A stretch of DNA of 57,816 bases, filler included, from Jimgerdemannia flammicorona (Eukaryota), in assembly GCA_003990765.1 (NCBI GenBank). It is 2 parts of 2 records of this genome, joined end to end, with 100 filler letters (N's around TTAATTAATTAA, not from the genome) between each part and the next. Parts side by side here need not be neighbours in the genome. Positions count along the whole stretch, not along the records: positions 28,979 to 57,816 come from RBNJ01000539.1; 1 more part is not named here. One strand, given 5' to 3'. Positions 1 through 57,816 of the stretch are shown here, in pieces (position 1 is the first letter of the stretch; each line of letters starts with the position of its first letter). The notes under the pieces are model-generated. The model was not told the DNA's origin. It ran no database searches and saw nothing but the letters and a program-made list of their open reading frames with translations. A program made the translations under genes and the position numbers.

Positions 1-3000
1 TTTTTATAGTCTCTTGGACTCCATCTTTATTACCAGTCTATGAATAAGTATACAATATAACCACCCACTAACCAATCCCCATTGGGGGGCCCCACCCCAC
101 CTCCTCACATATAAAGACCACCCTCTCACCAACAACTCCAACTCTCCCACTACTCTGACCACAGATTTTCACCACTAAGCATCGCCTCCGACCCCCCTGC
201 AACCCCCAGCCAAGCCACCATCCCGTCAAGGTATCCTCCATAAGGAACTGCCACCTCGCTAACTGGCTCTCCAAGCTCTGTCGCTTCTCCTCCTCAAATA
301 CAAATAGCCAGTGTCTGGCCAGCCCAACCCAAATAGCCAATGTCCAGCCTAGCATAATCCACTCTTCCCCTACCCCTCCTATCAATTGATCTCTCAGGTC
401 CTCCCACCTCCCCCATACATCATCACCCCTATGCCTTACCCCCAAGCAGTCCCCAATGGTCTGCCAAAAGTCTTCCAAAACCTCACACTCCCCTAGCCAA
501 TGTTCTGGCATCTGTACCAATCCCCCTTCCTGCCCTACATTATGGCACTCCTCGCAGTCAAAGCAGCCCCCGACAACAAGGTGTCCTGAGCAGAAGTTAA
601 GCATCACATTCCTCCTCAGCACATGCTACTAGACTATCCAGTACTTCGGCAGCATCCAATTTTTCACTGTGGCACTCCAGGTCCAAACCCCATGCTAGTC
701 CCACTCCTCACCAATTTCAACTCCTTGCCAACTGCTAGGCCACAGATCCTGGCCTGGTCCCCTTTGGCATTCGATGCTATCACTAATATTGAACTCCAGT
801 AAAGGTACGCCTCTCAGAAGAATGCAGTCCCATCTCCACATCGCCGGGCCCCAAGCCCTCTCCCCCTTATCCCCTCACTAGCGAATACCAATGCGGTGTG
901 CCCCCTTGGCTATACCCCACCAGAAGCCTTTATATCTCAGTTGTGCAGTGTTCTGAAGCCCAACCAATGAGAGAAGATCGCCAGTCAAGCCTCTAGGTGA
1001 CGTCCTCCCCTCCCATATCTTCTGCAGCAAAGGGACCCAGCCCCCTCCATGCAACTCCACCGCCCTCCTCAGCCACCAAGCCCTCAAGCAGTGTAGTCTT
1101 TTGGGGAAGTCCACCAGCCCAAGACCACCTCTTGTCACTGGTAGAGACAGAGTCTCCCAACCAATCTGACTCCGTCTGCCAGCCCAAATCCATCCCTTGG
1201 CCACCTTCACCAATCTCTTCACCACCCAGGCTGGGAAGTCCAGATGATAGGCCAAATACCATAGCTTCGGTAGCCAGTAAACATTCAAAATCGAGATTCT
1301 TCCTGCCAGAGAGAAGTGCCTACCTCCCCAACCCCGCAGGTCCTCCTCCCAAATTCCAATCCTCTGCTCCCACCACAGCCTGGGCAAAACAGACCCATAG
1401 ACTGACAAATAGATGCCCAAGTACCACACTGCCTCTCTGGTGGGGACAATTGTTCCAATAACTTCCCCACCCACCAAGCCATTGCCCAGCACCATTGTCT
1501 CACACTTATGCCAATTCAGCTTTGCCCCAGAGTTCGCCTCATACCACTCCACTGTCTTCTGGAGCTCCTCGACATCCGCAGTCACCCCCAAACCAACCAC
1601 TATGTCATCTGCAAAGGCCCCAACCTTCCAGCCAACTCCATAGATTAATAGTCCCACGATCCTCCGCTGAATCCTGTCCATGAGAGGTTCCAAGGAAAGA
1701 GCATACAAAATGGGGGACAGTGAGTCCCCCTGGGGCACTCCCCTGCCCAGAGGGAAAGCCACCCCTCAATGCCCATTGTACACCAGCGCAGCCCTACTCC
1801 TTTCCAGTAGGCTGACCATTGCCGACCGAAATGAGGCTGGAACTCCAATTCTATCCAATACTTTCGCCAGCCAGACCTGCCATACCCAGTCATAAGCCTT
1901 CTCCTAATCCAAGAAGACAAGATGCCTATCTAGTCCACAGGTTCGAGCACCTTCAATAACTCCATGTACCCAGGCCATGCCATCTCTAATGAGCCAACCC
2001 CCTATGAAGCCCCTCTGTTCAACACCCACAATCTGCTGGGCCACCTTCTGTAGCCTTACAACCACCACCTTAGTCACCAACTTCCTGTCCATATCTTCGG
2101 CCACCAGTTCCTCCAATCCTCTTGCCTTCCTTTATTCTTATAGAGCAGCGTCACCAGCCCAAGGTCTTGCTCTCCCACCCATCTCTCTAACTGCAATACA
2201 GAGTCACACAGTGCTGTCAACTCCCCCAATATGCCTGGGACTCCCACCATTCGCTTCCAGAAGTCCCAGGGGAGGCCATCCTCCCCAGGCACCATACCTG
2301 AGGCTGTCGCAGCAAGAATCTGGTGGATCTCATCCTCCTTTACTGGCATCACCAGATCACCTAGTCCCTCAGCTTGCAGTGGGTGCCAATCTTCCAATGT
2401 TTGGTCAATGGCTGTAGCATCTGCCCCACCCTCCTCCTCACTCCACAATCCACTCCATCGCGCCTTCAGCATTCCAAGGATGTCCTGTACCCCGTGCACT
2501 AGTACATCATTGGAGTCAAGTACTCCTTCCCACCGCTGCTGTACCCTTCTCACCCGAAGTATCCTTGTGAGAAACTTGGAAGGCCTCTCCCCTTCCTCCA
2601 CCCCCTGCCAATGAAGCCGGGCCACCAGGCCCTGCACCCTTGACTCTTCCTCTTCCCGCAGCATCTGTTGCAGTTCCCCAACCTCCATCCTCACCCTCGT
2701 AATTCTCCAATCCTCTTCTCCCTCCACTGTAGCCAGTCTCACTCACTCCTCCAGGAGCCTAGCCAATCTAGTAGAAGCCCAATGTACTTTCTGCCTTCGC
2801 TGCTTCCCAGCCACTCTGCCCACCTCACTCCAATACATCCTGGCCATCTCTTTCATCCTCATCCACCGAACCCCAATCACTGCCCCTTCCTGCCGCCAAT
2901 TCGCCACCTTCAGCTGAATGTCTTTCGCTCACTCCTCCCACTGGGCCTCATCATCCAACAAGGAGGAATTCAGGTGCCAATGTCCAGGCCCATCTCTACT

Positions 3001-3495
3001 TCCCCCAAAAGACCCCTGTCCCAAGAGACCCCAGTGATCCGACCACAGACACCATTCAACCTCTAACACCTTCCAGACATCGTGGCCCCAACAGTCGGCC
3101 GTCAGAATCCAGTCAATCCTTGTTCCCAGACCTCCAGCCCAATGCATATATACTCTCCTGTCCCCCCAGTGCTTCCTACCAGTATCCACCAGTGCTCCTA
3201 GCCTTTCAATCTCCTCCCACGTCACTAACCCCCCACTCCTGCTCTCCACACCCCGTCCTCCATCAGTTCTGTCCAGTCATACATCCCGAACCATATTGAA
3301 ATCTCCTCCAAGCATATCTAACCCAGCTTCAGCAAGGATCCCACTCTCCAGTAGCCCTTTCACCCAATCCACACACTCTCCCCGCACTGCAGGGCAGTAA
3401 CAGGAGCCAACTGTGACCGGCTCCCAACCTGCTCAAATCCACTCACCCCAGACCAGTCTCTCCCCCCAGCTCCTCACATCCTTTATCTCCCCTCT
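1..3495 (-). mobile_element. 5'-truncated L1/Tx1-like LINE (ORF2: AP endonuclease, RT, C-terminal CCHC), disrupted by stops and frameshifts
   Basis: EN motifs CYCPA, GGDFN, TRIDWIL and SDH (~3030-3420). RT motifs QRGFI, FLD, GVPQGDSLSP, FADD and YLG (878-2116). C-terminal CEEC..H..C in ORF 68-622. Poly(T) at 1-5 is the poly(A) tail. GC-rich, with an abrupt switch to AT-rich gypsy DNA at ~3495. Confidence 0.9.
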
Positions 3496-4078
3496 GAAAG
3501 AGACTCTATATAGCTAGAGGAATTATAGACTAAGAATTCAAAGATGAGATTAAGATCCTACAACATAATACTAAACAAAAGTTTATCAAAATTATATATG
3601 GAAAATAAATCATGTAAGCTATTATCAAAGTAATATTTAATGACCATAAAGTAGAAGAAATTAAGGAACTATCAGCCTCTGATAGAGAAGAAAAAGTCTT
3701 TGAATTAACAGAGAAGTACTCTGATAAAGTCAAAAAGAAAACTAAGGTACAGAAGATTGTCCATATTGAAGAACCTCAAGACTGAGACTAGAAATAGTAT
3801 CAGTATATGCTAATAGATATGTCTCTGCAGGATAATGCCTATATAAAATTAAGATATACTGTTTTAAGTACATAAGATAATACATCACATATGTTCTTAA
3901 ATCTAAGAAATATAAACCAATAATTCTAGAATAATGAGATGAAGAAATCAAGAACATTAATGATGAAGATAGAGAAGTACAAGATTGAAAAGAAAAAACT
4001 ATCTTAGAAACTATTATGGCCTAATAAGAAACCAATACAGAATGCATTTACCTTTAAGAAAAGATTGAAGAAAACTCT

Positions 4079-5266
4079 TTTTTTTTTTTTTTGTTTAATG
4101 GACTCATGTCCCACAGATTTTTATTGGAAGAGAACCTAGACTATATAGGCCAAAACCCTCCCCCACCACCCACCAAGCACTGCCCCCCCATTAACCTAGG
4201 CTAGCTATTGTCCAGCAGCTTGACCATGCCAGGCACAGCAGGGCCAATAGGCCCACACCTCATTCTGCATACCATGCTCTCCCTACCACTAGAGGAACCC
4301 AACCATATGCTAACGACCAAAAGCACATGCCTGAGAATTCAACATATATACAAGGCCATGTCCAAGCCAAATAGAATAGCCCCTGCCACCCCAAAGAGAA
4401 TGACAGGCAAAGAAAAAACCCTCATCAAAGCACAACATGGTGGGTAGGGCCTGGTTCTCCCAGTTGAGGTGAGTAAAGGACTTATATGTAAGGCAGGAGA
4501 AAACCCCCAATACCCCACTACTCAAGCCTGTGGGCCTCGATCACGTTGCCATGTCAGCTCCTGGTTCCAGTTGAGTGCAGCCAAGATGTCTGAAATGAGT
4601 AGCCTCAGGCCTCCTGACCCCCCCTGATGACTGGGGCCCAATCCCGCTGACTGCCAAAAGAGGCCAATAGTGACACCTACCACCTAACTGTGCCGTACCA
4701 ATCAAAAGGCCCCACCGAAGCAGCACCTGCCCCAGCCCTGATGACCGCCCCCAGCCTGGCACCCTACTGGTTCACTGTAATCACCCTTCCTCCTATCTGT
4801 GATAGCCATCTCCCCTCCCATCCCGACATCACCTGAAAAACAGTCACCTACACCAGAACCGCGCTTGCTGGGAAGCTTGCCAAAGCCAGAGGGCCCCACC
4901 ACAGGCACCAAGGACCTGCAGGTAACCTACACTGAGCACTTGATGCCCAAGGTTGGCTGACTCCCTACATAGTCTGAGATATACCAAGACAACTCCTTGT
5001 TGGCGATGGCAAAAGGAAGAAGGCACCACACCAAAACGGGTACACTCCAGACACAGCTGAAGGCACCAGAATCCATGAAAAAGTAGAGGAAGCACTGATC
5101 TGACACTGATAAAGGGGCAACTCATCACCATTGCCCTCCTCCCACCATGCCCCTGCAGGCACAGCAAACCAACCCGAGGTAGAGGGGGTAATATTAGGGG
5201 AAAGGGGACTCAGAAGGTTGCCTACCAAACCTTGTGACTGGTAAGGTAGCAGAGAAAGGGACCGTG
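4079..5266 (-). mobile_element. 1.19-kb poly(A)-tailed retroposon (non-autonomous, or a LINE 3' portion) inserted between gag and protease of D
   Basis: T-run at 4078-4092. Exact 17-bp direct repeat AGATTGAAGAAAACTCT at 4062-4078 and 5267-5283. GC-rich compared with flanks. Second copy at 28479-28878. Confidence 0.9.
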
Positions 5267-5670
5267 AGATTGAAGAAAACTCTGTTAAAGTTTTTATTAA
5301 CAGTGGAGTAAGCAAATACTATCTCAATTAAGAAACTGCTGACAAATTCCATCTCAAGATACAAAAGAATCTAGAAGAAAACATTGCCACTTTTAGAAAT
5401 AGAATAATATAAAAACTCTCCAAAATATATAAGAATATACTTCTATAATACTATAAGACAAACCTTCCATATCATGCATCTCTCTAGATATAATCTCATT
5501 TTTAGAAAATTCTGACTTATATAGAAGAATTTCTACATCAATTAGTAAATCAATACAATCTCTCTAAGAGATATTAAGTTATAACCTAAGTATACTAAAA
5601 AGTAATCAAAGCCCAGATGTGATATTATCTCTGCTATTTAGATGAAGAAACTGATTTAAAAACTAGACCA

Positions 5671-5671
<1 letters not shown>

Positions 5672-5705
<34 letters not shown>
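5672..5705. repeat. (TA)17 microsatellite inside D pol
   Basis: Direct reading. Confidence 0.95.
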
Positions 5706-5709
<4 letters not shown>

Positions 5710-8433
5710 AGAATATTCTAGAAGAAGATGATAAAGAACTCTCTAAACTTCTAAAGAATAAAGATGATGAGAAAGACAACCTCCAAAAACTTCTCAAGAA
5801 ATATAAGAACTACTATTAGTTCAAGTAGTAGAATATAGCATTGAGACTATTCTTAGTTTAAACCTACTCTACTGTGAAATCTATTGATTAACCTAACCTA
5901 AGCTAAAAATGCTCAAGGAATAACTAGCAGATTTGATAAGCAAAGATCTCATTCATTTATCAAAATTACTATATAGTATACTAATTCTCTTTATCTATAA
6001 GAAGGATAGAAGCCTTTATATATATATTAATTATTGAGTACTCATTAAGATTTCAATCAAGAACTGATATATACTTCTAAGAATTAATGAACTACTCAAC
6101 TAAATATATAAGGTCAAAACCTTCTCACTCATTGATCTTATATCTAGATACTACCAAATCTATATCAAAGAAGAAGATATCTCTAAGATAGCTTTTCAAA
6201 TAATATTTGAACATTATGAATTCTATATAATATTATTCAATCTCATCAATATACTAGTAATATTTCAAATACTGATGAATGACATCTTTTGAAAATATCT
6301 CAGAATATTTATTCTGATCTACTTGGATGATATCTTAGTATATAATATAAGTAACATTATTTACTGATAATATCTATAAATATTCTTTAACATACTCTAT
6401 AAATACAAGCTCTTAGTAAAAAGGAAAAAATACTATTTCTTTAAGAAGGAATAAAATATCTAGGCTATATTATTTCTGAAAATAATATTGCTATCAATTT
6501 CAAGAAGATCCAAGAAATCTGCAATTGGTCTATTCTGAAGACTCTCAAGTCTCTATAAGAATTCAATAGACTAACAGGATATTATAGGAGATTTATTTAA
6601 GGATTCTCTACAATTGCTACCCTACTCACAAATCTTACTAAGAAAGATACTAATATTAAAAAAGAATGAACAGAAGAATATACTATAGTAATAAATACTC
6701 TTAAAAAAATACTGACTGATATACTAATCCTGATTAGTCCTGATCTAGCAGAACTCTTCATAGTTACTACTAATGCTTCAAACATTACTATTAGAGCTGT
6801 TCTGACTCAATACAAATACTCTATTGCCTATCTATCTCAGAAACTTAATGAATATGAAAGAAACTATACTATATAAGACAAAGAACTTCTTATAGTTATC
6901 TGATCTCTATAGATATAAAGATATTTTCTCTTCAGCAAAACATTCATCTTATGGACTGACTATCAAGCTCTCTAATATATTCAGATACAGCTAATATTTA
7001 CAGAAAGACAGATCTGATAGATATAGATCCTTATACTATTTAATATTAAAATTAAGTATATTTCTAGAACTAAGAATGAAGTGGCTAATGTACTCTCCTG
7101 AAGTACTCAGAAAGATGACCTCACTACAATTAGTAATATTGTCACTAGTCTATTTGAAGAATTCAAGAAGGAGTATATCAAAGATACTAATATATAAGAA
7201 ATTATTAGACAAATTCTCAAAAAAGATAGTAATATTATGAAAAATGGTCTATAAGAATATATCTATCCAAAATAGATATATGTATTTTGACAATACTAGA
7301 ATCTGAGTCTCAGATACCTCTATCTATTTATGAATCCTATAAGAACTACATAATACACCTATAGCTAAATATATGGGTTTTGACAAGATATACCAATATA
7401 TTGTCTAAGACTTCTACTGGCCCAAAATGATATTTGATATCAAGAACTACATTGCCTTATGATGTCTACCAAAGATATAAGTCCAGCAATCAAGCACCAG
7501 CTAGTACTCTACAACTGCTACCAATTTCTACCTAGAATTAAGACTACATTAGAATAAACTTTATTGTTTAGTTGTCAAAAACTAAGAAGAGAAAAGATAC
7601 AATTGTTATTTTTATCAATTATCTCAGCAAGCAGACTCACTTTATTATAATAACCACTACTGTAACAGTACTAGAAATAGTATAACTATTTATTGATAAT
7701 GTATTTCATCTTCATGAACTACTCTCAGCAATTATCTCAGACTGAGATATAAGGTTTATAAGTAACTTTTAGCAAGTACTTTTCAAGAGCTTAAGAGTGT
7801 AATTGAAAATATCTATAGTATACTATTTGCAAACAGATGGTCAGACAGAAAGAACTAATCAAACTCTGAAACAGATACTTAATATCTATTGTAGCTATAA
7901 GCAAAATGACTGGAATGAAAAACTGACTCTAGCTAAATTTACATATAATAACATCTCAAGTATAAGTACTAAAATGATATTATTTTACTTAAATTATAGA
8001 AAATACTCACAGACTCCTATAGTTATTATCTGAACTATAGTACCTATAATATAAGAAATTACTGATACATATTATACAAAGCAATATTCAGTAAGTATGA
8101 GATGCTCTCATAGAAGCACAAAGAATATAAATAGTATATACTGATAAAAATAAAAGAGAAGTCATCTATGAAATAAGAGAATAAGTATTACTCAGTACTT
8201 AGTATCTAACTCTAAGTAATACAGGCTCTAAAAAAAAGCTTAGACTCTACTATATTGGATTATTCAAGATCTTTAAAAAATATAGACCTGTTGTGTATAA
8301 GTTAGACCTCCCAATAATACTAGGAAGAATTCACCTAATATTTTATATATTTCAACTTTAGCTATATACTTCAAATACCTTTGAAGAAAGAACTATACTA
8401 TTTCTGAATCTAGTAATTATTGATCAGTAATTA

Positions 8434-8615
8434 GAATATAAAGTTGATCACATTCTAGATTATAAAGATTATTAATTTAGATGAGCTACCAAGCCTATCT
8501 AGTACTATTTTATAAAATAGAAATGATATTCTGAATATAACATTATTTGGGAAAAAAGAAGATAATCTTTTGTCAAATATAGAAGAAGTAGTAGCTCAAT
8601 ATAGAAATCTGATAT
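8434..8615 (+). pseudogene. Integrase C-terminal chromodomain remnant
   Basis: Manual translation EYKVDHILDYK...YYFIK*K*YSEYNIIWE..DNL matches the chromodomain pattern EYxVxxIL...YxxKWxGY....WE. The stops are explained by single transitions or substitutions. Confidence 0.8.
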
Positions 8616-9204
8616 AATAGAAATTCTGATAGAATTTCCAAAAAACAGTCATACCTCTGAATAATTCTACAAAGAGAGTATAAATATTCTGAATAATTCT
8701 ACATAGACTACTTACCTCTTCTAATATAAGTATCTCTAAGAACAAGTCAAGAATAAGATTACTGCTACTATCCTAAGAGCAATTGAATGCCAATAAAATT
8801 CTACTAACCCACTATCTGATAATATTTAAATCTCTAGAGACTCTGATCCAAATGAAGCTCAATAATATTTTGAAAGGATATACCATTTCTAGACTTTTTA
8901 CTATTAATAAGAACTTAAGAAGTACTATGAGATAAGATACCTCATCTATCAACAAGCTACCCTCAGTACTACTAAACAACAAGCTCACCTTTTTATCAAC
9001 AACTATACTTATATAATCACTAAGAAACTCTATGTCCTAAGTTCTTAACCACCTCTATAAAGTATCTTCTGAAAATATTGCCAATTTGAGTAATGAACAA
9101 TAGAGTGAAATTATTTCTTAGTCCAGTATACTGTCTTTAGTTTGATAAATATCTAGAGTTTAGTGCTAAGTTTAATAAGTAGGCTTAAGTAAAGAAGAAA
9201 AGAA

Positions 9205-9538
9205 TATAATGAATTATTACAAGTCTCTGGAATTTCTATAAAAATTCTTATTGAATTTCCAGCTAGTAGTTATAGTTATCCAAAGTAGTATAACTATATA
9301 TAGATATACTCAGTATATTATATTTAGTTATAGCCTTTAAATATATATAAATATTCTTTATATTGAGTATATTATAACCTCAGCTCTACTTTCTCTATAT
9401 ATAAGAATAAAGCAGTATTCTCATCAATAACCCTCAGACTTAACTTGTTAATGATTCTAAGTCTGATCAACTTAAAATATAAGTACAGCTATTTTTACCT
9501 ATATAAGAACTTGAAAGTAATATCTAAACTTTATTACA
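9205..9538 (+). repeat. 3' LTR of chromovirus D (~334 bp), preceded by a polypurine tract at 9191-9204
   Basis: AAAGAAGAAAAGAA followed by TATAATG (decayed TGTAATG). Ends in TATTACA, the matching inverted terminus. Internal TATATAAG and AATAAA. Confidence 0.7.
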
Positions 9539-10081
9539 TTAGATAACTTAAAACTCAGTACTTTCTCAAAGAACTCAGAACCTAAGACTGATAGTTACTA
9601 TTGATTATCTACAATATATTAATTCTATCAGTATATAGTTTTATTATAATATACTATTAGATAGTTTTTATAAATTATATAGATATATACTATCAAAGAT
9701 CAAATAGCTAAAATAATATTTATAAAAAAAAATCTACTCAGAAATAGTTATTACTATTTAATTCTTATCAATAGTCTTTAATCTATTATAAAAAGTAACC
9801 TATATCTAATAATACTGAATAGTTAGATATGTATATATCTCTAAGATCAGATAATAAAGAGAGTTATAGAAGTTAAAATTGAAGTATCTAAAATTATTAA
9901 TATAATCTCTATAACTTTTATTAATTATATAAAATATATCTCAGCTCAAGACTATATAGTAGTAAAAGAATAGTAACTCTATGAAAGAACTTATCAAGAA
10001 GTTTACTGAAATAACTATATACATACTTAAGAGATATAATAAAGAAATTTCAATAAAGAGATTACTGTCTAGTTCAAATAT
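9539..10081 (+). pseudogene. gag fragment of old Ty3/gypsy C (relative of the A/B family), left part
   Basis: MKELIKKFTEITI..YLRDIIK at ~9980-10045 aligns by eye to VEELAKQFTEMTAYLGDVIR of element A gag. Confidence 0.65.
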
Positions 10082-10324
10082 TGTTATATAGTAGTTACTG
10101 AGTTCTTCAAATATATCAGATTCTCTTCAAGGTATATCTCTTAGACTAACTATAAGTTTGTTATAAGTAAGTTCTTATTGGAGTACCTTCTTAAGGTCTT
10201 ATATATAGTCCTCAAACTTCTTATCTTTAAACTGTCTTATTATCTCTTAGATTGCTTATGTAGAATTGAGTATAAGTAAACTTAACTGACTTTATTTCAA
10301 AGGAAATAAAAGAGGTATATATAT

Positions 10325-11896
10325 TATCATGTAGTAGTCACTGAGTCCTTCAAATATGCCAGATTCTCTTCAAGATATATCTCTTAGACTAACTTAAGTT
10401 TGTTATAAGCAAGTTCTTATTGGAGTGCCTTCCCAAGGTCTTATAGTCCTCAAACTTCTTATCTTTAACTGTCTTGTTATCTCTTAGATTGCTTGCAAGA
10501 AAGTGTGTATAAGTGAAACCAGAACTGACTTTATTTCAGAGGAAATAAGAGGGATATTTATACAAAATATAATTCAATAGTTGCTAAGATATAAAGCTAA
10601 ATATAAATTTCAATAACTAAAACTACTAAGTTCCAGGGTCGGCACTGATGGTTGTACAGGTTCAGGATGCCGGTATTATTTGGTATCACATCAAAATGCT
10701 GGTACTGGAACAATTTTGCATCACCTCAGAATACTGGTGCTGACATTATCCAGTATTACATGAGAATACTGGTGCTGGTATTATCCAGTATAATAAAAAA
10801 CTTAGAGCAGAAAGTTCAGGATCATGGGAGCTTCATTATTATCATCATCATCATCACTAAAGGAGATGAGATCTGTGAATTCATCATACAGGTCATATAT
10901 TTTGCATACTTCAGATATGTCGTGTGTCTTGCATATGTCAAAGTTGCACAGGATGACATCATTGCCAATGACATCATCACATTTGGTGGTGGGAAAATTG
11001 GGAACAAGGAGATCCGGAGCTCTCTAGTCTATGAGATTCTCTTCCACAAAATAGGGAACCAATGTGGTCTTGGGGAGGTCTAACCTGGATGCTTGGGCCT
11101 TAGAATACTGAGATCAATCCTTACAGGAATTGATCTGGATTGTCCTGAAGGATAGGATGCCAGAAGTCTTCTACTTCTTCACTGTTGAGAGTGATAGTGG
11201 ACTGGGCTTCTATAGCCACCCTGGCTTCTAATACATTGATATAGCAGGATGACAGATCTCTGAAGTCTGAGACTCTAACATACTCCAAGTTGGGGATTGA
11301 CTATGGTGCATGCCTGAAGATCTGATGGATCTTCTTAGCTGTCCTCGTTTCATATATATCCATGGGAGTGGCATCTTGTAGCTCTTGAGTGCTGGCCTGT
11401 AGGAACTCCTGGTAGAGGAGGTTTCCTATTTCATACTCCTGCCATATTTGGAGGCATTCGGTAGCAATGGTGATCCTTGTTTCCATCTCACAGCAGTAGA
11501 GGATAAAGTGATAAGGGTCTGCAGTACCCAGGTTGACATTGGGAGTCCTTCTTGAGCAGGTCTCCATGGCTCTTCTGATGTCTTAGAACATCCTTTCTTC
11601 AACTGAGGTATCTTGATGGTTCCTTGACCTTGAGGTTTGGCAGGCAGCAGGCATTTCATTTGTGGTAAGTCTTTGAGCTATTTTGGGATTGGTGGTTCTT
11701 GTTGGTTGCTGCTACTGCAGTTTCTTGATTCTTCTTTTATATTCTTCAGAATACTTATACTGTGGTCACAATGACTTACAGTTGGTCATCATTGCTCATC
11801 TTGTATGCCATATGATCTTCTTGTACTCTGATCTGGTAGCTTGCAAGGAAAGGCTGTCTCCTGTACTGATGTCATCATTCTGGGGTCACTGTTACA
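10325..11896 (-). repeat. 3' LTR of A (~1.57 kb)
   Basis: Direct repeat of 17595-19153, differing mostly by transitions. TATAAATA at 10555-10562 and AATAAA at ~10530-10535 on the - strand. Confidence 0.95.
10802..11654 (-). pseudogene. Orphan ~280-aa ORF inside LTR U3 (other copies at 18061-18911, ~19323-20153, ~26496-27318)
   Basis: MPAACQTSRSRNHQDTSVEERMF(Q)DIRRAMETCSRRTPNVNLG...EEVEDFWHPIL...DDDDEAPMILNFLL*. Internal stops are transition-derived (mostly CAA>TAA), plus a small frameshift per copy. TATAAAAG about 80 bp upstream (11734-11741). Confidence 0.7.
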
Positions 11897-12259
11897 TCTT
11901 CCTCCTAAATAAGGATCTTCTTGAGCATCCTTATTCATTAGTCTAGTCCTGAAAAATTTGCTGATCCCATAACCTCTGGCAAGGGGTCGAAAAGTGGTGT
12001 TTATGGGCTGGTGTCTTCCCTTTGTATTTTGGCATAATGGTGAAGAGTTGCTCCCTTATATAGAGCAAGAGCCTGATTCTGATCTTGACCAATCAGTTGA
12101 CAGTTTGAACTTCTCTGACTTCAAAAGTCTCATGGATGAGTAGTTGTCAGTGCCATATCCCTTAGAGAATAGTCCAGATAGATAGCCTGCTGGTTACAGA
12201 ACATACTGTTATGATTTGTAGACTAGAACCTCACAGGCGGTCATTACATTTTGCTTCTC

Positions 12260-13456
12260 TTATATAGGTTTGTGGTACTTCTTAAGTCTGTTCCTATGTA
12301 CCATAGTAGGAAGTATGGTCCCTGAGATTTTTCTAAGCCAGAAGGTAGTTCCCTTGATATCTTGCATGTAGAAGGGTTCTTCCCATTTGGGCTCCAGTTT
12401 TTGTGACCATGAGGCTTCTACCATATTTTGATACAGTAGAACCTTTTCTCTGATTCGGATGGGTTCTAGGGCCTTGTAATTCTTTTCTGCATTCTTCCTT
12501 GTCAGCACTTGTAACTTGGTGATATAATCTTCAGCCTTCTTCCTGATTTGGTATAGTCTTCGGATTTCTGCATCAATCTGTCTCCAAGTTAGGTCTAGAT
12601 TTGTGGCTGAGGTTCCATCAGAATCTTCTTCTCCAAAGAGCAGCTCTCTTAGGGTAAAATGTGTGCTCTGTGACCATATGTCTCATAGAACAGAGAGGGT
12701 GGTTGAGAGATAGTTATTCCAATTCTCATATGTCTCTGAGATCTTCGCTAGGATATTCTTAAGGGTCTTATTGGTTCTCTCTGTCTGTCCATTTCCTTGA
12801 GGGTAGTATGCAGTGGTCTTGATGTACTGGATCTTGTATTTCTGATACATTATCTCATAGAATCTATTGACAAATTCTGTTCTGTGGTCTGTTGTGATTT
12901 GCTTTGGTGTCTTGTAGTGGCAGATGATTTCTCGGTATAGGAAGTCAGCTATAGAGAGGGCATTAGCTTCTTGTAATGCTCCTGCCTCTATCCATTTGGT
13001 GAAGAGGTCTACAATAACTATAATATAGTGGTTTCCTGATAGTATTACTGGTAGTGGTCCAATAATATCCATTGCAATATAGTAGAAGAGGATAGGCTCA
13101 ATTCTTGATGACCTGGATGCCTGGTCTTGCTGATCTTGTTTCTGTTTTTGGCACTTGTCACACCCTTTGACAAATTGGCACAGGTCTTCTTCCATCTTGG
13201 GCCACCACATGGTTCTTCTTGCCTTGTCATATGTGTTGGTTTCTCCTAAGTGTCCTTGCTCATGTACTTCCTTCATTACTTGATACTTCTTGTATTTGGG
13301 TATTACTAGCTTTTCTTCTTTTCTGAGTATAGTGTTGTCTAATTTAAACTATTTCCAAGTCTGGTTGATGATGGTGATTGTCCAGGGTTCAAGGTGGTTG
13401 GGCATCTTCCGCTGCCCAAGATAGCTGATTAATCCATAGTATAGCTCCTTATTCAT
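12260..13456 (-). pseudogene. Integrase ORF of A (HHCC zinc finger, DDE core, GPY/F-like tail) with its own ATG
   Basis: H..GHLG...CDKCQ, MDIIGPL, VDLFTKW, TDHRTEF, PQGNGQTERTN, KLEPKWEEPF. ORFs 13349-13552, 12683-13276 and 12260-12508 share one frame. Confidence 0.9.
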
Positions 13457-16400
13457 GTTGAATAATCTTGATGGGGGTGTTTCAGAGTATCCTTGAGAGT
13501 ACATCAGTATTGGTATTGATCTTTCCTGAGTGGTACTTGACAGTACAGTCATACTCTTGCAGCCTGTAGATCCATCTGGTATATATTCCTTTGGGGTTCA
13601 GAGTGTGGAATAGCCAGGCAAGAGTGAAATGGTCTGTTTGAATGGTGAAGTGTTTCCCAGCTAGGTAGTAGTGGAACTTGTCTATTGTCCAGACTACTGC
13701 TAAGCATTCAAGCTTGCATGACTTGTAGTTCTGTTCTGCTCTATGGGTATCTTGGCTTATATAGGAGATAACATATTCATGTCCATCTTTCTTCTGAGCT
13801 AGGACTGCTCCAAGTCCTATAGCACTTGCATCTGTCTGTAGGATGAATTCTAGGTTCCAGTCTGGTCTTCTGAAGATGGGTACTTGGGTCAACCTGATCT
13901 TGAGTTCATTGAAGGTTTCTTGGCACTCCTTGGTCCATTCAAATTTGGTCTCCTTCTTCAGTAGCTCATAGATAGGTGCTACAATGTTGGAGTATCCTTT
14001 GATGAATCTTCTGTAGTAGCTGGCCAGTCCAAGGAAGGCATGGACTTCTATGGTTGTTCTGGGTCTCAGGTAGGCTGCAACAGCCTTAATCTTCATGGGA
14101 TCTGTATGGATTCTGATCTGGTTGATGAGGTGTCCTAGGTAGGCAATTTCTTGAGCTACAAACTTGCATTTCTTGGGCTTGATGTAGAGGCCATGCTTCT
14201 TGAGCCTCTTGAGGGCTAGCTGTATGTGATTGATATATTCCCGTATAGTATTACTGAAGATGATCACATCATCAACATAGACAAAGAGCCATTTTCCAAT
14301 CTCATTGCTGAAGACTCTGTTCATCATTTGCTGGAAACTTGCTGGGGCATTGCACATTCCAAATGGTATTTGCAGATAGATATAGGTGGCATCAGGTGTG
14401 ATGAAGGCTGATTTCTCACTGGCATCTTGAGTGAGACTAATCTGATAGAAGCCTGAGAACAAATCCAAGGTAGTGTAGTATTTGGCTTCACTTCCAAGGG
14501 TGGTAAGAATTTCTTGAATATTTGGCAAGGGCTGCCTATCCTTCTTGATGATGGCATTGAGTTTCCTGTAGTCAATGCAGAGTCTTGGTGCAAACTCTCC
14601 AGACTTGCTTCCTTTCTTTGGGGCTAGGACAATGGGTGAGGCCCAGGGGCTGATAGCTTGCTTGATGATTCTGGCTTCTTTCATTTCCTTGAGTTCTGCT
14701 CACAGTCACTCTCTGTAGGCAGGTGGTATGGGTCTGGCTTTCTGGTAGATGGGCTTGGTATCACCAGTGTCAACTTTGTGATAGTACTTGGGTTCTTGAT
14801 TGTGGATATCCCTAAAGTCTATAGCAAGTACTCCTTTGTTCTGGTACAGGATCTTGAGAAGTTGTTCCTCCAGGGGAAAGTTTTCTCCAATGGTATATGT
14901 GTGCTTATTCTGGTTCTTGTCTTTCTTGTGCTCAAGTTTGGTAATCTTGGTGGTGGCATAGGCTCCTCTTCCAGTAGATCTAAAGCCTTGTTCTCCTCTC
15001 TTGGTCTTGATGAGTTTGATGGCTTCTATGATCTTGGACTTCTTGATTTCATGGATCAGCATCTGGCCAATCCTATCATACTTCTTGACTTCGAAGGGGG
15101 TAGTGTGGTTGTAATTTCTGACTATGAGGAAGATCTCGCCAGTGTAATCAGGGTCAATTACTCCTTCTTTAACTGAGATTTCACTTTTGACCAGACTGCT
15201 CCTGGTCTTGATAATTCTAGCATGGTTTTCTGGTAACTTGACTCCAATTCCAGTACCAAGTAGGGTGGTGGTCTGTGGTTTGAGAGTAGCATCTTGAATA
15301 CTGGTAAGATCCATTCCAATGGCTCCTTCAGTCTTGTATTCTGGGATCTTGGCTTCGGGGTGAAACTTCTTGACCTTGAGGGTGATGTCTGATTCTTATT
15401 CCTCCTCATCATCACTATCAGCTTGAAGCTCTGGGGACTGGTCATCTTCTTCGGCTTTCCTTTTTGCTTCAGCAGCTTCTTGCTCATATTTCTGTTGGTG
15501 GATTTTCCTGACTTCACTGATATAGGACCAGCAGTCATTCAGGTATTCGGAGCAGTACATTCTAGTACCATGGGGGCATCTTCCTTGAGAGGCATACCCA
15601 TCGATGATCTTGTTATACCACTGCTCATCTGTGAGCTTGGGTGTCTTGTTCTTGTTCTTGTTCACCAAGTGCATGAAGACCTCTGTGTCCTCTTCATCTC
15701 CTTCCTCCATGTCTGGTAGAACTCCTTTGTGGACATTGATAGAGACTTGTACCTTTCTTCCTCTGTAGTTGATCTGCATCTTCTGGGCATTGAGGTCAAT
15801 GATGGCCTTGGCCTTATGAAGCCATTGGTTGCCAATAAGGATGTTATAGTTGGTGGCACTTGTAACAATCATGTCTACTGGAATGGTAGCTCCTCCTATC
15901 TTGATGGGGACTTCTTGGATTTTGCTAAGGGGGGTAGCTCATATACCATCTGCTGTGATATAGACCATCTTGGTGGACTCTTCAATGTCCCAACCTAGGT
16001 GGTCAATTGCCTTCTTGCTCATGAGGCATCCTCCAGCACCAGTATCAATGATGGTATCAAAGATACAGTCTTCAATCTGACATAGGGTATAGGCTGATAT
16101 CTTGTACTAGTCTTCAGATTCTTCACCTGAGTTCTTGGATTCTTCCTGTGCATTGTGAGCTTCTATAATCTTGTACTCTTGATTCTTGACAGTAGTTGCA
16201 AGTCCTACTCTCAACTGCTGTCTGAAGGCAGGGACTTCAGCTAGCTGTCCAAAAGTGGCATTGACCTTCTGTTCCTTGAGATCCTTGTAGATATCATACT
16301 GGTGGATCTTGGTCTTACGCAGCTTCTGTTCCTTCTTGCTTTTACTTTCTCTTGAGACTGGGGTAGTGCCTTTAATAATTTGGTGGGCAGCTTCATCTAA

Positions 16401-17474
16401 CTCCATGTCTTGATCAATCTTCTTAGGTTGGGTCTTGCTTTGAATAGTGATAGCTGGGGTCTTCTTTGGTCTTCCAACTGGCTTGCTGTTGCTCTTCTTG
16501 TCATAGGGCTTAGACTGGGTTCTGGTACCTTCAGTAGCAGGGTAGAATTTGAGCTCCTCATAGTATTCTTCATCATCAGTGTCACCAATCTCCTTGATGA
16601 CTACTGTATTAGTTTGTTCTCTGGTTCTGCTAGCATTGCTTAGTTGGGCTTTGCATCTTGTTTTGGTTATGCAACTCTTTGCATAGTGGCCTTCCTCTCC
16701 ACATCTGAAGCATATAATATTGCATTCTTCTATAGCAGCTACAAATCTCTATACTGATCTTCTGTTGGCACTTCAGACTTCTCTAATAACATCACCAAGA
16801 TATGCAGTCATCTCGGTAAACTGCTTGGCAAGTTCCTCCACTGGATCAGCTTTGGCTGTCTTGGGGGTAGGTGGGGTTGGTTGTCTATTTATGACTGTGG
16901 CAGGTAAGATACTAGTTGGCTTTGATGGCTCCATCTTGATGCCAGTTATTTTCTCCATTGAGTGTTTGGTAGGGTGTCTGGTAGTCCAATATCTCTGTGT
17001 AAAGACCACTTTCTGATCAAGAGTCAGTACAGCTGGGGTAGACCAGATTGCTAGGGCAATTTCAGAGTGAACTTCTTTGAGGAAAGTTGAATCCACTATT
17101 TGTTCCTTGAGGCAGTCATCATAGCCAGCCAAGACAATCTGATGGCAAATTCAAGTATAGAATGAGTTGGGATCTTTACTAAGTCCCTGGCAGATAGTAT
17201 TGAGTTGATCCTTGAGAGCTTGCTTGATCTCTTTGGTATAATATATTGTTCTGAGGAAGACCTTCATGTTGGCAAGTTTGGCTATACCAGTATCAGCAAT
17301 GGTGACTATATTGAACTTGTCTCTGGCAGGTCCTCTAAGGCCAACTGGTAGAAGGGCCAATTATGCATCCACACCAAGGGCTCATATGGCAGCAAATTGT
17401 TCAAAGTCTTCAATGAAGATCAGGATTGACTCTTCAGTAGTATATCCATAGAATGTGGGGGGGCACATTTCCAT
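13449..17474 (-). pseudogene. gag-protease-dUTPase-RT-RNaseH polyprotein of A (single frame, interrupted by point-mutation stops)
   Basis: CFRCGEEGHYAKSC zinc knuckle (~16670-16712). IIDTGAGGC protease (~16025-16055). RT SPWASP, DYRKLN, YVDD. RH TDAS. All ORF-track fragments from 17360 to 14684 are offset by multiples of 3. Confidence 0.9.
14970..15380 (-). pseudogene. dut: Trimeric-type dUTPase domain between protease and RT (element A)
   Basis: Motifs GMDL, RSS, GVIDPDYTGEI, DRIGQ and RGEQGF(R)STG. Confidence 0.95.
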
Positions 17475-17573
17475 CTTGTCTTAAATTCTTGCAGGGGTGA
17501 CTCTTGTAGTCAGGGTAGTTATTGTGGGGGTTGTTTGTTTTTCAGCTTAAAAGTGAGGGATTCATCTTGAATT

Positions 17574-17591
17574 ACCAGCCAATGGATACCA
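17574..17591 (-). other. Primer-binding site of A (TGGTATCCATTGGCTGGT), 3 nt inside the 5' LTR boundary
   Basis: Starts with TGG, complementary to tRNA CCA. A decayed homolog is at the same position in B. The cognate tRNA cannot be assigned. Confidence 0.7.
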
Positions 17592-17594
17592 AGT

Positions 17595-19153
17595 TGTCAT
17601 GTAGTGGTCACTGAGTTCTTCAAATATGCCAGATTCTCTTCAAGGTATATCTCTTAGACTAACTCAAGTTTGTTATAAGCAAGTTCTTATTGGAGTGCCT
17701 TCCCAAGGTCTTATAGTTCTCAAACTTCTTATCTTTAACTGTCTTATTATCTCTTAGATTACTTACAAGGAAGTGTATATAAGTGAAACTGGAACTGACT
17801 TTATTTCAGAGGAAATAAGAGGGGTATTTATACAAAATATAATTCAATAGTTACTAAAAATATAAATTCCAATAACTAAAACTACTAAGTTCCAGGGTCA
17901 GCACTGATAGTTGTACAGGTTCAGAATACTGGTATTATTTGGTATCATATCAAAATGTCGGTGCTGGAACAATTTCGCATCACCTCAGAATACTGATGCT
18001 GGCATTATCTAGTGTTATATGAGAATACCGGTGCTGGCATTATCCAGTGTAACAAAGAACTTAGAGCAGAAAGTTCAGGATCATAGGGGCTTCATCATCA
18101 TCATCATTATTACTGAAGGAGATGAGATCTGCAAATTCATCATGCAGGTCACACATTTTGTGTACTTCAGGTATATCATGCATCTTATGTATGTTGAAGT
18201 CATGTGGGATGACATCATCACCAATGATGTCATCATGTTAGTAGTAGGGAAATTGGGAACAAGGAGATCCAGAGCTCTCCAGTCTATGAGGTTCTCTTTC
18301 ACAAAATAGGAAACAAATGTGGGATCTTAGGGAGGTCTAATCTGGATACTTGGGCCTTGGAATACTGAGATCAATCCTTACAGGAATTGATCTGGGTTGT
18401 CCTGAAGGATAGGATGCCAGAAGTCTTCTACTTCTTCACTGTTGAGGGTGATAGTGGACTAGGCTTCTGTAGCCACCCTGGCTTCTAGTGCATTGATACA
18501 GCAGGATGATAGATCTCTGAGGTCTGAGACTCTAACATACTCCAAGTTGGGGATCAACCATGGTGCATGCCTGAAGATCTGATGGATCTTCTTAGCTGTC
18601 CTCATTTCACATATATCCATGAGAGTGGCATCTTGTAGCTCTTGAGTACTGGTCTGTAGGAACTTCTGGCAGAGGAGGTTTCCTATTTCATACTCCTGCC
18701 ATATTTGGAGGTATTCAGTAGCAATAGTGATCCTTGTTTCCATCTCATGGCAGTAGAGAATAAAGTAATAAGGGTTTGCAGTACCCAGGTTGACACTGGG
18801 AGTCCTTCTTGAGCAGATCCCCATGGCTCTTCTGATGTCTTAGAACATTCTTTCTTCAACTAAAGTACCTTGATGGTTCTTTGACCTTGAGGTTTGGTGG
18901 GCAGCAGACATTTTATTTGTGGTAAGTCTTTGAGCTATTTTAGAATTGGTGGTTCTTGTTGGTTGCTGCTACTGTGGTTCCTTGATCCTTCTTTTATATT
19001 CTTCAGGATGCTTATACTATGGTCACAATGACTCACAGTTGGTCATCATTGCTCATCTCATATGCTGTATGATCTTCTTGTACTCTGATCTGGTGGTTTG
19101 CAAGAAAAGACTGTCTTCTGTGCTGATGTCATCATTCTGGGGTCACTGTTACA
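17595..19153 (-). repeat. 5' LTR of A
   Basis: TG...CA termini, adjacent PBS, direct repeat of 10325-11896. Confidence 0.95.
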
Positions 19154-20766
19154 ATATAAAATATAATTCAATAATTGCTAAGTTATAAAGTTAAATATAA
19201 ATTCCAATAACTAAATAAAACACTAAAATATAGAAAACTTCAGTTATAAGTATAAATTTGAGTATTTGTACAAATAGTTATATAAGTTCAGAATGTTAGT
19301 AGATTTCAATGTTACTAAGAACTTAGAGCAGAATATTCAGGACTATGGAGGCTTCATCTTCATCACTATCATCAAGACTAGAGATCAGAGACAGGATATC
19401 TTCAAAGGAAATGAGATTGGTAAATATTTTGTCTATTTTATATATTTCATATATATTACCAATTAGTGAGATGATATCATCACCAATGATATCATTATGT
19501 TTGGCAGTAATAGAGGCTCTCCAATCTATAACATTCTCTTTTACAAAATAAGGAACAAATGTAGAGTCTTGGGGAGGTCTAATCCGGATGCTAGGGCCTT
19601 AGAATACTGAGATCAATTCTTGCAGAAATTGATCTAAATTGTCCTAAAGGATGAGATTTCAGAACTCTTCTACTTTATTACTATTGAGAGTAATAGTAGA
19701 CTGGGCTTCTGTGGCCACTATGGCCTCTAGTACATTGGTATAGCAGGCTGATAATTTCTTGAAGTCTAAGATTCTAGTATACTCCAAGTTGGGGATTGGC
19801 TATAGTATATGCCTGAAGACCTGATAAATCTTTTTGGCTGTCCTTATTTCATATGTATCTATAGAAGTGATATTTTATATCTCTTGGAGACTAACCTGAG
19901 AGAATTCTAGATAGAGAAGGTTTCCTATTTCATATTCCTGCCATATCCAGAGGCATTTAATAGTAATAGTGATCCTTGTTTCCATTTTATGATAGTAGAG
20001 AATATAGTAATAAGGGTCACCAGTATTCAGGTTAAGGCTAGGAGTCCTTCTTGTATAGGTTCTCATGGCTCTTCTGATATCTTAGAACATCCTTTCTTGA
20101 ATTAAGAGGTCTTGATAGTTCCTGGACCTTGAGGTTTAGTGAGTGGCAGATATTTTGTTTATAGTAAATATTTTAAACTATTTCTGTGAGCCTTTTTTGA
20201 GTTGCTGCTACTGTAGTTTCTTAATTCTTTTTATATTCCTTGAGATGTCTGTCTTGTAGTCATAATGACTTATAGTTGGTCATCATTGCTCATCTTATAG
20301 CCCAGGTGAGTTATGCTATATAATCTTCTTGTACTCTGATCTGGTGGCTTATAAGAAAAGGCTGTCTCCTGTAATGATGTCATTATTCTGAGATCACTGT
20401 TACATCTTTCTCCTAAATAAGAATCTTCTCTTGAATATCCTTATTCATTGGTTCAGTCTGAAAAATATTTTATAACCTCTGGTAGGGGGTTGAAAAGTGA
20501 TATTTATGGACTGATATCTTTTTTATATATTTTGGCATAATAGTGAAGAGTTGCTCTCTTCATATAAAGAGTAAGGGTCTGATTCTGATCTTGATCAATT
20601 AGTTGATAGTTCAAACTCCTCTGGCTTCAAAAGTCTTATAAATAAGTAGTTGCTAGTATCATATCTCTTAGAGAATAGTCCAGACAGATTGTCTACTGAT
20701 CATGAGATATGCTGTTATAATTTACAGACTAGAACCTTATAGACAGTCATCACATTTTACTTCTCT

Positions 20767-23700
20767 TATATAGATTTATAGTACTTCTTAAGTCTGTTTC
20801 TGTATACCATAGTAGGTAGTATAGTCTCTGAGAGTTTTTTAAGCTAGAAAGTAGTTCTCTTGATATCTTATATATAGAAGAGTTCTTTCTATTTGGGCTC
20901 CAGCTTTTGTGACTATGAGGCTTCTGCTATATTTCAATACAGTAGGACCTTTTCTCCAATTTGGATGGGTTTTAGGGTCTTGTAATTCTTTTCTATATTC
21001 TTTCTTATCAGTACTTGTGACTTTATGATATGATCTTCAGCCTTCTTTCTGATTTGATGTAGTCTTTAGATTTCTGAGTCAATTCATCTCTAAATTAGAT
21101 CTAGATTTATAACTGAGGTTCTATCAGAATCTTCTCCAAAGAGCAGTTCTCTTAGAGTAAAGTGTGTACTCTGTGATAGTATGTTCTATAGGACAGAGAG
21201 AGTAGTTGAAAGGTAGTTATCCCAATTATCATATGTGTCTGAGATCTTTACCAGGATGTTCTTGAGGGTCTTATTGGTTCTTTCTATCTGTCTATTTCCT
21301 TGAGAGTGATATATAGTAGTCTTGATGTGCTGAATCTTGTATTTCTGATATATTATCTCATAGAATCTATTGACAAATTCTATACTATAGTCTGTAGTGA
21401 TTTACCTTGGTGTCTTGTAGTGGCAGATGATTTCTTAGTATAGAAAGTCAGCTATAGAGAGAGTATTGGCTTCTTGTAATACTCCTGCTTCTATCTATTT
21501 GGTAAAGAGGTCTATGATAACTATAATTTAGTAATTTCCTGATAGTATTACTAGTAGTAGTCCAATGATATCCATTGTAATATGATTAAAGAGAATAGGC
21601 TCAATTCTTGATGATCTGAGTACCTGGTCTTACTGATCTTGTTTCTGTTTTTAGTACTTATTACACCTTTTGAAAAATTGGCACAGGTCTTCTTTTATCT
21701 TAGGCCATAATATGATTCTTCTTACCTTATCATATATGTTGGTTCCTCCTTGATGTTCTTGTTTGTGTACTTTCTTCATTACTTGATATTTCTTATATTT
21801 AGGTATTATGAGCTTTCCTCCTTTTCTGAGTATAGTGTTGTCTAGTTCAAATTGTTTCCAAGTTCAGTTGATGATAGTGATAGTCTAGGGTTCAAGGTGA
21901 TTGGGTATCTTCTATTGCCTAAGATAGCTGATTAATCCATAGTATAGCTTCTTATTTATATTTAATAGTCTTAATGGGAGTATTTTAAGATGTCTTTGAG
22001 AGTATATCAGCATTGACATTGATTCTTTCTGAGTAGTGCTTGACAGTACAGTTATACTCTTGTAGTCTGTAGATTTATCTAGTATATATTCCTTTGGAGT
22101 TCAGAGTGTGGAATAGCCAGATGAGAGCAGAATGGTCTGTTTGAATAGTGAAGTATTTCTTGGCTAGATAGTAGTGAAACTTGTCTACTATTTAAACTAC
22201 TGCTAAGTATTTTAGCTTGTATGACTCATAGTTCTGTTCTGCTATATAGATATCTTGGCTTGCATAAGAGATGATATATTCATGTCTATCTTTCTTCTGA
22301 GCTAGAACTGCTTCAAGTTCTATAATACTTATATCTATCTGCAGAATGAACTCTAGGTTCCAATCTGATCTTCTGAGGATGGGTGCTTGGGTCAATCTGG
22401 TCTTAAGTTTATTGAAGATTTCTTTATATTTCTTAGTTTATTTGAATTTGGTCTCCTTCTTCAGTAGCTCATAGATAGGTACTATAATATTAGAGTATCC
22501 TTTGATGAATCTTCTGTAGTAGGAGACCAGTCTAAGGAAGGCATAGACTTCTGTAGTTATTCTGGGTCTTGGGTAGGCTGCAACAGTCTCAATCTTTATA
22601 GAGTCTGTATGAATTTCAGTCTGGTTAATGATGTGTCCTAGGTAGGTGATTTTCTGAGCTACAAACTTACACTTCTTGGGCTTGATATAGAGACCATACT
22701 CTTTGAGCTTCTTGAGAGCTAGCTGTATATGGTTTACATATTCCTGTATAGTATTGCTGAAGATAATTATATCATTAATATAGATAAAGAGCTATTTTTC
22801 AATCTCATTACTGAAGACTCTATTTATCATTTATTGAAAACTTACTGAGGTATTGCATATTCCAAATGATATTCACAGATAGACATAGGTGGCATCAGGT
22901 ATAATGAAGGTTGATTTCTCACTGGTATCTTGAGTGAGACCAATCTGATGAAAGTCTGAGAACAGATCCAAAGTGGTATAGTATTTGGCTTTACTTTCAA
23001 GAGTGGTAAAGATTTCTTAAATATTTGGTAAGAGCTGCCTATCCTTCTTGATGATTGCATTGAGCTTTCTGTAATCAATATAGAGTCTGGGGGGTAAACT
23101 CTCCAGGCTTGCTTTCTTTCTTTAGGGTAAGGATAATAGGTGAAGCTCAGAAGCTGATAGCTTGCTTAATGATTCCAGTTTCTTTTATTTTCTTGAGTTC
23201 TGCTTGTAGCCATTCTCTATAGACAGATGGTATAGGTCTGGCTTTCTGATAGATGGGCTTAGTATCACCAGTATCAACTTCATAATAGTACTTGGGTTCT
23301 TGATTGTAGATATCCCTGAAGTCTGTAGCAAGTACTCCTTCATTTTGATATAAGATCTTGAGAAGTTGTTCTTCTAGGGGAAAGTTTTCTTCAATGATAT
23401 ATGTATGCTTATTCTGGTTTTTATCTTTCTTGTGCTCAAGTTCAGTAATCTTAGTAGCAGTATAGGCTCCTCTTCCAGTAGATCCAAAGTCTTGTTCTCC
23501 TTTCTTAATCTTGATAAGTTCAATGAATTTAGTGATCTTGGGCTTCTTGACTTTATGGATCAGTATCTGGCCAATCCTGTCATACTTCTTGACTTCAAAT
23601 GGGGTGGTGGAGTTGTAATTCCTAACTATGAGAAAGATCTCACCAGTATAATCAGAGTCAATTACTCCTCCTTCAACTGAGATTTCACTTTTAGTCAGAT

Positions 23701-25972
23701 TGCTCCTGGTCTTGATAATTCTAGCATAGTTCTCTGGCAACTTAACTCCAATTTCAGTGCTAAGTAGAGTAGTGATCTGTGGTTCAAGGATAGTATCTTG
23801 AATATTGGCAAGATCTATTCCTATGGCTCCTTCAGTCTTATATTCTGGGATCTTGGCTTTATGATGAAACTTTTTAACCTTGAGAGTGATATTTAGTTCT
23901 CATCATCACTATCAGCTTAAAGCTCTAGGGACTGGTTATCTTCTTTAGCTTTCCTTTTTGCTTCAGCAGCTTCTTATTCATACTTTTGTTGATGGATTTT
24001 CCTGACTTCACTGATATAGGACCAGTAGTCATTCAAGTATTCAGAGCAATACATTCTAGTACCATGGGGGTATCTTCCTTGAGAGATATAGCCATAAATG
24101 ATTTTATTGTACCACTGCTCATCTGTGAGCTTGGGTATCTTGTTCTTATTCTTATATACTAAGTACATAAAAACTTCTATATTCTCTTCATCTCCTTTCT
24201 CTATGTCTAATAGTATTCCTTTGTTAATATTGATAAAGACTTATACCTTTCTTCCTCTATAGTTAATCTGTATTTTCTGAACATTGAGATCAATGATAGT
24301 CTTGGTCTTATGAAGCTATTAGTTGCTAATAAGAATATCATAATTGGTGGTACTTGTAACAATTATATCTACTAGGATGATAGCTCCTCCTATCTTGATA
24401 GAGACTTCTTAGATCTTACCTAGAGGAATAGCTCATAAACTATCTACTGTAATATAGACCATTCTGGTAGACTCTTCAATGTCTCAGCCTAGGTGATCAA
24501 TTGTCTTCTTACTTATAAAACATCCTTCAGTACTAGTATCAATGATGGTATCAAAGATACAATCTTCAATCTGACATGAGGTATAGGCTAATGTTTTGTA
24601 CTGGTTTTCAGATTCTTTATCTAAGTTCTCAGATTCTTCTTGTATATTGTGGGCTTCTATAATCTTGTACTCTTGGTTCTTAACAGTGGTTGCAAGTCCT
24701 ACTCTCAACTGCTGTCTGAATGTAGGAACTTTGGCTAGCTATTCAAAAGTAATATTGACCTTCTGTTCCTTGAGGTCCTTGTAGATATCATACTGATGGA
24801 TCTTGGTCTTGTACAGCTTCTGTCCTTTCTTGCTCTCACTTTCTTCTGAGACTGAAGTAGTGTCTTCAATAATTTAGCAGACAGCTTCATCTAACTCTAT
24901 GTCTTAATCAATCTCCTTAAGTTGGGTTTTGCTTTGAATAGTGACAGCTGTAGTCTTCTTTAGTCTTCCAACTGGCTTGCTATTGTTCTTCTTATCATAG
25001 GGCTTGGACTGGGTTCTAGTATCTTCAGTAACAGAGTAGAATTCAGACTCTTTGTAGTATTCTTCATTATCAGTATCACTGATCTCCTTGATGACTACTG
25101 CATTGATTTGTTCTCTGGTTTTGATAGTATTACTTGGTTGGGCTTTGTGTCTTATTTCAGTTATATAACTCTTTGTATAGTGGTCTTCTTCTTTATATTT
25201 GAAGTATGTGATACTATATTCTTCTGTAGTAATTATAAATCTCTATATTGGTCTCCTGTTAGTACTTCAGACTTCTCTAACAACATTACCAAGATATGCA
25301 GTCATCTTGAAAAACTACTTGGTAAGTTTCTCCACTAGGTTAGCTTTGGCTGCCTTGAGAGTAGGTAGAGATAGTTATCTATTTATGACTGTAGTAGATA
25401 TAATACTAATTAGCTTTTATAGTTCCATTTTGATATCAGTTATTTTCTCTATTAAGTATTCAGTGGGGTGTCTGACAGTCTAATATCTCTATACAAAGAC
25501 CACTTTCTGGTCAAAAGTCAGAGCAGCTGGAGTAGATCAGATTGCTAGAGCAATTTCAGAATAAACTTCTTTAAGGAAGATTGAATCAGCTATTTGTTCC
25601 TTGAGGATATCATTATAGCTAGTCAAGACAATCTGGTAGTAGATTCAGATGTAGAATGAGTTGAGATCTTTACTAAGTCTCTAGTAGATAGTATTAAGTT
25701 AATCCTTAAGAGCTTGCTTAATCTCTTCAGTATAGTATATATATAGTTCTGAGGAAGGTCTTCATGTTGGCAAGTTTGGCTGTACTAGTATCAGCAATGA
25801 TGGCTGCATTGAACTTATCTCTGGCAGGTCCTCTAAGGCTAACTGATAGAAGGGCCAATTATATATCCACATTAAGGGCTTATAAGGTGACAAATTGTTT
25901 AAAGTCTTCAATAAAGGTCAGGATTGACTCTTTAGTAGTATATCTATAGAATGTGGGGGGATGTATTTCTAT
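20767..25972 (-). pseudogene. gag-PR-dUTPase-RT-RH and integrase of B, more decayed than A
   Basis: Colinear with A. dUTPase GGVIDSDYTGEI...QDFGSTG at ~23474-23884. Protease IIDTSTEGC in ORF 24484-24708. Confidence 0.9.
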
Positions 25973-26092
25973 CTTATCTTGAATTCTTGTAGGGGTGACT
26001 CTTATAGTCAGAATAGTTATTATAGTAGTTGTTTATTTTTCAGCTTAAAAGTGAGAGATTCATCTTAAATCACCAGTCAATAGGTATCAAGT

Positions 26093-27569
26093 TATCATAT
26101 AGTAGTTGCTGAGTTCTTTAAATATATCAGATTCTCTTTAAGATATATCTTTTAAACTAACTATAAGTTTATTATAAGCAAGTTCTTATTGGAGTACCTT
26201 CCCAAGATCTTATAGTTCTCAAACTTCTTATCTTTAAACTGTCTTGTTATCTCTTAGATTACTTGTATAGAATTGAGTATAAGTAAACTTGACTGACTTT
26301 ATTTAAAGAAAATAAGAGAGATATTTATACAAAATATGATTCAATAGTTGCTAAGTTATAAAGCTAAATATAAATTCTAATAACTAAATAAAATACTGAA
26401 ATATAGAAAACTTCAGCTATAAGTACAAATTCAAGTATCTATACAAATAGTTGTATAAGGTCAGAATGCTAGTAGATTTCAGTATTATCAAAAACTTAAA
26501 GCAGAATATTCAGGACCATGGGGACTTTATCTTCATTACTATTATCAAGGTTAGAGGTCAGAGACAGGATGTCTTTAAAGGAAATAAGGTTGGTAAATAT
26601 TTTATCTATTTTGCATATTTCACATATGTTGCCAATTAGTGGGATAATATTATTACTGATGATGTCACACATTTGACAGTGGCAGAGACTCTCCAATCTA
26701 TGATATTCTCTTCTACAAAATAAGGAATAAATATTGGGTTATGGGGAGATCTAATCTGGATGCTGGGGCCTTGGAATACTGAGTTCAATTCTTATAAGAA
26801 TTGGTCTAGATTGTCCTGGAGGATAGGATTCTAGAACTCTTCTACTTCATCACTATTGAGAGTAATAGTGGACTGGGCTTCTGTAGTTACTATAGTCTTC
26901 AGTGCATTAGTATAGTGGGCTAATAATTCCTTAAAGTCTGAGATTCTAATATAGGATTGATTATGGTGCATGTCTGAAGACCTGATAAATCTTCTTGACT
27001 ATCCTTATTTCACATATACATATCTATGAGAGTGGCATCTTATATCTCTTGGAGACTGGTCTGAGAGAATTTCTAATAGAGGAGGTTTCCTATTTTATAT
27101 TTCTGCCACATCTAGAGGTATTTAGTAGTGATAGTAATTCTTGTTTTCATTTCACAGCAGTAGAAAATATAGTGATAAGGGTTATCAGTACCCAGGTTGA
27201 GGCTAGGAGTCCTTCTTATGTAGATCCTTATAGCTCTTCTGATATCTTAGAATATTCTTTCTTGGACTGAGGGGCCTTAGTGGTTCCTGGACCTTAAGGT
27301 TTGGTAAGTGGTAGGTATTTTATTTGTGGTAAGTCTTTTGAACTATTTCTGTGAGCCTTGTTTGAGTTGCTGCTACTACAGTTTCTTGATCCTTTTTATA
27401 TTCTTTAAGATATCTGTCTTATAGTCATGATGACTCATGGTTGGTCATCATTACTCATCTTATAGCCCAGGTAAGTTATGTCATATGATCTTTTAGTACT
27501 TTGATCTGGTGGCTTATAAGGAAAGACTATCTTCTGTAATGATATCATTATTCTGAGATCACTATTATA
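26093..27569 (-). repeat. 5' LTR of B (~1.48 kb)
   Basis: Matches the joined 10082-10324 + 19158-20404 sequence. Termini are decayed. Confidence 0.9.
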
Positions 27570-27573
27570 ATAT

Positions 27574-28478
27574 TTACTACTATCTTAGATAAAAGAAGAG
27601 ACATATATTATATTTGTAAAAAAAATAAAGCCACTACTTTTATAAATATATAAGTAAAATTAAAGAAATTTTAAACTATAAATAGATTAATATTATTACT
27701 TTTAAAATTAAAAAAGAAGATAAAGAGCAAGAATGAAAAGCTTATTCTACTCAGATATCTAAAAAGAAAGTTATATAAGAGACCATCAGAAAGATCTAAA
27801 AAGAGTCTAGTTGAAAGATCTACTAAGAGATAATTAGAAGTAGTTATAAAAGAAAAACTATATCTGAGAAAATAAATCAAGATATAAAGCTCAAATAAGC
27901 AGTTAAAGGTGTTATTTAAAATATAATCTCTACTAGTGAAAGAGTAAAGAAGAAGCTATATAAAAATAAGATCTTTAAGTATAATATCTTTAAGAATCTC
28001 AGCTAATAAAAGATCAATATTACTTTTGAACAATTAGTAAAAATCTCAAAATTTAGATAATAAGTTAGACTAAAATTATCTAAAACAGTTAAAAATCAAA
28101 ACTAAAAGATAGTAAAAGCCAATAATATCTAAGAAAACTTTAATAAGAAAAGTAAAGGTAATTATAAAATCTCTATCTATATAGTCTACTAAATTGAGAA
28201 CAGAGTCTTTGAAGCTATTATTGATATAGGAGCTGAAAGATATCTTCTTAGTAAGAAAACAGTAGACTGCTTAGATTAGAAAATTAAAAAAGCTACAAAG
28301 CTAGTATTTATTACTATAGATAGTATAATAGCTATATCTTTAAAAAAGATCTAAAATATATCTATTAAGTTTAGAGAAGTAACTATTCTAGTAAAGGTAA
28401 TCATAACTATACTACTAACTATAATATCTTTATTAATAACTAATAGCTCTATAAGACTAGAGTAATAATTAATATAAA
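27574..28478 (+). pseudogene. Continuation of old gypsy C: zinc knuckle and protease
   Basis: KYNIFKNL..KINITFEQLVKISKFR..VRL is homologous to A's QYDIYKDL..KVNATFGQLAEVPAFRQQLRV. EAIIDIGAE protease motif at ~28210-28240. Confidence 0.75.
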
Positions 28479-28878
28479 ACATGTAAGTTCTTTACTTATC
28501 TCAACTGGGAGAACCAGGCCCTACCCACTGTGATATACTTTGATAAGGATTTTTCTTTGCCTATCATTCTCTTTGGGGTAGTAGAGGCTATTCTATTTGA
28601 CTCAAACATAGCCTTGTATATATGTTGGAGTCTCAGGTATGTGCTTTCAGTCATTGGCATATGACTGGGTTCCCCCTGATAGTAGGGAGAGCATGGTGTG
28701 CAGAATGAGGTATGGGCCAAATTGACCCTACTATACCTGACATGGTCAAGCTGCTAGATAATAGCTAGCCTAGGTTAATGAGAGAGCAGTGCTTGGTGGG
28801 TGGTGGGGGAAGGTTTTGGCCTATATAGTCTAGGTTCTCTTCTAATAAAAATCTGTGAGATATTGAGTTCATTAAAAA
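28479..28878 (+). mobile_element. 5'-truncated (~400 bp) second copy of the poly(A) retroposon
   Basis: Reverse complement of ~4090-4490. Ends in an A-run at the contig edge. Confidence 0.9.
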
Positions 28879-28978
28879 NNNNNNNNNNNNNNNNNNNNNN
28901 NNNNNNNNNNNNNNNNNNNNNNTTAATTAATTAANNNNNNNNNNNNNNNNNNNNNNNNNNNNNNNNNNNNNNNNNNNN
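28879..28978. other. Artificial contig-joining linker N44-TTAATTAATTAA-N44
   Basis: Exactly 100 bp and symmetric. TTAATTAATTAA gives stops in all six frames and is a conventional pseudomolecule spacer. Confidence 0.95.
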
Positions 28979-29405
28979 TAATATAATTAATAATAATTTA
29001 TATATTATTAATACAAAATTACTAAATTTATAAAAAAAAAAAAGTATTTATTACTCATAAATTACAAATTTATATATTAAGATTAATTATTTATTAAGTT
29101 ATAATAATAAAAATCTCAAATTTATATTAAATAAAATCAATATTTTTTTTTTTATTAAAAAAAAAGAAACTGATAAACTAATTAAAATAAATAGATTAAC
29201 TTATAACTTTAAGAATTATATATAACTTAAAACTATAATATATAATATATAAACTAGAATTAAAAAAAATTATAAAAAAATAAGTAATATATAAAATATA
29301 ATATATATATAAAAGATTTTTTTATTAAATATTTTTCTTAAATTTAGTTACAAATATATTCTTTTACAAAAAGTAATATATTTAATAGTTAGGATTAGAG
29401 TTAGA

Positions 29406-31596
29406 CTTTAAGTAATTATTTATTTATTATGAAATAAATAAGATATATTGATATAATAAATAATATAATTACTATAGATAAGAAATACAAAATGTGGTCT
29501 GCAAAGTAAACAACTAGCTAAGAAAAATCTAAAAAAAGATAAGTAAGGTGACTACTTTAAAAAGAGAGCTAGATAAATTATTTATTATAACTATAGGAAA
29601 AATAATGATATAGAAATCAAAAAAAATAAAAAAAAACTAAGTTAAAGTATATAAATATTGTATAGTAATAGTAAGAGAATATATTGACAACTAATCACCA
29701 ATCAACTAATAATTTATATAATCTCAATAATAAGAAAAATTATCTAGAATATATAAGAGAAGAAAAAATAATAAATAATATATACAATTATATAATTATC
29801 ATTATTTTTATAATTTAAGTCAGATAAAAACTATCATATAGATAGCTATTAGAATTATACATATGTAGTATTAATAGTATAATAGTCTATCTTATAAAGA
29901 GTATAAAGAGAGTAAGCTTTAAGATCTATAATTATTTAATATTATTGAACTAGTCTAATTATTTATAACTATATTTTCCTTTTAAGATAAAATATAAATT
30001 ATTAAAAAGATTATTCTTTTAAAGAGAGCTACAGTAGAACTAATCATCATAAATTCAGATATAAAGTTGGTTGAAATAGTTATAATACTAGATAAGTATA
30101 GAATATATAAACTAAAGAGAGAAGATAAGATTATAATAAGCTTTTTGCAACTATAAGTAACTATGAAATATAATATACTAAATAAGTCTGTAGAAAGAGG
30201 AGATCTATTTTTATAATAACTAATTATATAAAAATAACAAGAGAAAAAAATAGAGTTATTATAACTTATAAAGATATTGATATCAATTAAGAAAATTAAC
30301 TAAGAAATCTAAGAGTAAAACTAGTCTTTAATAGAATCTAGAGAATATAAATAAAGTAAGTACTAAAAGAACTGATAGAATTGTTATTCAACTTATTACA
30401 CTAATTCTGATAAGCTTAGAATATATAATAGAGAACAGATATATATTAAAGAAAGATAGAAAGGCCAAAATTAAATATTAAGTATATATTTATAAGTAAA
30501 CTCAATAGTCTATACTATAGCCTTATCTAAAATTAATGTAAGAACTTTAATACTAAAAGCTTTATTATAGTAGTAGAATAGAGAGCTTAAAGAAAAAAAA
30601 AAATTAAACTTGAACTTAAATCTAATGAAACTACAAATAATGGCCAGCTTAATTAATAATAATAAAAAAGATCTATAAGTATAGTAGAAGTAAAGCAACT
30701 ATTCAACTTTAGCTATATTTGCTACAATATAGAAATAATAAAATTAAATCTATTATTAGTATATAGTATGCTCAGATATATATAAAAAAAATATAGAAAA
30801 TATGACTCACTCTCAATTAGTATAGTAGAGCCAATAGGAATAATATAACTATACTTCTTAGATAAAGCTCTATACTGTTAATATGTAGCTAATCTTTGCA
30901 AAAATCAACTATTCTCTATCTCTCAGTTATAGTTAGGATAAAAAGCTTACAATAGAGTTAATAAAGATATTGAATAGTTTGAGAGAAGAAAGCTCTAAAA
31001 GAGATTATACTTTATAGAAACTAAGAGAGTAACAAAACTATTAAAAACTATTTTATTAAATAAGTTATATTTAATACTCAAGAGAGTCTCATCAATATCT
31101 TACTTCTCTAAGTATTGAAGAATAAGCTTAAGAGAGACTTAATTATATACATATCTACTAGAGATTCAAAAAAATATAATAATCTCAACTTTTAGATTAT
31201 ATCTTATTTGAAAGTAAGATATAAGAGAGAATAGAGAAGTAAATTTAAAAACTATCTTAATAATATAATATTTTGATCAGACTACTACAACTCTTAATAT
31301 AACCTTTTAATAATAGTATTCTAATAATAAAGAGTGAGTCTCCAAACTATATATAACTACAAAAAGAATAAAAGATCTTTTAATAGACTATAAGAAGCAT
31401 TCTTCTCATCTGCTATTATTTAAAGAATTTAAATATATAAGTAGTTAGTCTAATAGTTCTTTGAGAGAAGAGAGTTATAAATAACTCTCTAAACTATAGA
31501 TTAGTTAAACTAAGACTACAGTATAAGGGCACCTATATTAAGAAAGAAGATATTCTTAAAATTATCATAATAAAAGTTGAGATATTCTAATAAAAA
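29406..31596 (-). mobile_element. Telomeric LINE unit 1 (5'-truncated, extremely AT-decayed)
   Basis: Follows degenerate GTTAGGATTAGAGTTAGA (29388-29405). Colinear with the 3' ~2.3 kb of units 6 and 7. Confidence 0.8.
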
Positions 31597-31653
31597 TAAG
31601 GTTAGAGTTAGAGTTAGGCTGTAAGTTATATTTTATTTAGAGTTAGGGTTAGG
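31597..31653 (+). repeat. Degenerate TTAGGG tracts flanking a 19-bp element 3'-end relic
   Basis: TAAGGTTAGAGTTAGAGTTAGG + CTGTAAGTTATATTTTATT + TAGAGTTAGGGTTAGG. Confidence 0.75.
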
Positions 31654-34600
31654 CTTCAAGTAAGAATTTATTTATTATAAAGAAGATAAGATATATTGGA
31701 GCAACAAATGACAAAGACTCCTTAGATGAGAAAGTAAAAAAAGGCCAGCAAAGTAAACAACTAGCTAAGAAGAACAAACAAAGCTCAGAGAGGTGATCAC
31801 TCTACAGACTTGCTGGATAAATCATTTTGTCATAGCCATAAGGATATAAATACAAAAAGTAAGAAGAGAGAAGCTAAATAAAATAAGCCTGATATTAACT
31901 ATAGGAATAATATCAACACTCAAATACTAAGTGACTAATATGAGATACATATATAACCCAATTCACTCACAACAATAAGGGAATCAACAGAGGTGAATGA
32001 GAGAAAAGAAAGAAATAAAGAAAATATATGATCACTCAATTACTTAAGTATCTTTGTAATTTTGACCAAATAGAACCTAACTACAAGGTAGTTACCAGAA
32101 TTGCACATAGCATCAATAGTATAGTAGGCTATCTTATAAAGAGTAAGAAGAGAGTAGACATGAAGTTTCTTTAGCTATTTGTTATTGATAAACCAATCAA
32201 GCTATTTATCATAATCAAAATTATCTTAGAAAGTAGAATATGAACTATTGAGAAGACTATATCTATGGAGATGGCCATGATGAAACTTATCTCTATAGAG
32301 GTAGGGACAGAGTTGCCCAAAGTAGCTATAATGCCAGATAAGCACAGAATGCACAAACTGGAGAAGAAAGGAGAGGATCCTATCAGCTCTATATAACTAT
32401 AAACAGCTATAGGGTATAATATACTAAACAAGAGCCTGGGAGAAGGAGGCCTATTCCTGTAGCAACTAGTTCTGAAGGAAAGACTTAAGAAAGGAGTAGA
32501 GAAAGTGAGTCTTATAGATCTAGAGATGAAGATCCTAGTACCAGTTGAGGAAGTTAAGTCAGGAGATTTAATACTGAAACTTATCAATAATAAAACCTAG
32601 GGGATGGGTGATAAATTGCTCACTAGGAGAGCCAATAAGATTGTTGCCAGACTTTTCTCACTAATCTAAATGGGCTTAGAATATACAGCTAAGGTCTGAC
32701 ATATGATGGAAGAAAGAAGAGAGGCCAAGAATCAAACTACCAAATAAGAGTCAGCTAGAAAATCTAACTACTGAAGCAACTGTATCATTGAGGAACTTTA
32801 ATACCTGAAGTCTTGTAGTTATAGCTAGACAGAAGGCTCATAGAAGGAAAAGGCCATACTTTAGCTAGGGCCTAATAAAAGTATATATAATGGCCAGCTT
32901 AACTATTTGAGACTAAAGAGGACTATAGATATAGTAAAACCCAAGAGTTTGCTCTGCCTTTACTATATTCTATAAAAATTCTTTATTAATATATAGTATG
33001 TCTAGATATATATAAGAGGTGGGTTGTAGGCATGGCTCACACCCAATCAGCTTAGAGCTGTTGATAGAGCCAATATATCTACACTTTTTAGAGTAGAGTT
33101 CTATACCATTCATCAACAATCAATCTTTACAAAAGTCAACTATCCTCTGGCCCTCTATTATAGTATAGAGAGTGAGAGTAATATTATCTATAAAGAAAAG
33201 TCTGAGAGAGAAGTTGTACTCCTTAAACTGCTCATCAAAGAAGGCAGCGAGAGTGTTAATGAATATGTCAAAGAGCTAAGAGGAGAGGAGGGAGCTCTGA
33301 AAAAGGCTATACTTAGTGGAGACCAAGGGGGTGATAAGACTATTAACAACTCTCTAGTAAGAATAGTAATTGAACAGGCTTTTGAATAATACTAAGAAAG
33401 ACTGCATTGATACCTTGCACCTCAAGTCTAGAAAGGATAAGCCTGAGGGGGACTCTGTCATATATCTGCCAGAGATCAAGAAAGACCTAGTGGCTTCACC
33501 TCTTGGCCCATATCTTGTACAAGAGTAAGATATAGGAGAGAGATGAGAAATAGATTCAGAAGCCACCTTGATAGCATGACATTTCTGTTGGGTCACTTTT
33601 GCTCTTGATATAGTCTTCTAAATATTATTTGAAGAGTTGGTAAAATATCTCAGTAAGAGTAATAGAGTAAAAAACATCAATCATCTGGAATTTCTCCTTT
33701 TTAAGAACTTGAGAGATGATGACAGAATTCCAGCAATATAGAGTGAGCCCCCAAATTATGCACAACTGAAAGAAGAAGGAAAGGGCTTTCAACAGACTGC
33801 AGGGAGTATCCTTCTCATCTACTATTACTCAAAGGATCTGAATATACAAGGATTCAGTACTATAGATCTTCATGGGAGAGTAGCTACAGATAACCCTCTA
33901 AACTACAGATTTTTCAAACCAAGACTGCAGCCCAAAGGCCCCCATGCTGAGAGAGAAGATGTTCTCAAAGTCATTGAGTCAAAGATTGTAGCAAAATAAA
34001 AAACCTTGTCCTCAAATACTGAGAAGGTAGAGGAGCAGAATTTGAGGAGAGCAAGGAGATGGAGTGATACAAATACTTGAAATCACAAATAGTATCAGAG
34101 ATCAAAGATATAGTATAAAAGAGGTCCCATCATAGGAGAGGCATCACTCTGATTTCTATAGCATCATATGAGTCCAGAATATCCTTACAGATGGACTCTA
34201 TAAATTGCTGGTAATCTTCTACAGAGCAAAAGCTAGTGATGTAGTTCTGAACAGAGTAAATAGACCTAACAATAGTATTGAAGACAATATCAAAAGATTC
34301 CTAAAAATGAGCTTGAATTACAAGGTCAGTCAGATATTTTGCAAAATAGCAGTAAATACCAGCTAAGACACAAACTGGTGAGAAGAAGAAGAGAAAAGAG
34401 ATAGTGATGAGGGAGATGTGGTTGGTAGAAATAAGAGGTATTGAGTAGGTGAGAGATGTATAGAGGGACACAGTGGCAAATACATGGTCAATGTATATAG
34501 ATCCAGTCACTAGGATTAGATTGTTTAGTGACCATATTATCAAGAAGATATTGATGATATCCATCTAATCACAAGGACCAGAATTGATTTCACTGAGGTA

Positions 34601-35677
34601 GATACCAAAGCATGTATTGATGTCACTAATTAAAAGAGCCTTATCCAGAAAGAGGTCAGATATGAGATTACAGAAACTACCAATAGAAAGAGAGAAGAGA
34701 GTATAAACTCCAACCAAAGCCAGACCCTAGAATAAAAGCCAGATATGAGAAGGAGTTAGTTGAGGACTCAGAAATAGAGAGGTAAAATGAGTTAATACAA
34801 GAACTACAAGACTACTATTCTGGTAGCCTATAATCTTATGCAATACTGAGAGAGTGGCTATGTGAATAAGTAGAGATAGATGTAGTAGAATATAATATAT
34901 TTCACATATATAAAGAATGTCAAAAACAGGACCAATTAACTAACTGAGTACATTGAACTAGTCTATATGTATTAAGGAATCCAACTCATATTAGGGGCCA
35001 GGTGTGTTAGTACTAATAGTATAAAAAGCATCTGAGGTAAAAGTTTCAGCTTCCAAATCTGTTACTAGATCTCTAGTTATGGCTACAGTATCACCTGTCT
35101 TTGAAGCAGAGCTAGCCAACAGTGGGACAAAGAGGGGAGAGTAAGGCTGAGTTTCATAGTACATGTCTTATAGAATATCTGGACATTAGATCTCTTTATA
35201 GTAGCATCACTAGCCAACTGCTAGACTTGAATATAGAAGATTGTAGGACCCATTCTTTTATAGCCTACATAGTGTTCTTATTATAGAAGAGTATAGGGTC
35301 TAAGGCCAAAAGTACTGAGAACCCCAGTACCTTCACTTTTATTTGGAATACTATAATATAATCAGAGTATAAGAAAAATTCAATAGTCAATACCAAGAAA
35401 TAAGATATATTGAAAACATTTCTTAACATCATATAGATATTATATAAGTTTTTCTAGATCAGTCTGATCTTCAAATAGACAATGTAATAAAAATGTGCTA
35501 TAGTTAGATAACTCTCTTAGTTAGTGACAAATAAGAGGTCAGCTTTTTGATCATATATAAGAGAGCAGAAGTAATAGTAGCTATCTCTATCTTAGGTAAG
35601 CCTGGGTCTTATTTTTGATAGAAACCTTCTTGGCAGTAGTGATATACATATGATTTGGGAGGTGGGGGTGAAAGTAG
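31654..35677 (-). mobile_element. Telomeric LINE unit 2 (5'-truncated within ORF1)
   Basis: Starts CTTCAAGTAAGAATTTATT. Contains ORF2 remnants (VTGSIYIDHVF). Breaks into degenerate telomere repeats at ~35678-35715. Confidence 0.9.
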
Positions 35678-35715
35678 AGGTTAAGGTCAGAGTTAGGAGT
35701 AGGGTTAGGGTTAGC

Positions 35716-38700
35716 CTTCAAGTAAGAATTTATTCATTATAGAGAAGATAAGATACATCAGAGCAAAAAGAGCAATGACTCATAAGATAAGAAAAGTAAA
35801 AAGAGGCCAGTGATATAAATAACTAGTTAAGAAGAACAAAACAAAAATTAGAGAGATGACTATCTTATAGATGAACTGGATAAATTTTGTCATAGCTATA
35901 AATATAATAAATGTGAAAAGCAAAAAAAATAAAAGCTAAGATATAATATACAAATACCTGGTGCCAACTATAGAAACAATATTGAAATATAAATACTAAA
36001 TAACTAATATGAGATATATAATCCAATACACTCTCAACAATTAGAGAATCAACCAAGACAAATGAGAGGAAGAAAAGAAGTAAAGAAAATATATGATTGC
36101 TCAATCACTCAGGTATCTTTATAATCTTGATCAGACAGAACCTAACTATGAGATAGTCATCAGAATTATATATAGTATTAATAATATAGTAGGCTGTCTC
36201 ATAAAGAGTATAAAGAGGGTAATTGCAAAGTTCCTCCTGCCATTCATCATTAGTAAACCAATTGAGCTATTTATCACAATCAGAATTTCCTTAGAAAGTA
36301 CAATACAAACTGTTGAGAAGACTATACTGATAGAGATACTATAATGAAACTTATCTCTACAGGAGCAGGGGCAGAGTTGATCAAAGTAGCCATAATGTCA
36401 GATAAGGGCAGAGTACACAAGCCAGGAGAGGAAGGAGAAGACATGATCAGCTCCTCTAGACTATAAATGGCCTTTAGGAGTGATGTACCAAATGAGTGCC
36501 TGAGAGGAGAAGGCCAATTCCTGGAGCAGTTAGTTCTGAAGAAATAACTGAAAGAAGGAGCGAAGTGAGCAAGTCTTACAGACCTGGGGATGAAGGTCCC
36601 AGTACCAGTCAAGAAAGTCAAGCCAGAAGGTCCATCAACAGAACTTATCAATAATAGAACCTGGGGGATATGTGACAAAGTGCTCACTAAGAGAACTAAT
36701 AGGGTTGTTGCTAAACTTGTTATACTAATCCAGATGAGCTTAGAACATACTATAGAGGTCTGATATTCAATGAAGGAAGAAAGAGAGACCAAGAATCAAA
36801 CTGTCAAGCAAGGGTCAGCTGAAAAATCCAACTGTCCAAGTGATAGTATTATCAAAGACCTGCTTAGAATACTTTAATACCTGAAGTCTCATAGTAGTAG
36901 CCAGATAGGAAGCTCATAGAAGTAGAAGACCATACTTCAGCTGAGGCCTAATGTAGATACATATAATGGCTAGCTTGACTATTGGTAACCAGAGATGACT
37001 ATGAGTACAGCAGAACCCAAGTATTCATTCCACTTTTACCACATTCTACAATGCTAGACTGATAAAGTCAAATTCTTTATTAGTATAGAGTATACTGAGA
37101 TATACATAGGATAGGAGTTGTAGGCAGAGTTCACCCCCAATCAGTATGATATAGTTGATAGAGCCAATATAACTACATTTCTTAGAATTGAGTTCCATAT
37201 TATTCACTATAAGCCAATCCTCACAGAAGTCAACCATTCACTGATCTTTTACAGCAGTACAGGGGGTGAGAGCAATATCATTGATAAAGGAGAGCTTAAG
37301 GAAAAAGTCATACTCCTTAAACTACTCATCAAAGGAGATTGCAAAGTGGTCAATAAACATGTCAAAGAGCTATGGAGAGAAGAGAGAGTTCTGAAAAAGA
37401 CCATGCTTGGTGGGGACTGCAGAAGTAATAAGGCTATTAATAATTACCTAATAGGAATAGTAATTGAAAAGACTTCTGATAATACAGAGGAGGACTACAA
37501 CAGTCTCTTACACCTCAAGCTGAAGAAGAATAAGCTTGAGAGAGACTCTATTGTAAGCTAGCTGGAGGTCCAGGAAGACACAGCAGCTCTACTTCTTAGT
37601 CTATATCTTGTGTGAGAGTAAGATATGAGAGAGGGATGAGAAGTGGGTTAAGAAGCCATCTTAGCAGTATAATATTTATATTAGACCAATTTGGCTCTTG
37701 ATATAGTTTTCCAAATACTACTCAAAGAGTTAGTAAAATATCTTAATAAGAGTAATAGGGCAAAATCTATCAATCATACATGATTCCTTCTTCTTCAGAA
37801 CTGGGGTAATGATAGCAGAATTCCAGCAGTAGAGAGTGAGCCCCCAGACTACACACAACTGGAAGAAAAAGGACAGGGCTTTCAACAGACTACAGAGAGC
37901 ATTCTTCTCACCTACTATCATCTGAAGGATCAAGACATACAAGGAGTCAACTCCATAAGCCTTTGTAAGGAGGTAGCTGTAGATGGCCCTCCAAACTGCA
38001 GACTGGTCAAATGAACACTATAGCTTAAGAGCCTCCATACCAAGAGAGAAGATGTCCTCAGAGTTGTTGAGATACAAGAATGTATTTGGCTGGCCAAAGA
38101 TTATAGTAAAATAGACAACTATATTATTAAACACCAAGACAGCAGTAGAGCAGGTTTGGAGGGGAGCAGATGGAGTAGAGTAGTATGCTTGCTTGAAACC
38201 ATGAATAGTATTGGAGACTAATAATATACTGTTAAGAAGGACCTGCTACAGGAGCAGCACTGGTCTGATCTCTCTTGTATTATATGAGCCCAGAATGTCC
38301 TTACAGATGGACTATAGACTAGAGGTTAAGAGAGAGTCAAGGGAATCTACAAAAAATTGGCAATCTTCCACAAAGTAAAAGCCAGTGATATGGTCCTAGA
38401 TGGTATAGATAGACCTAACAATGGTATTACAAATAATATTCACTAATTTGCAAAGATGAACTTGAATAACCAGATCAGTCAGATATTTCACAGAGTAATG
38501 GTAGACACTAGCTAAGATAGTAACTAGTAAGGAGGAGAAGGGAAAGGAGATAGTAAAGAGAGAGAGGTGATCAGTAGTAATAGGGGGGATTGAGTAGATG
38601 AGGAATATATAGAGAGATGTAGTAGCAAATGCATGGTCAATGCATATAGATCCAGCCACCAGAGTTAGGTAGTTCAATGACCATATCATCAGTGAGATAT

Positions 38701-40852
38701 TGATAACATCCATCTGATCCTGAGGACAAGAGTTGATATCACCAAGGTGGGCATCATAAGGTGTATTGAGGTCACCAATCTAAAGGACTTTACTCAGAAA
38801 GGGATCAGACATAAGATCATAGAAGCCATCAATAGGAAGAGAGGGGAGGGTGTAAACCCTAATCAATGTCAGGCCCAGAAATATGAGCTAGATATGGAAG
38901 GGGTCAGTAGAGGACCCAGAAATATATGAGGCAAAATGGTTTGACACAAGGACTATAAGACCACCATTCTTATGACTCATAATCCTATATAATACTGGGG
39001 GGGAGGACATGTGAATGAGTAGAGAGAGATGCTGCAGAATGTACCATATTTTACATATATAAATAATGTCAAAGATAGGACCAATCAACTGACTGAGTAT
39101 ATCAAATGTTTCCTGAGTTAATCTATATATATTGAGAAACCTGACTCTCATCGGGGACCAGGTGCAGTAGCACCAATAGTATGGAAAGTATCTGAGAAAG
39201 AAGCTTCAGCTTCCAGATCTATTACTATATCCCCAGTTATAGCCATTATATGACCTATCTTCAAAGTAGAACTAGCCATTAGAGAGATAAGAGAGAAGAG
39301 GGTGAGGCTGAGTTCTGCAGCCCATGTCTTATAGAAGGTCTGAACCTTAGGCCTGTAGTAGTATTGCCAGCCAACTACTGGACCCAGATATAAAAAGATT
39401 GGAGAACCCACACCTTTATGGCCTCTGTGGTGTTCTTATTTTGGAGAGCATGGGGTCCCAGGCTGAAAGCACCAAGAACTCAAGCATCTTTATCTTCTTT
39501 TGGAATACTGTGATATAATTAGAATATAGGAGAAATTAAATACTCAATGATGAGATATATGACATATTGAGAACCTTAGACAATATCATATAGACATCAT
39601 ACAGATTCTTCTAGATCTGTCTAATCTTAAGATAGGCAAATCCTTTAGCATAAATATACTTTAGCTAAGTACCTCTCTCAGTTGGTAATAAATGAGAGAT
39701 CAGCTTACAGGTCATACATGAAAGGACCATAGTAGCAGAAGCTCTTTCTATCTTGAGATAGACCTGAGTCCTATCCTTAACATAGACCTTCTTGGTAGTA
39801 GTAGTATATGATTTGGAGAGGGCAGAGATCAAAGCATTAGATGAAGACAGACTAGTAGAGCAGAGTTCTGCAGATATAATCTGGAGCACTGGTCTGAAGG
39901 CTTTGGTCTTACCCTTTTTAGGGGGCACAGCTTTGGTGGCTGAAGGTATAGCTATGTGAGTTGCCTCCTTAGATAGTATATTAGACTATGATGTGGTGAC
40001 TTTAATAGCCTACTTGTTTGCTCACTTATGGACCTTTGACCACATATTTGTATCAGGGCAATAGGAGGGGGGGCCAAGGACTTAAAGGGGCAGATGTAGA
40101 TGTAATAGTGGAAGGACTTCCTGAAGAAGTACCAGATAATGTGAGGGTAGTAGGTACTAATCATACAGCAAGCTACAACATCAGCTGAGTATTAATCTTG
40201 GCAAAATCTACTATTTGAGTCAACAGATCTGAAATCTATTTTCTCATAGTGGTCATCTTTATGACCAGATTGTATTTGGCTGAGGAGCTCATATAACTGA
40301 CAGTCAAGATCATACTCAAACTAGTGTTTGGATTACTGTGCTTATTCTGATTAAGAGATAGGAGTGTGAGAGAGAAGAGAGAGTACAGAGTAATATGTAT
40401 GATCCAAATTGGAAGAGATTGTGATCTCTTCATTATCTTCTGTATAATGCAGAGAAGAAATATGACAAAATCAGTCATACATCTCTACACAACCTATATA
40501 TCACCATAAGACTACTCTTACTAAAACTAAGAGAAATAAGACTGATAATATGATACTTGATAAAGCTAAGAGAAGTGCTGAAATATATAAAAAGATAGAT
40601 GACATTCAAGTCATTGCTAATGACAGAGAAGGCAGCTGACATTGCTGAATTTGACAAGGTGAGTTTGTTTGTTTATTTGAAATTGTAAAATACTAGTCAT
40701 ATGACCTTTATTTGTACAACCAAAAAATAATGAGAAAAAGGGATATTTATACCTAATGAGAGGTTAGCTGATCAAAGAGACTGCTTTCTTAATTTGAAAT
40801 AGATTCAGGCATAAAGCCAAGTATAGTCAAAAAGAGAAATAATATAAGTAGT
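35716..40852 (-). mobile_element. Telomeric LINE unit 3 (full length, ~5.14 kb)
   Basis: Both termini present. ORF1/ORF2 junction at 39148-39151. Followed by TGGGGTTAGGGTTAGG. Confidence 0.92.
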
Positions 40853-40868
40853 TGGGGTTAGGGTTAGG

Positions 40869-43800
40869 CTCTAACTAAGAATTTATTCATTGTAGATAAG
40901 GCAAGATATATTTGTGCAACAAAAGACAAAGCCACTAAAGATGAGAAAGAAAAGCAGTCCTATCTAAAATGTCTGGATATTTTCAAATAATATCATAGAT
41001 AGATAGAAAACAAAAAGCAAAAAGAGATCAGCAAAGTAAACAACTAGCTAAGAAGAATAAAACAAAGACCAGAGAGGTGACCACACTATGGGCAGACTGG
41101 ATAAACTATTTAGTCATAACTATAAGGATAATAAATATAAAAGCAAAAAGAAGAGAAGCTAAGGTATAATATACAAACACTTAGCACCAATTATAGGAAC
41201 AATATTGATACTCAAATATCAAATGACTGACTTGAGATATATACCTCAATATGCTCTCAATAACAAAAGGACCAACTAAGACAAATGAGGGGAAAGAAAG
41301 AAGTAAAGAAAATGTACAATTGCTCAATTATCTAAGTATCTTCATAATCTAAGTCAGGCAGAACCTGACCATGAGCTGACCACCAGAATTATATATAATA
41401 TGGATAGTATAGTAGGCTATCTCATTGAGAGCATAAAGAGGGTAGACATAAAGTTCCTTATGCCATTCATCACTAGTAAACCAATTGAGTTATTAATCAT
41501 AATTGGAATTACCTAAGAACACAGAGTATGAACTATTAAGAAGACTGCACTTATAGAGATGGCTATGATGAAACTTATCTCTACAGAGATAAGGGCAGAG
41601 TTGGCCAAAGTAGCTATAATACCAGGCAAGTGCAGAGTGAATAAGCCAGGGAGAGAAGTAGAGGACACGATTGGCTCACCTAGACTGTAAATACCCTTTG
41701 GAAGTAATATACTGAATGAGCACCTAGAAGGAAGAAGTCTATTCCTAGTGTAGCTAGTCCTGGAGGAATGACTAGAGAAAGGAGCAGAGTAAGTGAGTCT
41801 TGTAGTCCAGGAGATGGAGGTCTCAGTACTAGTTCAGAAAGTTAAGTCAAGAGGTCTAATGTCAGAACTTGTCAATAATAGAACCTGAGGGATATATAAT
41901 AAAGCACACACTAAGGGGGCTGATGGGGTTGTTATTAGACTTACTACATAAGTCCAGATGGACTTGGATAATGCAGCAGAGGTCTGACATAAAATGGAGG
42001 AAAGAAGAGAGACCAAGAATTAAACTACTAAGCAGAGGTCAGTTAGAAAATCCAACCACCTAGGTGATAGCATTATCAAAGACCTACTTGGGACACTTCA
42101 ACACCTGAAGCCCCATAGTAATAGCCAGACAGGAAGCTCATAAAAGTGAAAGGCCATACTCTAGCTGAGGCCTAATAAATGTGCATTCAATGGCCAGCTT
42201 GACCATTGGTGATCAGAGAGGACCATAGACATGACAGAATCCATGAGTTCATTTCACCTTTGCTATATTATGCAATGCCAGACTGATAAAGTTGAATTAT
42301 TTATTAGTGTATGGTATATCTAGATATAAATAGGAGAGGGGTTGCAGGCAGAGTTTATCCCCAATTAGTATAGTATAGTCAGTATGGCTGATATAATCAC
42401 ACTTCTTGGGATTGAGTTCCCTACCATTCACTATAAACTAATCCTCATAGAAGTCAATTATCCTCTGCTCTTCTATGGCAGTGAGTGGGGTGAGAGCAAT
42501 ATCATTAGCAAAGAAGAGCCCAAGATAGAAATTGTACTCCTTAAACTGGTCATCAAAAGAGGTGGTAAGAGGGTCAATGAATATATCAAAGAGCTAAGAG
42601 CCCTAAAAGAGACTATGCTCAGTGAAGACTAGGGGGGTGACAAGGTTATTAATAATAATCTAATAGGAATAGTAATTGGAAAGGCTCCTGATGATACTGA
42701 GGAGGGCTACATTGACACCTTGTATCTCAAGTTGAGAGAGAATGAGCTTGAGGGGGACTCTGTTATAAGCCTACCAGAGGTCCAGAAAGACATAGTGGTC
42801 CCACTCCTTGGCCCACATCTTGTATAAGAGCAAGATATGAGAAAGGGATGAGAAGCAGATTCAGAAGCCACCTTGGTAGTGTGACATTTCTGTCAGACCC
42901 CTTTGGCTCTTGATATAACCTTTGAAATAATACTCAAAGAGTCAGCAAAATATCTTGATAAGAGCAATATGGTTGAATCTATTGATTGTCTATAATTCCT
43001 CCTTCTCTGGATCTGTAAAGATAATGGTAGAGTTCCAGTAGTAGGAAGTGAGCCCTCAGACCACCTACAACTAAAAGAAAAGGACAGAACTTTCAAAAGG
43101 CTATAGGGAGCATCCTTCTTACCTACCATTACTCAAATAATCTAGAGATGTAAAGAGTCAGCCCCACAGGTCTTTGTAAGATGGTAGCTAGAGATGGCCC
43201 TCTAAACTACAGGCTGGTCAAACCAGGGCTATAGTCCAAGAGCCTCTATACTAAGGGAGAAGACATTCTCAGAGTCATCAAGATATAAGAAAGTATTTGG
43301 CTGGTCAAAAATAGCAGTGAAATGAGTCACTACATCATCAATTACCAAGACAGCAGGAGAGTGAAATTGGAGGGAAGCAGGAGAGATTGAGTTGTATACT
43401 CACTTAAAACCACTAATAGTATTGAAGACCAATGATATACCACAAAGAAGGTCCCACCACAGGAGTAGTACTATACTAATTTCTCTTACATCATATGAGT
43501 TCAGAATGTCCTCACAGATAGACTATAGATCAGAGGTCAAAAGAAAGTCAAGAGAATCCACAAACTACTAGTAATCTTCCACAGAGTGAAAGCTGACAAT
43601 GTGATCCCAGATGGAGTAAATATATCTGATAATAGTATTGCAAATAATATCTGCTGATTTTTGAAGATAAGCTTGAATGACCAGGTTAGTCAGATATTTT
43701 GCAAAGTAATGACAGATACTAGCTAGGGCAGCAACTGGTGAGGTAGAGAAGGGAAAAGAGATGGTAAGAAGAGAGAGATGGTTAGTAGTGATAGAGAGAG

Positions 43801-45990
43801 TTGAGTAGATAAGAGATGTATAGAGGAATATGGTAGTGAACATATATTCAACATATATAGATCCAGCCACCAGAGTCAGGTGGTTCAATAACCATATTAT
43901 CAAGGAAGTATCAATGATGTCCATCTGATCCTGAGGACTAGAATTAACATCACTAAGGCAGGCACCAAAGTGGGTATTAATGTCACTGATCAAAAGGGCC
44001 TTAGCTGGGAACAGATCAGATATAAGATCACAGAAGCCACCAATAGAGAGAGAGGTGGGGGCTTAATCTCTGATCAATGCCAAGCTCTAGAATATAAGCT
44101 GGATATAGAAGGGGTTGGTAAAGAACCTAGAAATGAGTAGAGTGAAACAGTTTGATATAAGGACTATGAGATCACCATTCTAGTGATCTACAATTCTATA
44201 TGATGCTGGGGCAGAAGACATGTGAATGAATAGAGAGAGAAACAGTGAAATATACCATATTTCATATATGAAAAGAATGTTAAGGGCAGGACCAATCAGC
44301 TGAATGAGAACATTGAACTTGTCCTGAGTTAGTCTATGTATATTGAGAAATATAACTCGCATTAGGAGCTAGATACAGTAGTACTAACAGTATGAGAAGT
44401 ACCTGAAGAGGAAGCCTCAGCATCCAAATCTATTACCATCTCCCCAGACATGGCCACAATAATACTTGCCTTTAAAGTAGGACTGGTTGATAGGAGGGTA
44501 AGAGAAGAGAGGGTGAGGCCAAGTTTCATGACCCATGTCATATAGAAGGTCTGTATCTCAGGCCTCTTCACATTGATATTACAAGCCAACTGCTAGACTT
44601 GAGTATAGAAGAATTGGAGGACCCATGTCTTTATGGTCTCTGTAGCATTCTTGTTTTGGGAGAGTGCTGGATCCCAGAACAAGTGCACTGAGAACCTAAG
44701 TATCTTCATTTTCTTTTGGAATACTGTGATATAATCAGAGTGCAAAAGGTCAATGCTGAGATATACAATATATTGAGAATCTTGAAAAACATCATATAGA
44801 TATCATACAAGTTCTTCCGGATTTACTTGATCTTGAGATGAACAAATCTTTTGATATAAATATGCTGCAACCAGATACCTCTCTTAGTTGGCAACAAATG
44901 AGAGTTTGGCTTATAGATTATAGATGAAAGGGCTATAGCAGCAGTAGCCCTTTCTATCTTAGGGTAGGCCTGGATCCTATCCTTGATAGAAACCTTCTTA
45001 GTAGTAATAGCATACAATTTAGAGGAAATAGGGATTGAAGTAGGAGATGAAGACAGACTAGCTGCACTGCGTCCTGTAGATATAACCTTGGGCACTGGCC
45101 CAGGGGCCTTAGCCTTACTATTTTTGGAGAGCATGGCTTTAGCAGCCCACTTATCTGCTTACTTCTGGGCCTTTGACTACATATTTATAGTATGATTAGT
45201 AAGAGGGGAGGCTGAAGACTTGAGGAGAGTGGATGTAGAAGAGATGGCAGGGATAGTTCCCAAAGAGCACCAGATGATATAGAGGCAGTGGGTACCAATT
45301 GTACAGCAAGCTATACCATCAGCTGAGCATTAATCTTGGCCAAATCAGCCATTAGAGTCGGTAGATCTAAGATCTGCTTCCTCATCACAGCCATCTCTAT
45401 GACCAGATTGAGGTCAGCTGAGGGGCTTGCACAACTGACTGTCCAGGTTATACCCAAACTAGTATTTGGGTGACTATGCTTATTCTGATTGATGGGTAGA
45501 GATATGAGAGAGAAGAGTGATTGCTGGACATTATGGTCTAAATCAGAAGAGATCATAATCTCTTCATCATCTTCTGCATCAAGCAAAGAAGATAAATATA
45601 CTAATATTAATCATGTATCCACATATAATCTGCACATTGCTATAAGACTACTCTCGCCAAAGCTGGAAGAAAGGAGATTAATACTGTGATACTTAGTACA
45701 GTAGAGAGAGGTGTCGAAGCATGCAAAGAAGCAGATGATATTTGAGTCATTACCAATGATGGAGGAGATAGCCAACATTATTGAAATAAGTAGAGGAGGG
45801 TTTGTTTATTTGTTTGAAATTATGAAATATATTCATATGACATTTGTTTAAACAATGAAAAAATAATAATAAAGGAGGATATTTATATCTGATGAGAGGC
45901 TTAGCAAATCAAAGTGACTGCTTTCTTAATTTTGAATAGCTTCAGGCTATAAAGCTGAGTCTAGCCAAAAGGAGAAATCACATAAGTGGC
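40869..45990 (-). mobile_element. Telomeric LINE unit 4 (full length, ~5.12 kb)
   Basis: Both termini present. EN start MRVIFLNIH at 44362. Followed by TTAGGATTAGG. Confidence 0.92.
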
Positions 45991-46001
45991 TTAGGATTAG
46001 G

Positions 46002-47090
46002 CATTAAGTAAAGATTTATTCATTGTAGATAAAATAAGATATATTGAAGTAATAAATGGCAAGACTCCTAAGATGAGAAAAGGAAAGCAGTCCAGACTAT
46101 CATAAGACTAGAATGACTTAGCTCAGCTAGGATGTGAAAAGCAAAAAGAGGTCAGCAAAGTAAACAACTAGCTAAAAAGAACAAAATAAAGTCCAGAGAG
46201 ATAACCATCCTATGAACAGGCTAGATAAATTATTTTGTCATAGCCATAAGAATAATAAAAGCAAAAAGCAGAAAAAGGAGAAGTAAAGATATAATATATA
46301 AATATCTGGCACTAACTATGGGAATAATATCAATACCTAAATATCAAATGACTAATATGAGATATATAACTCAATACACTCTTAACAATAAGAGAACTTG
46401 CTGGGATGAATGAGAGAAAAGAAAGAAATAAAAAAAATATCTGGTTGCTTAATTACTCAAGCATCTTTATAATCTCACTCAGGTAGAACCCAACTATAAG
46501 ATAGATACCAAAATTATACATGGTATCAATAGTATAGTAGGTAGTCTCATAAAGAGCATGAAGAGAGTAGATATGAAGTTCTCCCTACCATTTGTTACTA
46601 GTAAATCAATTGAGCTGTTCATTATAATTAGAATTATCTTAGAAAGTAGAATATAAACTATTGAGAAGATCATATCTACAGAGATATCTATATGTTATCT
46701 CCATAAGGACAGAAGTGGGATTGGCCAAAGTAGCATAAGATATAATTGGCTTCTCTAGACTATAACTAGTCTTTTGGAGTAATATAGTGAATGAGAGCCT
46801 GGAAGGAGAAGGCCTATTTCTATAGTAGCTAGTCTTAGAAAAATGACTAGAGGAAGGTGCAGAGTGAGTGAGTCTTACATACCTGGGGATGAAGGTCTCA
46901 GTACTAGTTGAGGAAGTCAAGCCAAGAGGTCTAATGGTAGGACTTATCAATAATAGAACCTAGGAGATACAGAATAAAGTACTTGCTAAGAAGACTAATG
47001 AGATTATTACCAGACTTACTACATCAATTCATGTGAGCTTGGAACATATAGCAGGGATCTAATATACAATTAAGGAATAAAGAAAGGCCA
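46002..47090 (-). mobile_element. Telomeric LINE unit 5 (5'-truncated, ~1.1 kb)
   Basis: 3' UTR plus ORF2 C-terminus, then an abrupt switch to telomere repeats. Confidence 0.9.
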
Positions 47091-47140
47091 AGGGTTAGGG
47101 TTCGGGTTAGGGTTAGGGATAGGTTAGGGTTAGGGATAGG
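47091..47140 (+). repeat. Interstitial telomere tract, ~8 TTAGGG or variant units
   Basis: AGGGTTAGGGTTCGGGTTAGGGTTAGGGATAGGTTAGGGTTAGGGATAGG. Confidence 0.95.
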
Positions 47141-47532
47141 CTTCAAGTAAGAATTTATTCATTGTAGAGAAGATAAGATATATCAGAGCAACAAACGGCA
47201 AAGACTCCTAGTGATGAGAAAAGCAAAACAAGACCAGCGAAGTAAACAACTAACTAAGAAGTACAAAACAAAGACCAGAGAGATAACCACCCTATGGATG
47301 GGCTGGATAAACCATTTAGTCATGGCCATAAAGATAATGAATGTGGAAAGCAAAGAAAGGAAGCCTAAATAAGATACACATTTGCCTGGTACCAACTATA
47401 GGGACCATATCGACAACCAAACACCAAACGACTGACATGAGATTAATAACTCAATGCGCTCTCAACAATAAGAGGACCAACCAAGGCAAACGAGGGGAAA
47501 GAAAGAAGTAAAGAAAATGTGCAATCGCTCGA

Positions 47533-50500
47533 TCACTCAAGCATCTTTGTAATCTTGGTCAGGTAGAACCCAACTGCGAGATGGCTACCAGAATTGCACA
47601 TAGCATCGATAACATGGTAGACTGTCTCATGAAGAGTGTGAAGAGGGTAGGCGCGAAGTTCTTCTTGCCATTCTTCATTGGTAAATCAATCGAGTTGTTC
47701 ATCTTGATCAGAAGAACCTCAGAATGTGGAATATGAACCGTCGAGAAGACTGCACCTGAGGAGATGGCCATGATGAAACTTATCTCCACAGGAGCATGGG
47801 CAGGGTTGGTCAAAATCACCATAACGCCAGGCGAGGGCTGAACGCACAAGCCGGGGGGGAAAGAAAAGGACACAATCAGTGCCCCATGACCACAAGTGGC
47901 CTTTGGGGGTAATATACCGAATGAGAGCCTGAGAGGAGGAGGCCCATTCTTGTAGCAGCTGATCCTAAAGGAATGACTGGAGGAAGGAGCAGAGCAGGCA
48001 AGTCTTGCAGACCTGGGGATGAAGGTCCCAGTACTAGTCGAGGAAGTCAAGCCAAGAGGTCTAATGCTGGAACTTATCAATAATGGAATCTGGGGGATGC
48101 GTGACAAAGCACTTGCTAAGAGGGCTGATGGGGCTGTTGCCAGACTTACTACACCAATGCAGATAGGCTTGGAATATGCAGCAGAGGTCAGACATATGAC
48201 GAAGGAAGGAAGTGAGACTAAGAATTGAACTGCAAGGCAAGGGATGGCCAGAAAATCCAACCACCCAGGCAATAGTGTCATCAAAGACCTGCTCAGAGTG
48301 CTTCAATACCTGAAGCCCCGTAGTAGTTGCTAGGTAGGAGGCTCGTAGAAGAGGAAGGCCATACTCTAGCTGAGGCCTAATTAATATCCATAGGATGGCC
48401 AACTTGACCATTGGTGACCAGAGGAGACCACGGGCGCAGTAGAACTCAAGAGTACATTCCACCTTTGCTGTATTCTGCAATGCGAGGCTGATAAAGTCAA
48501 ACCCTTTGTTGGTGTATGGCATGCCCAGGTACATGTAAGAAGGGGGTCACGGGCAGGGTTCACCCCCAATCTGCATAGTATAGTCAGCTGGGCCAATATA
48601 ACTGCACTTCTTGGGGTTGAGCTCTATACTATTCTCCAGAAGTCAATCTTCACAAAAGTCAATCATCCTCTGCCCTTCTGCGGTAGTGCAGGTGGTGAGG
48701 GCGATATTGTCAGTAAAGAAGAGCCTGAGAGGGAAGTCGTACTCCTTGAACTGATCTTCAAAGGAGGTGGCAAGAGGATCAATAAAGATATCAAATAGCC
48801 AGGGGGAGAGGAGAGAGCCCTGAAAGAGGCCATGCTCAGTGGGGACTAAAGGGGTGATGAGGCTATTAACAACTACCTAATAAGAACAGTGGTTGAACAG
48901 GCTTCGGATAATGCTAAGGAGGGCTGCATCAGCTCCTCACACTTCAAGTCAGGAAAGAATGAGCTTGAGGGGGACTCGATCATAAGCCTGCCAGAGGTCA
49001 AGAAAGACACAGTGGCCCCATCCCTTAGCCCATGTCTCATGCGATAACAAGACATGAGAGAGAGATGAGAAGCGGGTTTGGAAGCCGCCTTGACAGCATG
49101 ACATTTCTGTCAGGCTACTTCGGCTCTTGACATAGCCTTCCAAACACCGCTCGGAGAGTTTACGAAATATTTCAGTCAGAGCGATAGGGCGAAATCCATC
49201 AATCATACATGATTCCTCCTTCTTAGGGACTGGGGTAATGATGGCGGAGTTCCAGCAGTAGAGAGTGAGCCCCCAAACTATGCACATCTGGAAGAAAAAG
49301 GACAGGGTCTTCGATAGGCTACAAAGGGCATCCTTCTCACCTGCCATTACCCAAAGGATCTGGACATGCAAGGAGTCAGCTCCACATGCCTTCGAGAGGG
49401 GGTAGCTGTAGATAGCCCTCTAAACTACAGGTTGGTCAAACCAAGACTGCAGTCCAAGGGCACCCACACCAAGAGAGAAGACATCCTCAGAGTCATCGAG
49501 GCAGAGGGAGGCATTCAGTTGGCTGAAGATAGTGGTAAAGTGAGCAACCACATCATCAAACACTGGGACATTGGGGGAGCAAGATTGGAGGAGAGCAAGG
49601 GGGGTGGAGTAGTATGCTCACTTAAAGCCACGGATGGCATCCGAGACTGAAGATGCACTGCAAAGAAGGTCCCACCGAGGGAGTGGCACCGCCCCAATCT
49701 CTCTTGCATCATACGAGCCAAGAATGTCCTTACAAACTGACTGCAGACCAGAGGTCAAAAGGATATCAAGAGAGTCTACGAACTGCTGACGATCTTCCAC
49801 AGAGTGAAAGCCAGCGACATGATCTCTGATAGAGTAGATGGACCTGACAATAGTATCGCACATAATATCCACTGATTCCCGAAGGTGGGCTTGAACAACC
49901 AGGTCAGTCAGGTATCATACAGAGTAGTGGCGGATGCCAGCCAGGGCAGCAACTGGTGAGGGAGAGAAGGGGAAGGAGACAGTGAGGAGGGAGAGGTGAT
50001 CGGTAGCAACAGGAGGGGTGGAGTAGGTAAGGGACATATGGAGGGACATGGTGGCAAATGTGTGATCAACACGTGTGGATCCAGCCACCAGGGTCAGATG
50101 ATTCAGTGACTACATCATCAGGGAGGTATCAATGACATCCATCTGGTCCCGGAGACCAGAGTTGATATTACCAAGGCAGGTACCAAAGTGGGTATTGATG
50201 TCTCTGATCAAAAGGGCCTTACCCAGAAAGGGTCCAGACACAAGATCTTGGAAGCCACCAATGGGAAGAGAGGAGGGAGCATAAACCCCAACCAAAGCCA
50301 GGCCCCGGAACATGAGCTGGATATGGAAGGGGTCAGTGGAGGACCCAGAGATAAGGGGGGCGAAATGATTAGACATAAGAACCACAAGACCACTATTCTG
50401 GTGACCCACGATTCTGTGCGACACCAGTGGGGAGGACATATGAATGAGTGGAGAGGGATGCAGCAGAATGTGCCATATTTCACATATGAAAAGAACATCA

Positions 50501-50580
50501 AGGGCAGGACCAATCAACTGACTGAGCACATCAAACTTATCCTGAGGTAGTCTGTGTGCATTGAGGAACCTGACTCTCAT
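47533..50580 (-). pseudogene. ORF2 of unit 6: AP endonuclease + RT + C-terminal zinc knuckle (~1015 codons)
   Basis: EN: FLNAH, ICEIWH, VGVYAP, (G)DIN, VDH, TDH. RT: FRPIAL, QGGF, FLDL..AYD, QGSLLSP, FF(A)D(D), NPKKC, YLG. C-terminus CSCGDKFHHGHLLRC. Confidence 0.93.
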
Positions 50581-52074
50581 TGTGGGCTGGGCACGTTAGC
50601 ATCAACAGTGTGGGAAGCACCTGAGGTGGAAGCTTTAGCTTCCAAATCTATCGCCATCTCACCAGTCATGACCACAGTACTACCTGCCTTCGAAGCAGGG
50701 CCAGCTGACGGGGAGGCGGGGGAGAGGAGAGCGAGGCCGAGTTCCATGGCCCAAGCTCAGTAGAAGGTCTACACCTTGGGCCACTTCATAGTGGCATCGC
50801 CAGCCAACTGCCAGACCTGAGCATGGAATGACTAGAGTACTCGTGCCTTCATGGCCTCCATGGCTTTCTTGTTGTGGGGGAGCACAGGGTCTCAGGCCAA
50901 TAGCACTGAGAACCCAAGCACCTTCATCTTCTTTTGAAATGCCATGATATAATCAGGGTAGAGAAGGAACTCGATGGTCAATACTGAGACATATGATATA
51001 TTGAGAACTTTTGACAATATCACATGAACATCATATAAGTTCTTCCAGATCTACCCGATCTTAAGATGGGAAAATCCATTGATGTAAATGTGCTACAGCC
51101 AAGTGCTCTTCTCAGTCAGTGACAAATGAGAGGTCGGCTTGTGGGTCATATATGAAAGGGCTGCAGCAGCAGCTGCCCTTTCCATCTCGGGGTAGGCCTG
51201 GGTCCTATCTTTAATAGAAACCTTCTTGGTGGTGGCAGCATACAATTTGGGTGGGGTGTGGGTCAAAGCATGGGATGAAGATGGACCGGCAGTGCCAGGA
51301 CCCACAGGTGTAATCTGGGGCTCTGATCGGGGAGGCTTGGCCTTGCCCTTTTAGGGGGCGTGACTTTAGCAGCCAAGGGCATGGCTGTGGGAGTTACCTC
51401 CTTTGGCAGCACACCAGGTTGCGATGTGGTGGCTTTAGCGCCCACTTGTTAGCTCTCTTCTGGACCTTTGACCACATGTTTGCAGCAGGACCAGTAAAAG
51501 GGAGGGCCGAGGACTTGGGGGGGGCAGATATTGAAGGGGCGGCAGGGGTACTTCCCAAAGGAGTACCAGATGACAAGGGGGTGGTGGGCGCAGACCACAC
51601 AGCAAGCTGCACCATTAGCTGGGCATTGATCTTGACCAGTTCAGCCACCTGAGTCAGCAGATCCGAGATCTGCCTCCTCATCACAGCTATCTCCATGACC
51701 AGATCAGGGTCGGCTGAGGGGCCCACATGAGTGGCAGTCGGGGTCATGTCCAAACTCGTGTTCAGGCAACCATACTTGTTCCAATTGAGGGGTGGGGGTG
51801 TGGGAGAAAAGGGAGGGCGCTGGGCGTTGTGGTCTGAATCAGAAGAGATTGCGATCTCTTTGTCATCTTCCACATCGCGCAGTGAAGATAAATACACTAA
51901 TATCGATCATGCATCCCTGCATGACCTGCACATCACCATAAGGCTACCCTCGCCAAAGCCGAGAGAAAGGAGACCAATGCTGTGATATTCAATGTAGTAG
52001 AGAGAGGCACCAAAGTGCGTGAAGAGACGGGTGGTACTACCATCATCACTGATAACAGAGGAGGTGGCTGACAT
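50577..52074 (-). pseudogene. ORF1 of unit 6 (putative N-terminal C4 motif, coiled coil, Pro/Ala-rich linker, conserved alpha/beta domain)
   Basis: MSATSSVI...; EIAVMRRQISDLLTQVAELVKINAQL heptad segment; ERAAAAAALS... region, colinear with HVYIDGF...IRKNL in unit 7. Homologous in units 3, 4 and 7. Confidence 0.85.
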
Positions 52075-52296
52075 TGCCGAAATAGGCGGAGGTATATTTG
52101 CTTGTTTTTGTGAAATTGTGAAATGCGAGTCACATGACCTTTGTTTGTTCAATGAAAAAATAATGGAGAAGGGGGTATTTATACCCGATGGGAGGCTTAG
52201 CTAATCAAAGTGACTGCTTTCTTAATTTGGAATATCTTCGGGCCATAAAGCCGAGTCTACTCAAATGGGGAAATCATGTGAGTGGCTTAGATTAGG

Positions 52297-55200
52297 CTTT
52301 AAGTGAGAATTTATTCATTGTAGAAGAATAAGATACATCGGAGCAACAAATAGCAAAGACTCCTAAGATGAGAAAAGTAAAACAAGACCAGCGAAGCAAA
52401 CAACTAGCTAAGAAGTACAAGACAAAGGCCAGAGAGGTGACCACCCTATGGATGGGCTGGATAAAACCATTTTGTCACAGCCATAAAGAGAATAAATGTG
52501 AAAAGCAAGAAAAAGAGACTAATTATAATACACATTCGATCGGTGCCAACTACATGAACCGAATTGACAACCAAACACCAAACAATTGATATGAGATGAA
52601 TAACTCAATGCACTCTCAACAATGAGGGAACCAACTGAGGCAAACAAGGGGAGAGAAAGAAATAAAGAAAATGTGCAATTGCTTAATCACCCAAGCATCT
52701 TTGTAATCTCAGTCAGACAGAACCCGACTGTGAGGTGGCCACCAGAATTATACATTGCATCAATGGTATGGTAGGCTGTCTCAAAAAGAGTGTGAAGAGG
52801 GTAGGTGCGAAGTTCCTCCTGTCATTTGTCATTGGTAAACCAGTTGAGTTGTTCATCTCGATCAGGAGAATCTCAGAATATAGAATATGAACTATCGAGA
52901 AGACCTCACCTGAGGAGATGGCCATGATGAAACTTATCTCCACAGGGGCAGGGGTGGGGTTGGCCAAAGTAGCCATAATGCCAGGTAAGGGCAGAATGCA
53001 CAAGCCAGAGAAGGAAGGAGAGGACATGGTCAGTGCCCCGCGACCACAAGCAGCCTTTGGGGGTGATATACCAAATGAGAGCCTGGGAAGAAGAAGCCCA
53101 TTCCTGCAGCAGCTGATCCCGAAGGAAGGACTGGAGAAAGGAGCGGAGCGAGCGAGTCTTGCGGGCCTGGGGACAGAGGTCCCAGTACCAGTTGAGGAAG
53201 TCAAGCCAAGAGGTTCAATGCCAGAACTTGTCAATAATAGAACCTGGGGGATGTGTGACAAAGCGCTCGCTAAGGGGGCCGATGGGGTTGTTGCCAGACT
53301 TACTACACCAATTCAGATGAGCTTGGAATATGCAGCAGAGGTCAGACATATGATGAAGGAAGGAGGGGAGGACAAGAATTGAACTGCCAAGCAAGGGATG
53401 GCCTGAAAATCCGACTGCCCAAGCAACAGCATCATCAAAGACCTGCTTGGGATACTTCAATACCTGAAGCTCTGTGGTGGTAGCTGGGCAGGAGGCTCAT
53501 AGGAGGAGAAGGCCATACTTCAGCTGAGGCCTAATGAATGTCCATAGGATGGCCAGCTTGACTATTGGTGACCAGAGGGGACCACAGGTATGGCAGAATC
53601 CAAGAGTATATTCCACCTTCACTGCATTCTGTAATGTGAGGCTGAAAAATTCAAACCCTTTATTGGTGTATGGTATGCCCAGGTACATATAGGAGGGGGG
53701 TCACAGGTAGAGTTTACCCCCAATCTGTACAGTACAATCAGTAGGACCAATGTAACCACACTTCTTGGGGTTGAGCACCATACTGTTCTCCAGAAGCCAA
53801 ACCTCACAAAAGTCAATTATTCTTTGCCCTTCCGCAGCAGTGCAGGGGGTAAGGGCGATATCACCGGCAAAGAAGAGCCCAATGGGGAAGTCGTACTCCT
53901 TGAATTGTTTATCAAAGGAGGTGGCGAGGGGGTCAATGAAGACATCAAAGAGCCAGAGGGAGAGGAGGGAGCTCTGAAAATGGCCATGCTCAGTGGGGAC
54001 CAAAGGGGTGATAAGGCCATTAACAACCACCTGATAAGAACAGTGATTGAACAGATTTCAGATAATGCTAAAGAGGGCTGCATCAGCACCTCGTGCCTCA
54101 AGTTGAGAAAGAATAAGCTTGAGGGGGACTCGATCATATGACTACTAGAGATCAAGAATGACATGGTGGCCCCATCCTTTAGCCCACATCTCATGTAATA
54201 ACAAGACATGGAGAGAGATGAGAAGCGGGTTCAGAAGCCACCTTGGCAGCGTGACATTTCTGTCAGGCCACTTCGGCTTTTGATGTAACCTTCCAAACAT
54301 CACTCGAAGAGTCTACAAAACATTTCAGTCAGAGCGATAGGGCGAAATCCATCGATCGTGCATGATTCCTCTTTCTTAGGGATTGGGGTGATGATGGCGG
54401 AATTCTAGCAGCAGGGAGTGAGCCCCCAAACCATGCACATCTGGAAGAAGAAGGACAGGGCCTTCGATAGGCTACAGGGGGTGTCATTCTCATCTGCCAT
54501 CACCTGAAGGATCCGGATATGCAAGAAGTCAGCACCATATGCCTTCGAAAGGGGGTAGCTGCAGATAGCCCTCTAAACCACAGACTGGTCAAACCAAGAC
54601 TGCAGTCCAAGAGCACCTATATCAAGAGGGAAGACATCCTCAGAGTCATCAAGATAGAGGGAGGCATTCGGTTGGCCAAAGATAGTGGTAAAGTGAGCAA
54701 CCACATCATCGAACATCGAAATATTAGGGAAGCGAGATTGGAGAAGAGCAGGGGGGGTTGAGCAGTATGCTCACTTAAAGCCATAGATAGCATCCGAGAC
54801 CGAGGATACACTGTGAAGAAGGTCCCACCAAGGGAGTGGCACTGCCCTAATCTCTCTTGTGTTATATAAGCCAAGAATGTCCTCACAAACTGACTATAGA
54901 CCAGAGATCAAAAGAGTATCAAGAGAATCCACGAACTGCTGACGATCTTCCACAGAGCAAAAGCCAGCAACATGGTCTCTGATAGAGTAGATGGACCTGA
55001 TAACAGTATCACAAATGATATCCGCTGATTCCCGAAGGTGAGCTTGAATGATCAAATTGGTCAGGTATCTTGCAGAGTAGTGGCTGATACCAGCCAAGGC
55101 AGCAACTGGCGAGGGGGAGAAGGGGAAGGAGACAGTGAGGAGGGAGAGGTGGTCGGTAGCAACAGGAGGGGTGGAGCAGATGAGAGATGCATGGAGGGAT

Positions 55201-57370
55201 GTGGTGGCGAACATGTGGTCAACACATGTGGATCCAGCCACTGGGGTCAGGTGGTTCAATGACCACATTATCAGAGAGGTATCGATGACATCCATCTGAT
55301 CCTGAGGACCAGAGTTGACATCACTAAGGTGGGCACTGAAGCGGGTATTGATGTTACCAATCAAAAGGGTCATACCCAAAAAGGGTCCAGATACAAGATC
55401 CCGGAAGCCATCAATGGGAAGAGAGGGGGGGGCATAAACCCCAACCAAAGCCAGGCTCTATAATATGAGCTGGATATAGAAGGGGTCAGCGGAGGACCTG
55501 GAAATAAGGTGGGCAAAATGGTTTGACATAAGAACTATGAGACCACCATTCTGATGACCCATGATTCTGTGCAACACTGGAGGAGAGGACATGTGAATGA
55601 GCGGAGAGGGATGCAGTGGAATGTGCCATATTTCACATATCAAAAGAATGTCGAGGGCAGGACCAATCAACTGACTGAGCACATCAAACTTGTCCTGGAG
55701 TAGTCCATGTGCATTGAGGAACCCAACTCTCATTGTGGGCCAGGTGCATTAGTGCCAACAGCGTGGGAAGCACCTGAGGTAGAAGCTTCGGCTTCCAAAT
55801 CCATCACCATCTCACCAGTCATGGCCACAGTACCACCCGCCTTCAAAGCAGGGCCAGCCAATAGGGAGGCAGGGGAGGAGAGAGTAAGGCCGAGTTCCGT
55901 GGCCCAAGCTCGATAGAAGGTCTGTACCTTGGGCCACTTTGCAGTAGCATCACCAGCCAACTGCCAGACCTGAGCAGAGAATGATTAGAGTACCCGTGTC
56001 TTCATGACCTCCATGGCGTCCTTGTTGCGGGGAGCGCAGGGTCTCAGGCTGACAGCATCGAGAACCTGAGCATCTTCATCTTCTTTTGGAATGCCATAAC
56101 ATAATTAGGGCAGAGAAGGAATTTGATGGTCAATGCCGAGATGTACAATATGTTAAGAACTTTTGACAACATCATATAGACGTTGTACAAGTTCTTCCTG
56201 ATCGGCCCGATCTTAAGATGGGCAAACCCGTCAATGTAAACATGCTGCAGCCTAGCACTCTTCTCAGTTAGTGACAAATGAGAGGTTGGCTTGCAGGTCA
56301 TGCATGAAAGGGCTGTAGCAGCAGCTGCGCTTTCCATCTTGGGGTAGGTCTGGGTCCTATTCTTGATAGAGACCTTCTTGGTGGTGGCGGCATATGATTT
56401 GGGGGGGCGGGGGTCAAAGCATAGGATGAAGACAGACCAGCAGCACTGGGACCTGTAGGTGAAACCTGAGGCTCTGGCCTGAGAGCCTTGGCCTTGCCCT
56501 TTTTAGGGGGCGTGGCTTTAGCGGCCTGCTTGTCTGCTCGCTTCTGGGCCATCAACTGCATATTCGCAGCAGGAGCAGTAGGAGGGGGGGCCAAGGACTT
56601 GGTGGGGGCAGATGTGGAAAGGGTGGCAGGGGTACTTCCCAAAGGAGCACCAGATGACGAGGGGGTGGTGGGCGCAGATTGTGCAGCAAGCTGAGCCTTC
56701 AGCTGGGCATTGATCTTGGCCAGTTTGGCCACTTGAGTTAGCAGATCCGAGATCTGCTTCCTCATCGCAGCCATCTCTATGACCAGATCAGGGTCAGCTG
56801 AGGGGCCCGCATGACCGGCAGTCAGGGTCATACCCAAATTAGTGTTTGGGTGACCGCACTTATTCTGATTGAGGAGTGGGGGCATGGGAGAGAAGGGAGG
56901 GTATGGGTGTTATGGTCTGAATCGGAAGAGATCATGATCTCTTCATTATCTTCCACATCACACAGAGAAGATAAATATGCTGATATTGGTCATGCATCCC
57001 CGCACGACCTGCATATCACCGTAAGGCTACCCTCACTGAAGCCGAGGGAGAGAAGACCAATGCTGTGACATTCCGTATAGTGAAGAGAGGCGCTGAAGCA
57101 CGCGAAGAGGTGAGTGGTGCTGCCGTCATCACCGATGATGGAGGAGGTGGCCGACATTGCTGAATTAGGCAGAGGTATGTTTGTTTGTATTTGTGAAATT
57201 GTGAAACGTGGGTCATGTGACCTTTGTTTGTACAACAAAAAAATAATAAGGAAAGGGGGTATTTATACCTGATGAGAGGCTTAGCTAATCAAAGTGACTG
57301 CTTTCTTAATTTGGAATAGCTTTGGGCCATAAAGCCGAGACTAGCCAAATGGGGAAATCCTGTGAGTGGC
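52297..57370 (-). mobile_element. Telomeric LINE unit 7 (full length, ~5.07 kb, lightly mutated); ORF1 57157-55730, ORF2 55733-52687
   Basis: Same motifs as unit 6. Flanked by TTAGATTAGG (52287-52296) and TAGGGTTAGG (57371-57380). Confidence 0.95.
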
Positions 57371-57380
57371 TAGGGTTAGG

Positions 57381-57788
57381 CTTCAAGTAAGAATTTATTC
57401 ATTGTAGAGAAGATAAGATACATCAGAGCAACAAACGGCAAGGACTTCTAAGATGAGAAAAGCAAAACAAGGCCAGCGAAGTGAACAACTAGCTAGGAAG
57501 TACAAAAACAAAGGCCAGAGAGGTGACCACCCTATGGGCGGGCTGGATAAAACTGTTTTGTCATAGCCATAAAGATAATAAATGCAGAAAGTAAAGAAAA
57601 GAAATTCTAAGATAAAATATATATTTGCCTGGCACCAATTACAAGAACCATATCAACACCCAAATATCAAGCGGCTCACATGAGATGAATAACTCAATGC
57701 ACTCTCAATAACAAGAGGAACCAATCAGGCAAATGAGGGGAAAGAGAGAAATAAAGAAAATGTGCGATCACTCAATCTTCTAAGCATC
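57381..57788 (-). mobile_element. Telomeric LINE unit 8 (3' UTR only, cut by a poly(T) run at the contig end)
   Basis: Starts CTTCAAGTAAGAATTTATT. Matches the unit 6/7 3' UTR up to the ORF2 stop region, then ~T29. Confidence 0.9.
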
Positions 57789-57816
57789 TTTTTTTTTTTT
57801 TTTTTTTTTTTTTTTT

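Follow-up and report, generated by a model that had tools for sequence, protein, structure and literature searches.

TRAS1 and SART1 of Bombyx mori are telomeric-repeat-specific APE LINEs of the R1 clade; TRAS/SART elements, whose target in insects is TTAGG, end in poly(A) tails. The array described here lies in a 57,816-nt stretch of DNA from Jimgerdemannia flammicorona (GCA_003990765.1), analysed as a whole and referred to below as the window. It resembles the Bombyx elements in that a LINE with RT and putative APE-type regions sits in telomerase-made repeat with fixed orientation and register, forming chains near ends. It differs from them in having no poly(A), in running from its 3′ end straight into CCTAA, and in its fungal host.

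Among fungi, the accessible text of two reports (PMC7367193, PMC12857005) describes MoTeR1/2 of Pyricularia (Magnaporthe) oryzae and the FoTeRs of Fusarium oxysporum as non-LTR elements that sit in TTAGGG telomeres with their 5′ ends pointing to the chromosome end, form arrays with short interstitial tracts and gain copies distally. According to the same portion of PMC12857005, dead FoTeR copies decay by RIP, and in MoTeR/FoTeR elements a CCHC motif is followed by a C-terminal REL (PD-(D/E)XK) endonuclease of the CRE/SLACS type. As far as these descriptions go, the window array shares fungal telomere insertion, orientation, short tracts, distal acquisition and RIP-like decay with them, whereas its element, unlike the REL element, is APE-like at the N-terminus and has another ORF layout. 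No age ladder of the kind found in the window array appears in the accessible parts of either report.

Further comparisons draw on the sections available of each source. The HeT-A, TART and TAHRE elements of Drosophila are added head to tail at chromosome termini with 3′ ends towards the centromere, include 5′-truncated terminal copies, and form tandem runs of one subfamily (10.1101/782904, PMC5537684). In the window array, too, copies stand head to tail with the 3′ end proximal and newer copies distal; in contrast, Drosophila has no telomerase repeats between its elements, which carry poly(A) (10.1101/782904, PMC5537684). Athena/Coprina Penelope-like elements have a PLE-type RT and no endonuclease (PMC5537684); the short telomere repeat at the 3′ end, the 5′ truncations and addition at exposed ends recall our element, whose relatives, unlike these endonuclease-deficient elements, keep APE catalytic motifs. 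Cnl1 of Cryptococcus is likewise a fungal LINE arrayed near chromosome ends, and its subtelomeric arrays, 5-80 kb in size, grow, shrink and spread to previously naive ends; it has other insertion sites within genes, among them FRR1, and the part of that report available mentions neither a telomere-tract junction register nor an age order (10.1101/2021.08.11.455996). The array is of a known type, with a record that has survived unusually well, and so clear an age ladder is rarely seen.

Architecture of the array

Positions 29389-57788 form a head-to-tail chain of eight copies and an 18-nt stub of a single LINE of about 5.15 kb, with unit borders set by BLAST and profile search (Table 1). A preliminary description had placed the start at 29406, exactly the first base of U1, and had counted seven units, a number that these searches revise. 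The sense strand of the LINE is the minus strand, and every copy has the same orientation, with its 3′ end towards the centromere. The profile search gave nine matches, all on the plus strand and inside 29389-57802, and none elsewhere in the window, including no older copy proximal to 29389.

Table 1. Features of the telomeric LINE array, in window coordinates
Feature	Description	Position	Strand
T0	Decayed G-strand telomere tract, 17 nt, proximal array edge	29389..29405	+
U1	Oldest copy, 5′-truncated, 3′-terminal ~2.3 kb of element, GC 0.204, CpG 0	29406..31601	-
T1	Telomere tract, 17 nt	31602..31618	+
Stub	Last 18 nt of element at its 3′ end, extreme 5′ truncation	31619..31636	-
T2	Telomere tract, 17 nt	31637..31653	+
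U2	5′-truncated, 4.04 kb, middle stratum	31654..35692	-
T3	Telomere tract, 23 nt	35693..35715	+
U3	Full-length, middle stratum	35716..40851	-
T4	Telomere tract, 17 nt	40852..40868	+
U4	Full-length, middle stratum	40869..45990	-
T5	Telomere tract, 11 nt	45991..46001	+
U5	5′-truncated, 1.09 kb, middle stratum	46002..47088	-
T6	Longest telomere tract, 52 nt, with TTCGGG and two GGGATAGG variants	47089..47140	+
U6	Full-length young copy	47141..52286	-
T7	Telomere tract, 10 nt	52287..52296	+
U7	Full-length young copy, at least one frame change	52297..57369	-
T8	Telomere tract, 11 nt	57370..57380	+
U8	3′ part of another young copy, cut by window end	57381..57788	-
T28	T28 run in place of expected element sequence	57789..57816	.

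Because the window stops within U8 in the odd T28 run, probably an assembly-end artefact, the terminal telomere does not fall within it; we infer that the right end represents a genuine chromosome end.

The copies are separated by tracts of a TTAGGG-type repeat, 10-52 nt long, whose sequences differ from one another. Allowing up to two mismatches, TTAGGGTTAGGG is matched 22 times, always on the plus strand, against 6.29 ± 2.59 in shuffled sequence (0 of 100 shuffles reach 22). All nine proximal (3′-end) junctions read, on the plus strand, ...TTAG(G/A/C) followed across the junction by C(T/A)(T/G/C)(T/C)AA(G/C), so that copy 3′ ends abut CCTAA(C) on their own strand in one fixed register. At these ends there is no A run that could represent a poly(A) tail, and the sense strand passes from ...CTTGAAG directly into CCTAA. 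The four full-length copies have a common 5′ end, ...GTGAGTGG, and the truncated ones (U1, stub, U2, U5) break off at four different points, each followed by telomere repeat, a pattern that fits separate retrotranspositions. Anatomy, orientation and junction register of the chain are read directly from these features.

Tracts distal to truncated units (17, 17, 23 and 52 nt) are longer than those distal to full-length units (17, 11, 10 and 11 nt), a contrast based on only four values against four (Mann-Whitney one-sided p 0.029).

The element and its relatives

U6 stays in one frame for 5.1 kb without a frameshift, although 37 in-frame stops interrupt it; the long ORF pieces previously reported in units 6 and 7 are present on the minus strand of both. 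Pfam searches worked better on whole units read through with X at stops, which gave RVT_1 at E 7e-16 in U6 and E 1.8e-6 in U7, than on single ORF pieces, ten of which gave just two weak RVT_1 matches under the cut-off. In U6, one frame at 47737-50595 covers an APE-like N-terminus, the RT and a C-terminal CCHC region, in that order. In 15 relatives the APE motifs N, E-T-W, G-D-x-N and D-H do not vary, and in U6 they can mostly be read (LNAH, CEIWH, RDIN, VDH, TDH). Even at E<=1, Pfam gave no match for the APE region of the window copy, which nonetheless aligns with relatives from residue 7 onward. RVT_1 was found in all six relatives tested and Exo_endo_phos in two of the six, once over and once under the Pfam cut-off; the REL-type family had no Pfam match in the window units or the relatives tested.

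The element has many relatives: 18264 library proteins match U6 at E<=0.001, the best (P0001) at E 9e-117 with 34% identity over residues 7-952. Querying a protein word index with 156 aa of the RT gave 171 candidates, none of which scored. Cluster records for eight relatives carried neither taxa nor informative names. At 8 of 80 related metagenome loci, the ORF is followed by a C-strand telomere tract in matching orientation, and seven of these eight are among the 12 best loci. Judged from its sequence, the element appears to be a telomere-repeat-specific LINE with a putative APE endonuclease, comparable to TRAS/SART as a functional class and not as a clade assignment. A literature search, conducted mostly outside subscription journals, yielded no description of an APE-type, poly(A)-less, telomere-tailed fungal LINE family.

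Base composition along the array

GC and CpG content climb towards the outside in three steps, formed by U1, U2-U5 and U6-U8 (Table 2; for GC across seven units, Spearman rho +0.786, p 0.024). The per-unit values confirm the order given in the preliminary description, with a low U1, intermediate U2-U5 and GC-rich, CpG-bearing U6-U7. The polarity of the gradient it proposed also holds, but its shape is a three-step staircase rather than a smooth slope. Calling unit 1 almost pure A/T overstated a real A/T richness: U1 is 80% A+T, and a GC of 0.136 is reached only in the 29001-30000 bin.

Table 2. Composition and divergence per unit (private: on terminal branches)
Unit	GC	CpG o/e	CpG count	TpA/ApT	GC, 974 shared columns	Private transversions/site, 974 shared columns	Private transversion count	Terminal branch, purine/pyrimidine-coded ML tree	Indels/kb vs U6	1st+2nd-position decay
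U1	0.204	0.00	0	1.27	0.182	0.081	160/1959	0.104	11.4	0.058
U2	0.351	0.01	1	1.12	0.334	0.021	111/3566	0.037	5.1	0.015-0.021
U3	0.371	0.01	2	1.02	0.335	0.014	97/4483	0.023	3.3	0.018-0.019
U4	0.385	0.04	7	0.96	0.364	0.019	97/4468	0.025	2.3	0.017-0.021
U5	0.325	0.00	0	1.11	0.325	0.018	19/842	0.024
U6	0.493	0.35	106	0.66	0.448	0.005	33/4409	0.006		0.003-0.004
U7	0.490	0.34	102	0.60	0.457	0.007	34/4414	0.008	2.1	0.005-0.006
U8	0.382 (3′ UTR only)	0.33	5	0.81			5/334

Composition could in principle record position instead of age, if copies of the same age had mutated through RIP or methylation more strongly towards an AT-rich core at about 29-30 kb. In keeping with such an effect, GC also drops towards ~29 kb from the left, through Gypsy copies at ~0.43, 0.34 and 0.29. 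Two Gypsy copies beside the array, with GC of ~0.43 and ~0.34, are 0.013 transversions but 0.149 transitions per site apart, and copy B, nearer the core, carries 783 C-to-T/G-to-A changes against 234 in copy A. Since the two bear such unequal loads at so small a transversion distance, transition load is not a pure clock; GC alone is a poor clock here, and GC and CpG do not make a clean one.

Clocks independent of transitions

The same three-step ladder is present in transition-independent clocks. Transversion divergence is far from equal across the units: U6/U7 have about 15 times fewer private transversions than U1 (seven units, Spearman rho -0.857, exact one-sided p 0.012), with no overlap of bootstrap intervals among the three strata. 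Pairwise transversion distances are 0.10-0.13 between U1 and all other units, 0.037-0.065 for U2-U5 among themselves and against younger units, and 0.015-0.016 between U6 and U7. The transversion rate is even over the length of U1, so its distance is not a misalignment artefact. A transversion-only, purine/pyrimidine-coded (RY) tree recovers the same strata; it unites U6-U8 with 100% support (47 shared transversions in 3991 columns) and gives U3 and U4 19 transversions in common.

The evidence base in this genome is one array of 7-8 units in three strata. A perfect order of strata sized 1, 4 and 2 has a chance of 1/105 if units are independent, but of no better than 1/6 when a stratum is counted as a single event. 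Within strata the units are left unordered, U3 being no older than U4 in private transversions. We also considered U2 as an older stratum of its own, as suggested by the tree and by its total private transversions (0.0306 vs 0.016-0.021), and rejected this because its rate at first and second codon positions equals that of U3 and U4.

The composition ladder is accordingly not merely an effect of RIP or methylation. Copies of one age altered by position would not differ about 15-fold in transversions and about 5-fold in indels across 25 kb; a same-age star cannot yield well-supported internal branches such as that of U6-U8, and the shared changes bear a signature of coding selection (see below). 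In its pure form the positional explanation is refuted here, and we give it very little weight overall. A variant in which mutation of every kind is faster nearer the AT-rich core may conceivably apply; Gypsy copy B, closer to the core, has more C-to-T changes than copy A at equal transversion distance.

Activity of the source and decay in place

Codon positions separate the history of the source from that of the copies. Third positions account for 27 of 41 shared transversions (internal branches) and for 84 of 210 private ones (terminal branches; Fisher p 0.003). Because the shared changes are mostly at third positions and the private ones are not, the source was active between waves and the copies decayed after arrival; selection acted on the source lineage between waves. 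The private changes of U1 and U2 show an excess at third positions, which means that part of their terminal branches is source-lineage divergence and that branch length overstates their age.

These patterns also bear on a reading in which divergence reflects different source subfamilies that inserted without time order. The strata are indeed clades as well (U6-U8; U3 with U4), and the excess in U1 and U2 is in part source divergence. However, first- and second-position transversions, frameshifting indels, CpG loss and stops all follow position, and an active subfamily could not carry them; a recent insert of a divergent subfamily would keep its CpGs and an open frame. We consider this reading highly improbable.

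Stops occur at common positions in U6 and U7 in 11 of 25 cases. This could represent inherited damage, that is, copying from a dead template, although parallel hits are favoured at CGA and TGG codons and common stops are thus no proof of it.

Polarity beyond this array was assessed in two related environmental arrays. From distal to proximal, private changes number 1, 2 and 15 of 128 columns in L007, and private transversions rise from 0.092 through 0.107 to 0.130 in L009 (2166 columns); a four-unit comparison of L009 over 208 columns has no trend (16, 19, 11 and 16 private changes). Both arrays lean in the same direction as the window array.

A model for growth of the chromosome end

We consider it likely that the array is a fossil-to-recent LINE chain, added outward in waves at a chromosome end. 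The earlier proposal that copies were added successively on the distal side is supported by private transversions and indels, which decrease outward, and by the same strata in the tree. In the model, a free G-strand 3′ end, provided by a natural overhang or by a nick of the element's endonuclease in the terminal tract, would prime reverse transcription of the element RNA, which would place each new copy outside all older ones. Telomerase might then re-cap the new end, trapping a few repeats between copies. The additions make up three waves or more (U1, U2-U5 and U6-U8, in that order), and after arrival each copy undergoes RIP-like C-to-T decay (CpG > CpA > CpC > CpT) along with ordinary transversions and indels, so that decay rises stepwise from the outermost copies to the centromere side.

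The preliminary description did not expect random insertion in a long telomere tract to produce this order, an argument that is only half right: insertion into the terminal tract gives it too. Such insertion is always distal to earlier copies, and an endonuclease-driven, telomere-repeat-specific LINE therefore produces a polarity identical to that of end priming; the unit order fits both chromosome-end priming and nicking in the terminal tract.

Some of the chain, the full-length runs U3-U4 and U6-U7-U8 above all, might instead have grown at the DNA level, through break-induced replication, D-loop tandem amplification or unequal exchange, or the distal block might have been copied from another end. 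Units of one stratum are equally old, U6 and U7 have stop positions in common, and full-length units are followed on their distal side by short, similar tracts; near-identical interstitial tracts are a signature of D-loop amplification in MoTeR arrays, according to the available text of PMC7367193. On the other hand, each of the four truncated units breaks off at a point of its own, the sequence is not the same in all junction tracts, and near-simultaneous retrotransposition predicts equal ages as well. We regard growth of this kind as unlikely, and it would alter only the mechanism: younger material would still be distal and the polarity unchanged.

Returning to outward addition by retrotransposition, a more speculative extension, which we put forward as doubtful, is that the array is a burst-and-pause record in which the LINE stepped in from time to time as a back-up cap, once the telomerase-made repeats had become critically short. 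Full-length copies would have stacked quickly with about two repeats between them (U3-U4-U5; U6-U7-U8); the outermost copy would then have eroded and been healed by telomerase with a longer tract, as in the 52 nt after U5, and the healed end might have been an ordinary telomere for a long time. That longest tract, T6, separates the middle stratum from the young one. Age steps do not always fall at truncated units, since U1/U2 and U5/U6 are clear steps there and U2/U3 is not; their coincidence, with a chance of about 3/21, is only suggestive. If the extension is true, a truncated copy with a long tract would be an "unconformity" readable at every such fungal end.

Implications

Most work on telomere-targeting retrotransposons concerns arrays with fast turnover, such as those of Drosophila and the blast fungus, and this turnover erases the history of the end. 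Here, trapped scraps of telomere and three decay strata preserve the order of events at one chromosome end. The array offers a means of gauging how frequently elements of this kind lengthen an end, whether their arrival is in bursts, and the speed of RIP-like decay against a neutral clock. The split by codon position, which separates evolution of an active source from decay in place, can be used on any such array. The element itself represents a poly(A)-less, telomere-tailed, putative APE-type LINE from a fungus, with many environmental relatives.

Organization of the array and its flanks

In its right half the window consists of one unit repeated as a chain, which we mapped by self-BLAST, junction inspection and a profile built from the units; searching the window with this profile gave nine matches, on a single strand and all within 29389-57802. 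Copies are numbered U1 to U8 from proximal (left) to distal (right), and the telomere-like tracts between them T0 to T8. Telomere-like 12-mers (TTAGGGTTAGGG, at most 2 mismatches) number 22, all on the plus strand, against 6.29 ± 2.59 expected from shuffling (0 of 100 shuffles reach 22). U3, U4, U6 and U7 are full-length, at about 5.1 kb each with a common 5' end; U1, an 18-nt stub, U2 and U5 are truncated on the distal side, at four distinct cut points. The unit limits used for the statistics include a few leading-tract bases, which leaves the results unaffected. The terminal T28 run is probably an assembly-end artefact, because other units read ...TTGTAATCT... at that place; the window would therefore lack the genuine continuation of U8 as well as any terminal telomere.

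Features of the window, with composition and divergence of the array units (GC common: GC on the 974 columns common to U1-U7; branch: terminal branch in the ML tree on purine/pyrimidine coding)
Feature	Position	Strand	GC	CpG o/e	GC common	Private transversions	Branch
Second non-LTR RT region	1-4500	-
Inverted repeat, left arm	4094-4489
Gypsy-type elements	10078-27567	-
Solo LTR	10078-10323
Gypsy copy A	11019-17880	-
Gypsy copy B	19516-26388	-
Inverted repeat, right arm	28479-28876
N run	28879-28922
N run	28935-28978
T0	29389-29405
U1	29406-31601		0.204	0.00	0.182	160/1959	0.104
T1	31602-31618
Stub, 18 nt	31619-31636
T2	31637-31653
U2	31654-35692		0.351	0.01	0.334	111/3566	0.037
T3	35693-35715
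U3	35716-40851		0.371	0.01	0.335	97/4483	0.023
T4	40852-40868
U4	40869-45990		0.385	0.04	0.364	97/4468	0.025
T5	45991-46001
U5	46002-47088		0.325	0.00	0.325	19/842	0.024
T6	47089-47140
U6	47141-52286		0.493	0.35	0.448	33/4409	0.006
T7	52287-52296
U7	52297-57369		0.490	0.34	0.457	34/4414	0.008
T8	57370-57380
U8	57381-57788					5/334	0.017
T28 run, to window end	57789-57816

Proximal to the array lie Gypsy-type LTR retrotransposons encoding protease, dUTPase, RT, RNase H and integrase, arranged as tandem LTR-internal-LTR-internal plus a solo LTR. The left end of the window holds a second, unrelated non-LTR RT (RVT_1 E 2e-23), with GC of 0.41-0.55 and a strikingly C-rich plus strand (GC skew -0.25 to -0.45). 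The arms of an inverted repeat (about 400 bp, 86% identity) are also present, the right arm stopping 2 bases short of a pair of 44-base N runs immediately on the proximal side of the array.

Identity of the element

The units carry their open frames on the minus strand. A single frame runs through all 5.1 kb of U6, interrupted by 37 in-frame stops but by no frameshift, so the damage in this unit is almost purely base substitution. With stops read as X, RVT_1 is matched by U6 (E 7e-16) and U7 (E 1.8e-6), and the APE-RT-CCHC part of U6 (47737-50595) matches 18264 proteins at E<=0.001 in a library of 1.84 billion. The best match, P0001 (E 9e-117), shares 34% identity over residues 7-952. RVT_1 was found in all six relatives tested and Exo_endo_phos in two of the six, one above and one below the Pfam cut-off. 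The endonuclease N, E-T-W, G-D-x-N and D-H, the RT A-D-D and the C-terminal cysteines are invariant across 15 aligned relatives, and U6 retains LNAH, CEIWH, RDIN, VDH and TDH at the endonuclease motifs. Because of RVT_1, these invariant endonuclease motifs and their traces in U6, we assign the element, on sequence grounds, to the LINEs with a predicted APE-type endonuclease, its sense strand running from distal to proximal. The same motifs led us to reject an endonuclease-deficient Penelope-like element; a MoTeR/FoTeR-type identity was also rejected, those elements having a C-terminal REL endonuclease (PMC12857005). Stops common to all units at codons ~297-563 of the U6 frame probably mark a spacer between a first ORF and the APE-RT ORF. 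The element's 3' end, ...CTTGAAG, abuts CCTAA directly, with no A run, and all 9 proximal junctions share one register.

Three age strata along the array

The preliminary description had reported an outward rise in GC and CpG, which is borne out by both whole-unit and shared-column values; the GC dip in U5 arises because only the AT-richer 3' part is present. The fraction of ancestral C sites that now carry T grows inward in all contexts and peaks at CpG and CpA. Under a G/C-favouring rule for ancestral states, which overstates absolute shares throughout, it is 0.15 in U7, 0.16 in U6, 0.39 in U4, 0.43 in U3, 0.49 in U2 and 0.77 in U1 at CpA, and 0.12-0.13 in U6/U7, 0.15-0.21 in U2-U4 and 0.39 in U1 at CpT. 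Given these context-dependent shares, the pattern of transitions resembles that of RIP plus a CpG component.

Such a gradient might reflect a pure position effect, and position or chance does modulate transition load: Gypsy copies A and B differ by 0.013 transversions but 0.149 transitions per site, copy B, nearer the AT-rich core, carrying 783 C-to-T/G-to-A differences vs 234 the opposite way. GC and CpG alone are therefore a poor clock. Their transversion distance of only 0.013 puts the age of the two Gypsy copies close to that of U6/U7, and their insertion sites lie on the proximal side of the old LINE units.

A pure position effect is nevertheless excluded by transversions, indels and the tree, which resolve three strata: U1 (old), U2-U5 (middle) and U6-U8 (young). 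Private transversions, counted where the purine/pyrimidine class of one unit is unlike that of every other unit present, amount per shared column to 0.081 in U1 (bootstrap 0.065-0.099), 0.014-0.021 in U2-U5 and 0.005-0.007 in U6 and U7, and the bootstrap intervals of the three strata on these columns do not overlap. Pairwise transversion distances are ladder-like as well, at 0.10-0.13 between U1 and all others, 0.037-0.065 for U2-U5 among themselves and against younger units, and 0.015-0.016 for U6-U7. Indel events per kb relative to U6 are 11.4 in U1, 5.1 in U2, 3.3 in U3, 2.3 in U4 and 2.1 in U7, with 5.6 and 9.9 in the short, noisy U5 and U8. The purine/pyrimidine ML tree gives 100% support to the U6-U8 clade. 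AT-rich misalignment as the cause of U1's divergence was ruled out by a rate that stays even from end to end of the unit (2-30 transversions in each 200-column bin, no outlying block).

Position correlates with private transversions over seven units (Spearman rho -0.857, exact one-sided p 0.012), and the chance of a perfect order of strata of sizes 1, 4 and 2 is 1/105 with independent units or 1/6 with one event per stratum. Age is thus not a matter of the transition process only, transversion divergence being unequal across units (160/1959 in U1 vs 33/4409 in U6), and the central proposal of the preliminary description, successive addition on the distal side, passes the transversion test.

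Source evolution and decay in place

Unequal root-to-tip lengths imply different rates, since all copies are sampled today; to separate these rates, we split coding transversions by codon position, using coding parts only and U6's unbroken frame as reference. Third positions account for 27 of 41 internal-branch changes (shared by U6 and U7 or by U3 and U4) vs 84 of 210 changes private to single units (Fisher p 0.003, odds ratio 2.9). The shared changes therefore arose in a lineage still under coding selection, and the private ones mostly after copy death. A decay clock from first and second positions (U1 0.058; U2 0.015-0.021; U3 0.018-0.019; U4 0.017-0.021; U6 0.003-0.004; U7 0.005-0.006) still separates three strata, at about 12-15 : 4 : 1. 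U2 as a separate older stratum was dropped: its raw-count excess sits at third positions (39 of 77) and so reflects source divergence, not longer decay. A pure subfamily effect, with strata differing only through their source, fails because replacement-site transversions, frameshifts and total CpG loss track position, and such decay cannot be carried by an active element.

Proposed growth of the presumed chromosome end

The G-rich strand runs 5' to 3' rightward, which would place the chromosome end to the right. Each copy's 3' end is centromere-side, joined to the G strand as ...TTAGG|CTTCAAG, the geometry expected if reverse transcription of the element RNA starts from a G-strand 3' end. The distal truncations would result from copying that stopped early or from erosion afterwards, and telomerase would then add repeats onto the new end. 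The primer may be a natural overhang or a nick by the element's endonuclease; copy order is compatible with either, because an insertion anywhere in the terminal tract lands outside every earlier copy, and only insertions into the trapped 10-52-nt tracts could break it. The earlier argument that random insertion in a long tract would not give this order is weakened for the same reason, its conclusion unaffected.

Full-length runs within a stratum could instead stem from amplification at the DNA level or from another end serving as template (break-induced replication, D-loop extension), indistinguishable here from near-simultaneous retrotransposition; such growth likewise places younger material outside.

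The trapped tracts T0-T8 measure 17, 17, 17, 23, 17, 11, 52, 10 and 11 nt. In the blast fungus, interstitial tracts exceeding two repeats are prone to frequent breakage, stability being limited to short ones (PMC7367193); by analogy, survival of short tracts would be a sufficient explanation for their shortness here. Tracts on the distal side of truncated units (17, 17, 23, 52 nt) tend to be longer than tracts on the distal side of full-length ones (17, 11, 10, 11 nt; one-sided Mann-Whitney p 0.029, n = 4 vs 4), and both clear age steps (U1|U2, U5|U6) come after truncated units. This double association suggests stacking bursts with long pauses at a healed end, in numbers too small for a claim.

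The longest trapped tract, T6, contains variant repeats, one TTCGGG and two GGGATAGG. The blast fungus also has TTCGGG as the variant repeat at the 5' ends of MoTeR (PMC7367193), which may be coincidence.

Related environmental arrays

Scanning metagenome contigs with the alignment of 15 relatives yielded 332 related stretches. Among the best 80 loci, which were analysed, nine bear a telomere-like tract of at least 11 nt; in eight of these nine it is the C strand, downstream of the ORF and oriented as in the window, and seven of these eight rank in the top 12 loci. Two loci, L007 and L009, hold small arrays. L007 has a near-complete copy at the contig end, followed on its proximal side by truncated copies of 128 and 216 nt, with 1, 2 and 15 private changes from distal to proximal on 128 shared columns. 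In L009, three 2.4-2.8-kb copies show 0.092, 0.107 and 0.130 private transversions in that direction (2166 columns) and CpG o/e falls (0.57, 0.51, 0.35, 0.11); its four-unit comparison over 208 columns shows no trend (16, 19, 11 and 16 private changes). Both loci lean toward the predicted polarity, neither strongly.

A junction block of L009 (the 3' end of a unit, the tract and the beginning of the following unit) has a second occurrence 5.7 kb downstream (7925-8469 vs 2228-2743, 69% identity), which hints that part of this array may have grown by DNA-level duplication. Locus L008 has a relative carrying the same CCTAACCCTAACCCC tail at 10001-13814, midway along an environmental contig of 90 kb. 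Copies with a telomere tail are thus able to insert at, or otherwise reach, sites remote from contig ends.

Comparison with known systems

This system falls, as a variant, within a known kind of telomeric retrotransposon array, its growth mode resembling that of the TRAS/SART chains of silkworm, of the Drosophila HeT-A/TART/TAHRE arrays and of MoTeR arrays. Unlike TRAS/SART, the element here lacks poly(A). Drosophila arrays turn over rapidly and offer a narrow window into the past (10.1101/782904), whereas deeply decayed strata survive here. Our literature search, with most subscription journals outside its scope, returned descriptions of neither a fungal APE-type LINE specific for telomere repeats nor an age ladder measured along an array of this kind. 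What is added here is a quantitative three-step stratigraphy from RIP-independent clocks, together with a codon-position test able to tell evolution of the source from decay in place.
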